A stretch of DNA of 64,000 nt. Source: Eledone cirrhosa (taxonomy: Eukaryota). Below the pieces are notes generated by a model that was not told where the DNA came from, searched no databases, and saw only the letters and a list, made by a program, of their open reading frames with translations. The stretch is from the NCBI GenBank assembly GCA_964016885.1, contig OZ024742.1, positions 227,230,001 through 227,294,000 of the forward strand, in the 5' to 3' direction. The position numbers and the translations under genes are program-made. Position 1 is the first letter of the stretch. Every line of letters starts with the position of its first letter. Shown here one piece after another: positions 1 to 64,000 of the stretch.

Positions 1-880
1 CTGTCACCTTTCCTGATCATAATCTTCATGGAAAAGATTGGCTTGCGCAACCGGGTTGGAAGTGGTATCAAGACTGGCAGGTGCAGGATCAGTCAATTGG
101 AATTTGCAGACAACATGGTATTACTTAAGGCATCAGGAGGTGATCTCTGACATGCACTTGATAGGTTAGTTGCCAAGTGTTGCATGGCAAAAATAAAAAT
201 CAGTGCTGCGAAGACTGAGACACTCGTCCTCTCAAGGAAGCCAGTGCAGTGCACTTTACAAGAGAGTGAAGTTCCACTGAAGCAGGTGGTGAAGTTCAAG
301 TATCTTGGGGCTGTGTTCACAAATGATGGAAGCCAAGAAGCTGAATTAAGTGCGAGAATTGCAAGAGCTGGTGCGGTGATGCACCAGCTTCAGCATTTGG
401 AAGAAGGGAGGCAATTGTAAAAGCCAAACTTGCTATCTTCAATTTGATATTCATACCAACTCTTACTTATGGTCATGAATGGTAATGACTAAAAGAATGC
501 AATCTCAAATACAAGCAGCTGAAATGGGGTTCCTCTGAAAGGAGTAACATTACTCGATAGAGTGCATAGCTCAGAGATCAGAGTCACCCCAGGTAGAACC
601 ACTATTCCTCCAAATTGAGAGATCACAGCTCCAATATTATGGACATGTGGTTAGAATGTATCAGGAAAGAATCACTGGACAGATTTTATGGACAAAACCA
701 ACCAGCAGGAGACCCAGGGGTAGACCCCCCCAAACAAGATGGTTGGATAACATCCATGAGCTTGGCTGGTCTCACTTGAGGATCCAGCCAGATCAATTGG
801 AAACAATTGCTTCTGACACAACCCACTGGAAGGAGTGCTTGAGGACTCTGCCCTTGTGACCCTCCCAGGAATAATAATAA
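1..880 (+). pseudogene. Decayed RTE-clade LINE, RT domain to 3' end
   Basis: Translates to FADNMVLL (RT motif remnant), KTETLVLSRKP..LKQVVKFKYLG, PTLTYGHE, RSQLQYYGHVVRM, RPRGRP..RW. Stops and frameshifts present. Confidence 0.85.
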
Positions 881-1654
881 GAAGAAATAGAGGAGGGCAT
901 GGTTAATTATTCCACCCACATGCCATGCCTTTGCCATCTCTATATCAGTTCTGCTTCTTTACATTGTTGTTAAGTCATGACTGTTCCTCTTCTCTTGATT
1001 TGTTTCCCCTCCCATTCCCCTTATTCTGGCTTCATATCGTATACCACATGTGGGGAGAGTCTTGTCAACACCAATACACAAGTAGGCCTTAATATACCTA
1101 ATTGCTAGTCATACACATGTAGGCCTTAATATACTTAATTACTACATTTATACACATGTATGGATTTCAGACTGACTTAATGTAACAATTTATCACATTC
1201 ATGTAGCTACTACGATACATGCAGCTATTACTTCTACATGTTGGACATAATGTAGTTATATGATTACACATATAGTAATTTCATTACACATGTGGCTACT
1301 ACATGTAGAGCTAAGTGTAGCTATTTTCTACATTCATAATAGTTTCAATACATGTCATCTATTACATGTAGGAACGACTTAATAAAGTAACATCTTGTTT
1401 CTTTAAGTGTTTGAATCTACCCAAAATGTTGTTAAACAATGTCTACCTCCCATCTTCTCACACACACTCTCTCATGCACATACACACAGCCTTCATGACA
1501 CACTTTCACACATACATTCATACACATACACACAACCTTAAGGCACACACACTCACACATATACACACATACGCATGTACTTTCACACACACACAACCTT
1601 CACACATACACGTGCACTTTCACACACACACACATGAACATTTGACTCATTAGG

Positions 1655-1800
1655 AAATTAACGTGTAAGTGGCTGAGTATTCCACAGATACATGTGCATT
1701 CTTAATATAATTCCCAAGATGAATCACTGTGACACAATGTGTAACGAGGCTGTACATTTGAATTAGAAATATAGTCCATCCGACAGGCTTCCTCACAGTT
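1655..1800 (+). repeat. Dispersed repeat family A (core GAAATTAACGTGCAAGTGGCTGAG..GTGTGACAAGGCTGGCCCTTTGAATTACAG)
   Basis: Homologous copies at about 9650-9790 (-), 12840-13140, 17545-17600, 19760-19880, 62955-63140 and 63690-63790. Confidence 0.75.
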
Positions 1801-1914
1801 ACTGTGTCCTAAAATTTCATTTAGTTATTATCCTTACACATACACACACCCTTCTTTGTGTTTTGTAAATTTACATGTATAATAATAATGATAATGATGA
1901 TGATGATAATAATG

Positions 1915-2150
1915 AAAACAAACAATGCCTATAATAATAGGTGCTCTGGTAATGATAAAAAAGCACGCAGACAAATATATAACCCAAACGCCAGGACTTA
2001 CAATTATATACAACATACAAAAGATAGCACTACTAGGCACCACACACATATTACAAAGAGTACTCTCAATAAAATACAACAAATACCACCAAAAACCATA
2101 CTGCACATACCCAATGCACACAGAGCTGTGCTCTGTAATGCAGTGATAAT
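1915..2150 (+). mobile_element. 3' stub of R4/Dong-type (restriction-like endonuclease) LINE between (TAA)n runs
   Basis: PIIIGALVMIKK..QKIALLGTTHILQRVLSI matches the C-termini at 26692 and 33249. Flanked by TAA/TGA repeats. Confidence 0.8.
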
Positions 2151-2544
2151 GTGCAAAATAATAATAATAATAATGATGATAATAATACAAAATATAAAGT
2201 TTATGAAGTGCATGGAAGACTGAAATTTCAAGATGTATTTTTTGCTTTAGAGCAAAGAACTACGGTGTATAAATTAGTTAATCAATCCAGAGTATAACCC
2301 TTTGAGATAGGAAAACTGGATAATCCGACAGGTGATTGTTGAGCTTTTTCACTTCAAAGAGTTATATTACTAATGTATTCTTAACTATTTTATAGCGATA
2401 ATTCATGTCACTGTTCTTTGCTTCATAGCTAAAACATATTTTGAAACATATTTTCTGTCTTTAACTAAAATGACATTTAAAGAAATTCTAGCAGTTCCTG
2501 TTTTCTATATGTTTGCCTGGGTATATCTATCTATCTTCACACAC

Positions 2545-5500
2545 CCATCCCAGTTAAACACCTCTCTCTTATCACACATCCACCCTGGTTAAACACCTCT
2601 CTCTCTTCACACATCCAGCCCAGTTAAACACCTCTCTCTCTCCTCAGACATCCACCCCGGTTAAACACCTCTCTCTCCTCCCACATCCACCCTGGTTAAA
2701 CACCTCTCTCTCCTCCCACATCCACTCTGGTTAAACACCTCTCTCTCCTCACACATCCACCCCAGTTAAACACCTCTCTCTCCTCACACATCCACCCCAG
2801 TTAAACACCTCTCTCTCCTCACATCCACCCCAGTTAAACACCTCTCTCTTCTCACACATCCACCCCAGTTAAACACCTCTCTCTCCTCACATCCACCCCA
2901 GTTAAACACCTCTCTTTTCTAACACATCCACCCCAGTTAAACACCTCTCTCCTCACACATCCACCCTAATTAAACACCTCTCTCTTACACATCCACCACA
3001 GTTAAACACCTCTCTCTCCTCACACATCCACCCCAGTTAAACACCTCTCTCTTACATATCCACCCCAGTTAAACACCTCTCTCTCCTCACACATCCACCC
3101 CAGTTAAACACCTCTCTCTTCTCACACATCCACCCCAGTTAAACACCTCTCTTACACATCCACCCCAGTTAAACACCTCTCTCTCCTAACACATCCAGCC
3201 CAGTTAAACACCTCTCCTCAGACATCCACCCCGGTTAAAAACCTCTCTCTCCTAACACACCCACCCCAGTTAAACACCTCTCTCTCCTCACACATCCACC
3301 CCAGTTAAACACCTCTCTCTCCTAACACATCCACCCCAGTTAAACACCTCTCTCTCCTCACACATCCACCCCAGTTAAACACCTTTCTCTCCTCACACAT
3401 CCACGCCAGTTAAACACCTTTCTCTCCTCACACCTCCACCCCAGTTAAACACCTCTCTCTCCTCACACATCCACCCCAGTTAAACACCTCTCTCTTCACA
3501 CACATCCACCTCAGTTAAACACCTCTCTCTCCTCACACATTCACCCCAGTTAAACACCTCTCTCCTCACACATCCACCCCAGTTAAACACCTCTCTCTCC
3601 TCACATCCACCCCAGTTAAACACCTCTCTCTTCTCACACATCCACCCCAGTTAAACACCTCTCTCTCCTCACATCCACCCCAGTTAAACACCTCTCTTTT
3701 CTCACACATCCACCCCAGTTAAACACCTCTCTCTCCTCACACATCCACCCTGGTTAAACACCTCTCTCTTCTCACACATCCACCCCAGTTAAACACCTCT
3801 CTCTCCTCACATCCACCCCAGTTAAACACCTCTCTCTCCTCACATCCACCCCAGTTAAACACCTCTCTCTCCTCACACATCCACCCCATTTAAACAGCTC
3901 TCTCTCTCTTCTCACACATCCACCCTAATTAAACACCTCTCTCTCCCTTCACATCCACCCCAGTTAAAAACCTCTCTCCTTCCACATCCACCCCATTTAA
4001 ACACCTCTCCCTCTCTCTCCTCACATTCACCCCAGTTAAACACCTCTCTCTCCTCACATCCACCCCAGTTAAACACCTCTCTCTTACATATCCACCCCAG
4101 TTAAACACCTCTCTCTCCTCACACATCCACCCCAGTTAAACACCTCTCTCTTCACACACATCCACCCCAGTTAAACACCTCTCTCTTACATATCCACCCC
4201 AGTTAAACACCTCTCTCTCCTCACACATCCACCCCAGTTAAACACCTCTCTCCTCACACATCCACCCTAATTAAACACCTCTCTCTTACACATTCACCAC
4301 AGTTAAACACCTCTCTCTCCTCACACATCCACCCCAGTTAAACACCTCTCTCTTACATATCCACCCCAGTTAAACACCTCTCTCTCCTCACACATCCACC
4401 CCAGTTAAACACCACTCTCTTCTCACACATCCACCCCAGTTAAACACCTCTCTTACACATCCACCCCAGTTAAACACCTCTCTCTCCTAACACATCCAGC
4501 CCAGTTAAACACCTCTCCTCAGACATCCACCCCGGTTAAACACCTCTCTCTCCTAACACACCCACTCCAGTTAAACACCTCTCTCTCCTCACACATCCAC
4601 CCCAGTTAAACACCTCTCTCTCCTAACACATCCACCCCAGTTAAACACCTCTCTCTCCTCACACATCCACCCCAGTTAAACACCTCTCTCTCCTCACACA
4701 TCCACGCCAGTTAAACACCTTTCTCTCCTCACACATCCACCCCAGTTAAACACCTCTCTCTCCTCACACATCCACCCCAGTTAAACACCTCTCTCTTCAC
4801 ACACATCCACCTCAGTTAAACACCTCTCTCTCCTCACACATTCACCCCAGTTAAACACCTCTCTCCTCACACATCCACCCCAGTTAAACACCTCTCTCTC
4901 CTCACATCCACCCCAGTTAAACACCTCTCTCTTCTCACACATCCACCCCAGTTAAACACCTCTCTCTCCTCACACATCCACCCCAGTTAAACACCTCTCT
5001 CTCCTCACACATCCACCCCAGTTAAACACCTCTCTCTCCTCACACATCCACCCCAGTTAAACACCTCTCTCTCCTCACACATCCACGCCAGTTAAACACC
5101 TTTCTCTCCTCACACATCCACCCCAGTTAAACACCTCTCTCTCCTCACACATCCACCCCAGTTAAACACCTCTCTCTTCACACACATCCACCCCAGTTAA
5201 ACACCTCTCTCCTCACACATTCACCCCAGTTACACCTCTCTTCTCACACATCCACCCCAATTAAACACCTCTCTCTTACACATCCACCCCAGTTAAACAC
5301 CTCTCTCTTACACATCCACCCCAGTTAAACACCTCTCTCTCCTCACACATCCACCCCAGTTAAACACCTCTCTCCTCACACATCCACCCCAGTTAAACAC
5401 CTCTCTCTCCTCACACATCCACCCCAGTTAAACACCTCTCTCTCCTCACACATCCACCCCAGTTAAACACCTCTCTTCTCACACATCCACCACAGTTAAA

Positions 5501-8060
5501 CACCTCTCTCTCCTCACACATCCACCCCAGTTAAGCACCTCTCTCTCCTAACACATCCACCACAGTTAAACACCTCTCTCCTCACATCCACCCCAGTTAA
5601 ACACCTCTCTCCTCACACATCCACCCCAGTTAAACACCTCTCTCTTACACATCCACTCCAGTTAAACACCTCTCTCTCCTCACATCCACCCCAGTTAAAC
5701 ACCTCTCTCTCCTCACACATCCACCCCAGTTAAACACCTCTCTCCTCACACATCCACCCCAGTTAAACACCTCTCTCTCCTCACACATCCACCCCAGTTA
5801 AACACCTCTCTCTTACACATCCACCCCAGTTAAACACCTCTCTCTCCTCACACATCCACCCCAGTTAAACACCTCTCTCTCCTCACACATTCACCCCAGT
5901 TAAACACCTCTCTCTCCTCACACATCCACCCCAGTTAAACACCTCTCTCTTACATATCCACCCCAGTTAAACATCTCTCTCTCCTCACACATCCACCCCA
6001 GTTAAACACCTCTCTCTTCTCACACATCCACCCCAGTTAAACACCTCTCTTACACATCCACCCCAGTTAAACACCTCTCTCTCCTAACACATCCAGCCCA
6101 GTTAAACACCTCTCCTCAGACATCCACCCCGGTTAAACACCTCTCTCTCCTAACACACCCACTCCAGTTAAACACCTCTCTCTCCTCACACATCCACCCC
6201 AGTTAAACACCTCTCTCTCCTAACACATCCACCCCAGTTAAACACCTCTCTCTCCTCACACATCCACCCCAGTTAAACACCTCTCTCTCCTCACACATCC
6301 ACGCCACTTAAACACCTTTCTCTCCTCACACATCCACCCCAGTTAAACACCTCTCTCTCCTCACACATCCACCCCAGTTAAACACCTCTCTCTCCTCACA
6401 CATTCACCCCAGTTAAACACCTCTCTCCTCACACATCCACCCCAGTTAAACACCTCTCTCTCCTCACATCCACCCCAGTTAAACACCTCTCTCTTCTCAC
6501 ACATCCACCCCAGTTAAACACCTCTCTCTCCTCACACATCCACCCCAGTTAAACACCTCTCTCTCCTCACACATCCACCCCAGTTAAACACCTCTCTCTC
6601 CTCACACATCCACGCCAGTTAAACACCTTTCTCTCCTCACACATCCACCCCAGTTAAACACCTCTCTCTCCTCACACATCCACCCCAGTTAAACACCTCT
6701 CTCTTCACACACATCCACCCCAGTTAAACACCTCTCTCCTCACACATTCACTCCAGTTAAACACCTCTCTTCTCACACATCCACCCCAATTAAACACCTC
6801 TCTCTTACACATCCACCCCAGTTAAACACCTCTCTCTTACACATCCACCCCAGTTAAACACCTCTCTGTCCTCACACATCCACCCCAGTTAAACACCTCT
6901 CTCCTCACACATCCACCCCAGTTAAACACCTCTCTCTCCTCACACATCCACCCCAGTTAAACACCTCTCTCTCCTCACACATCCACCCCAGTTAAACACC
7001 TCTCTTCTCACACATCCACCACAGTTAAACACCTCTCTCTCCTCACACATCCACCCCAGTTAAGCACCTCTCTCTCCTAACACATCCACCACAGTTAAAC
7101 ACCTCTCTCCTCACATCCACCCCAGTTAAACACCTCTCTCTCCTCACACATCCACCCCAGTTAAACACCTCTCTCTCCTCACACATCCACCCCAGTTAAA
7201 CACCTCTCTCTTACACATCGACTCCAGTTAAACACCTCTTTCTCCTCACACATCCACCCCAGTTAAACACCTCTCTCTTCACACACATCCACCCCAGTTA
7301 AACACCTCACTTCACACACATCCACCTCAGTTAAACACCTCTCTCTTACACATCCACCCCAGTTAAACACCTCTCTCTCCTAACACATCCACCCCAGTTA
7401 AACACCTCTCTCTTCTCACACATCCACCCCAGTTAAACACCTCTCTCCTCACACATCCACCCCAGTTAAGCACCTCTCTCTCCTCACACATCCACCCCAG
7501 TTAAACACCTCTTTCTCTCTTCTCACACATCCACCCCAGTTAAACACCTCTTTTTCCTCACACATCCACCACAGTTAAACACCTCTCTCTCCTCACATCC
7601 ACCCCAGTTAAACACCTCTCTCTCCTCACACATCCACCCCAGTTAAACACCTCTCTCTTCACACATCCACCCCAGTTAAACACCTCTCTCTCCTCACATC
7701 CACCCCAGTTAAACACCTCTCTCCTCACATCCACCCCATTTAAATACCTCTCTCTCTCTTCTCACACATCCACCCTAATTAAACACCTCTCTCTCCCTTC
7801 ACATCCATCCACCCCAGTTAAAAACCTCTCTCCTCCCACATCCACCCCATTTAAACACCTCTCCCTCTCTCTCTCCTCACATCCACCCCAGTTAAACACC
7901 TCTCTCTCCTCACATCCACCCCAGTTAAACACCTCTTTCTCCTCACACATCCACCCCAGTTAAACAACTCTCTCTCTCCTCACACATCCACCCCAGTTAA
8001 ACACCTCATCCCTTATCAATCCCATTTTAACACCTCATCCACCCCAGTTAAACACCTCTC
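2545..8060. repeat. Minisatellite, unit about 33-35 bp (CACATCCACCCCAGTTAAACACCTCTCTCTCCTCA), roughly 160 copies
   Basis: Uninterrupted head-to-tail repeats with variable (CT)n length. Confidence 0.98.
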
Positions 8061-8240
8061 ATACAACCATAAACATTTATAAACCTCTTTTTATCATTAC
8101 ACGCACATTTTGAAAATATTTTTCCTTTTTTTTTCAATATCATTTATTTCTTTGATTATAAAGAGATTTGTTGCTATTTTTTACTTTTGTCTTGTGTTAC
8201 TTGGTATTCATGTTGTTGTTGTTGTTGTTGTGTTGCCCTT

Positions 8241-8403
8241 GGTTAGTCTTGATCCAGCAGTCCTGGCTTTGGTGTTGTATAGCTCTTGGTCAGTATTGAT
8301 CCAGCAGTCCTGGTGGTGATGTTGTATAGCCCTTCGTCAGTCTTGATCCAGCAGTCCTGGTGGTGGTGCTGTGTAGCCCTAAGTCAGTTCTGATCTAGCA
8401 GTC
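8241..8403. repeat. 47-bp tandem repeat, about 3.5 copies
   Basis: The GGTCAGTCTTGATCCAGCAGTCC-like motif starts at 8241, 8288, 8335 and 8382. Confidence 0.85.
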
Positions 8404-10319
8404 TTATCACATCGGCCCAGAGCTATACAATATTTTGAACCACAAGATCCAATATGTCTTCTTTTTTAAAAACAAAACAAGTCAGGGTGTAATTTGAAGG
8501 AAATTTGGCTGCTATTTCTACCAGGCCTGGTAACCATGTTAAGACCTGGTGTTATATGTGCTCAAATAGGTTTAATTTCTCTTTATAAAACAAATGAAAA
8601 AAAATATGTATAAGAAAAATAAATTTAAGGTCTAAAAAAATAACTAAAGGCTATTTTTGCAAATCTGAGATGAGTAAATTAAAAGAGAATTTTGTTTTGT
8701 TTTAGATGTTTTAATTTGGTGGAGGGGATAAATTAATTCTGTGTGTTTGTGGGAAATTGGCAGAGTTGGTAGAATACCAGACTAAACGGATCAGTATTTG
8801 TTCCAGATTTCTGCTCTCTGAGTTCAAATCCATCTAAGATCAACTTTGTCTTTCATCCTTTCAGAGTTGATAAAGTACTAATTCAGTGGGGTGGAATTGT
8901 TAGAGAGTCAAAAGGAATGCTTTGTGGCATCTGATTTATCTGTGTATTCTGAGTTTAAACACGGCTTCTTGTCATTAGAAAAATGTTGATGTTTCTGCCA
9001 GGAGTTGAGACCTCCAGATATCTGCAATGGAAACAGTGTTTCTTTGGTCTGTTCTAATGACTGACTCCTTTCTTCTGCCAGGAGTTGCGACTAACAGACA
9101 GTATCAGCAATGTAAAAACCAATGGAAATATTGTTTCCTTGGTCTGGTCTGATCTGATGATTAGCTTCTTTCCTCTGTCAAGAGTTGTAACCAACTGTTA
9201 CATAGTATCAACAATGGAAGCCTGAAACATGTTTCTATCAACTGTTTTAAACCATAAGACACATTCTCAATAGATTTAACTTTAGCCCACATTTAACAAA
9301 ATATTGATAAATACTTGTGCAATTTCTTAGTAGTTAAAAATTCTTAAATCTTTTTCAACATTAACCTTCTTGGTGCTGTCGGCGACATAAGTTGCCAATA
9401 GAGTAATCTCCCCTTAATACATAATACAGTGTCAAGGGAAGCAATTCATAAAAAATTCAGCATCCTAAAGATTAATAATTTCTACAAACCATAAACCAAA
9501 ATATTTGCCAGGTAAAATAATCTCTATCTATCTTTTATCATCCATCTACCCAATTTTACTGACATGGCCGAAACTATGGCAAAGCCACTCATCCAAGAGG
9601 AATCGAATTCAGGACATAATGATTGTGAAGCAAACTCTTTACTATTCAAAAGGCAAGTCTTGTCACACTGAATCTCCTTGAGAATTACATTAAGGGTACA
9701 TACATATGTCTGTGGAACCTCAGCCACTTGCACATTAATTTCACCAGCAGGCTGTTCTTTTGATTGAACAACTGCAACAGTCATCATCAAATATTGAGTG
9801 TAATGTTGATGTTAATGAAAAAGGCAACAAAACTAAAATATTGTAGAAGCATTGGTGGGGGTGCAGACGTCCCCCTGCCCATGTCAGGACATGAAGGTTG
9901 CCTTGAAGCAAGTGGATAGTGTCTGACATATTGTGGGACGTGGTGTGTGCCTGGTTTCCCTTGACGGTCTAAAAGGAAGCATTTATATGCTGATATTTGG
10001 GAGAGGGGTGGCATTGGTGCAAGTGAGTGAGTGGTGTCTGTCTGGCTTGAAATCAAAATCAGGAACTGAAAAGCCTCAAAGTCAACTAAGCAAAGCCTGA
10101 AGTCGTAATAAGTAGGACCTTGAGTCATTCATCATCATCATTTCATTTTACGTCCGCTTTTTCCCTGCTTGCAAGGGTGGGACGGGAACTGATTCTGGCT
10201 TGATTTCTACAGCTGGATGCCCTTCCTAACACCAACCTCATTTACAGTGAGTGCTGGGTGCTTTTTTGCCTTGGCACCTGCACGACCACTTTGCAGTGGA
10301 ATGATAGGGACCCCAGTCC

Positions 10320-10468
10320 CTATCATCTCATTTCTACAGCTGAGTAAACTGGAGCAATGTGAAATAAAGTGTCTTGCTCAAGGAAACAATACATCACCCG
10401 GTCTGAGAATTGAACTCACAACCTTTCGATTGCAAGGCCAATGCTCTAACCACTAAGCCATGTGCCTC
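10320..10468 (-). mobile_element. tRNA-derived CORE-type SINE (partial)
   Basis: Minus strand has A-box GGCTTAGTGG, B-box GTTCAATTC and the CORE-like CCTTGAGCAAGACACTT. Related copies near 17620-17690 and 41060-41130. Confidence 0.7.
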
Positions 10469-10469
10469 C

Positions 10470-10562
10470 TTGATTCTGTCAGGGAAATGGCCCTGCTCAA
10501 TATGCATGAAAGGAGCTGCTAGCAATTCTATGCTATGTACAAATTGTAAACTGTGTGTCCAT
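10470..10562 (+). pseudogene. RTE LINE fragment encoding the Cys-rich PHD-like finger
   Basis: SGKWPCSICMKGAASNSMLCTNCKLCVH; the same motif occurs at 20405-20598, 41700-41960 and 49418-49850. Confidence 0.7.
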
Positions 10563-10779
10563 CATGTAATCCTGGGAGTTTGTAGCTGGTGGGAATTTCA
10601 ATCTATAACAGGGTTTACTCAAATATTTTTATTTTACTTATTTCTAGAGATTGATTTTTCAAATATTTCCCCCAAGATCTTGTCTGGGACTGAACTCTAG
10701 CCAGAAACTTTCATCTGCCTGTGTATGCCTTTATCCACAACACTTCCCTGAAGGCGACAGTAAGCATTCAAAACAATTC

Positions 10780-11403
10780 ATCATCATCATCATCATCATT
10801 GTTTTACATCCATTCTTCCACGGGTTGTCCCGTTGTGGGCAGTGCCTGGTTGGCTGACCTTGTCTTGCTCATACAGGAACTGATTCTGGCTTGATTACTA
10901 CAGCTGGATGCCCTTCCTAACATCAACCTCATTTACAGTGAGTGTTGTGCTTTTTTCCCATGGCGCCTACACGTCCACTTTACAGTGTGGGCTGGGCGCT
11001 TTTTTGCAGTGGGAGGGTGTGGGGGCATATTGTCTATATGCTTCAGCTTCAGCTTGTACCCGTGGGGGGTCGGGTCTTCTGTAATACTGGTCACGGTCGT
11101 GTGTCATCATTTGAGAGGTGTAATTGGGTAAGGTCGGCTTTTATCACCACGTCCCAGGTCTTCTTGGGTCTCCCCACTCCGCGGCTTCCATCGACTTCTA
11201 GTGCTCTGCACCTTTTTATGCAGCTGTCATCCTTCAAACGCATCACATGTCCATACCAACGCTACCTCCTCTCCTGCACACAGCATTTGATTCCTCTTAT
11301 GCTCAGTCTCTCTCTCAATTCGTTTATGCTTTGCCGTTCACATATATTACTATTACACATCCATCGGAGCATGCAGGCATCGTTTCTTTCTAATCTATGC
11401 AAG

Positions 11404-11405
<2 letters not shown>
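10780..11405 (-). mobile_element. RTE LINE 3' end with UTR and (GAT)n tail
   Basis: DLHRLERNDACMLRWMC..RWYGHVMR..GRPKKTW on the minus strand, ending at a (CAT)n run on the plus strand. Confidence 0.8.
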
Positions 11406-11443
<38 letters not shown>

Positions 11444-13094
11444 ACTTTATGGCTGCCTTCATTGTCTTGTGGGTAAAGATATGAGAGAGTGGCACAACAG
11501 ATAGGTAAAGGAGGGTTTCAATTACATTGGGGTGTTTAATTAGATTAATTTTACTGAAAATATTGAGAAATAATCAAATATTTAATTTTTTATAAAGGGA
11601 TTCAAAATGGAAATTACTGCTTAGAGCTAAGTATATTTCACACCACTATTTTACATATATTTCGAGTACTTAGTTAAAAATATAATATATATATACTAGT
11701 ATCTATATACTATTGGGTATCTATTCTTCTCTAACTATAAACATTTCTCTCTTTTGATTCTTATTCTCACTGTATAACGTCTGGCAACCGACTTAGTAAA
11801 CACCCACAAAATTATTAACCATCTTGCCAACAACAACCTTTTTGAATTCCATGTGTCTAATGCCCATAGGCATGCTTACGAAATCAGAAAACAGCATAGC
11901 TCCCATGACTTTCGGAAACATTTTTTCATGCTCAGAGTTGCTGAAGCATGTAACAAATTACTTGCATCAGTTGTTAGCTGTTGGGATACTGCATCTTTCA
12001 AAATTTCCATCGTTCTCAAAATTCGCCAACACTAACCCATGCTAGCGTGGAAGATGGATGTTAAACAAAGATGATGATGATGATGATGACTATATCTGAT
12101 ATTACCCCCTCCAAACACACGCACGCATGTATCTGTGTGTATGTCATGATTCATACACTGTTCACTTTCCTGACATTTGTACATTATTCTATGTACTATA
12201 CATGCACTATAATTTTCATTATTTTTTAATTGTAATAGGGAAGGGTCTATAGAAACATTTACAGGAGATAAGGTTTTCATTAGTGGTCTCCAACTGGAAT
12301 CACACACACTTTGGTGATAGTGTGATCTGTAGCATCACTACTTGCTGTTGAATGGAGATCAAAGAAACCACCAAATATCAGGGCAGCCATGTCTAGGACT
12401 TCATAGAAGATAGGAACTTGTCATAAGCTTATTTACAGAGATCAGACTACTAGTCACAGCCAGGGGGTTGGGAAAGGACAAGTGGAGGGCTGGATATCAT
12501 GTTTATTACTGCAGACAGGGGAAACATTTCTAACGTTTTAATATAGATATTATAAATTTAATAGCATAATACTCCCAGGGATCTTTATTCTGTGTTGACC
12601 GAGCAACCTAGTAGAGTTAATTAAGTCAAGAGCATGTGGGCTGAGGATCTAGTATCATTAATGAGTCAAGTATAAGTTGTTATTGGACCTCTGTTGGTTC
12701 AGACAACAATTGTTCCAGTTATTGTGCAGTGGTGGTGGTGATGGTAGTGGAGGTGATACTGGGAGTGATGGCAGATATACTGAGGGTGATGGTGTTTGTG
12801 GCGGTGGTATCGTCAGTATTACTAGTGGTGTTACAGTAATGGAATGGACCTCCGTCAATTTTGACAATGAGTGTTCCAGTTGTACTATCAACCAAACAAC
12901 CTCCTTGTGAAGTTAACGTGCAAGTGGCTGAGCATTCCACAGGCATGCTTACTCTTAACATAGTTCTCATGGAGATAGTATGTGACAAGACTGGACCTCC
13001 AAATTAGAGATAGAATTCATCTTGTATTATAGTGTAAGGGATTGAGTATTCCACAGACATATGTACGATTAATGTAGCTCTCAAAAAGACTCAG

Positions 13095-13390
13095 TCTGAT
13101 ATGACTGGCCCTTCGAATTACAGATAGTTCATCCGACAGGCTTATGTCTGACATGGCTGGCCCTTCGAGTTACATATAGTTCATCTGACAGGTGACATGG
13201 CTGGCCCTTCGAGTTACATATAATTCATCCGACAGGCTTATGTCTGACATGGCTGGCCCTTCGAGTTACATATAGTTCATCTGACAGGTGACATGGCTGG
13301 CCCTTCGAGTTACATATAGTTCATCTGACAGGCTTATGTCTGACATGGCTAGCCCTTCGAGTTACATATAGTTCATCTGACAGGCTTCCA
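13095..13390. repeat. Tandem repeat (about 44/52-bp units) derived from the 3' part of repeat family A
   Basis: TGACATGGCTGGCCCTTCGAGTTACATATAGTTCATCTGACAGG occurs about 6 times. Confidence 0.85.
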
Positions 13391-14029
13391 AATAGTTTCC
13401 ATCTTCTCGATTTCACTCACAAGGCTTGGGTCGACCCGAGGTTATAAATGAAACTTGCTCAAGATATCACACAGTTGGATCGAACCCAGGACCTATTAGA
13501 TTGCGAGGCGAACTTCTTAATCATTAGGCAACGCTGTGTCTATTGCAGTAATAGCAAAGAAGTATATAAAATACCGGACTGTATTGTAACTGTCCTCCCT
13601 GGATTATCTCCCTTGCACTGTAAATTGCCTATTAAAAGACTGGCTTCCTTTTATTTTGTTTTGAACGTAAACATCGTGCAGGAAGGGGGGGGGGGCTGAA
13701 TCGCTTGTGTGTCTGACAGATATATATATGTGTGTGTATATATATATATATATGCATTATATATACATACTAGAATTGTTTTTCAAATTGCCGACGTGTA
13801 TATGTGTGTGTATGTGCATATGCATACATTTATATGTATGAGTATATAAATATAAACGTGCAAACACAGACATACAAAAATACACTTACAAACATACATT
13901 CACACACACATACACATACACTCATACACAGCGCAGCAAATGGAATGCCAGTTGTTGTTTTGCTAAAGTTTTTTTACCATCTCCTTCCTTACTTTTACGC
14001 ACACATATTTTCACACAAACACACACTGT

Positions 14030-14438
14030 ATGATGGATGGAAGTCACTCAAATTTATATACAGATTCTACACACAAGTGTAATGAATGTTAGACGCTATT
14101 TTCTGTAGTTTGTCATCACCCCTTCTTTCCTCAATCATCTACAGCGCGTGACGTCATCACCCCTTCCCCCTTCAATCATCTTTAGTGCATGGTGTCATCA
14201 CCCCTTTTTTTTCCTCAGTTATCTCTAGTACGTGACGTCATCACCCCTTCCTTCCTTAATCATCACTAGTACGTGACGTCATCACCCCTTCCTTCCTTAA
14301 TCATCACTAGTGTGTGACGTCATCACCTTTCCTCAATCATCACTAGTGTGTGACGTCATCACCCCTTCCTTCCTCAGTCATTTCTAGTGAGTGATGTACG
14401 GACAAACGGATGGAAGTTGCTCAAATTTATATATAGAT
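14030..14438 (-). mobile_element. Helitron-like non-autonomous 5' end with internal about 40-44-bp tandem repeat
   Basis: Minus strand begins ATCTATATATAAATTTGAG.., like the TCTCTATATATATAAAA start at 33837. About 7 units of GTGACGTCATCACCCCTTCC..CTAGT. No 3' hairpin was found. Confidence 0.5.
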
Positions 14439-15051
14439 ATATATGCATTGTATAAATGTATTCATGAGTGAATAATGATAATATTATAATAATATAATAT
14501 TAATATTCAGTTTATTTACAAGTAAACAGCCTCATAAAACACCACATGGTAGATGACAATATCGTCCTTTTGTTCCAGCGGTAGCTGAGAGAAAACAATA
14601 GACAATTGACAATTGTTTTGGAGTGTCTTGCTCCTTGTCAAGATTGTGTATTCTCAAATGTATACATCGGCTAATTAGTCTCATTTACATACTGAAAATT
14701 ATATATATATAAAGTTAGTTCAACAACCATCTTTGAAAACACGAGTTTCACCCAACTTTATACTAAACTCATTCTATGTACTGAGTGCTCTACTTACTAC
14801 CCATATAACCTCCCAATGTTCTACCACTATATATATATATATAATATTTTGGCAAAACAAATCTCTTTGAGTTTGTACGTGTGTGATATTTAGTTATAAA
14901 GGTGGGTAAATTCATTCTGATTTATATTTTTAATTATTATGCATCTACCTCTCCTTTCTTAGTTTATAGATTCCATACACTGGTGGTTTTTCCTGTACAT
15001 CAATAAACACGCACTCTCTCTTGTGTGTTATCTTTTCTATATATTATATAT

Positions 15052-15660
15052 AAACTTGAGAGATCTGCATGGTGTAGACATTGATGTTTTAAAGAAACAT
15101 CTTGACATTCTTCTATCCAGGATCCCTGATGAACCCACAGCACGGAAGTAAATTAACCTAAGGACAGCAGCAATGGCCACATCAATGCCCCCCCCCCCCC
15201 AACACAGGCTGGATATAGAACATGTAGCAAGAAGGGCGGTGCCCCAGCATGGCCTCAGCCGGATGGCTGGAACATGTAAAAGAGTGTATATAATGCAAAA
15301 ATGTTTATATATATCTATATGTAGAGAGAGAATAAACATATGCATTATATATACTCTTTTACATGTTCCAGCCATCCGGCTGGGGCCATACTGGGGCACC
15401 GCCCTTTTTGCTACACGTTCTATATCCAGCCTGTGTTGGGGGGCCATTGATGTGGCATCCAGATCTTGTGGCAAATGAGTAGCATCAGCCGGGTTCTTGA
15501 TTGTCTATTGTCTTGATTGTCTATGCTACCTTTGTGTCATCAGCATAGCTAGTGAGGGATGTTGTATGTACTACAGAGGGCATATCTGAAACAGTAGTGG
15601 TCCCAAGACCATGCCCTGGGGCACTCCGTTTGTTATTGCTGTTTCCTTTGAAACAGATGG
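15052..15660. mobile_element. Two CR1/Jockey-group LINE remnants arranged tail-to-tail
   Basis: Plus strand: LRDLHGVDIDVLKKHLDILLSRIPDEPT. Minus strand: GVPQGMVLGP..SYADDT. The shared 3' UTR forms inverted arms at 15176-15308 and 15331-15456. Confidence 0.75.
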
Positions 15661-16086
15661 TCTGCTATCGATCCAATTTTACAGAGCAACTCAGATGTCC
15701 AGGGTCCAAGGAAATCTAAGGTCTCGATGGTAACTGGTGCAAAGAAGAAGCAGCTGGACAAGTTCCAGTATTTGCTTGTTATCCTGTCCCCTGTATTATG
15801 AGCCACAGTACTGGGGTTGGTGGTCGAGGTAACTAAACTGGTGGTGGAGAATGCGTCATAGCATGTTGTTTCCTAGATGAGGGATTTACCTCCTTCGAAA
15901 GGGAAGAATGTAATTCCGTTGGAGCACTTGACGTCACCACGATTGAGGCCTACTGGTTTCAGTTGTAATGGGAAGCAGCTCCTTAAAATAAAATAAAATA
16001 TTAGTAACGCAATGGGGGTCAATTTAATTGACTTTAATTGACTTGCTGGCCTTGTGCCTAAATCAGAAACCCTTATTATTATATGA

Positions 16087-16278
16087 GGGCGGTGGATTGG
16101 CAGTATTGGTAGAGAGTCGGACACCATGCTTTGAAGCATAGAGTTACGTCCCTTTATGATCTGAGTTCAAATCCCGCCGAGGTTAACTTTACCTTTCATC
16201 CTTACGGGGTCCATAAAATAAAGTACCAGTAATGTACTGGGTAACTGCTGGCCTTGTGCCTAAAATAGAAACAATTAT
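16087..16278 (+). mobile_element. tRNA-derived SINE family C (central GAGGTTAACTTTGCCTTTCATCCTTACGGGGTCGATAAAATAAAGTACCAG, resembling the Meta/MESC domain from recall)
   Basis: A-box TGGCAGTATTGG and B-box GTTCAAATCC. Copies at about 8750-8880, 28026-28205, 38130-38320, 55335-55527 (-), 59740-59950, 62690-62790 (-), 63145-63255 and 63400-63580 (-). Confidence 0.85.
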
Positions 16279-17112
16279 TATTATATGATGTAATGCCTAA
16301 CAGTCAAGCTTAACTTGCTTTGATGGCAAGTGTGACGAACATTTACAATGGCATTAGGAAATAAATGTTTTTGTGTTTATAAATAGCTTAGAATGATTCT
16401 TCCATGCAGTAGTTATGTTTCAACACATTGCCTCAAATCAAATCACTTACCAGACATGTATAATTTCTATATATATATATATAGTAACAGTAAATGCAAA
16501 GACCAAAACCCATAGAGCAAATATGTATTATTAATATCGATTAAAAGTTTAAGCAAAGAATTTCTACTTTCACCCGAAGCAGGATCATCTGAAACTGATA
16601 AAAATCAATCTGTAAACGCAGGAGTAAATATTTTTAAAAAGTGATGACCAAATATTACCTTCAGAGAACAGGAAGACATAACGCATATTCTCTTGAGATG
16701 AGCGCATTGTATGGGAGGAGAATTACGTCATTATGTAGAGTGAGAAGAACAAATTCTTGCTATCGAAAAATCAGGAGACTAATATTCTTTTTAGAATAGC
16801 CAAATAATTTCCCTCTGCCATATATAGAAAATGATATTAATAGCAGTAAAATGATTAAACATAAAAATACTGAAGGTATTAATAATAGTAAAAGTAATAA
16901 TAATGAGAACATCAATAGTAATGTTTTCAGATTTAGACTCATAATTAAGTATGTGCTAATCGGTGTGGATGCATGTGTAAACGAAGATATTGTGTGAAAA
17001 TTATACACACACGTATATATATATATATATATATAACGAAGGAAATGTGGTAAGGAACCAGGTGGACCATAACGCACCAAAGTACTCAATACTTAGGGTA
17101 GTAGAGTGGGTA

Positions 17113-17237
17113 ATAGGAACGAGTAGGACTCCGACGGCTGAGCTCAAGCCGTTTCGACGGCTAATTCTGGACTCAATTAGCCGTCCAGAATTAGCCGTCG
17201 AAACGGCTTGAGCTCAGCCGTCGAGGTCCTACTCATT

Positions 17238-17242
<5 letters not shown>
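17113..17242. repeat. Near-perfect 130-bp palindrome (MITE-like foldback)
   Basis: About 60-bp arms, ATAGGAACGAGTAGGAC..TCTGGAC and GTCCAGA..GTCCTACTCATTCCTAT, around a 10-nt spacer. Confidence 0.9.
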
Positions 17243-17287
<45 letters not shown>

Positions 17288-17480
17288 TATACACACACAC
17301 ATGTAGATGGACGTTAAACGATGATGATGATGATGATGATGATGATGTGCGTTTGCATGTATGTGCACAAATATATATATATATATATATACATATACTT
17401 GCATATATATTCATTTAATAGCTATGTGGTTTAAACTCTACTTGAGTATTGAGTACTTTTTCTCATGTTCATCAATACAT

Positions 17481-17517
<37 letters not shown>

Positions 17518-18924
17518 TACCTGTACCCTTATATCAGGGAGATTTGGCGTGATGCTCTGTCTGAAAAGACTGGCCGTTTGAATTATAGGTACAACTCACT
17601 ATTGCTTGCTGTAAGGACTAGAGCAATGTGAAATAAAGTGTTGTGCTAAAGAACACCTGGGATTCAAACTCACAACTCTACGAATGTGAGCCAAACTGGA
17701 CTAACTTCAAATAGGTGACTAACTTCAAAGCCACAGAACCGTGACATTACTAAGATTTGAAGTTGTGACCATGTTGTCAGTCAGTTATCCACCAATTTCA
17801 CCCCCAAAGCCAATTCATCAACATCCTTTTTACATCCATTTTTTTCATGCTTGCACGGTTTGGATGAGTCTCTGCCAGCTCATGGCTTCCTTCCATTCAC
17901 TGCATTTCTTCGTTATCTTCTCTGTGAGGTTCAGTATTTTGAGATTCCTTCTCATCACGTTTTTCTGGGTCTTTTTTACAGCTGCTTCCCTCCATCATCA
18001 TCATCATTGTTTTATATGTGCTTATGTCTTGCTCATATTTTTTATATTTTGGAATGGTTTTTATGAATGGATATTCTTCCTAATGCCAACCACTTTAGAG
18101 AGTGTACTGGATGCATTTTATTAAGAATTACAAAAACACAACACAATAACTTTTTTCTTTGTTGCAGACTAACAAAATAATTTATCTTATAAATTCTAAA
18201 ATAAAATAAATTGTTTTATAAGTCATCAGCATTAGCATCAGCATCATAACTATTTAATGTCTATTTTCCATGCAGGCTGTTATGTACTGAAGCTAGACAG
18301 ATCAAGGCTATGTCATACTCTGTTTTTGTTTTGGTTTCTACACCTGAATCCCTTCCTAATGTTAACCACTTTACAGTGTGTGCTGAAGCATTTTATCATG
18401 ACGCTGGCTTTACCACCTTACAGGGTGGACTGGGTGCTTTTTGTCATGGCACTAGCACTACTACTTTACAGAATGTACTGGGTGCATTTTATTGTGGCAT
18501 TACAACACTAGCTTGCTAAGTGTGTCCTTGGTCATGCTGGGGAGACATTGATGTGAGTGAGGAGGAATGAGGGGAGTATAGGCTATAGGCTGCTTGTCGG
18601 GGGTAGGGGTGACATCCCACCATGGGAGATTCATTAATTATAATTCTAAGCAACTATATATGTAATTGTGTCTGAATATATATGATGGAAAGAAATCAAT
18701 AATACAAGAAAATCAAAAGAAACATATTCTTAGATCTTGTAATAGATATGGTTCTTCATTTTCTCTTCATTTGATGTGAAATATTAAAATAACATCATCA
18801 TCATCATTTGTGTCCATTTTTCCATGCATGCATGGGTTAGATGAGTCTCCTCCAGTACAGCATTTCACCACTTTTTTCTTTGGTTTGTTATCTCTTCTGT
18901 AATGTTCAGCTATCATCGCCTCTA

Positions 18925-19580
18925 CCCACATCTTCCTAGGTTAAACTCTACCACATCTTCCACTCCACCACATCTTTCGACGCTTAACTCCACCACATCT
19001 TCCTAGGTCTAAGTCTACCACATCTTCCCAGGCTTAACTTTACCACATCTTCCTAGGTCTAAGTCTACCACATCTTCCTAGGTCTAAGTCTACCACATCT
19101 TCCCAGGCTTAACTTTACCACATCTTCCTAGGTCTAAGTCTACCACATCTTCCTAGGTCTAAGTCTACCACATCTTCCTAGGTCTAAGTCTACCACATCT
19201 TCCCAGGCTTAACTCCACCACATTTTCCTAGGTCTAAGTCTACCACATCTTCCTAGGTCTAAGTCTACCACATCTTCCTAGGTCTAAGTCTACCACATCT
19301 TCCTAGGTCTAAGTCTACCACATCTTCCTAAGCTTAACTCCACCACATTTTCCTAGGTCTAAGTCTACCACATCTTACTAAGCTTAACTCTACCACATTT
19401 TCCCAGGCTTAACTCTACCACATCTTCCTAGGTCTAAGTCTACCACATCTTCCTAAGCTTAACTCTACCACATTTTCCCAGGCTTAACTCTACCACATCT
19501 TCCTAGGTCTAAGTCTACCACATCTTCCTAAGCTTAACTCTACCACATCTTCCCAGGCTTAACTCCACCACATCTTCCTT
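18925..19580. repeat. 25-bp minisatellite (TACCACATCTTCCTAGGTCTAAGTC), about 25 copies, inside an RTE remnant
   Basis: Direct tandem repeat. The reverse complement encodes RPRKMW, and the flanks are RTE 3' sequence. Confidence 0.9.
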
Positions 19581-20404
19581 CCAGTTGGAATACCTGCTAT
19601 GTCTTCACTTAACAATCCTCCTCCATACACATCATATGTCAATACCAGTGAAATTTTCATACTACATTTGATTCCATTATGTAGTTTTTCTCTCAATCTA
19701 TTGGATCTCCATCAGTTGAGACGAATGTGTATCTCAGTTATTTGACGAAAGGAACAGCATGTTCATGAAATTAATGAGTAAGTAACCGAACATTCCATAG
19801 ACACATGCACCTTTAACATAATTCTCAGGGAGATTTAGCATGACAGCATGTGACAATACTGGTTCTTTTAATTACAAGTACAACTACTACTAAGCTACAC
19901 ACCTACACAATCTTCATCCATACACATCACATGTCCATACTAATGCAATCTTCTCAATTGCATACATCTGATTCCTCTTATGTTCATTTTTTTTATTTTA
20001 TATATAATTATTTTAATTCCACAAACAAAAACAAAATGTTTATATTTAAATTTAGACCTACTATCATAATTTTGTGTGTGAACCTTTATGTTCCAAACAT
20101 CAGCTTTATAATGAGAAAGTTACTTTGCTATTAAATCCCTCCAAATTCTTTATTATTTTCAAAATTATTTGAAAATTATAGGCATTAGAAATATCTTAAC
20201 AAAAGTGTTAAAGTGTTTATCATCATTATCAGTGTCATCTTAACATCTACTTTCCCAACTAACAAGGGTTGGACGGGTCTACATAGACCAAATAATTACT
20301 GAAGTGGAACCACTGATCTCCCGGGTAGGCTAGGGATCTGTGTCTTGCTTTATGTATGGCCAACACTCCACCTACTAATTTGATCGCCTAGGTAGAGAAA
20401 GCTG

Positions 20405-20598
20405 TCACCAACTTCTATGGAGCCCCCCTGTGCATCTGCCGCATATAAAGCCTATCTTTTCCGTTAGCCTACCTGCAATCCCACTACAGCTCTTGTGCGC
20501 CCATAGTTTACATTGTGTGCACCTTATGGAATTTCTGCCCACCCCTTTTTGACATATCAAACAAGGCCACTTTCCTGATGGAATCAACTTCCTGTATT
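20405..20598 (-). pseudogene. RTE LINE fragment with PHD-like finger
   Basis: IPSGKWPCLICQKGVGRNSIRCTQCKLWAHKSCSGIAGRL..FICGRC. Confidence 0.8.
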
Positions 20599-21234
20599 CT
20601 AACCCTAACCCTAAACCTAACACTAACCCTAACCGCTATCCTAACCCCGATACCCTAATCCTATCCCTAACCCTAACCTAACACTAACCCAATACGTAAC
20701 TCTAACCCAAAACCTAATTCTGACTCTAATCCTTACCATAACCCTAAGCCTAACACTAATGCTAACTCTAACCCTAAAACTGAGCCTAAATGTAACCTTT
20801 AACCTAACCCCAAACCTAACCCTAAGGCTAACTCTAACCCAAAGCAACCCAAACCAACACCACACAACAAACCCTAAACTTAACCTTATTGCTAACCCTA
20901 AACCCAAACCTAACCCTAAAATCAACCCTAACCCTATCCTTAACCGTAACCCTAATGCCAATATTAACCCGATTACTAACCCTCTACCTAACACCAACTC
21001 TAACACTAACCCTAACTCTAACCCTAAAACTAACCTTAGCCTAAACCTAACAATAACACACACCCTAACCCTAATCATAACACAAACTAACTATATCCAT
21101 AAATTTAATGCTAACATTAACACTATCCGTAACACTGAAACTAACCATACCACTAAACCCTTTCCTAAACATAACCCTAACTCTCACACTAACTCTAAAT
21201 ACCAATCTAACCCTAACCGTAAAGCTAAACCTAA
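20599..21234. repeat. Degenerate telomere-like (TAACCC)n tract, left part
   Basis: 6-bp periodic CTAACC variants. Confidence 0.9.
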
Positions 21235-21500
21235 TGTAATGCGAAAGCTACTGCACTTACCGCAATTCTGCTAGCTAGCCTCGTCCACGTGGGTATATCC
21301 GTTCGTCAGTTGCAGCTCGCATTCACACGTCCGTTCGTCGCGGGTCACAGCTGAAAGAGGGCCCCCAGATGCTCCTGGGTACGCATCTCACGTCACTTCC
21401 TCTTCCGCCTCCGGTCGATCGTCCCCAGCTTCCGGTCACCTCCTCCACACCACCACACTATCCCCACACACACCCCTGATCTCAAGGATCAATCTCCCCC

Positions 21501-22337
21501 TCACACTGCTGCATATGATAATCTGCCGTGAGCCAGGCGGTCGGCAATCTCGCTGTGATCTCCATCATATTGGAGCGGCACTTTGGATTTCCTCTTCCTC
21601 GGAGTCCGTCGACACAACGACTCTACGGACATCCAGGATATGACGTGGCACTCCGTCCACGGACATGTTATGTTATTCTGGGAATTTACGGCCATTACCG
21701 TTCCCTTTCCCCATTGAGATGTGCAACATGTGTCTGGGGGCTTAACCCAGACTTCTTCGCCCACCTGTACGAATGCGTTCTCTCTCTCCACTGGCCATTG
21801 TGGTACAGTGCACGGGTGCCGCCACTCATATCTGTATATTGCTCTGTGTGGCACCGATTCCTCAGCCTGTCCCACCCGAGGGGACATGTTGTACCAAAAC
21901 ACTGCCTCCATTGGTGAGATGTGCCCCCGCTCCGCCATTGCTTTGATTGTGCAGTGGTGTCGCTCCACGATTCCATTTCCGCTTGGCCTGTATGCTGCTC
22001 TGAAGAAGCAGTCCACCTTCCACTCATCAAGCATCTCCCTCAGTGCCTCCGAGCGGAATGCTGCGCTGTTGTCCATCAGCAGTTCATCCACAGGGCCCTG
22101 CTCCAAGAATATCTCTCTCAACTTCCATGTGATTTCCTCCGCAGTTCCCGTCTTCATTTCCCTCCATATCGCCATTCGTCCCAGTCCACAGTCAACTATC
22201 GAGAGGTATGTCCCCTGTCGGTAGTGTGTTGCGTCCACCGCCAATCGCTTCCAGTCGCGATCCACCGGGAGACTTCCCGTCTTGTGCACACCTGGGGCGG
22301 GATCGATAGACTGACATCGGACGCAGACTCTGACCAC
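21501..22337 (-). pseudogene. Gypsy integrase
   Basis: CVRC zinc motif, and the DDE triad in AVDATHY, MDNSAAF and GNGIVERH. Confidence 0.9.
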
Positions 22338-23700
22338 TGTCTCTGCTAACGTCGGAGTCGATTCTCCTGGCTAGGAATAGGGTCCGATCCACTCCCATGT
22401 GGTGCATGGCATGCAACCTTTTAAGGTCCAACTCGCTCAGCCGACACACAGCAGCTATCTCCTCTTCTACATCCTCCGGCGCTTCCATCCAGGCTTTCTT
22501 CACCCTGGTTAGAACGTCTGCTCTATTTTTCTCTGAGGGCACGAAGACCACACTCAACCTCAGGTTGAACTCGGCAGCCAGCTCTCCTAGAGTTCCCAGG
22601 CGGCGCTTTATCAGCATTTCCGCCGCCCCTCTCGTTCGCGCTCTCTTCTCACTGGTAAGCACTGATCTCACCCATCCGAGTACAGATGCCGAGTTGGTGC
22701 GAATCTGAATGGTGTGCAGTCCCCACCTCAGGGCGAGGTTTACTCCTCTCAACACCGCGTCCAGCTCGACCACATTGATGTGGTTGAAATCATCCTTCTT
22801 CCTGAGCCAGGCTGCATCCTCGACCTCGATACCTCCTATCTCCAGCGTGACACCCAACGCTATGCTGCTGGCATCGCACCATACGGTCTCTCTCTGCGAT
22901 TCGGGGACATACCAGCGTCCTCGCACCGGGTCGTCGGCCTTCACCCTCCTCACAATCTCCTGCATCATGGCCACCGTCCTCTCTCCCACCCTGTCACTCC
23001 AAGTCATCCCGCCCGCTCGTCTCTTGACATAGCTGCATGCCGCCCGGAGCCACCCAGCGATTGGGTAGTGACCCACCAATTTTCCACACGCCGAGAACAG
23101 TTCTCCTCTATTCATATTTGGGCCCAGTTCCGGGACTTCATTTTCCCCTCCGAAATACTAACGTGCCCGTCTTATCTCTTCGCAGCCTAAGTCCCAGCGT
23201 GGCTCCTCCCTCCAACGCCTCCGACGGCTTCGCAGTCAATCCGTACCCTTGGAAATGGTTCGTGACCTCCGCCGCCGACACTACAGTCTCGTCCTGTAGG
23301 ATGTCGTCGATGTAGGAACTGGTAACCCTCTTCATCTTGTCGGCCTTTTCCAGAATGGTCTTGAGGACCGCCGCCATGATCTTCGGTGCAGAGTTCAGCC
23401 CGAAGCCGAGCCTGGTCAGGTATATGTCCGGCCCTTATACCTGACCAGCTGATACTGCTACAGCTTCTCCCCCACGTGTAGCTGGAGATATGCCGACTTT
23501 AAATCGACGATTGTCCAATACCGGTCTCACCTTATTCTTCGTGGGTTGCGCCACCGCCATTAACGGCAGTACTCCACACTTCACCTCCTCTTTCCAGGGA
23601 AGCAGTATGCCCTCCTCAATCCATCTCTCTACCTCTCGTTCCTAGTGTCTCCTTCCAATGTATGCTGATAGCAGCCCACTTTGTTCTTCAGTGTTGGTGG
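22338..23700 (-). pseudogene. Gypsy RT/RNase H (frameshifted)
   Basis: SYIDDIL, CDASSIALG and HINVVELDAV; upstream VDLKSAYLQL and TRLGFGLNSAP on the minus strand. Confidence 0.88.
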
Positions 23701-23781
23701 TTCTCCCTTCCAGTACCACTCAACAACCCATCGTTGCCCGTCGAACACGGCTTTGAAGTCCTTATCCTGCTGCAAAAATAT

Positions 23782-24003
23782 CTACACGCTCACCGTTCCA
23801 CCTAATCCTTGCCAGCTTAACAACGCGATAAGCGGTCCTTCCGCGAACGCTTCCATCATACGCGCGTCCGTCTGGCTGAGGTCGTCCATCTCGAGGTACA
23901 ACGCTAGCACGTCGCCTTCGAGATAGAGTGCGATGAGGCCCGCTACATCGTCTATCTTTTGTAGCTCAGCGACCAGCCGAACCTTTTGCATCGTCACCTT
24001 CAC
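23782..24003 (-). pseudogene. Gypsy gag fragment
   Basis: KVRLVAELQKIDDVAGLIALYLEGDVLALYLEM, positioned just inside the 5' LTR. Confidence 0.6.
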
Positions 24004-24418
24004 TAGTAAAAGCTCTAATTACTTCTCCGTTCACCCGTAATCTCGTCGCCATCTCCTTAGTCCTGCGGTAAGTAACAAACAACAGAATCCTCTGTTTTCC
24101 AGTAGCTTTGTCTTAAAAAAAAATTCTCCCTTCTTTTTTTCAATTGTAAGTCTTCAGATGCCGAAATAGCTTGTAATGAGAAAGCTACTGCATTTACAGC
24201 AATTCTGCTATCTCACTCAGCGAGCTAGCCTCATCCACGTGGGTATATCCGTTCGTTAGTTGCAGCTCGCATTCACACGTCCGTTCGTCGCGGGTCACAG
24301 CCGATAGAGGGCCCCCAGATGCTCCTGGGTACGCATCTCACGTCACTTCCTCTTCCGCCTCCAGTCGATCGTCCCCAGCTTCCGGTTACCTCCTCCACAC
24401 CACCACACTATCCCCACA

Positions 24419-25577
24419 CCTAACACTAACCCCTAACACTGAACTTAACTATAAACCTAACTTTAACCCTACTCCTAACCCTAACGCTAATACTAACCAT
24501 AAACCCAACCCTAAACCTAATGCTAACAATGACCCTAACACTAACTCTAACCCTAATCATAACTCTGTAAACCTAACCCTAAACCATCCTTAATGTTAAC
24601 CCTAACACAAAGCCTAAACATAACCCTATCTCTAACCCAAACATAACTATAACCTTAACCATATCCCTAACCCTAAACCTAACTCTAAACCTAACTTTAT
24701 TCCTAGCACTAACCCTAAAACTATCCCTACCCCTAATCCTATCTCTCACGTAACCCTAACTCTTAACTGATCCTTAACCCTAAACTTAACCCTACCACTA
24801 ACCCTAAATATAACCCTAACACTTAACTTTACCCTAACCCTAACCCCAGCCCTAACCTTAAAACCAATGCCGACCCCCAACTCAAATCCTAACCTGGACC
24901 TTACCCTTAATCTTTCCCTAACATATCACTAATTCTAACCCTAAGACTAAGCCTTCACCTAAACCTAACCCCAACCCTAAATCTAATACTAACCCTTACC
25001 CTACCACCAACCCTTTCCGTAGCCCTATCCCTAACGATAACTCTAACAATTAACTTTAACTCTAACAATACTGTAACCCTAACCCTACGCTTACCCTGTC
25101 CCTAACTCTTACCCTAACCTTAAACCTAAACCTAACCCTAACTCTAACATTAACGTTAACCCTAACCTTAAGCCAAACCCCAACCATAACACTAACCTTA
25201 ACACTACCTGACGCTGGCCCTAACCTCAACAGTTAGCCTGGCACTTAGTCGAACACTAACCCTAGCCCTAACGCTAAAACTGACACAACCCTAACACAAA
25301 CCCTGACACTGAACCTGATCCTTAAACTAACATTCACTCAAATCTGAATCCTAACATTATCCCTTACACTAAGCCTGACCTTAGCTCTTACCCCAACCTT
25401 AAACCTAACCTTAATCCTAGCCCTAACACTATCTATAACAATAAACCTAATACTAACACTAAGCCTAACCCTAATCCTAAACCTATCCCCAACACTAACA
25501 CTAAACCTAATCCTAACTCTAACCTAAAACTAAATCCAACCCTAACACTAACCCTAACATTAACCTAACCCTAACAC
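24419..25577. repeat. Degenerate telomere-like (TAACCC)n tract, right part
   Basis: Continuation of the hexamer array after the Gypsy TSD. Confidence 0.9.
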
Positions 25578-25629
25578 GAGTCCTTGTGTATATAAGTCAA
25601 TTTTTCATTGAGTTTATGGAACGGTCTAA

Positions 25630-25679
<50 letters not shown>

Positions 25680-26169
25680 GCGCGAAGGTCTAGTTGATGT
25701 CTAAGTAATTTACACCAGTCAAATTGGTGGCTACATTGACTTATGTCCTAACTCATTGAACGTGGCTATCTGTTTTTTTTCTAAATCGGTCAAGGTCGTG
25801 ACCGCTTTTATGGCTCGATAAGGTTCAGACTGTAGTCATGGCATAAACCCGTGTGGAAGTCTGGGAATTTGACTCGCAACGTATCTAATATATATAACAC
25901 AACCAAATCGTATACATCAGCACAATTGAAGACGTCAAATAGTTCTGAGGTAGTTGAATTTTTTTGCCCAGGCTACACCATTTCTAAAGAGGAGGGTTTT
26001 TCTGCATTGAATAACGATCTGTCAATCTAAGTCATAGACAGAGGTATATGTATTGGCGAACTCCAACGCTTTATCCAACAGTTTCTGTTACGTAACTGGA
26101 AGGACCTAGGATCACCAGAAGTTTAACCCGGACTGAACAAACACAAACGAAAGTTGCCCCACCTATAAC

Positions 26170-26548
26170 AGTCTAATTTGAGTGGTTTTCCCATTAGTGA
26201 GCAAGTCAGATGTTTTTTCTGGCTCAGTCAGCATCTCATTAAAGCTCCTTGCTAGAGCTCCATGTGTCCCTGTTTTAGTCAAATGTTTGGGATCTTATGT
26301 CCTGGAGTCTTTCAATTGGCTGTTCTTTTTACTGTGCTAGACACATTATCTGTTGTGATGACTTCCCACAATTGTTCAGGTGCTGTGTTGGTTGTCCCTG
26401 TATACTGTAATTTATCTTCTCCTGCTCATAATTTTCTCCAGAACTCTTCCATTACTTTTACATATTGGATTACACTTCCTTCTATTTTGCTCCTATTAAG
26501 TTCCTAGTAGAGTTATTTGGGGTTGGAGTGGAATAGCTTGTTTTGTTA
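26170..26548 (-). pseudogene. Old R4/Dong-type LINE fragment (pre-RT and RT start)
   Basis: QNKLFHSNP..EEFWRKL and AN*KTPGH.IPN..LARSFNEML..LLTNGKTT, with many stops. Confidence 0.6.
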
Positions 26549-26575
26549 AAAAAAACTTTTATTATTATTATTATG

Positions 26576-26618
<43 letters not shown>

Positions 26619-26619
26619 T

Positions 26620-27535
26620 TTGAGTCTCAGTCATTGATGTTAGTTAACTGGAAAGTTTGTTGAAATGAATATCAAGCCACTACCTGCAGCCTCAGATATT
26701 CAGGACGTATCGGAGGGTTCTTGCTGTTCCCAGCAAGCATGCCTTTTGAAGCGTTCCAAAAAGCGTGAAGGGGCCAATTTTCTTTAACCATCCCTGGAAA
26801 CTTTTTGAGATAGTCCCTAGTGCGCCTATGACAATCGGGATCACTTTGACTTCATGGCAGTTCCAAATCCTTTTTACCTCCCACTTTAAGTCCTGGTATC
26901 GGTTAATTTTCTCCCTCTCCTTCTCTTGCACTCTCGTGTCGAATGGGCAGGCCACATCCACAATCAGGCACGATCTTTTTTCTTTGTCCACAACCACCAG
27001 GTCAGGTCTATTGTGTTCCAGTTTCTTGTCCGTCTGTATCCTAAAATCCCACAGCACCTTCACCTGATCGTTTTCTATCACCGACTCTGGCTTATGTTCA
27101 TACCACTTCTCAGAATGTGGTAAATTGTTTACTTTGCATAGGTGCCAGTGGATCACCCTGCCCATCACATCATGTCTCCAGCCTTTATAGTGAGTCTGGG
27201 CTAGGTGTTTACACTTGGATACAATGTGAGCCACAGTCTCCTCTCTCTCTCCACAGATCCTGCACAGTGGGCTAGCCTCCTCCTTGTAAATATGGTGTTT
27301 CAACCACTTCGTTTTGAGGGCCTGCTCCTGCGCAGCCATTAACATTCCTTCTGTAGCCTTTTTAAGGTCTCCTCTTTTCAACCAGTTCCATGTCTGTGGA
27401 TCTCTAAATTCAGTTTTCTCAAAGAAGGTACTATGAAGGGATTTTTCCTGAAGGCTGCTCTTTCTCCTTGATGTTATTTCCTCCTTGGACATCCCCTGGC
27501 CTATTTTCCCCTCCGCATTGGCTCCTTACTATCAG
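26620..27535 (-). mobile_element. R4/Dong-type LINE 3' portion (CCHC finger plus restriction-like endonuclease), ending in (TAA)n
   Basis: ORF 26692-27492: CRICGEREETVAHIVSKC, RHD, NRPDLVV..IVDVACP, EKINRYQDL, PIVIGALG. Confidence 0.92.
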
Positions 27536-30500
27536 AAGCAACTGTAACAGCAACAACCCCAGCAACAGTAGCAAAACCAACACCACCACCACCCAACGCG
27601 CCAGAACTAGCACCAGCGCCTACACCATCCACCACGCCACAACCAAAACCAACGCTTGTGGAGGATATTCCACTCCCCGACCTATCGCAACTGGAGACAG
27701 ATTGTGACGACGAGGAGTGGGAAACGGTATCAGAAAAAAAGTAAAAAGAAAAAGAAACCAAAAAAGAAAAAAATACTCTTCCTTCCCCCTCCAAAAACAA
27801 AATACAGAGGGAAACAAATAAACTATCAAACAAAAAAGTTAGGACAGCTATACCACCATCCACACCAGTATCACCAACCCCATCACCACAAACACCAACA
27901 CCATCACCATCATTAACCCCAACACCACCATCACCAACACCATAAAAGTCACCAAAAAGCGAAACAGAAACAAACCCACAAAAAACGCAAACAAAACAAC
28001 CAAAACGATACATACTACACAGCATTTGGCAGTATCGGTAGAGCGTCGGACGCCATGCTTTGACGCAGAGAGTTACGGCCCTTGCCATTCTGAGTTCAAA
28101 TCCCGCCGAGGTTAACTTTGTCTTTCATCCTTACGGGGTCGATAAAATAAAGTACCAGTAATACACTGGGAAATTGCTGGCCTTGTGCCAAAAGTAGAAA
28201 CAATTAAATTTGAACAACCAATTATTACACTACATCCAACACAACACCAGCATCACAGAAAAAGACTACACAACAACCCAAAAGTTCACACCACCTCCAC
28301 ACATACAAATCACTCGCATCACACAGAAAACGTACACGACACTAAAACAAAAATTCCCCAAAGACATCGGAGACTTCCGACAAGCACTCTCCAGGAGGAT
28401 TTATAAGGACATCCTTCCGGAGGAGGCCACGAGCAGTGAAAAGGATGGAGAAACCATCCTTCCTCTACGAGAAGTAAGGTAAGTGGTCTTTCCCATCTTT
28501 TCCACTCCATTTCAACATGACCTCACTCAGAATAGGCAGCATAAATGCGCGTGGCTTGGGGTCGTCATGGAAGCAGGGCCACTTGCTCAACGACCTCAGG
28601 TCACTAAACATAGATGTAGTGGCCATCAGCGAGACCAGAATCTCCGAAGCACGGACCTTCGCACCGATCTTCGGCAGCTACGATGTGTACGCATCTCCCA
28701 GCCATCCTGGATCGGGGGGAGGAGTTGCTGTTCTTTTTCGGAGAGGTTTAGATCTCGCCATACAGGCCATCTTCCTGGACCCAGAAGGTAAGTTGGTGGT
28801 GCTGGACGTGACCAGCGGAGTCGAGCAAGCTTTCAGGCTAGCGGCCGTCTATGCCCCGACAGGAGCAGGGCGGCCTGATTTCTTCCGGCGTCTGGAGACC
28901 TTTCTTGGAACGTCCCGCTCTTTAGTGTTAGTGGGCGACTGGAACGGGACTGTGTGGGATTAGCGGATAGAGGAGGAGGGTGCAAGAGCCTCACCAACCT
29001 GCTCAGGCGTTTTGAACTGTTTGACAGGTACCGATTGGATTTCCCAAATGTGCCAATGTGGACTTGGACAAATCGCATAGGGTCATCCAGATCATATCTA
29101 GATAGAGTATTTTGTAGGGAAATAGATAGGTCTAGCATAGGCTGTCCACAATTCAAGATAGTCAGCTACACGGACCACAAATTCGTGATCTGTGTGCTTG
29201 ACTTAGATAGGCTTCATAGACGAGGACCCGGCTACTGGAAGCTAAACGCGTCTTTACCAGCGCGCAAGGCCCACAGAGACCGGATTAGCGAACTAGTTAA
29301 GCGGGCGTTGACGGGGGCCAGCGTCAACAACAAGTGGTGGTTTGCTCTGAAAAGAGCGATTAGAATAGAGTCCATTAGGTTTAGTAAGGCTTTAGCAATA
29401 GAGAAAAATAGAGCAGAGGGAGAACTAGTTAGAAAATTAGACGAGGCGCTTAGCAAAGGCATCGCGACCGACGTGCTTGCGGCGAAATTGGCCCTTGACC
29501 AATTCTTCAATGCAAAGCACGAAGGCTGCGTTGTCAGAGCAAGGGTGCGTGCTCTCAGACACGAGGGGACGAAAGCCGTTCAATGGGCCCGAGTGGCGGA
29601 GGCGCATCGTGGCAACAAAGCCACGATCCGGTCTTTGGTGGACCACGACGGGCGCATGCTACTCGATCCCGGGCAAATGTGTGAAGCTTTTCAGCGACAC
29701 TTCGCACAGCTGTTCGGGGGCAGCGGCGGCCCGGATCGAGGGATGGACTTTAGTGTCTACCTCGACGGACTGCCGCGGCTCTCGGCCACTGAGGCGAAGT
29801 GTTGCGAAAAGCCGATAACAGCCGCTGAAGTAAGGGAGGCAATGACTGGCTGCACAAGGGGTAAATCGCTTGGTTTGGATGGTCTGCCCTATGAACTTTA
29901 CGTACAGATGCCAGACTTGTTCTGAGGCCTCTTGGCGGACGTCTACTGCAACTGGCAACAGAACGGGAGAATTCCCAGTTCTGTGAGCCGAGGAGCGGTG
30001 GCACTGCTGAGAAAGGATCCGAACAAGGGGGATAACATAGATCATTTCCGGCCCATAACTCTGCTAAACACAGAGTTTAAGATTTTGGCCAAGGTGCTAG
30101 CAAAGAGGTTGGCGCTTGTCGTTGGTGGTCTGGTGGGAGAGGCGCAGACATTCGCCATACCCGACAGATCCATCCACGACAACCTCCACCTCATGCGATA
30201 CATCGTAGAGAGAGTAGCTAGGGAACCTGGCACGGGTGGGTCCTTGATCAATTTAGATCAGTCGAAAGCTTTCGATAGGGTCGACCATCGTTACCTAGCG
30301 GCAGTCCTGAGGGCGGCTGGCTTTGGGCCTGTCTTCAGAGGCTGGATCGCTGCCATGCACAGCGACATCTGCTCTGTGGTGAGAGTGAACGGTCACCTGT
30401 CGGAACCGTTCAACATCATGCGCTCGGTCCGCCAAGGATGTCCCCTCTCGTCCCTCTTGTACGTATTGACTTTCGAGCCATTACTGCACAAACTGGAGAC

Positions 30501-31688
30501 GTTGAGGGGCGTCCCGCGCGAACTAGGATGCGGAAGATCCGTGTCAGCATATGCGGACGATGTCACCGTAGTGGTGTCGAACGCCAAACACATCGAGGCG
30601 ATCGGCACTACACTAAGAGAATACGAAGCGGTGACAGGAGCAATGATCAACCAGGAAAAGTCAGTGGGCCTGCAGCTCGGCACCTGGAGAGGCAGGTCCA
30701 TGCCGTCCAACAGCGTCGTCGGACGCTGGACGGACGGACCGGTTAAATTGCTAGGGGTCTGATTCGGTCCGGACCTCCAGACGGACAAAAACTGGGACGA
30801 GGTGACGAGCAGGGTGGTTTCTCTCACCCAGAAATGGGTGGAGAGGAAGCTATCCATGAAAGGTCGAGCGGAGGTGGTGAACGCGTACATCGCGTCCGTC
30901 ATCTACTACCGCCTGACCGTCGTACCTTGTCCTAAGCCTCGCCTGACTGCGCTGGAGCGTTTGCTCTTTCGCTTTTTGTGGAAGGGACGTGCTCCGATGG
31001 TCAGGCGGTCCATCTGTTGTCAACACCCGCTACGTGGAGGGCTGGGCATGCCGTGGCTGATGATGCGCAGGCACGCGCTCAGGCTACGACATCTCCACCT
31101 CTTCCTCGACGGTGATCAGGTGTGGTCGCCGTTTGCTAGACGCGTATTTCCCCAGCTCGTTTCCTTGACGGAGCTGCAGTCGTGGGTCAAGCGAAGACCG
31201 AGAGGGAGCGCCTGGAGACTGGAATGTCTTCAGGCGCTCACAGCCCTCGACCAATCGGGCAATGTGATCGGTGGAAACTCCACCTCGGCGTTCTATAGGG
31301 GATTAGTGGAGGGGAAGAGCGACGACGTACTTGGGGAAACTCTAGGCGTCGACGAAAATCAACTAGCCAATCTCTTCGGAAGAACTTTCGGGCCAGGGCC
31401 TATGGACAACTTCCAGAAATCTCTGGCCTGGCAGTGCTACCGAGGAGCCTTGCCAGTTCGGGATAAACTCTACAGGCATGGAGGTGCCGTCAGCCGGGCA
31501 TGTCCGAGATGCGCGCAGGGCGACGAAACCGTCCTGCACGCACTTGTCCAGTGTCCGAAAATTGCTGACTTGTGGGTTTATGTCGAACACCTGCTGTCGC
31601 GTTTAGGACGGATCCGGCTATCATCTGAGTCCATCGTGAGGATTGCCCCGCCCTCCTCCTTTAGCCGGGAAGGGCAGGCAGTTTTTAT
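27536..31688 (+). mobile_element. Tx1/L1-clade LINE: ORF1 remnant with SINE insertion, near-complete ORF2, 3' truncated
   Basis: GC-rich block. The low-complexity ORF1 tail (EEWETVSEKK) precedes the ORF2 ATG at 28517. Confidence 0.9.
28517..31688 (+). pseudogene. Tx1-type ORF2: APE endonuclease, reverse transcriptase and C-terminal Zn knuckle
   Basis: GSINARGL, AISET, VYAP, GDWN, YLDRVF, YTDH; LDGLPYE, RPITLLN, DQSKAFDRV, RQGCPLS, YADDVT; CPRC..ETVLHALVQC. Frameshift near 28950, stops at 29923 and 30760. Confidence 0.93.
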
Positions 31689-33050
31689 CTGTTCCAGTTT
31701 CTTGTCCGTCTGTATCCTAAAATCCCACAGCACCTTCACCTGATCGTTTTCTATCACCGACTCTGGCTTATGTTCATACCACTTCTCAGAATGTGGTAAA
31801 TTGTTTACTTTGCATAGGTGCCAGTGGATCACCCTGCCCATCACATCATGTCTCCAGCCTTTATAGTGAGTCTGGGCTAGGTGTTTACACTTGGATACAA
31901 TGTGAGCCACAGTCTCCTCTCTCTCTCCACAGATCCTGCAGAGTGGGCCAGCCTCCTCCTTGTAAATATGGTGTTTCAGCCACTTCGTTTTGAGGGCCTG
32001 CTCTTGTGCAGCCATTAGCATTCATCCTGTAGCCTTTTTAAGGTCTCCTCTTTTCAACCAGTTCCATGTCTGTGGATCTCTGCATTCAGTTTTCTCAAAG
32101 AAGGTACTATGAAGGGATTTTTCATGAAGGCTGCTCTTTCTCCTCGTTGTTATTTCCTCCTTGGACATCCCCTGGTCTATTGTCTTCTTCTTCATTACAA
32201 TTCTGAGCATTGGCTCCTTACTATCAGTCACGTATTTGTGTACGTTGTTTTTCTCCATCTGAACACAGTCTTCTATGCTGATAAGACCTCTTCCACCTTC
32301 AGATCTCCTTAAGTAGAGTCTATCGACATCACTCCTCTTGTGGAACATGTTGTAGAAAGTCAATAGCTTCCTAGTCTTCCTATCCATTTCTTTTTGTTCA
32401 GCGACATTCCATCTCAGAATTCCCGCACTGTACCTAATAATAGACAGAGCTTGGGAATTTACTGCACTTGTGGCATTCCTACTGTTCAGATGTGACTTTA
32501 ATACGCTCCTTACTCTCCGAATGTATTCAGATCTTATCAATTCCTTCATTTTTTTGTTCTTGATGTCATCAGGCTCCAGAACACCCAAATACTTGCATCC
32601 TTCTTCAGTGTCAATTTTCTTTATCATCTCACCTGTTGGTACCTGGATTCAGTTGATTCTGCTCAATTTACCCCTCTTCATCACAAGGACTCCATACTTA
32701 CTAATACCAAATTGCATACATATATCATTGCTGAAAATACGGACAGTGTCAACAAGCACATCCAACTCCTTCTCACTCTTCCCGAAGAGCTTAAGATCGT
32801 CCATGAAGAGGAGGTGATTGATGGTAAGCTCTCCCTTTCCCAACTTGTATCCTGCTTTCACTTTTCGCAGTACAATGGTCAGGGGCATCAGGGCATTGAC
32901 AAACAACAGAGGGGACAGATACCTCTCTTGATCTTCACGCCTCCCAAGGATTCTCCAGCTGATGTTAACTCTGTTTTCCAGGACTTCATACTTTTACACA
33001 ACAACTGTCTGATGTTATCTGCCACCTTGAAGATCTCTAGGCTTTTGGTG
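31689..33050 (-). mobile_element. R4/Dong-type LINE, RT to CCHC region (same family as 26620-27535)
   Basis: LSPLLFV, NHLLFMDDLKLF, KYLGVLE, VDRLYLRRSEGGRGL, AAQEQAL, CRICG. Confidence 0.92.
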
Positions 33051-33104
33051 ATTTATTATGATTATTATTATTATTACAGCTGCATTTATTATTATTATTA
33101 TTAC

Positions 33105-33802
33105 AGCTGCATTTATCTTGCTTTATGTTCATACGAGTTATCACCAAGTCACAACCAGTGACCTCAAGAGACAACAAGGTCCGCCATGTTCAAGAAAGAA
33201 CATACATACTCACACATGCATCTTTAGGTGTTTAGACTTGTGATGTACTTATATTGACAGAATCTTCCTTAGTATATGGGCAGTTCCCATTAGTACTATC
33301 TTTTGTATTTCTCCTATACGCGGGTTTCCTCGGATTTGCGATAAGTAATCATTAGATCCCTTAGGTATCATTCCTAGAGCGCCTACAACCACTGGTATTG
33401 TTTTAGTTCTCAATTTCCACATTTTTCCAATTTCTATCTCCAGGTCCTTATACTTGCTCAATTTTTCAAATGTTTTTATAGATACATTCTTGTCTATTGG
33501 AACGGACATATCAATTAGCAGGCATACCCTCTTTTTTTTTTTTTTTTTTTTTTTTAAAGTCCTTCAATATTATATCAGGTCTATTTGCATCTATTTTTCG
33601 GTCTGTTTGGATGCTAAAGTTCCACAAGATTGAGATGTGATCTTTTTCAAGTATGGGAGGTGGTTGATGCTCCCACCAATTCTTTTGATGGGGCAGGTCA
33701 AAATGCTTACACATTATCCAATGTATGTATTGTGCAGCTCTGTCATGCCTGTTTAGGTATTCGGTTGGAGCTATAGGACTGCACATTGAAATTATATGGT
33801 CA
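33105..33802 (-). mobile_element. Second R4/Dong-type family, 5'-truncated 3' end between (TAA)n runs
   Basis: HIISMC..RHD..NRPDIILKD..DMSVP..EKLSKYKDL..PVVVGALG..GTAHILRKILS, followed by a 3' UTR. Confidence 0.9.
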
Positions 33803-33836
<34 letters not shown>

Positions 33837-33837
<1 letters not shown>

Positions 33838-35248
33838 CTCTATATATATAAAACGGAAGATGTCTGTCTGTGTGTGTGTATGATTTTTATGCATTTCCAC
33901 ATTTCTCTACTGATTTTGATGATCTTTTTCCCAATGTGCTTCAAATTTACCAAGGCTGGTCAACGCGTAATAAAGTTTGCCAAATATTTCCTGCTTCTAT
34001 GAAAAAATCGATAAAACTAAATACATGCTGTAACCCTCTCTCTTACACACTTATTCACTCTCACTACTACCCTCAACAATCTATGAAACTACATACATGT
34101 TGAAACTCTCTTTAAAAGGTTCATCCCTCCCTCTACTCCCCCCTCAATCTCCTCTGAAACTCTCTTTAAAAGGTTACTGCCTCCGTCTACTACCCTATCA
34201 CCATTACAATTTAGAACAGCGACAAAACTTCTTTTCAAGGAACGCGAGACAAACTTTGAAAACTAATCAACACATCGATTTAGACAACAACAAACATAGC
34301 TTCACTCTCTCCGTCGCTCTTCCCTCTCTCTACAATAGATTATTCCCCCTCTCTATAATTTAACTGCTTTACTCTCTTCATGCTTCGAGGTTTAACACAC
34401 CTCCTTATGGTTTCTTAGCTTCACTCTCTCCGTCGCTCTTCCCTCTCTCTATAATAGATCATTCCCCCTCTTCGTTCAGGAACGCGAAATAAACTTTGAT
34501 AACTAAGCAACACATCATTTTATAAACAACAAACATAGTCATAACGACGCTCATACATCAAATAACAAAACTTAAAAAGCCGATAACACTAAATACATAT
34601 TCCTCTCTCAACATTACATTCTACATCAAATAACAAATATTTAAAAGCAACAGATGTATTTATAAAACAACAAACGTAATCATAACGACGCTCAAGCATT
34701 CATTTACTTGAATCTCAACAAAGACATTATATTTTATTGTTGTCCTTTTTGTAATTTTTTTTCTTTGTTTTTCGCAACATGAGACAAAAATATAATGAGA
34801 AAACTTTTTTCAGGAACGTCCGATTTCAATGATTTTTTTCCAGTGTGCTCCAAAATATTGCCCCTGTTTACGCTCGTTTGTGCTATAACTCAGACGGGCT
34901 TGGCTTACAGGTTTGACCTACTATTTGACGTGCATTCTTCATACAACTTACTTAATACTCACTTTCCACTTATTCACTGTTCAATTGAAATTTTTCGCTA
35001 CTCCCCCTTGATACTCAGCGGCATCAGGGCCACCATCTTGCAACTTTGGTCTGCTAAATTCGCTATTGGATGATTATTAACCCATCATTGATTGTCCAAA
35101 ATGCTAATCGGTTCGTAACTTTTAATAACCTGTTCAACTGCTTTATGCACTTAATTGATAAGCTTATTCGCTTTCAAGCCACGTTTACCTGTATGTAACT
35201 TTTCATAGCAAATGAACAAACCCGAGCAACGCCGGGCTAAACTGCTAG
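33837..35248 (+). mobile_element. Non-autonomous Helitron
   Basis: 5' TCTCTATATATATAAAA, 3' hairpin CCCGAGCAACGCCGGG then CTAG, inserted between A and T. Internal direct duplications at 34237-34540. Confidence 0.88.
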
Positions 35249-35476
35249 TTATATATATATATTTCATATATATTTTTATTTGTCTGACCCGAATTTTCTT
35301 GGTCGTATTTTCGGCTGTGCGAATGATTGTTTAAGCATCGTCTCAGTGTGTTGGTATTAAACGTTAGTTATAGCTCTGGTTTATCCAAACTATTGAGCAC
35401 TTTGCCACACATTTCGAAGATTGTGTTTCGTTATTTCGTGGGCCGAGGTTTCGATTCTCGATAATTTATTTTTATT

Positions 35477-37230
<1,754 letters not shown>

Positions 37231-38867
37231 GGAACTTTTCTCAGGCTCTATGGATAGCAACCCCACCATACTGAGTCCCAGAAACACCAACCCCGCCGAC
37301 TGTACATACCTCTCTCCTCTCCTCTCTTCTTGTCACGACTAGCATTTAAAACACTACAGAGCCGCACTTACTTAGCAGTGGTTCACCCTTCTTTCTCACT
37401 TCCTTAGTTCTAACCCAAGTAAACAGCCACTAGCTAATTAGCGAGATAATATAAGTTGGCAGATACCCTGGGTATCTCCATGCACCCCACATTTCCGATC
37501 ACCGGGCTTCACCATCCACCCCCAGTCTGTAATCCAGTTTTCCAAGGGACAAGCTACCCCCAACCTAATCCCTTTCGTACATAAAAGTCAGTACTAACAG
37601 TGATAAGTAAATAAGACGTACTTATTATTTCTTTTCCCACCCCTCTATGTGTCTGTGTGTGTGTGTACGTATACACATATGTATGTGTATATATGTGTAC
37701 ATGGATATGTTTATGTATGGATGTATGTGTATGTATACACGTATGTGTGTGTATGTGTATATATGTATACATAGATATGTTTATGTATGGATGTATGTGC
37801 ATGTATAGATATATGTGGGCGTGTGCATGTATGTATATATTTGTGTGTACGTGTGGAGGTACGTAGATGAATGTTTGCGGGTGTGTACTAAATGGATTAT
37901 AATGTTTAATACCTACAGTTATAATTCTAACATCTCTTACTGTCAGGATTGTTGATATGGACAAGCATTCACGCTCCCTGATGAACCCATATCAGGTTAC
38001 ATACATGAATTCTTCACTAACAACTATAATACTACCTCAAAAGGAGTGGTAGTGGTTGACCTGTTTACACCACTGCCACTATAGTCAATTAGGTCAACTA
38101 GACGAGAACACCCTTATATACCGATAGCTGGTTATGCTTTGCAGTATAGAGTTACGGCCCTTTATGATCTGAGATCAAATCCCGCCGAGGTTAACTTTGC
38201 CTTTCATCCTTACGGGGTCGATAAAATAAACTACCAGTCACGCACTGGATTCGATTTAATCGACTTTCCCCTCCCCCAAAATGGTTGGCCTTGTGCCTAT
38301 ATAAGAAACCGCTATTATAACTGGTTGTTAAAAACAACCCTAGCAGGCTGACCTGTTTCAAGGATCCCCCCTGTCTCTCCTCCTTCTCTCTCCTTCTTCC
38401 ACTTACTTTCGCTCACCCCATCTGCTAGTCACCTTCTCTCGGCTAGCCAATCTCTTTCTCGCTTCCTCTTACTTTCACTCACCCCCTCTCTCCGCTAGTT
38501 CACTTCCTTCCTCGTCCGCCACTGCAAGCAGTCTCTTCTCTAGCTCACACTGCTACAGTGAAGACGTGTCTTTTTTCTCTCATCAAACCTGCCAGAACTT
38601 ATGTTCGAAAAGAGTTGTTGACTTGATATTTTTCCTCTCTTTACATTGCTTCACCCTTCGTGTCTGTTTACATTTTTTTCTCTCTCTCTCCCCCCTTTTT
38701 TTATCCCAATAACTTACTTTAGTTATTGTTTGTCCTAGGCTGAGGTATCTTGTCTCTAACGCGAAGAAATACCTATGATTCCTAGCAGACAACTGACGAT
38801 GGATATTACCCTCTTTCGCCCGTAACTTTTATTTTCATTATACTTAACTGCAACCATACAGCCCGCC

Positions 38868-38933
<66 letters not shown>

Positions 38934-39036
38934 ATACTTGGGGAGGGTCATATTTGCGTAATATTGCCAGAATTAATAACAGAACACACTCACAAAAAAA
39001 TGGCGTAGACATACAACACAACAGGAGGAACAATGA

Positions 39037-39093
39037 ATATAACACCACTGACGATGTTGCAGATGTGCAACGAAAGATTTATGTAAATTATGT
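39037..39093 (+). ncRNA. Type I hammerhead ribozyme motif
   Basis: CTGACGA(T), helix II GTTGCA/TGCAAC, GAAA, helix III AG-AT-TT, UUA site (cut after 39081). Helix I is only CA/TG plus distal ATATAA/TTATGT. Confidence 0.65.
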
Positions 39094-39344
39094 AAACTAT
39101 ATATATATATATGTGTTTGTGTCTATATTGTATCTGTATTATTTTTGACCGCCGGTCAGTCAATGGCAACATTGAGGACCGAGTAAGTTAGATCGCAGAT
39201 ATAATAAAAGACAGCGAGAAGCGAAAACCAACCAAACAGTGAGTGTGTTCTGTTATTAATTCTGGCAATATTACGCAAATATGACCCTCCCCAAGTATAA
39301 CAATATCTGTTTCGACACACGATTTCATATAAAAAACCTCGCAA

Positions 39345-39384
<40 letters not shown>

Positions 39385-39856
39385 GTTGGTAAATCAATGA
39401 TAAATATTGATTGCCAGCTAAATTAACTATGGGGATATCAAATATACGTAAGCGAAAACCAGCCCAAACCAAACTGAGCGTGTTTTATTATATATTTCTA
39501 GCAATATTATAACAACATGACCCTCCCCAAACATAACAATATTTATTTCAACACACGATTTCATATCAAAAACCTTGCCAAACAAATTTATCGCCATATA
39601 TATATATATATATATGGCGAATATTTTTGAAGCTTGTTTCTGTCCCCTACGGTATGCTATACTTTCTGTTGTTCTCCTGTCTCACTCGCTTTACGCGTTT
39701 TAATTGTCCTAATAACTTATTTTGGTTATTATTGCACCGAAGTGAGATATATGATTTTTAATGCAATGAAATATCTATGATCTTCGGCAAATCACTGATG
39801 AGGGACTTATTTTATTACATGTTATCCATGTGCTACCTGCAGTATTTTTCTCTATA

Positions 39857-39912
<56 letters not shown>

Positions 39913-39944
39913 GTATATATATATGTATATATGTGTATATATGT

Positions 39945-40548
39945 CAGGTCACCAGTTGGTGCTACTGGTAACATGTATCCCAGTACAACCTGTCTCATGG
40001 TCGGGTCGTTGGCGACTAAACTGGCAACCCCACCAAGGTTTCTTGGTGAGGAGGGTGACTTTGGACATCCTGCAGGACTAAAAACAAAACCTGTCAAAGG
40101 GCAAGGGAGCTCTTAAGCCTCAATAGCCATCCAAAATCACCGGGAGAGATGACCCCTTAGCCTTTGTCAAGGCAGAATTCTAGGAGAAGGAAAACTCTGA
40201 TATAACACCTGCAACCCTGATGGTATCCAATGATGTTGACTTGTTCTTCTTTTTGGTAAATATCATCTTGGTTAAGAGAGTGGGACTGGCTTTGTGCAGT
40301 GCCTTTGCTCACTATAAAAGCTTCACAGCACAGGCATTGCTTTATATCTGGAGATCTCTCTGCACTTGTCATCACATGGTCAATATGATGCACTATGTGT
40401 CAATAATGGTCACAAGTGTAGTCTTTGTACCAGAGTTTTCAAGTCGCTGGCTGGACTAAAAAGTCACATTCGTTCAGCGCATCGGTAGGGGTTCTCCTAC
40501 ATGGATATAAAGCAGTGGCCGTACTCGAAAACGAGTTGGCAGCCACCA
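39945..40548 (+). mobile_element. Internally deleted RTE (BovB-like) element
   Basis: A putative 5' UTR is joined to a C-terminal C2H2-like [20 protein letters not shown] and a short 3' UTR. Confidence 0.6.
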
Positions 40549-40568
40549 TGTGTATATATATATATGTG

Positions 40569-40602
<34 letters not shown>

Positions 40603-40629
40603 TATATAATGTATATATATATATATATG

Positions 40630-40699
<70 letters not shown>

Positions 40700-40867
40700 A
40701 TGTATATATATATAATGTATATATATATAATGTATATATATATAATGTATATATATATATGTATATATATGTATATATATATATATATAATGTATATATA
40801 TATAATGTATATATATATAATGTATATATATATAATGTATATATATATAATGTATATATATATAATG

Positions 40868-40943
<76 letters not shown>

Positions 40944-41699
40944 GTCTATATATATGAAGGAACGATCGACTTTCGTCAAATCGGACCGAGGCAACAATGT
41001 TTCCGTTGGTGTTTCCAATTGCTAATACTATCTATCGGTCGCAACTCCAGGTAGAAGGAGCAACGTGAAATAAAGTGTCTTGCTCAAGGACATAACGCAT
41101 CGCCTGGTCCAGGAATCGAACTCACAACCTTATATGTATGTATGTATATCGTCATCATCACCGCTGTTGAACGTCTATTTTCCCACGCTTGCATGGGTTA
41201 GACTGGTTGTCACGTTATAAGACAATTTCGGTCAAGTGACCATGCCTTGCTCATACAGATATATTTGGAGTTGGTTTCTACGGCTGGATGCCCTTCCTAA
41301 CGTTACAGTGTATACGGGGTACTTTTTCGTGTCACCAACACGACCTAGCACCAGAACACCATACAGAGTGGACTTTGTGTTTTTTTTCTTTTGTGTGGAT
41401 TGCTTATATTTATATTTTTCCTCTACAACTGAACATCAGATGTGATGGTGTCTATAGGTGGGTGGCTGGAGAGGTATATCAGGGGCGAAGAGTGAGGGTT
41501 GGTGTGGGGGTAAAAAAACGCAGGTTTGACATGGGTGAGGTGTGGAGGTATTAAGTTTTGGGAAGGGTAAAGAGCAGAATATGTTTGTTTCATCCTGTGC
41601 ACATGGGAGGTCGTATCGTCTGCTGTAACGCATAATGCCAAAGATTTCGACCTTGTATCATCCCCTTTGTCAGGTTTAATTGGCCAAGATCAGCTTTTA

Positions 41700-41956
41700 T
41701 CACTTCATCCTAAGCTTTCCAGGGTTTTCCTCTTTCCTCGACGTTGAGCGCTCTAGCTGCCATCCCATACCCTCACAATTTCCACTCCTGTAAGTTCTTG
41801 TTACTTTCTGCACAAAAAAACATCGATGACATACAAAACATACATTCTTTGCTTGCCTGCTTGAGATCCCACTAAATCTCTTGTGTACCCAAGGTTTGCA
41901 TTTGGGACATAGGGCGGAATTTCTACCTACTCCTTTCGTACACACTGTGCAAGGCC

Positions 41957-41960
<4 letters not shown>
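41700..41960 (-). pseudogene. RTE fragment with PHD-like finger
   Basis: WPCTVCTKGVGRNSALCPKCKPWVHKRFSGIS..FVCHRC. Confidence 0.75.
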
Positions 41961-41987
<27 letters not shown>

Positions 41988-44123
41988 AGAAAATAAGATA
42001 GTTTTCATTTCGTTGGTAAAATCAAACTTGTGGAGTGAGTATGCTCTGTTAATGAAGAAGTATCTTACCGAATAGATTTCTCGACGTGAATAATTGACTC
42101 CTGCGATAGATTCGTGGGTAATTTCCAGGTTACACTAATTCTTGGAGTACGTATAACTTAATATGTTAGGAGAAACAAGCAAGGCGTGATTAGAAAAAAA
42201 AATTTAATTATACATTTTAACATGTGTTTCATTATCGAGCTACGTTAGAGTATACGAGGGCTATTTAGAGATATTAATATTTCCAATCATTCTCCCGCAA
42301 TACCATACACCTCAACAAATCTTCAGAAAATTAACGCAATTTTTAGAATTTGAGTGATAGTATCGAATGTAAAGAGGGGTGATTGATAAGTTGACCTATG
42401 GGCTTCCAGCAATTTTTGGTGTTACATAAATGTGACATGTCATTGGCTGAGAAATAGTTAATCGCTAGATCAAAGGGAATGATATAAGTGATGGAAGTTA
42501 CTATAGTAAAACAAATAATTAAACAGGCCGTAAATCTCTTTAATATTAGTAGCATCAGAATGACAGTTACAGATAAAGGTGAAACTTAAGTAGTAGATAT
42601 GACGCCACTTGGCTATGTAATAAAACTGGTTATTGGAAAGAGATAAAAGTGATAGAAATTGAGGAATGGAGGTAAAGTGATAGGTCATAAACATGGGTTA
42701 GCTAGGATTATAATTATAAAATGTTTTTAGGTATTAGTGCTTAGATTAGAATATCCTATATTGTATAGCGTTCAGTAATTTCTTTCCTGTCAACATTTCT
42801 AGTACTTCCATCGCACAAAGATCACAATAACTTTCTGTCATGTCTGTAGGGCTGGGCAAATCGTTGAATCAACCACGACAGATTATATCTTATTTTTTCC
42901 ATTTTTTAGTTTCCATATTTTTCAAACCAAAGCGGTAAATGTTCGAAGCTCCGGATCTTTAAACGTATGGGTATGCACATACCATCTTTTCTTTAAAAAG
43001 TTGGATATGGACCCCACATATCTAAATATACAATGGCTTGTAACTTGTAACTCACTGGTACACAATATTCTTACTTATGCATTTAGCCGATGGAGGGCAG
43101 CTATCGGGTTTTCTACAGTTACAATGTACCAGTACATGTGGATTAAAATCTGGTTTTTTTCGTTAAGGGTAGATGTGTTGAAGGGTTGCGATAGAAATAG
43201 CCGCTTGTTGTTGTTGTTGGTGGTGGTTTGGTGTGGTACAGTGGGTTGAGATGAAGATGAAGGTGAGGACGGATTATTACTTCAAATTGAGGTTTGATTA
43301 CTGTTATTCGTGACCGAAGGGGGTCTTTATATATATATATATATATAATTCAACTTTTTTATAAATTCTATTTATTCTTAATGAAATAATCATAGAAAAT
43401 AATAATAACAATAAAACTAAAATTTTATATATAAAAGGTAAAATAATAATTTCATTAAAATAAAATATATAAATCAAGAAAGAAGAGTGACACGGTTTGC
43501 TATACAAAAAAGGTTTTTAATCACATTGCTGACAATTGTTTCTCTGAACTGGTAGGTCTAGAGATCGCTACCCATCTGTTTTCGCGTCAATCGATCACCA
43601 ATACATAGTTGTAACCACTCAATTCATCAGAGCTAGCGAGAATGAAGGGAATACACAGGCATGGCTTCTAAATAAAGTAGTGGCATTCAATCAGAACAAT
43701 AACAACAATACTAACAGTGCTAGCAATAAATTATTTGAAATAATCACAACATCAATCTAAGTAAGACATAGAGTATACTTATGACTTTAGCATGTAAAAC
43801 GAGCTGATATGAGGCAGATGTATGAAATTGACATGTAAAGGTGTCATGGGGTGTATTATATGTATAGCAAACCGTGTCACTCTTCTTTCTTGATTTATCA
43901 TTACTCCAAGTGTAAACTACATAGAAATCACCGTGTACTCGCAACATCACTATGGAAACACCTTGTTGAGTCAAACTTAGCCAAGCGTTGATACCATCCA
44001 CTACTCGGAGTACCCTAACTGGACTACACCTAAGTCGACTACCTATAACAATAATCTGTTATTCCGTATATATATATATATAAATAAAATAAAGATCCGA
44101 AGGCATGGTATAAATTTCCAATC

Positions 44124-44183
<60 letters not shown>

Positions 44184-44238
44184 GATTGGAAATTTATACC
44201 ATGCCTTCAGATCTTTATTTTGATATATATATATATGT

Positions 44239-44516
44239 GGCATACGTCAAAACGGCCGGTCTCTAAAGTGAAACTAATTTTTGACAGTTACGTACGTCAT
44301 TATTTTCAATTTGGATTGTGAATACGTGATATTTTTTTACACACATCCACAAACTTATAGATGTATATACACATGTACAACATATATATGTGTGTATATG
44401 TACACATATACACACATATATATATACAAACACACATATATATATATACAAACACACATATATATATATATATATATACATACACACACACATATATATA
44501 CACACATATACACACC

Positions 44517-44550
<34 letters not shown>

Positions 44551-44694
44551 GAAATCCATACAATTGCGTGTGTCTGCATTATAATCATCTCGAAGTTTAT
44601 ACAGGACTATATATACACAAATCTATTCAGATGAGTGAGTGTACGTAACTGTCACAATTAGTTTCACTTTTCAGACCGGCCGTTTTGACGTATG

Positions 44695-44696
<2 letters not shown>
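44239..44696. mobile_element. MITE with GGCATACGTCAAAACGGCCGGTCT TIRs inside (TA)n
   Basis: About 57-bp inverted termini. Shares the internal TTAAGAAATCCATACAATTGCGTGTGT with 35555-36046. Confidence 0.85.
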
Positions 44697-44782
<86 letters not shown>

Positions 44783-46684
44783 ATAAGAAATGGAGAATCA
44801 GTGGTGCGGCGAATTAAAATTTATTAGACATATTACAAGCGTTTCTCTGGCGACCAGCTTGAGGCACGATCGATGCGATGATCGGACCTGACTCTGAAAT
44901 CGCAAGATCCTCAGATACGTCTGTATCTTTCGAAGCAGAGTTTCCAAATTGTCCAAATTAATCCCGCGGTCTTCTCTCGCCAGCTTGTATCGTGTTCTTG
45001 TTGGTTGAGGAATGGTCAAGAATTGTACACGTCATCGGTATTTCTGATCACTCATGGCCGTTCACTTTTCTCGTTCCATTCACATGTCACCTGTCAATCA
45101 AAGTTGTTTCTTTGAGCGGAATTACTGCTGTAGGAGGTAAGGGGTTGTATGGTTGAAACGCTCGCGCACTGCCGCAGCCGTCTCGGCTTGCAGACGTATC
45201 CATGTTTCGCGCAGGCGTGATACATATGGGCACGTATACACACACAATCACATACACACCCGCAACTGTATTATATACGAAAATCACAGTAAATATTAAA
45301 TGTACAGCGAATACTTAGAAAGAATTTTTTTTTTTAATGGAAAAAACATTTTAAAAAAAATAAAAAAAAAAACACCATCAAAATACCTTAAAAATCGCAT
45401 TTCAAAAAGCACTTTAAACAAAACGCTTGAAAGGGCCTCTCAAAAATTATTTGAAAAGTATTTCTGATAAATATACACACACTGTACTCAGGAAAGCATA
45501 TATACGCGTACTTAAGACGCATATGCTTGGAACAATACATATGGATGCACATATATACAGATGAAAAAACGGAAAATCTACACAAACATATGCGTACACT
45601 TACACAGACATGTACATATATATACATACATACACATGCATACATATATATATATGTATACACATACATACATGTACCCACGCATACACATGCACATGGG
45701 CATGCTTATACATCTCAAAAAGCTCATACTTAATGAATACCTACATATCCACACACACACACGCAACTGTGCACAGGATGCATAAAATATTATATGAGAA
45801 AACATTCGTGAGGCGTTGAACCTAATACATTCATGAGGCCGTATATGCCCGAAAGTGCATGCATAACATACATAAATGCAAGAATTACGTAGCAGCCACA
45901 TACTAATGACAGATAACATGGGGCGTACATATATGAATGGTTGTACGTACATACAATAAAATAAAATACTTGAAAAAGAATGTATACGTGAGAAAGATGC
46001 AAAGAAGGTATCTGTTCACGCCACCCGGATATTATTGGGATGTGCATAAAGTTACATAAAATACTTAAAGACTGTGATGCATAGGGTTATATCAGATACA
46101 GAAGGACTGAAGATCCAAGGGACTGGGTAAGAACCTGCACATCAACCATGCACATGAGACAGATTTCATGACAGGTGGACACAGGGAACCGTCTAGGTAT
46201 ACACAAAAAAGTTATATAAATCGGGAATGTGCAGAATATCCTTTTCGTAACAGTATATATGAAATGTACATGGAATGGATCCATAAATGGAATATACCAG
46301 CGGCTTGTGTTGTAGGCATGTATATGGCAACGGCAGGTAAAGTTAGAATTAACCTCAACATTAATCTTAAGTCCAACATCAAGTCCAACATTAAAGTTGC
46401 AAATTAAAAATTAAAAATCAAGAATTCAAAATTCAAATTCAAATTCAAAACCACACATAAGGTTGTAAACAAAATCAGACTTATATTGAGTCGGCGTCCC
46501 CATGTTGGTGAGACGGTGTTATCCAAGGTACGTAACGAGGTAGGTATCGTTGGATCTGTCGTTGATTTCAGCTTGTTCCGCGGGGCATTCATTGGTATGC
46601 TGTCGCATGTTGTGGTCCCCTGCAGGCGCCCCAACTGGCATCGTCGTACCGGTAGGGCCTTAGTTAGACCCATCCGGTATCACT

Positions 46685-47123
46685 AAAGCGGAAAGTGTGC
46701 ATTTACGTTAGTGTCTGCAGGCCATGATGATTTCAGATTTGAGATTGACTGCGTCGCCCTTTAGTTTTACTATCTCCATAGTCTCGGACAGGCACAACTT
46801 GCACCTCTTCTCGCCAGCCGAGTACGCATTCGCACGCTGGACGATACTCCAGCTGAGGTCAAACGTCGTGCCACTGTCTTTGAGTCCCCATATTAGGTCC
46901 GCCAGTCTGGTGGAGTGTCTGCTGTGCCTGTCCTTGAATTAGTTCTTGTGGTTGTACATACTCGATTTAAAAGTCGTGGATGTTGCCCCGATGTAGGTGT
47001 ACCTATCATTGTGCGTGGTAACCACACATCTGTAGACAACACCCTTTGTCAGGCACATTCCTTGCAGAGGGCACTGTTCACCTACACGACAGTTACATGT
47101 CCGTGCATCCTTTTTGTCAGTCC
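46685..47123 (-). pseudogene. Penelope-like GIY-YIG endonuclease remnant (not in the ORF track)
   Basis: Manual translation: TCNCRVGEQCPLQGMCLTKGVVYRCVV..YIGATSTTFK..YNHKN*F..TRLADLIWGLK..CKLCLSE..N.KSEIIMACRH. Confidence 0.9.
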
Positions 47124-47174
<51 letters not shown>

Positions 47175-47430
47175 TGTATGTATAGTATATTTGGCAATGA
47201 ACCTATGTTTAATTAAAAACATTTAGAAGACCATACGCTAAGCGTATGGTCTTCAAAATGTTTTTAATTAAACATACAGTATATTGCCAAATATACTATA
47301 CATACATTCATGTATACATCGCTATTTCAGAGCACCAATACTAATACCTAATTATTGCTGGACCGACAATCGCTCTGTATAATCAGCTCCTGATTATTAC
47401 TGGAATTCTATAAGAATTCAGCTTCTATAA

Positions 47431-47520
47431 TTTTCAGCGAAAGCAGGAGGCGTGTGGCTCTGATGAACGCCAACCAGCGTGAAACAGACTGTCAGCTTCT
47501 CTCCCTTCTTTCGCCGAAAA
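47431..47520 (+). ncRNA. Type I hammerhead ribozyme (best-formed copy)
   Basis: GGCT-CTGATGA-ACGC(CAACCA)GCGT-GAAA-CAG-A-CT-GTC|AGCT. Helix I extends through GGAG/CTCC and TTTTCaGCGAAAG/CTTTCGCcGAAAA. Cut after 47493. Confidence 0.88.
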
Positions 47521-48720
47521 GAAGTAAATGACATAGTCACTACTTTAAAACTGATAGCGTATGGTCTTCTAAATGTTTTTAATTAAACATACGGTATATG
47601 GCCAAATATACTATACATACATTCATGTATACATCGCTATTTCAGAGCACCAATCCTAATACCATATATATATATATATATATATATTGAATTTCATACA
47701 GTTAACATGTATGTGCGACCTTAGGTTTTGCGGTTCAGTTATGGCCACCACTGTATAGTGGCGGAGGCGTTCTAAAACTGGCCTCTTTCGTTGGGTGCAA
47801 GGACGAAATTTAAAGAAAAACTTACTTTACGAAAAACGCTCATAGTTCGTGAAAAGTTCACCTCAAGAACAAAGGAGGGAGACCCCCACCCCCGATAAAA
47901 ACCCTAGATTATAATAATACATCTCTATATGTATAGAGGGATGCTTGCAATTTCTGTTCAATCGATGTGTATGTATAGTATGTGCATGACTTCAGTTGTA
48001 AGGTTGTTGTCTTTTTAAAAAGATCCGTTAAAACACGGAAAAAATGTTGTATATTGTAAAATAACCCTCTTTAAAAAGCTAAGAGAGATAATTCTCCTTG
48101 AGAAAGTTTGGAGAAATAGACGAACGGCTTTTCTTTCGTATCCATATATGAAGGGTGTGAATAGATATGTGTGTGTGCGTTATCTAGTATGCAATGTAAT
48201 TTTGTAAAAGTTGAATCTCTCTCTCTCTCTTTTTTTTTCTTTCTAAAAATCAGAAATGTGAAATGTATGTGTTATCTAGTGTGTAATGTAATTTTGTAAA
48301 TCTTAAGACTTTTTTTTTTTTCCAATTTTCTAAAAAATTTCCTAAAAATATTAAGACCTGTAAACTAAAAAATATGGGGGTCTTTGTGATATAGTGTATC
48401 TAATATTGCATGTAGGAGTTAGGGGATATGTTATAAGTGCATATCTGTGCATATATAGGTGACAGAAAAATAGGGTTATGGAGGATTTAGCAGGTCTGAT
48501 GAGGGGCATCTTGGCGGGTGTGGGTTTCCAGTTAGACAGGGTGTGTTTTTGTACATATAAGCTCGCGTATCTGACGAGATATCGAAAAAGAGTCGGGCAC
48601 CGTCACCTTGATTGTACTTTGAGCTGATCGATATAGAAACAATTGTAATATGCAAATAAAGTTTGTGCGTATGCTGCAACACTGACTTCGATTCTTTTAA
48701 ATAAATATATATATATATAA

Positions 48721-49324
48721 TGAAGGGAAAGTTTTGGGTTGTTGTTGAAGAGGATAATAAACACGACACACACCAATAATTTGGGTTGATATATAACTTT
48801 ATTTCACTTCAGCAAAAAGAAAAAAAGAATATGATTACTTCGAATCATTAAAGTATAAAGCTTGATGGTAGCACACTCACAAATGAAAACAGTGTTGAAA
48901 GAGTTCTCTGTGTTTGCTGGAGAATCTTTGTTTAATATGCTATGCTCAATTGCAAAGTGAGAAGCTGTAGTCACTCAGTATTACCAGCAGAGGTTGTAGT
49001 AAGCTCGCAGTGACAAGGAAGCTGTGTTGTCTATATGAAAAGGCAGATGATTCTGTGTGGTTGAAGTGCTGATGGAAGAATTGCTGTCGAGCCCTTGTCA
49101 ACAGGGTCGGAGTTATTTTGCTAAGTGCTACATCTCGCTACTTGCTTGAGCAGGTCGAAGTGATCCTTCTCTTCCGAGGAACCAGAGTTGAATGACCTAA
49201 AGACAAACTTATCTTTAACCTCAAGTTGGCCAGCCTCTCCAGATCACTGACACCAACCCGAGATAAAGAGAAACAGCAACCAGATGTCATTCGGGGGTCT
49301 ATATGTACGAAGAGATTTCGCTAC
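48721..49324 (-). mobile_element. Probable solo LTR
   Basis: TG..CA ends and AATAAA about 80 nt before the 3' end on the minus strand, set between microsatellites. No clear TSD. Confidence 0.45.
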
Positions 49325-49381
49325 ACACAGACGCAGACACACATAGACACATATAGACACATATAGACACACACGCACACA

Positions 49382-49417
<36 letters not shown>

Positions 49418-49418
<1 letters not shown>

Positions 49419-49850
49419 GTTTACATCAGGGTTCGGTCCTCAGCCCGCTCTTGTTCATTATAGTCCTCCAAGCCATAACAGAGGATGCCCATGGGAACTT
49501 CTCTATGCTGATGATCTGGTTCTTATAGCAGAATCAGTAGAGGAGCTAGAGAATAAATTCTGGCTATGGAAACAACAGTTAGCAAGAGGACTGAGAGTGA
49601 ACATAGCTAAGACAAAAGTGTTGATAAGTAGAAGAGAGGACAATACTCCGATTCCATCAGGGAAATGGCCATGTTCGATATGTGGCAAAGGAACTGGCAT
49701 AAATTCCATAAAATGTACACAATGCAGATCTTGGGTACACAAGTGATGTAGTGGGGAAAGTTGTAGAAGTAATCGCAGTGATAAACACACTTTTCCAATG
49801 CAGGTTGGTTCTATAGAAGTGGTTGATAGCTTCCGGTACCTAGGTGATTT
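49418..49850 (+). pseudogene. RTE RT fragment with PHD-like finger
   Basis: LHQG..GCPWELLYADDLVLIAES..GLRVNIAKTKVL..GKWPCSIC..CTQCRSWVHK..FRYLGD. Confidence 0.88.
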
Positions 49851-49976
49851 GTATGTAAACTGCCATGCTATATTATTATAATGGATGTCAACCCACTGTG
49901 CGTCAATATATACATATGTTTCTATATGTCTCTTGTGTTGGAAAGGAGGTCAAGTATGTAAAAAATCATTGAAAAA

Positions 49977-50025
49977 TTGCTCCGAAGACTCCAAACCTCG
50001 GTTTGGAAGAAACAATTGTAAGCGA
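49977..50025 (+). ncRNA. Type I hammerhead motif with U4C core mutation (probably inactive)
   Basis: TTGCT-CCGAAGA-cTCCAAACC(TC)GGTTTGGAa-GAAA-CAATTG-TA|AGCGA. Confidence 0.7.
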
Positions 50026-50459
50026 ATAAATGGTTTAAACAGAACTTTGATTCATGTAATTTCTATATAACTGCTCTGTAGAACAACTGATGTTGTTACA
50101 TTGAGCTATCTATCTTACTGGTAATAAGGTAGTAATAAATTACTGCCTTTCACTATTTAGGGTTTAAAATATATATAACTATAAAAGGTTTTAGTATATA
50201 CATAACCATAAATAGTATCCTTAATACTATATATATATATATATACACAGATAAATCCACCAATTAATGGTAGGGTCTAAACCGTATGAAGAACTCAATG
50301 TAATCTGTATGTAGATGTCGTGAAGCAAAGTTTAAAATACAAAGTTTTCAACGATATAATTCATTGGATACAGAGTCAAAAATAGAAATATTAAAACAAT
50401 GAAATTAAACAAAAAAACGTTGTTTTTTTTGTGTGTGTGTGTGTGTATGTATATAATTT

Positions 50460-50495
<36 letters not shown>

Positions 50496-50702
50496 TGTAT
50501 TAGGGTGTATGTATGTGCATAATTATATATAGTGATTTGATGAATATTTTCATTGATCTTTGGCTCCATGAACTTGTTGAGTGCTCTAGGTCTGCTATGG
50601 GCATTTATATCCTTTTCTAAATATATATATATATATATTTTTATTTATTACTTGTCAAATTTTTATATATAAGATATTTATTTTATATTATTTTTGTTCT
50701 TC

Positions 50703-50747
<45 letters not shown>

Positions 50748-50777
50748 AGATCAAAAGATGGTTAAAGGAGTTCCATG

Positions 50778-50848
50778 TATTTTATTATGCGCATTTCAAA
50801 AACAAACATCATCATGCAATAATATTTGTGTTTTCATCAGATAAAACA
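50778..50848 (-). ncRNA. Type I hammerhead ribozyme (paralogue of 56160-56230)
   Basis: Minus strand: GTTTTAT-CTGATGA-AAACACAAAT..GTTTGTTTTT-GAAA-TGCGCA-TA|ATAAAAT. Confidence 0.78.
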
Positions 50849-50957
50849 GGAGAACATGATATGAAGGCTAAAAAACACTTGTGGATAGTGCAGTTTTAAA
50901 TCAACTTATCCGATATCTGCATTGCTTTATTGTACTACAATAAAACTCACCTCCTAC

Positions 50958-51000
<43 letters not shown>

Positions 51001-51099
51001 AGTTATATATGTATATGTATGTGTCTGTGTGTACGTATGCATACGTATGTGTATGTATATATGTGTGTGTAGGTATATATGTGTATGTTAGTAAGTATG

Positions 51100-51149
<50 letters not shown>

Positions 51150-51262
51150 AAAGTTTTATTTAAATTGTTGGGATACAACAAGCAAATATTTTTATAACTG
51201 ATATAAAGCACTCGACAAATATTTGGAGTAATAAATTGAAACTATATTTATAAAACCATATT

Positions 51263-51327
51263 TATTTCATTATATATATTTCAAGGATACCAAGTTACAT
51301 TATGGTATGCCTTCATCAGACAAAATA
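51263..51327 (-). ncRNA. Type I hammerhead ribozyme motif
   Basis: Minus strand: TATTTTGT-CTGATGA-AGGcATACCA..TGGTATCCTt-GAAA-TATATA-TA|ATGAAATA. Confidence 0.7.
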
Positions 51328-53568
51328 CAATATATAACAGTTTTATAAATAGACATTGACGTACCCCTTGAAAAATTGACCGTTGCTTTTGGAGGCCATC
51401 AGGATAGTGATTTGTTTACTTTAGTAAGTCATAGTGTTAAGAGTAAGTAAAAAGATGGAGAGAGAGAGAGAAACGTGGAGAAAAGAAAGGGAGAGATAGA
51501 TAAAGAAAAAGAAGAAATCAAAAAGAAAAGAGAACAGAGGAAAAATAACGGGAAGATATCAAACCATCAGACAGAGAAAAAATCCAGAGAGATATATAGA
51601 GATAGAGAGAGGGGGGAGAGAACGAAAGCCTTAAGTTATGTCATATTAAGTTGAGTTAACAGTTGGGATGAAAAGCATAAATAAAATTAGAAATATTAAT
51701 ATTCATGAATGGAATATAGATATATAATATGAGAAATTACACATTGTTTAATTATGATTAGATATTTAGTTTAAAATTGAGATCAATATATTAAAAATTG
51801 GAATTTAAACATTATAAAATATATATATATATATTGCTAGAGAGATTATCTATTGCATATTACATACACATAGGCAAAGGTACATATATATATATATATA
51901 CACACTCACTCAGAAAATACACATTATATCTACTCCCGCATATAATATATATATATACAAAGCATAAATGATTTTTTATTTATTGCCATACATTCCCTGT
52001 GTTATTAATTGAAAATTAAAAGTTTTTAGTATATATATATAAATATATAGGATTAACTTTCATGCATTTATGGCTGTTAAGTTATGCATATCTGCAATCA
52101 AAAACTGCATGTGTAAGCCTGTACATTCACATTCATAATTCTTAGCTATACATGAATAGATATGTGTGTGCATCTTCAATTGGTATACACGCGTCACTCA
52201 TGCATATATACAGACAGACATATAATCATAAAAAAACATATAACACATGTATATGTATGTCAACACACACATATAGATACATTAGCCGTACATAGATATA
52301 CGTATACATCAACATATAACATAGTACAGTTGAGTATATAAAATACAAAAGGATTATAATTTGGAAATGTAATTATATCAATATAACTTAAAAGGCAAAC
52401 GAATTCTACAAATATCAAAATACTAAAATATCCCAAAATATTATAGAATATTTTAAGTTAAAATAATATGTTTAATATATTTAGTATAGAAATTAATCTT
52501 ACGTATATTTTAATCAAGATATTGGAAGGACAAACTTTTAAAAATTATGAGAAGCTATCAGAATAAAAAATAAATCTAATAAAAATTATGAGAAGCTATC
52601 AGAATAAAAACAAATCTAATAAAAACAAATCTAATAAAAATAAAAAATAAAATGAATCTAATAAAAAAATAAATAAAATGAATCTAATAAAAAATAAAAT
52701 ATTATATCAATATAACTTAAAAACAAGGATTCTACAGATATCAAAATATTAAAAAGTTTAAAAATAAAAATAAAAATAAAAATAAAAATAAAAATAAAAA
52801 TAAAAATAAAAATAAAAAAAATTTTTTTTTAAATTTAAAAAGTTTTTTTTAAATTTAAAAAAAATAAAAAAAAAATAAAAAATAAAAAATAAAAAAAAAA
52901 TAAAATTAAAAAAATAATTTTTTTTAAATTTTTTAAATTCTTTTTAAATTTTTAAATATATTTAAAATTTTTTTTATGTGTTTGTATGTACGTGTGTATA
53001 TACGTATGATTGTGTGTATGTATGTATGTATGTATATGTATGTGTGTATGGCTATGTATGTGAATGTGTATGCATATATATATATATTTCTATTTCTATA
53101 TATATATGTGTATATATATATGTGTGTGGTTGTATATATGTATGTGTATGTATGGATATGTTGATATTTTTGTGTGTATGTATGTATGTGTATATGTATG
53201 TGTGTATATATATATACACATATATATGTGTATATGTGTGTGTGTATGTATATATATAAATATATATTTCGTTTCTGAATTTGTTTAGCAAGATTCTTTA
53301 TCTGAAATCGTGTGTTGAAACCGATATTGTTATACTTTGGGAGGGTCATGTTGCCAATAAGAAACACACGCACCAGTTGCTTTCACTTCAATTTATTATA
53401 TATTTATAAATTTATAAATTTACAAATTTACAAACTTATAAATTTCTGGTTGGTTGGTTGGTTGGTTCCACAACCAGATAGTTGTTTATATATAGTCATA
53501 GTCCTTTCGTCACACACTCTGTAGGATAGAAGAAAGGAAAGGCACAGAAACAAAGGAAAGGAATCCCC

Positions 53569-53613
53569 AGTCACTGAAGAGGTCACAGAGTGTGTGACGA
53601 AAGGACTATGACT
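53569..53613 (+). ncRNA. Minimal type I hammerhead ribozyme
   Basis: AGTCA-CTGAAGA(G)-GTCACA(GAGTG)TGTGAC-GAAA-G(GA)C-TA|TGACT. Confidence 0.78.
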
Positions 53614-54032
53614 ATATATAAACAACTATCTGGTTGTGGAACCAACCAACCAACCAACCAGAAATTTATAAGTTTGTAAATTTGTAAATTTATAAATTTA
53701 TAAATATATAATAAATTGAAGTGAAAGCAACTGGTGCGTGTGTTTCTTATTGGCAACATGACCCTCCCAAAGTATAACAATATATATATATATATATATG
53801 TGTGTGTATGTATATAATCGTGTGTTTGTGTGTGTTTGCATGTGTGTTTTTATTTTTTTTCCTTTCCTTCTTCCTTCTTCAGCCTCACTTTCATATAGAT
53901 TGCATTTTTGTTTTTTAAAATCCAATTCAATAAATAGACCAGGATTTTTTCATTCTGATGATTGAAAGCAACATTTTTTGCTTTTAAGAAACCACTGGTA
54001 AATGGAATAATTGCCTTATGTTGTTTATTACA

Positions 54033-54097
<65 letters not shown>

Positions 54098-54331
54098 CAC
54101 ATGTTATGTACCTGTTTTATCACTTGCATAAGTGTCTATTTCGATACTTTAATCTGATTGGTTAAAAATAGCAGGAAATCATATTTCATCATTCAGTAAA
54201 GAGAACATAAAGTTAGCACATGTAAATATATCCACTTTATATTTTGAGAATATTTAGTTAATGATTAAATAATCACTCCTGCCTCCAATATAAAGATGTT
54301 TATAACTATAGTTAGATGTGACTAATTATTT

Positions 54332-54485
54332 AAGGTGCGGGCATGATTGTGTTGTTAAGAAGCTCATTTTGCAGCCACGCAGTTTCAGTTTCAGTCCTGC
54401 AGTGTGGCACCTCGGACAAGTGTCTGCTACTATAGCCTTGGGTTCATCAATATCTTCAGTGAAATTTGGTAGGTAGAAACTGTGT
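54332..54485 (+). mobile_element. CORE-type tRNA SINE (diverged)
   Basis: tRNA-like head followed by GGCACCTCGGACAAGTGTC. Related minus-strand remnants near 13385-13530 and 63870-63960. Confidence 0.6.
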
Positions 54486-54514
54486 ATATATATATGTATG
54501 TACACACACACACA

Positions 54515-54563
<49 letters not shown>

Positions 54564-54611
54564 ACACTGAATAAATATATTAGTTCAACGCTTGAAATAG
54601 CAGGAATAGAG

Positions 54612-54647
54612 TCTTAACGTTTCGGACGCTAGTCCTTCATCAAAAGA
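54612..54647 (-). ncRNA. Minimal hammerhead variant (UUGAUGA core, helix III ACGU)
   Basis: Minus strand: TCTT-TTGATGA(A)-GGAC(TAGC)GTCC-GAAA-CG-TT|AAGA. Confidence 0.65.
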
Positions 54648-54788
54648 TAGAGTTAGAAATAGAAGATAAATAGAAAGATAAAGAGTGAGACGAGGAAGAA
54701 ACGGGGAAAAGGGTAAGAAAAAAGGGGCAAAAATCACACATGTGTATTCAGTCAGCCATTTCGTTATTTGTAGTTATATATATGTATA

Positions 54789-55289
54789 CAGGGTGACCCC
54801 AAAAAAACAGAACTCATAAAAATGTATTAAATTCTACAAAGGTCCAGCAAATTTCTTGAAATTTGCTGGACTTAAACTTCAGTCTGTATACGATCATTTC
54901 CCAAAGTTTCAGTTATCTTGGTCGCTTTGCATAAAAGTCATGTTCTTTCCAATATGGTTTTGTGACACAATCGCAAACAATCCAGACTTCATGTTTGGTT
55001 GTCTGACGAAGCGCACTTTCTGCTGTCAGGATATGTAAACAGCAAAAATAATGTTTATTGGAGTACAGCCTCACCGGAGGATGTGTTACAGAGGCCGTTA
55101 CACTCAACAAAGTGCACAGCATGGGTAGTAATCGCTAAACATGACATCATCGGCCCATATTGGAGCATATTTTGGAAAGAACATGACTTCGTACACAGAC
55201 TGAAGTTTAAGTCCAGCAAATTTCAAGAAATTTGCTGTACCTTTGTAGAATTTAATAACATTTTTATGAGTTCTGTTTTTTTGGTGACC

Positions 55290-55292
<3 letters not shown>
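54789..55292 (+). mobile_element. Internally deleted Tc1/mariner (rosa/maT-like) DNA transposon
   Basis: About 105-bp TIRs starting CAGGGT, with TA flanks. Transposase remnant WLSDEAHFLLSGYVNSKN..LHS.K.TAW..IIGPY. Confidence 0.9.
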
Positions 55293-55341
<49 letters not shown>

Positions 55342-55637
55342 GTTTCTACTTTAGGCACAAGGCCAGCAATTACCCAGTGCATTACTGGTACTTTATTTTA
55401 TCGACTCCGTAAGGATGAAAGGCAAAGTCAACCTCGGCGGGATTTGAACTCAGATCGTAAAGGGACGTAACTATGCTGGAAAGCATGGCATCCGACCCTC
55501 TACCGGTACTGCCAATCCACCGCCCACATATATATATATATATATATATATCGGATAAGAAGCACTCTACAGTTTGTAGGACTGGAGTATACATAATATA
55601 TAAGATCAAAAGATGGTTAAATGAGTTCCATGTATTC

Positions 55638-55790
55638 TTTCCATCGCACATATTATTAAACCCTTAAATATTATTCTTAATACATATTAACATTTTCTTT
55701 TCATCGCACACATTATTAAACCCTTAAATATTATTCTTAATACATATTAACAATTTCTTTTCATCGCACACATTATTAAACCCTTCAATA
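55638..55790. repeat. 60-bp tandem repeat, about 2.5 copies
   Basis: CATCGCACA[T/C]ATTATTAAACCCTT recurs in register on three consecutive 60-nt lines. Confidence 0.85.
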
Positions 55791-56159
55791 TACAAACCTT
55801 AACTTTACATTATTTTTCTCTTCGATAATTTTCAAATTCTTTTAATTTATACATTATCTTCCAACGGTTTTTAAACCTCTCTATGTAAAACAATATATCT
55901 TTCTCAGTTATAAAAGCTATCTCTTTCTCTCTATCACCCATCTCTCCTCCTATCTCATCCTTCCTCATTATACTCCACCCCCTCCAATTTTTACTCTCAT
56001 CTCCTCCTCTTTTTACTCTCATCTCCTCCTCTTTTTCATCCTCTCCCTCAAAAAAAAATTTTTTCCCCAATATCACACATCAATCTAAAACTACTTTTCA
56101 TATGTTGATTTAAAACTGCACTATCCACAAGTGTTTTTAACCTTCATATCATGTCTTCC

Positions 56160-56230
56160 TATTTTATCTGATGAAAACACAAATGTTATTGCATGATCAT
56201 ATTTGTTTTTGAAATGCGCATAATAAAATA
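56160..56230 (+). ncRNA. Type I hammerhead ribozyme
   Basis: TATTTTAT-CTGATGA-AAACACAAAT..ATTTGTTTTT-GAAA-TGCGCA-TA|ATAAAATA. 8-bp helix I; cut after 56222. Confidence 0.8.
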
Positions 56231-56260
56231 CATGGAACTCATTTAACCATCTTTTGATCT

Positions 56261-56302
<42 letters not shown>

Positions 56303-56448
56303 TATATATATATAGTATTTACGTATCGAGAAAGAGAGAAAAAGGAGGGATAGGTGATACATATAGTTATTTGCCAAGTAGCGTATGCCAAAGGTGCTCG
56401 ATACTAGTGCCGGCAGTATTAAATATTCGAAGTGTTAATATTTAGTGG

Positions 56449-57065
56449 GCTAGAGAGTTAGCAGACTACATCACATCACTAAAGGACTTAAACATCAGCT
56501 TCTCCACGCACTGGGAGATTGTCGGCAGGGCTGCACCGTACAACTTCAAGAGGAAATGCGATCTTTGCCTCATGGAGCTCTACCACATCATAACTGCACC
56601 CCACGAGCTCATCAACAGCAGAGCTGAAACAGCGATATGTTGTACACATCGCTTAAAAATATCCTTCTTTTGATGGGTTAAGAATGAAGAGTGAAATAGT
56701 ACACTGGATCTCCCTGCAACAAGTCTTAACACCCCGGCGGGCAGGCGCAGCAAAATAACACCCAGAAAACAATCCTTGCATACCAGACCCAGCCTCAAAA
56801 AAAAAAAAAAAAAAAATTATCCGGGAAAGACTGCCCTAACACCGGCCGGAGTTACCTCCCTTGACCTGCTGCAAAATCAAAACAAGATATTTTTGCGAGC
56901 AATGAATCTTGATGTAGATTTAACCCCCAAAACTCTTTCCGAACTATATAAGGAACACTTGTGATTATTTATGCCCTTGAGAAGCCCAACTGGGCGAAAC
57001 GTACGTAGGTGATATTTTAAATAAACATGTTTTAACGGTCTATTCTCCGATGTTTTACTTTCCCA
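56449..57065 (+). mobile_element. Penelope-like 3' end with degenerate hammerhead (56974-57010)
   Basis: ELADYITSLK..WEIVGRAAPY..CDLCLME..LINSRAE..CTHR, then CC-TTGAGAA-GCCC(AACT)GGGC-GAAA-CGTACG-TA|GG. Confidence 0.8.
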
Positions 57066-57497
57066 CGTATATATATATATAATATATATATATAATATAT
57101 ATATATAATATATATATATAATATATATATATAATATATATATATATAATATATATATATAATATATATATAATATATATATATATATAATATATATATA
57201 ATATATATATATATAAACTTAAGAAAACAAACAAAGGACAAAACAACGATCAACAAAGCAAATTGAAAAGCAATTTTTTAAGGGAAAACCTTAAATATTT
57301 TCTCTCTTTACGCTGCTTATATCTTCTCTGTTTGTGTGTGGTGTAATTCCTTTATTGAGTAACTAATTATGCAATACAAACCTGATAATGTTGCCAGGAT
57401 TTTACTTAACCTGGGCATTGAAATATATATGTTTTTGCACAATAAAACTTTAAGGGAACTTCACCAGTCATGACGGCTCCCTGTCATTTTAATCAAA

Positions 57498-57556
<59 letters not shown>

Positions 57557-57563
<7 letters not shown>

Positions 57564-58032
57564 TATGTACACGTATAGTAGTATGTATATATATATATAT
57601 ACATACATGCACACATATATATATGTACGTATGGATTCACCGAACATTTATTATAATGTTCGGTGTGTTTGTAAACAAACATCCCGTATTAAGCCGTAGT
57701 GTCCAGCAACCATCGTTGCTCGTTTGTTCAACACTGACAAAGGAACGCTGTACTAGTTTCAAGCTTATTAGCTATCGTCAGCAACATATACCTTCCTGCC
57801 AGATTGTTGAACGTATATACTTACCTTATGCATATTAACGGCTGAGTAGCCCAATTTGCATATCGAGTGGGTTAATCGGCCGGGTGCACCGAAAACGACA
57901 AACACACCGAGCATTATAATAAATGTTCGGTGAATCCATACGTACATATATATATGTGTGCATGTATGTATATATATATACATACTACTGTACGTCTGTA
58001 TACATATATGTATGTACGTGTACATACTTATA
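57557..58032. repeat. Inverted-repeat element (about 115-135-bp arms) next to (TA)n
   Basis: GTACGTATGGATTCACCGAACATTTATTATAATGTTCGGTGTGTTTGT and its reverse complement at about 57899-57945, with matching outer microsatellite-like arms. Confidence 0.8.
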
Positions 58033-58577
58033 TTTAAGTAACAGCCGTACTAAGAGTGGGAAATGAAATTTCGTTTCATTTTTTTCCGTTTATATATATA
58101 TATATATTAAGTAAGTAAGTTAATTTTTCTAAAAAAATTTTTTAAAGAAATTTTCTTATTTTACGTCTTATATATTATTGTTCTGCATCCTCCTGCATTG
58201 AACCACCTAGGTACTATGACATAACCTATGTATTTGCTGGTATTAGCGTACATCTGTGCGCTTATGTTAGTAGATATATAAAATTATCTATATTTATCTC
58301 CAAATCACTGATTTGTCGAGCAAACCTGCCAAAACCACTTCTAAAAATTTTTTTGGGGGGTGTTAGTAGGCGTCTGTCATCTTACCATCCCATTCCTACT
58401 GACTAGCCTCTGTGTCACGTGATTGATTCTTTAGAATCGGCCATATGATCAGTGGCAGTGAGAATTTTCAGTGGCTGGAATCCAGTCCTCGATAGCTGTT
58501 CTAGTTGCCGAATTATTATTATTTTTATATGAGTCCCCAGTGTCCGCGCATCGCCTGGAGACTCGGCTGAGAATGAC

Positions 58578-58657
58578 CTCCCTGATGACGCAATGAAATT
58601 CTCAACAGTTCATTACGTAACTGTCTTTATCCCATTGCAGAAACTAATTAGTTGGAG
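58578..58657 (+). ncRNA. Type I hammerhead ribozyme with long loop 2
   Basis: CTCC-CTGATGA-cGCAATG..CATTGCa-GAAA-CTAATTAG-TT|GGAG; cut after 58653. Confidence 0.8.
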
Positions 58658-58834
58658 TGAAAATTTAAGTAAGTTAATTTTTCTAAAAAAATTTTTTTAA
58701 AGAAATTTTCTTATTTTACGTCTTATATATTATTGTTCTGCATCCTCCTGCATTGAACCACCTAGGTACTATGACATAACCTGTGTATTTGCTGGCATTA
58801 GCGTACATCTGTGCGCTTATGTTAGTAGATATAT

Positions 58835-58902
<68 letters not shown>

Positions 58903-59342
58903 ATTGTAACGTCCAGTTATTGTAGGTTCACCAGAGTGAGCACTCGACGCGTAGTTTCCAGTAAATAAAGAGGTGTAGGACTAAACAGAGTGTAATAAGA
59001 AGAAGGAGGACGATTTGATATGTCTTCATTACGTTTATTGAGTAGAGACGCGCGTTTCGTTATTACTTAGCTCAAGGTTCGATCTGTATCGCTCTTGCCC
59101 GATTCTGGTATCAAAAGCTCGTCGGACTTTTGTTGTGATAATGACAGACATATATATATATATACATTCATTTAGATTTGTTGGTTCACCACTGGATAGA
59201 ACTGGTCATTCCGTATAGTCAACCTTGATGTAATATTAGGGAGAGCACTCGTCTTCGTTTGTGTTGTTGGTGATGCAAGTACGGAGTTAATTATTATAAA
59301 ATAACACGAGGCTGGACTGGTGTAATTCCTTAAAGGTTTATT

Positions 59343-59400
59343 ATACTATGAATATTTCAATGACCGGGTTCAGTATGAATCCGGTGACATCATCAGGTAT
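59343..59400 (-). ncRNA. Type I hammerhead motif (slightly degenerate)
   Basis: Minus strand: ATAC-CTGATGA-TGtcACCGGATTCA(TAC)TGAAcCCGGTCAtt-GAAA-T(ATTC)A-TA|GTAT. Confidence 0.6.
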
Positions 59401-60299
59401 TCGAAATTTAACAAAGGAATATAAAAGATAATAATCATGTGCTTTTTTTTTTACTCAAGTTTTATTCAGTTTTTTAAAGAAGGAAGTAAAATTTCATGAA
59501 AGTCTGGCCCTGCCTGGACTGATGTTTTCCTGTACAAAATTGGGAGGAGTACGTCCTGCCTGAGGAAGGGGTCCCATGAGGTTGAGAGGCTGACACAGCA
59601 GATGTTGCTGGCTGTTCTTTGTTACAATGCTTTTACAATCTTGTCTGCAGAGAGCAACTGAGATACACTGCCAAGCCAAGAGTCTAGAGTTTCATCCCTC
59701 TCTCTTTCCCTTCTCGCATTTTCATTTTCAGGGGATTAGCAAAGTCATTAAAGTATTGGACAAATGCTTAGCAGTATTTGTTCTGAGTTTTTTGTGTTCT
59801 GAGTTCAAATACCACCAAAGTCAACTTTACATCAACCTTTTATCCTTCCAGAATCGATGAAATAAAGTAACAGTAAAGAACTCTAGTTGATATAATCGAC
59901 TTGTCCTTCTTCCTAAATTATTGGCCTTGTGCCTCAGTTAGAAATCAATGTTTTTTTTCTTTCTTCATCCAATTTTTTCTTTCTTCTCTCTTCCTGTTAT
60001 TTTAATACTCTTTTTTATAAATACTTTTATTATTGCATACATCTGTTTACTAATATTATATATTTCTGACTAACTAAACATTACATTACCATGTTCCTAC
60101 TATTTATAGTGTCTTGTAATAAATATTAAACCAACCAGCCAACCAACCAGCCAGCCAGCCAACTAACCAACGAACCAACCAGCCAGTCAGTCAGCCAACC
60201 AACCAACCAACTACCTAACTACTCAGTAGTTCCACCAGACCACTCCTGTTATATTCCTAGATATATTTAGCAAACCAACCATACAGTTCCCAGTTCCAT

Positions 60300-60715
60300 T
60301 TCCACCACAATCACCATCTCCACTATTAACACCATCACCACCAAAAACAACACAATCACCACCACCACCACCACCGTCACTATTACTAACAACCAGCTAC
60401 CACCACCACCACTACCACTACCATCATCACCTACATACCACCATCATCACCATCATTACCACCATCACCATCACCACTACAATCACCACCACCATCATCC
60501 ACACCATCACAACCACAACCACCACAATCATCACCATCACCACTACAACCATCACCATCACCACAACCACTACCACCATCATCATCACCACCACCACCAC
60601 CATTACCACCACCATCATCAGCACCACCACAATCATCACCACCATCATCAACACCATTACAACCAGCTGCCACCATCACCACGATCCCCACCACCACCAC
60701 CATCACCACCACCAT
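60300..60715. repeat. Degenerate (CAC/CAT)n trinucleotide tract
   Basis: Simple repeat. Confidence 0.95.
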
Positions 60716-60844
60716 TCCTCCTGTTTATTGAACCATTTACCAAGAGGAGAGAAAATGGTTGACTGATGATCACTGGTGACTGATTACTGATGACTAATTC
60801 TGACTCATTTCAACCATATTTACTCACCTACATACACATACATA

Positions 60845-60911
<67 letters not shown>

Positions 60912-61155
60912 TCTCTCTTATACACACGCACGCATACACACATGCATAGAACTCACTCTCTTCTCTCACTCACACAGGCGCACTTACTCTCCCTGCCCCC
61001 TCTCTCTCCCCTCTCTCTTTCTCTCTCTCCTACAACATATGACTCAGTTGGGAAATCAATTCCAACATGAATTAGTGTACTGATGGTAAACACTTACACT
61101 TACACACACACACTTACACACATACATACACATACGTAGATACATACACGCACGC

Positions 61156-61237
<82 letters not shown>

Positions 61238-61513
61238 CATTTAACGTGTTCCCTGCTCACAAAGGTTAGATGGGTTTCACAGACCAAGTCGGTACTCAAG
61301 CGGAGTTACTGACCGCTTCTCAGATGTGCTGTGTGTGTGGTGGTGGGGGCAGGATATCATTCACCTACATTTCCACACTCTACCGAGTTTGTCATGTATT
61401 TGACACAGAAGAAAAGTCCTCTCGACCCTTTGTTTGGCGGGTTTTCTACAGCTGGTTGTCTTTCCTGTCACCAACCACTTTACAGATGTACTGGGTGTGA
61501 TTATCGTGTAGGT

Positions 61514-61701
61514 CAGTGGTTCCCAAAGTGGGTTCCGCGGAACCCAAAGTGGGTTCCACAAAGGAGTGTCTAGGGTTCCATGAAAAAAGGTAGAGGAGTA
61601 TATTTATATTATGACCATATAACAGTGTTAGACTTTTGGGTTCCCCCAAAAGTTTCTGAACCAAAAAGAGTTCTGCGTTTGAAAAGGTTTGGGAAACCCT
61701 G
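61514..61701. mobile_element. hAT (Charlie-like) MITE
   Basis: Termini CAGTGGTTCCCAAA and TTTGGGAAACCCTG; 8-bp TSD GTGTAGGT/CTGTAGGT (7 of 8 match). Confidence 0.85.
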
Positions 61702-62112
61702 CTGTAGGTCACCAACACGAGGAAGGATGTCGTGTCTTTGAAACAGCTGATAAGTCCTTCTGACTTTTATTTGGCAAGTTTTCTACAGTAGGATGCTCTG
61801 CCTATCGTCAATAACTTTACAAGGTGTACTGGGTGCATTCTTCGTGGCACCAGCACTAGAGAGCTTGCCACTCATAGTCTCAACTGAAGAGCCCTCCCTA
61901 CCCTACGGGGTTGGGAGAAGGAAGATAAAGTATTAGGTGTGCATGACAAATGTGGTGGGATTCGACAGGGTGATGAGTTGGAGGGATTCATTTCAACAAG
62001 GATTCTAAAGACGGGTGTAGTGATATACACACTCACATACCATCACAATGACGCACACACTCATGCACAAGAACACAGACATAACCACACACACACACAC
62101 ACGCACACACAC

Positions 62113-62300
62113 TAGACCTGCCAACCTCTAAAAACCTAAACGGGGAGTACCTTGAAAAACATGCCCCAAAACGGGGAGAAATGAGGCTAAATAGGGAGAT
62201 TTGCCCAAGCTATACCCATTTTCACAAGAGAAGACATCTCTCACCCACCCCAAAGTGGGTGGGAGATCCCACCGTCGGACGGGGAGAGTTGACAGGTCTG
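62113..62300. mobile_element. hAT-like MITE
   Basis: TIRs TAGACCTGCCAAC and GTTGACAGGTCTG, in (CA)n. Confidence 0.75.
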
Positions 62301-62394
62301 CACACAACTTAAAATACATACACACATTCTATTTATACCAGTATGTATGTGTGGACTCATAACTCATGGTAAAGTCGTATGAACACTGTAGTAA

Positions 62395-62456
62395 CATACG
62401 ACGTTTCTTGGGAATTTTGTTTAAGCCTGGCAGAGACCATTCCCTCTTCAGATCTG
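62395..62456 (-). ncRNA. Degenerate type I hammerhead motif
   Basis: Minus strand: CAGAT-CTGAAGA-GGGAAT..ATTCCC(AA)-GAAA-CG-TC|GTATG. Two extra nucleotides and one helix I mismatch. Confidence 0.5.
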
Positions 62457-62499
62457 AATATGATCAATTTCTTCCAAAGTAAAGAGAGTGATAGAATGG

Positions 62500-62655
<156 letters not shown>

Positions 62656-64000
62656 ATCTATCACAGTACAAGACTTGTAATTTTGTTTTTGTTATCAACC
62701 TCGGAAGGATGAAAGACGAAGTTGCCTTCCTTCGGCGGGATTTGAACTCCGGGCGCTGAGAACCGGAACGAATACTGCAATTTTCCACCTTATATATATT
62801 CCAGTAAAGATTAACAAAATCTCCTTTGTCTTAAAATAAACAGTCAATTAGGTGTTGTATTTAATAACAAGGTGTTTCATTCATAAAAACAAAAACACAG
62901 ACATTTAAATGCAAGTTATTCATTAAAAACACTATTTGTGTTTTCTGGGCCATATGGTGGAATGGGCCTCCGTCGGTTTCAACGATGAATGCTTCAGTTG
63001 TTCGTAAAACGGAACAGCCTGCTTGTGACATTAATGTGTAAATGGCTGAGTATTCCACATGTATGTGTACTTTGTCAGGAAGCATCAGTGACACAGGGTG
63101 TGACAAAAATGGACCTTTGAATTACAGGTAGCTTCATCTTGTACAAATCCCGCCGAGGTTAATTTTGCCTTTCATTCTTACGGGGTCGATAAAATAAAGT
63201 ACCAGTAATGCACTGGGTAATTGCTGGCCTTGTGCCAAAAGTAGAAACAATTATATCGAATCTATGAGATTTTGAAAGTATTTATTTTGAGAACAATACC
63301 TTAACATCAGTTTGAGCGACCAGTTACAGCCATTTTCAACAGAAGGAGGTAGAGAATTCTGGCTGGTTTTCGCCGGTTTGAACATTAAAGGGTTAAATAT
63401 ATTTGTTTCTACTTTTTGGCACAAGGCCAGCAATTATCCCAGTGCATTACTGGTACTTTATTTTATCGACCCCGTAAGGATGAAAGTCAAAGTTAACCTC
63501 GGCGGGATTTGAACTCAGAATGGCAAGGGCCGTAACTCTTTACTGTAAAGCATGGCGTCCGACCCTCTACCGATACTGAAATATATTGATAGGTTTTCAG
63601 AAATAGTCATGATTATCTATTTAGTTTATATAGTAATCGGTTTTGCTCTGCATAGCTTTTCAAAGTTTAATTTTGATTTGCGCCGGTTGTATATTCCACA
63701 AACACGTGTACCTTAACATAATCATCAGGGAGAATCAGCCTGACAGTGTGTGACAAGCCTGGACCTTTGAAATACAGGTACAGTCCGCCATCTTGTACTA
63801 TAGCATGAGGAGTTGAATATTCCACAAACACGTGGAGATTGAGTGTGACTTATTGGTACAATTTATTCGACCGGACTACAAACAGTTTCTGTCAACCCAG
63901 TTTCACTTACAAAACTGGATCGACCCCAGGTTATGATAATGACACTTGTCCAGAGGTGTAACAAAGGAAAACAGCACCTATGGCAAACATTGAAATTGCG

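Follow-up and report, generated by a model that had tools for sequence, protein, structure and literature searches.

Minimal type I hammerhead ribozymes occur within the pseudo-LTRs of Penelope-like elements (PLEs; Cervera and de la Pena 2014, PMC4209133), and internal initiation of reverse transcription, with a resulting tail, has been described for the anole Poseidon element (Frangieh et al. 2024, PMC11167929). Animal genomes also carry non-LTR retrozymes (Cervera and de la Pena 2020, PMC7229834; Li et al. 2026, bioRxiv 10.64898/2026.07.22.740005). The window analysed here is a 64,000-nucleotide stretch of the Eledone cirrhosa contig OZ024742.1, in which a sequence-only reading had listed 12 hammerhead sites. 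The cluster is probably made up of PLE insertions nested in TA microsatellites, with the hammerheads marking the 3′ ends of 5′-truncated PLEs or retrozymes, and with a stem-loop that likely sets the start of reverse transcription by the Hydra-clade reverse transcriptase (RT). The hammerhead cluster, the PLE stubs and the retrozymes in TA repeats are known and expected PLE biology; no description of this stem-loop behind the fixed 3′ ends was found in the literature searched.

Eleven of the 12 listed sites stand, and six further ones had been overlooked. A minimal type I hammerhead descriptor, with helices I and II both of at least 4 bp (strict) or at least 3 bp (relaxed), matched 10 and 12 motifs in the window, respectively, all within 44.8–58.7 kb. 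The means in 40 local dinucleotide shuffles were 0.05 (strict, maximum 1) and 0.275 (relaxed, maximum 2), the reversed sequence gave 0 and nine decoy cores gave 0–1, which bears out the claim that the motifs do not arise by chance. Rfam reported no hammerhead in the window at E values up to 5. Seven listed sites, named here by their cores, matched the strict descriptor (47460+, 49982+, 50840−, 53574+, 54643−, 56168+ and 58582+); 51319− matched the relaxed one only, 39048+ matched only when helix I was allowed to be as short as 2 bp (it is the same in 20 of 20 copies), and 59396−, with its weak helix II base, fails every descriptor, yet keeps its core in 19 of 20 copies. The site at 56974+, previously called degenerate, instead has a variant core with U3-A8, at 56977, which is conserved in 4 of 4 copies. 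The overlooked sites are 44914−, 48571+, 53955+ and 57781−, which match the descriptor, and the additional 43630− and 59125−. The type I core (C3-U4-G5-A6-N7-G8-A9, G12-A13-A14-A15.1, U16.1-H17), with helices in type I order, is present at the accepted sites, though weak at 39048, 59125 and 59396, and is not upheld at 62395− (62395–62456). This last candidate was rejected as a chance match in an old unrelated repeat, in which the YUGANGA core occurs in 3 of 19 homologues and the helices are not conserved.

The proposed TA-microsatellite setting was confirmed: a (TA)6+ run lies within 283 nt downstream of 17 of 17 accepted sites, and none at the rejected one. Thirty-six fixed 10-kb samples of the genome (360 kb) held 13 strict and 27 relaxed matches (shuffles 1.0) and never more than 3 per 10 kb, compared with 7 strict and 8 relaxed in the 50–60 kb interval of the window. 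Hammerheads of other families occur at 0.8–3.0 per 10 kb in the flanks of nine families, compared with 0 beside a decoy repeat and a background of 0.75 per 10 kb. The density in the window is thus a local high, a nesting hot spot, and is not unique in the genome.

The suggested link of type I hammerheads to PLEs was right. Seven of the 12 listed sites are 3′ pseudo-LTR ends of 5′-truncated protein-coding PLEs, of Hydra-clade and Neptune/Nematis type as assigned by motifs. Among Hydra-type elements, the piece at 36158–37640 (+) retains the RT C-terminus, a CxCX5C linker and GIY-YIG (E 0.0029, below cutoff), and its short inverted 5′ segment contains half a hammerhead. The 5′-truncated element at 44780–47126 (−), with TA runs at both sides and aligning collinearly with about 1.6 kb of L452, comprises a broken GIY-YIG (46.6–47.1 kb), a long 3′ UTR and a pseudo-LTR with the overlooked hammerhead 44826–44922. 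Pseudo-LTR stubs carry the hammerheads at 49977–50025 (+; CCGAAGA core), tied to an ORF by one copy only (L263, which reaches a CxCX5C endonuclease), at 50778–50848 (−; 56168 family) and at 56160–56230 (+), the last within a stub with an inverted tail (55560–56262). The element at 51146–52850 (−) is 5′-truncated and has a long 3′ UTR and a tailed pseudo-LTR with a hammerhead at 51263–51327; that at 56340–57068 (+) consists of a C-terminal endonuclease piece, 3′ UTR and pseudo-LTR with the U3-A8 variant (56975–57009). Two young Neptune/Nematis-type families are represented by a 3′ pseudo-LTR stub with an inverted 5′ piece (38926–39348, +; hammerhead 39046–39083, helix I of 2 bp only) and by a stub with a 199-bp inverted copy (53266–53790, +; minimal hammerhead 53569–53613), whose 3′ end coincides with the ORF start. 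The GIY-YIG PLEs that had been noted in the window exist as three pieces (36.3–37.2 kb, +; 46.6–47.1 kb, −; 56.4–56.7 kb, +), the second being the parent of 44914− and the third that of 56977+, but all are 5′-truncated and broken and cannot themselves be the mobilisers proposed.

Eight hammerheads in the window, seven of them listed, are from families in which the longer copies encode RT/GIY-YIG; such frames are reached in 15 of 30 copies for 53574 and 10 of 20 for 39048. Full-length copies were found for the 39048 and 51319 families, the former represented by L265 (4,132 bp, open frame of 1,217 residues). A single ORF with RT and C-terminal GIY-YIG lies between pseudo-LTRs in L265, L286, L287, L562 and L109, the Pfam RVT_1 and GIY-YIG matches of L109 scoring below curated cutoffs. 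The hallmarks of endonuclease-positive PLEs, namely 5′ truncation, an inverted 5′ piece and an optional 3′ tail, are all present. The Hydra-clade features RWR, DKT and CxCX5C are found in L562 (51319 family), an intact 742-residue frame having all three, and CxCX5C in the endonucleases of the 56168, 49982, 44914-linked and 36.7-kb elements; 50 of 70 match rows of a Hydra-protein search are stop-free. L265 and L109 have the Neptune/Nematis CX2-5CxxC linker before GIY-YIG.

The motifs resemble minimal PLE-type hammerheads. At 13 of 13 listed sites that were accepted, helix III is self-complementary throughout or with 1–2 exceptions and no monomer hairpin forms; this palindrome would fit cleavage as dimers. 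Compensatory changes in helix II of 41 relatives of 51319 amount to 49 cells against 17.1 (0 of 500 shuffles); helix covariation among 25 relatives of 49982 was not significant (139 of 500 shuffles). The predicted cleavage site is not marked by 5′ ends (within 3 nt, 4 against 1.8 and 1 against 3.1 expected), every insertion with a whole hammerhead was copied across it, and the young 39048 family has its 2-bp helix I. It is possible, though less likely than not, that the hammerheads are mostly inert in transposition, being folds or binding sites under selection that rarely cleave in vivo; cleavage was dispensable in vitro in PMC11167929, and one of nine dimers was cleaved in 10.64898/2026.07.22.740005. 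Conservation of the core, NUH and palindromic helix III across 40 sequence families argues against inertness, as do the helix II compensations and, at 58582, a 2.5-fold enrichment of 5′ ends in the 25 nt after the site (18 against 7.2), though this is also 1.9-fold before it, and enrichment at 47460 was not significant. Such inertness would be compatible with the assignment to PLEs and retrozymes.

A stem-loop with a bulge (R-CUC-Y...R-UH-GAG-Y), as a rule present twice, starts within a few bases behind the fixed 3′ ends of insertions of Hydra-type PLEs and of the retrozyme 58582. In the window it follows the first fixed end at 50073–50106 (+; 49982 family), 51210–51229 (−; 51319 family) and 58735–58758 (+; covariant, retrozyme 58582, with a second copy at 58180–58203), follows the second end of that retrozyme at 58297–58321 (+), and lies in the inverted tail of the 56168 insertion at 55564–55588 (−). 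TA-followed 3′ ends fall within 12 nt before a stem-loop in 65 of 66 cases for 51319 and 79 of 86 for 58582; four families with only the first stem-loop in the reference gave 24/44, 8/19, 27/67 and 10/21, the rest being mostly second ends. The motif was found post hoc; at pairs unused for its selection, 58 of 70 are paired against 40.0 when shuffled (14 families of this genome). In unrelated Hydra-like metagenome loci it follows 36 of 40 hammerheads, twice in 23 (0.76 expected), and its inner pairs are formed in 83 of 118 cases against 48.7, across 59 instances that are not phylogenetically independent. Five metagenome pseudo-LTR pairs end 0–3 nt before the stem-loop, compared with one, L526 (both pseudo-LTRs present), whose 3′ copy ends after it; six further pairs are uninformative. 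The stem-loop alone is weakly stable (z −0.9 to −2.8, four window instances), real instances score only E 0.004–0.5 with a covariance model, pairing is poor in the single instances of 54643, 53574 and 39048, and the 47460 and 57781 units lack it.

The stem-loop likely positions the starts of reverse transcription and would tie retrozyme 58582 to Hydra-clade enzymes. That in Hydra-clade PLEs across animals the doubled stem-loop sets both starts, and therefore the tail, and that the 555-nt retrozyme kept both copies and hijacks the enzymes, we put at somewhat better than even. It is unlikely that the stem-loop instead has another job (translation control, RNA packaging or protein-assisted hammerhead folding) and that UA-rich microhomology alone sets the ends. 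Every fixed end does have TA microhomology, in L562 and in many loci from metagenomes the second copy precedes the start codon by 25–40 nt, and a protein-assisted hammerhead has been reported (PMC11167929). Against this, a copy lies behind each of the two ends, which are about 90–120 nt apart, in families of unrelated sequence, and the ORF-less retrozyme retains both at the same spacing as the PLEs, one with a compensatory change.

Units 47460, 57781 and 58582 are ORF-less 317–558-bp tandem units resembling non-LTR retrozymes, with fixed ends, inversions and TA targets of PLE type. They comprise an insertion of 1.3 317-bp units with an inverted 5′ piece in (TA)n (47162–47665, +; hammerhead 47456–47497), a 420–426-bp tandem unit with an inverted piece (57560–58085, −; overlooked hammerhead 57745–57787) and 1.3 units of 554–558 bp in (TA)n (58108–58840, +; hammerhead 58578–58657, helix III a 10-nt palindrome). 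Their 3′ ends are fixed and their 5′ ends scattered, with inverted pieces at 14/20 (58582), 10/25 (47460) and 9/20 (57781) loci. Hammerhead spacings are 534–558 bp at 7/20 loci of 58582, which also forms a 16-copy array of 554–558 bp, and 420–442 bp at 5/20 loci of 57781; 47460 was counted as tandem on segments spanning two cores, none exceeding two units, and a 315-bp terminal repeat was seen. The units are AT-rich and well folded (z −6.2 and −4.5).

The sequence-only reading had taken most sites for short non-coding units, separate families of non-autonomous ribozyme-bearing retro-RNAs. Such units are present, at 2 of the 12 listed sites (47460 and 58582) and at 57781, and no own ORF was found in the copies examined of 59396, 53955, 54643 and 48571. 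These comprise a hammerhead-like motif in a short family whose 5′ ends often fall near −110 (59343–59400, −), a hammerhead in a short stub (53948–54007, +), one of an older family of about 90% identity (54612–54647, −) and one with a branched helix II, related to the 44914 family (48565–48653, +). Candidates with a long helix II domain (43528–43633, −) and with helix I unformed in this copy (59047–59125, −; stem-loop following at 58942–58991) were also added. As the majority explanation this reading is improbable, being refuted by the eight hammerheads of RT/GIY-YIG-coding families; moreover, two copies of 53955 share a strand at a distance of 4.7 kb, an arrangement that the pseudo-LTRs of a full element would show. 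Spread of the retrozyme-like units as DNA satellites from a pseudo-LTR, by unequal crossover or local duplication instead of through their own RNA, as discussed in 10.64898/2026.07.22.740005, is very improbable: the 557/558/558/554 higher-order pattern of the 16-copy array indicates DNA-level amplification at that one locus, but dispersed copies on many chromosomes stop at two fixed (TA)n-followed ends, begin at scattered 5′ positions and carry inverted 5′ pieces, many segments being longer than one unit (38/84 and 34/84).

In the preferred reading of nested PLE insertions, a PLE endonuclease would nick (TA)n, and the freed 3′ end would pair with a few UA-rich bases immediately 5′ of the RNA stem-loop, to which the protein would bind; reverse transcription would begin there, and two stem-loops would give two starts, and hence the optional tail. 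Copying would run back through an uncleaved or re-ligated hammerhead and mostly halt early or switch template, so that short stubs bearing inverted segments would remain. For its copying, retrozyme 58582 would depend on Hydra-clade proteins acting in trans, and 47460 and 57781 may use another PLE clade. New insertions landing in TA runs beside older ones would build the local cluster.

Two unsettled questions are touched, namely how PLE RTs choose internal starts and which enzyme moves animal retrozymes (PMC11167929, PMC7229834, 10.64898/2026.07.22.740005); a clade-wide start-site motif common to coding PLEs and a retrozyme, together with many stop-free Hydra ORFs, makes both testable. The stem-loop can be used to search other animals for non-autonomous partners and, if its proposed role is true, would name the autonomous partner of an animal retrozyme at sequence level and define the minimal cis signal that a telomerase-related RT needs.

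As in PMC4209133, the hammerheads are type I with an extra base after A9, a short palindromic helix III and a U3-A8 variant, fall into many sequence families per genome, are mostly single motifs from truncated PLEs and form opposite-strand pairs 100–700 bp apart. Unlike those, several families have a long or branched helix II (50–80 nt), and the number genome-wide is estimated at roughly 1–2 × 10^5, against 2,000–9,000 in other animals. In the parts consulted of the Hydra-clade description (Craig et al. 2021, PMC8557442), RW(K/R), DKT, CxCX5C, C-terminal GIY-YIG, the pseudo-LTR hammerhead and (TA)n targets agree; the elements here are about 4.2 kb, with 3′ UTRs of 1–1.8 kb, against generally less than 3 kb, and carry a doubled 3′ stem-loop of which those parts make no mention. 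As for Poseidon (PMC11167929), two fixed starts downstream of the hammerhead yield an optional tail, targets are AT-rich and uncleaved RNA, the template there, is proposed as template here. In Poseidon, the starts are part of an AC-rich stem-loop within a single element's ORF, whereas those here lie just 5′ of a clade-conserved bulged stem-loop, upstream of the ORF, and are common to a retrozyme. Like animal retrozymes (PMC7229834, 10.64898/2026.07.22.740005), the ORF-less tandem units have one type I hammerhead each, are AT-rich and well folded and live beside PLEs; unlike them, they bear minimal PLE-type hammerheads, and most copies are dispersed insertions of 0.3–2 units with PLE-type tails and inversions. 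Those studies build their argument on co-occurrence and on similarity to pseudo-LTRs, whereas in 58582 there is a candidate for the recognition signal of a named PLE clade.

The window contains 10 type I minimal hammerheads under a strict descriptor and 12 under a relaxed one (helices I and II of at least 4 bp and at least 3 bp, respectively), compared with 0.05 and 0.275 in 40 local shuffles, so the cluster proposed by the sequence-only reading is real; the reversed sequence gave no match, and each of nine decoy cores gave 0–1. Eight of the 12 sites in that reading pass the descriptor, and the remaining four need other criteria or fail. The motif at 39048+ passes with a 2-bp helix I, a form fixed in 20 of its 20 best copies, and that at 59396− passes no descriptor, although its core is kept in 19 of the 20 best copies. 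The supposedly degenerate motif at 56974+ carries instead a U3–A8 core variant, identical in 4 of 4 copies and already described for hammerheads (PMC4209133). The site at 62395−, with its core kept in 3 of 19 homologues, is not a hammerhead. Six additional motifs in the window were absent from the earlier list. A search of the window against Rfam gave no hammerhead up to an E value of 5, and in L262, L286 and L475, three loci outside it, no family reached the gathering score. Helix III is self-complementary at the window hammerheads, where a monomer hairpin cannot form. That the helices keep their pairing across family members was borne out for the family with its core at 51319, in which both partners vary in 6 of the 10 helix II pairs among 41 relatives gathered by BLAST (49 cells versus 17.1, reached in 0 of 500 shuffles); the same test on 25 relatives of the 49982 family was not significant.

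The contig that holds the window is 379 Mb long, in a genome of 3.0 Gb. Thirty-six fixed 10-kb background pieces (360 kb) yielded 13 strict and 27 relaxed matches, against 1.0 after shuffling, which extrapolates to about 1.1–2.2 × 10^5 hammerhead motifs per genome; this estimate, built on the canonical core, is a lower bound, because several further families use the U3–A8 core (6 matches in the 360 kb versus 0.7 shuffled). For the axolotl, up to 120,000 such motifs have been named (PMC7229834). The 36 samples reach a maximum of 3 motifs per 10 kb, compared with 7–8 in the 50–60 kb bin of the window and 0–2 in 16 neighbouring bins, and the flanks of hammerhead loci hold 0.8–3.0 hammerheads of other families per 10 kb, compared with none in decoy-repeat flanks. 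The window cluster is therefore a local hot spot, arising from nesting in TA runs within a motif-rich genome. All DNA collected by this stage of the analysis contained 395 distinct hammerhead motifs in 40 sequence families.

Other repeats accompany the cluster. A 35-bp unit is repeated about 160 times at 2530–8087, and degenerate CCTAAC-type repeats (20599–21074 and 24419–25575) lie on either side of a region, 21275–24400, that by eye resembles an LTR retrotransposon: its ends are repeated, and its frames are integrase- and RNase H-like. Both strands of 26692–33900 hold several LINE-like fragments, likewise recognized by eye, that contain endonuclease and RT frames. An element of about 550 bp at 54765–55318, embedded in TA, is bounded by inverted ends of 76 bp and retains a transposase-like remnant.

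The genome was searched with 13 window motif families, and flanks were examined for 12 of them, in the best 15–30 copies of the 95–2,568 candidates for each. The cluster had been ascribed to non-autonomous families, which holds for three, with cores at 58582, 57781 and 47460; others run into RT/GIY-YIG sequence of Penelope-like elements (PLEs), and the motifs at 59396, 53955, 54643, 48571, 43630 and 59125 were assigned to neither group. The finding as written is real and mostly of a known kind, and its main inference is overstated. RT/GIY-YIG sequence lies upstream in 15 of the 30 best copies of 53574, a family whose shared 3′ end coincides with the ORF start, and in 10 of the 20 best copies of 39048, one copy of which spans 4,132 bp from pseudo-LTR to pseudo-LTR with a 1,217-aa frame. 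Both PLEs encode a CX4CxxC linker, a type that marks Neptune/Nematis (PMC8557442). The 51319 family includes full-length copies of 4.2 kb, and its intact frames of 742 aa contain RWR, DKT and CxCX5C, the marks of the Hydra clade (PMC8557442), and 50 of the 70 matches listed in a search with its protein contain no stop. Among the 25 best copies of 56168/50840, 4 are collinear with an endonuclease; a single 49982 copy (L263) is continuous with a CxCX5C endonuclease, 56977 lies directly behind the 56.4-kb endonuclease of the window, and 44914 is the end of the element holding the 46.6-kb endonuclease. Among the 120 matches listed for one PLE protein, Argonauta hians is the only animal identified by name, with 3 matches at 36–41% identity, and the host is probably an octopod.

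Two readings of the 49982 family were discarded. L106 carries two hammerheads of this type at a distance of 4.4 kb but no PLE frame between them, and so does not represent a complete element; an apparent fixed 5′ end at −1205 was dropped as L263 continues into the endonuclease.

The pseudo-LTRs of both Neptune/Nematis-type families have AAAATGGCG a short way 5′ of the hammerhead (38995–39012 in the window), and the 53574 family also has GCGCATGCGC; at locus L001 this region lies about 60–110 nt upstream of a 53574-type core. The two motifs resemble YY1 and NRF1 sites. Several short stubs begin in this vicinity (−50 to −90), which would fit copying that ran back as far as a transcription start.

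At the DNA level, the families 58582, 57781 and 47460 fit the definition of non-LTR retrozymes. The 58582 unit is ORF-less, 554–558 bp long and dimeric in 7 of its 20 best loci, with an array of 16 copies at L262; the 57781 unit (420–426 bp) is in tandem in 5 of the 20 best loci, and the 317-bp unit of 47460 shows terminal redundancy. The L262 array has a higher-order period, with 557/558/558/554-type spacing; behind it come (TA)n and a fragment of a Hydra-type endonuclease. All three families share PLE anatomy, namely TA targets, scattered 5′ ends and inverted pieces, and 58582 and 47460 have two fixed 3′ ends. Retrozyme segments exceed one unit in 38 of 84 and 34 of 84 cases, and a multimeric or circular template is therefore needed. 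Whole-unit local alignments of retrozymes with coding pseudo-LTRs did not rise above shuffles, except for two scores, obtained with a reference that extends into TA repeat, so the link between the two rests on a short motif.

Two further short families were observed. About 10 of 20 copies of the 59396 family (59150–59440 in the window; L167–L185) share a 5′ start about 105–115 nt upstream of the core, and one extends further. The family may consist of solo pseudo-LTRs whose templates were the 5′ ends of transcripts, or it may be a short non-autonomous element. An abundant family absent from the window (L124, L180, L018 and L286), in which the core is followed by GGTCACAGCC, has no ORF in the copies seen; it bears the bulged stem-loop described below and long fold-back 5′ ends.

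The short motif is a bulged stem-loop. When families are aligned at their fixed 3′ ends, a helix R-CUC-Y/R-GAG-Y emerges, with a 2-nt bulge (UH) on its 3′ side and a variable stem-loop as cap. A positional rule that makes no requirement on pairing placed an instance in 14 of 16 families, three of them single and poorly paired, and none in 47460 or 57781; across the 14, variable positions are paired in 58 of 70 cases versus 40.0 in shuffles (maximum 55 in 20,000). For 51319, 65 of 66 TA-followed ends lie at most 12 nt before a stem-loop, and for 58582, 79 of 86 do; the modes are 0–4 nt from the stem, TA microhomology included. The first stem-loop copy of 58582 carries a compensatory UUC/GAA change. 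Among 42 aligned instances the pair count was reached in 0 of 500 shuffles, a figure that is partly circular because outer pairing was the basis on which instances were picked. In isolation the fold is weak, and it offers little information for model searches.

An independent set of 77 Hydra-like metagenome loci provided 40 distinct hammerheads, each followed by 150 nt or more of non-microsatellite DNA. The stem-loop follows in 36 of the 40 and two copies in 23, where 0.76 are expected. Inner pairs, unused in selection, are paired in 83 of 118 cases versus 48.7 shuffled, and the Y–R pair is C–G in 36 and U–A in 23. In loci with both pseudo-LTRs, the 3′ one ends 0–3 nt before the stem-loop in 5 and after it in 1; 6 are uninformative. 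Further stem-loop matches beside TA runs of the window but away from the cluster (17081–17110 −, 17432–17457 + and 35370–35401 +) are probably tails of other Hydra-type families.

The 3′ ends of PLE insertions correspond to RT start sites, and the tail spans the distance from one start to the other; in vitro, the PLE template is RNA that has not been cleaved (PMC11167929). A Hydra-clade protein may bind the bulged stem-loop, and the nicked TA strand would pair with UA-rich bases just 5′ of it, where synthesis would begin; two stem-loops would give two starts, and these proteins would also copy 58582 in trans. Any cleavage in vivo would have left little footprint: 5′ ends lie within 4 nt of the cleavage site in 2 of 84 and 2 of 84 cases in two retrozyme segment sets, and 0 of 30 unbiased 49982 segments begin there. 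The 5′ ends of 58582 gather near the ribozyme (18 versus 7.2 after the site, 11 versus 5.8 before), and a hazard test was positive only for this broad zone, with no enrichment at the site itself; around the 47460 ribozyme, enrichment was not significant.

This analysis adds three families of retrozymes whose insertions show PLE anatomy, together with a candidate clade-wide start signal that coding elements and one retrozyme have in common. We found no description of the doubled stem-loop in the literature, including File S1 of PMC8557442, though subscription papers and further supplements could hold one; no earlier description of cephalopod retrozymes was found either, on which further supplements could also bear. 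In Octopus vulgaris, active Penelope families have been counted, and the accessible part of that account does not mention ribozymes (PMC13282606). PLE tails and inverted pseudo-LTRs are described (PMC3846280), the Hydra clade has been defined, with hammerheads and (TA)n targets (PMC8557442), and PLEs have been proposed as retrozyme movers from co-occurrence and similarity (PMC7229834; bioRxiv 10.64898/2026.07.22.740005). Truncated PLEs were already known to yield numerous and diverse minimal hammerheads (PMC4209133).

Follow-up and report, generated by a model that had tools for sequence, protein, structure and literature searches.

The described systems closest to the element reported here are the non-LTR retrozymes of animals and the Penelope elements; published work is cited throughout for the parts of each source that were covered. 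Animal retrozymes are non-coding tandem units with a single type I hammerhead, a GC content below 50% and no LTR, and their strongly folded monomers coexist with Penelope elements (PMC7229834). A monomer or circle has been hypothesised as the retrozyme template (PMC7229834, PMC7761336). Penelope insertions carry a tail at one end (PMC8557442, PMC3846280), which in vitro work has attributed to two internal priming sites (PMC11167929); for the anole element of that study, hammerhead cleavage was unnecessary in vitro (Frangieh 2024). The features listed for animal retrozymes recur in the Eledone cirrhosa family described below. We consider it probable that this family is a non-autonomous retrozyme copied by a Penelope-like enzyme, in which a genomic start at +12/+13 from the hammerhead cut likely marks the 5′ end left by self-cleavage.

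The window, the whole stretch of 64,000 nucleotides that was analysed, comes from a 3.0 Gb genome and contains at 58107-58842 a copy of about 1.3 units (1.3 laps) of a many-copy, non-coding, 555-base hammerhead repeat set in (TA)n (Table 1). The 176-bp direct repeat described in the sequence-only reading (58112-58287 and 58666-58842) is borne out, with 174 of 176 aligned bases identical and one extra T; it is the overlap produced by a 1.3-lap copy, not a terminal repeat or LTR. The monomer had been put at about 554 nt, which is the spacing of the two copies, the family monomer being given as 555 nt. The second repeat copy does begin at +13 from the predicted cut (58666). The proposed insertion start at 58112 was wrong, because the first repeat copy retains a third TAAG unit, which moves the true start to 58107-58108, still +12/+13 in family numbering; three TAAG units are the commoner form (103/167 copies counted). 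The insertion ends at about 58842, where it merges into (TA)n, and a target-site duplication is unreadable inside such a run. There is no long ORF, the longest ATG-started frame in the element having 35 codons. The monomer has a GC content of 37% and is predicted to fold better than 100 of 100 shuffles (z = −6.6). The window copy has one hammerhead only, at least two standing in tandem at other loci; it is a product rather than a stand-alone source of monomers, and has itself been read through one predicted cut site.

Table 1 Features of the retrozyme copy and its target in the window (positions are those of the window; + numbers count from the predicted cut).
Feature	Positions	Strand	Basis or remark
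(TA)n target, upstream half	58091..58107	.	sequence
Whole insertion; starts at +12/+13 in one lap and ends at the long 3′ site (+189) in the following lap	58107..58842	+	also listed as L103
Repeated part, first copy; locus-unique T>A at 58280	58112..58287	+	
Predicted AT-rich hairpin just 5′ of the short 3′ site	58113..58161	+	prediction
Single-copy part of the monomer; non-coding	58288..58653	+	
Type I hammerhead including predicted distal helix I (58571-74 with 58663-66)	58571..58666	+	
Core CUGAUGA and extra C between A9 and G10.1	58582..58589	+	
Helix II (6 bp), 37-nt loop 2, inner hairpin 58605-10/58619-24	58590..58638	+	
Extra A before G12, then GAAA	58639..58643	+	A in 201/201 copies
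Palindromic helix III	58643..58652	+	energies predicted
GUU triplet; predicted cut between 58653 and 58654 (+1)	58651..58654	+	hammerhead consensus
Repeated part, second copy; T>A at 58835 as in the first	58666..58842	+	
Short 3′ site A (+73, family numbering); passed here, 3′ end in other copies	58725..58730	+	
Long 3′ site B (+189); 3′ end of the window copy, runs into (TA)n	58836..58842	+	
(TA)n target, downstream half	58840..58899	.	sequence

A second, unrelated hammerhead element adjoins the insertion at 57560-58090 on the − strand, with its core at 57781-57775 and a predicted cut after 57751. It has a minimal type I motif with a palindromic helix III and, at the base of helix II, a U-U mismatch such as has been reported for an axolotl motif. 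Its 88-nt inverted arms (57585-57672 and 57898-57985), one longer by a tail, both end in (TA)n, and a relative lies at L200:6400-7580. Elsewhere the window contains a 35-bp satellite (160 copies) and two degenerate, telomere-like arrays of the CCTAAC type (2530-8007, 20599-21074 and 24419-25575).

A genome-wide search found further members of the family and no sign of a unique local duplication. The unique part of the monomer has at least 41 full-length matches at 98-100% (best 40 of 2072 candidates scored), a 27-mer from the family has 172 exact matches in the genome, and a wider hammerhead pattern has 3026 matches as against 0 in the reversed control. Counted from the cut, the 3′ ends fall at two fixed sites 116 nt apart, A at +73 and B at +189. 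Both sites are TA-like and are followed by a TA or TC run; diverged subfamilies use the corresponding sites for their 3′ ends. Inverted pairs arranged head to head are common among the insertions and were counted in two locus sets. The first comprises all 51 loci behind the first 100 of the 172 27-mer matches; the second, selected for an A end, adds the 59 loci that were new in the first 100 of 123 matches. Inverted pairs of the first set have one A and one B end in 27 of 28 cases and two B ends in the other (two pairs with a non-family end omitted); in the second set the partner of the A end is B in 39/43 pairs and A in four (one pair omitted).

In a natural array the cut-to-cut spacing is 557-558; the array at L089-L090 (G000:C3:20669118-20679736) runs to about 19 units. 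This array and that at L175:818-3704 contain higher-order repeats with periods of about 4 and 2 units, respectively, showing later local expansion or assembly error. At four further loci (L073, L105, L144 and L171), arms have internal jumps or deletions between short shared A/T words.

The retrozyme insertions combine the features of Penelope-type insertion, i.e., fixed 3′ ends, a one-sided tail, variable 5′ truncation and inverted 5′ copies. The genome also holds a Neptune-like Penelope element which, like the retrozyme, has two 3′ ends in (TA)n, with one short and one long end in 8/8 inverted loci where both ends are visible. The score of its reverse transcriptase is under the Pfam cut-off, and its GIY-YIG motif was identified by visual inspection; GIY-YIG matches are plentiful in the genome. 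At one locus (L084/L200), a retrozyme arm ending at the long site (B) and a Penelope end at the short site bracket one insertion: between two TA runs stand the B-ended arm, an inverted arm and a partial-tandem Penelope element, which is the pattern of one insertion, although two nested events may also have produced such chimeric loci. A similar junction at L184 joins +474 to a LINE-like fragment, which we take to be RTE-like, and to a pLTR-like remnant. In the 41 Penelope loci compared, a small sample of the Penelope families in the genome, no pLTR homology to the retrozyme was found beyond inserted copies; the case for a Penelope partner rests on the shared pattern and one chimera. No relative of the Penelope protein was found in viral contigs.

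Several observations attach to these loci. In both L084:4266-4685 (L200:66-470) and L184:1226-1622, an inverted arm ends at +473/+474 and the other starts at +469/+471, so that the 5′ edge of helix I is the same site used twice; the geometry is presumably that of twin-priming. The Neptune-like ORF at L200:2310-3326 contains a long asparagine-rich segment, resembling the N-rich inserts known from Penelope elements of rotifers (PMC3846280). Further small type I hammerheads lie near GIY-YIG loci (L231, L130 and L237); in the one at L231, helix III is palindromic and helix II has an A-G mismatch at its base.

The hammerhead itself can be read directly from the sequence as a type I motif with a predicted cut after 58653 (GUU), as first proposed. 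Stem I is formed by CUCC (58578-81) and GGAG (58654-57), followed by the core CUGAUGA (58582-88); stem II pairs GCAAUG (58590-95) with CAUUGC (58633-38) and leads to GAAA (58640-43). The core CUGANGA, GAAA, the NUH triplet and three helices in type I order are thus all present. The earlier description of loop 2 as 37 nt with its own hairpin (ACAGUU 58605-10 with AACUGU 58619-24), and of helix III as the perfect palindrome ACUAAUUAGU (58643-52), also holds. That description overlooked two unpaired bases, C at 58589 and A at 58639, one on each side of the G10.1-C11.1 pair. These two bases are the family norm, present together in 197/201 copies; the pair they flank is kept in 70/76 distinct copies, and U17 in 75/76. 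A search of Rfam with the window motif gave no hammerhead match at the gathering score or at E ≤ 10, and since this layout escapes Rfam, similar families are probably under-counted.

Structure predictions bear on how the motif might cut. In the lowest-energy fold the hammerhead does not form: CUGAU of the core is paired with AUUAG from helix III, a pairing that would inhibit the lone motif. For the helix III palindrome, the predicted energy is +1.5 kcal/mol in the hairpin form and −9.0 kcal/mol in an intermolecular duplex. Given the competing core fold and the preference of the palindrome for a duplex, cleavage is likely to be dimer-dependent. GUU is a slow cleavage site, and together with the unpaired C and A and the competing core pairing it predicts weak ribozyme activity. 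Dimer-dependent cleavage has been described for Penelope motifs (PMC4209133, PMC6765202).

Covariation was assessed in 22 aligned copies from several subfamilies, in which 97% of cells are paired, compared with 27-39% in slid controls, and 7/17 pairs show two-sided change; the shuffle control does not give a probability, because the sequences are related. Two-sided changes preserve the pairing of helices I and II and of the loop-2 hairpin, in the latter at 4/4 pairs; the loop-2 hairpin is UUCG-capped in several subfamilies. The invariance of the core and of helix III is not evidence, both being fixed by the search pattern. On the whole-cycle reading set out below, the structured loop-2 insert may bind the reverse transcriptase (RT) or gate cleavage.

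Turning to the template, most arms cross at least one cut site with exact junctions. Copies within an arm diverge by 1.43% and opposite arms of a locus by 1.35%, as against 3.15% between different loci. At 12/99 loci, 22 locus-unique variants are fixed in all copies of their locus, and at L142, 31 variants are fixed in all copies with zero differences between them (L107, which comprises two separate insertions, is omitted from the divergence and private-variant counts). Similarly, the T>A common to the window's two copies is absent from the other 150 of the 152 copies counted. This homogeneity within loci suggests that the likeliest template would be one monomer, circular or re-entered end to end, although gene conversion could mimic the sharing of variants within a locus. 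Rather unlikely, in our judgement, is that the templates are long, uncut or partly cut linear multimers from genomic tandem arrays, read-through then reflecting a slow ribozyme; such templates would still allow the 5′ end to be set by cleavage. One array (L089/L090) does reach about 19 units, the ribozyme looks slow in prediction, and 34 pairs of loci share one copy-private variant when 14.5 ± 3.8 are expected by chance, an excess that could mean some multimer templates and for which mutation hot spots may also account. The units of the long array differ from one another, yet no pair of loci shares two copy-private variants, a weak test since 0.26 pairs are expected by chance. Against multimer templates stand, furthermore, the 31 fixed variants of L142 and the 22 locus-unique variants fixed across copies.

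The sequence-only reading took the start of the window copy as that expected for cDNA made on a self-cleaved RNA, and the family 5′ ends, which pile up at the cut site, support it. These ends were curated by hand (±3 nt) and counted only once an arm had passed +49; not entered in the count were the window copy, the long array, L113-L120, which had been selected as full-length copies, any arm that ended short of +49, and three arms that had jumped internally or been duplicated later. L163 and L170 have partner arms and were not counted as solo. Among solo copies the 5′ ends are non-random, with 11/38 starting at +4..+17 where 2.3 are expected from exposure (binomial p = 9 × 10⁻⁶; p = 1.5 × 10⁻⁴ for any 20-nt window), and the remaining 27/38 elsewhere. 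Solo stops occur in 7/38 cases at first arrival and in 4/14 at later arrivals. No solo copy of the 38 starts at +1..+3, and none has its 5′ end within the 20 nt preceding the cut, where 2.0 would be expected. The more AT-rich interval +21..+49 holds 2/38 solo starts; AT content alone is rejected as the cause of the peak.

Paired arms give a similar picture, with 17/128 starting at +1..+18 (7.9 expected, p = 0.002; scan p = 0.04), two of them exactly at +1, although the two arms of a pair are not independent. The signal is weaker here because starts at +21..+49 (15, with 12.3 expected) and just upstream of the cut (10, with 7.1 expected) are also above expectation. Across all subfamilies genome-wide, with the strand listed once per locus, the 24 nt upstream of +12 contain 135 TA junctions, 93 of them in the first 12 nt and 42 in the next 12, a step of about 2:1 across the cut. 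Among the 26 junction loci listed, 22 start at +3..+12 (9 at +3..+6), three upstream, and one is ambiguous. Searching for TA fused to the cut site gave no information, since the reversed control pattern was just as frequent.

The peak coincides with the outer edge of helix I and with A/T bases able to anneal to (TA)n. We infer from the positions of these ends that the cDNA ran off the cut 5′ end and was trimmed to the first A/T bases, and the pile-up after the cut site is likely the genomic trace of a ribozyme cutting in the living animal. It is unlikely, in our view, that the pile-up instead records RT stalling at helix I (+8..+13) of an uncut hammerhead, aided by A/T microhomology to (TA)n, in the same Penelope-mobilised family with cleavage dispensable. 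Such stalling, the chief competing account, could contribute part of the peak and accords with most of the solo starts in the peak lying at +6..+13, with distal helix I predicted at +10..+13, with ATAT at distal helix I in some subfamilies and with the dispensability of cleavage in vitro for the anole element (PMC11167929). It fits poorly with the dearth of solo ends at +21..+49, an interval that is AT-richer and has a stronger hairpin, and with starts reaching +3..+6 in 9 of the 22 listed junctions. Moreover, starts drop across the cut although the upstream TAATTA fits TA equally, two paired arms start at +1, and the 20 nt before the cut are free of solo ends. At four loci (L076, L148, L158 and L176), both arms start at +6..+8 and meet via self-complementary AAATTT to form a palindromic junction, as if both cDNAs had reached the RNA 5′ end and then annealed together.

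A small LTR or TRIM element with a 176-bp terminal repeat, or a local tandem duplication, is what the window copy taken alone resembles with its two direct repeats around a spacer, and is highly improbable and rejected by the family survey, in which overlaps are of any length up to multi-unit arrays, arms are inverted, and 3′ ends are fixed with variable 5′ ends. A plant LTR retrozyme or TRIM was also rejected, as there are no true LTRs and the motif, of type I rather than III, lies outside the repeated part.

If the family is a non-autonomous retrozyme copied by a Penelope-like enzyme, tandem transcripts would be cut slowly into monomers, probably as dimers via the helix III palindrome, and the monomers would circularise or be re-entered end to end. 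A dimer of the Penelope RT-endonuclease would nick (TA)n and start synthesis at internal positions of the RNA, with one of the two DNA ends priming at site A and its opposite at site B. In about four passes out of five the RT would cross the junction, and otherwise it would run off the cut 5′ end, whereupon the cDNA end would be trimmed as far as its first A/T bases before being joined to the TA run. The window copy would have begun at B, made one full lap and stopped at the second arrival.

More tentatively, the genome may record the whole retrozyme cycle, in which a hammerhead-cut monomer is circularised and a Neptune-type RT dimer rolls round the circle; this is a reading to which we give slightly less than even credence. 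On this reading, the dimer would prime asymmetrically from both ends of the (TA)n break at two sites 116 nt apart, and would stop in about one pass in five because of the ribozyme cut. If true, the whole-cycle reading would provide genomic evidence for in vivo cleavage by a Penelope-type hammerhead and for circles as the insertion template.

On structure, the family appears to belong with the animal non-LTR retrozymes and the non-autonomous Penelope elements; the kind, an animal retrozyme, is already known, and this family is a variant of it. At 555 nt the monomer exceeds the 170-400 nt of the animal retrozymes characterised (PMC7229834) and is within the span of 51-972 bp given by Li, Clavereau & Pollet 2026 (bioRxiv 10.64898/2026.07.22.740005), who call a locus ‘active’ when it has at least two tandem hammerheads; the window copy has one. 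The multi-lap Eledone copies match the circle model of the animal retrozyme papers, where, in the parts covered, insertion ends are unmapped (PMC7229834; bioRxiv 10.64898/2026.07.22.740005). In the covered part of a 2020 review, retrozyme repeats are described as lacking a motif that would indicate a partner (PMC7761336), whereas here the two-site pattern and the chimera indicate one.

Neptune and Poseidon elements likewise form partial tandems with a head-to-head inverted 5′ copy, an optional tail at one end and a microsatellite target (PMC8557442, PMC3846280), and likewise have two internal priming sites downstream of the hammerhead and palindromes at inverted junctions (PMC11167929). In contrast to Penelope elements, the Eledone family has no ORF, and its tail is 116 nt rather than 30-40 nt. 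Both of its 3′ sites are similar to the TA target, unlike those of the anole element, which are not homologous to the cut DNA, and its 5′ ends cluster at the ribozyme site, whereas for the anole element no RNA reads end there in the part of that study covered (PMC11167929).

The motif shares with Penelope-type minimal hammerheads an extra base between A9 and G10.1 with the G10.1-C11.1 pair kept (PMC4209133), as well as a helix II of 6 bp and a helix III whose palindrome would suit cleavage in dimers (PMC4209133, PMC6765202). The Eledone hammerhead differs in having a second extra base (A) before G12 and U at position 17, and it differs further in its loop 2 of 35-37 nt with a covarying, often UUCG-capped hairpin and in its 10-nt palindrome. 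The extra 3′ base was not found in the literature searched, nor was the loop-2 layout, of which the supplements of Cervera 2014/2020 and Craig 2021 may show similar variants. The same literature, with supplements and subscription papers outside its scope, yielded no 5′ ends mapped to the cut site of a Penelope-type hammerhead.

The Neptune-like element provides a candidate helper enzyme, for which the 555-nt repeat would be a substrate with two mapped priming sites. Hammerhead cutting during transposition and a circular template are both called open for the known systems (PMC11167929, PMC7761336, PMC8557442); in the young Eledone family, base-level statistics of insertion ends favour both.
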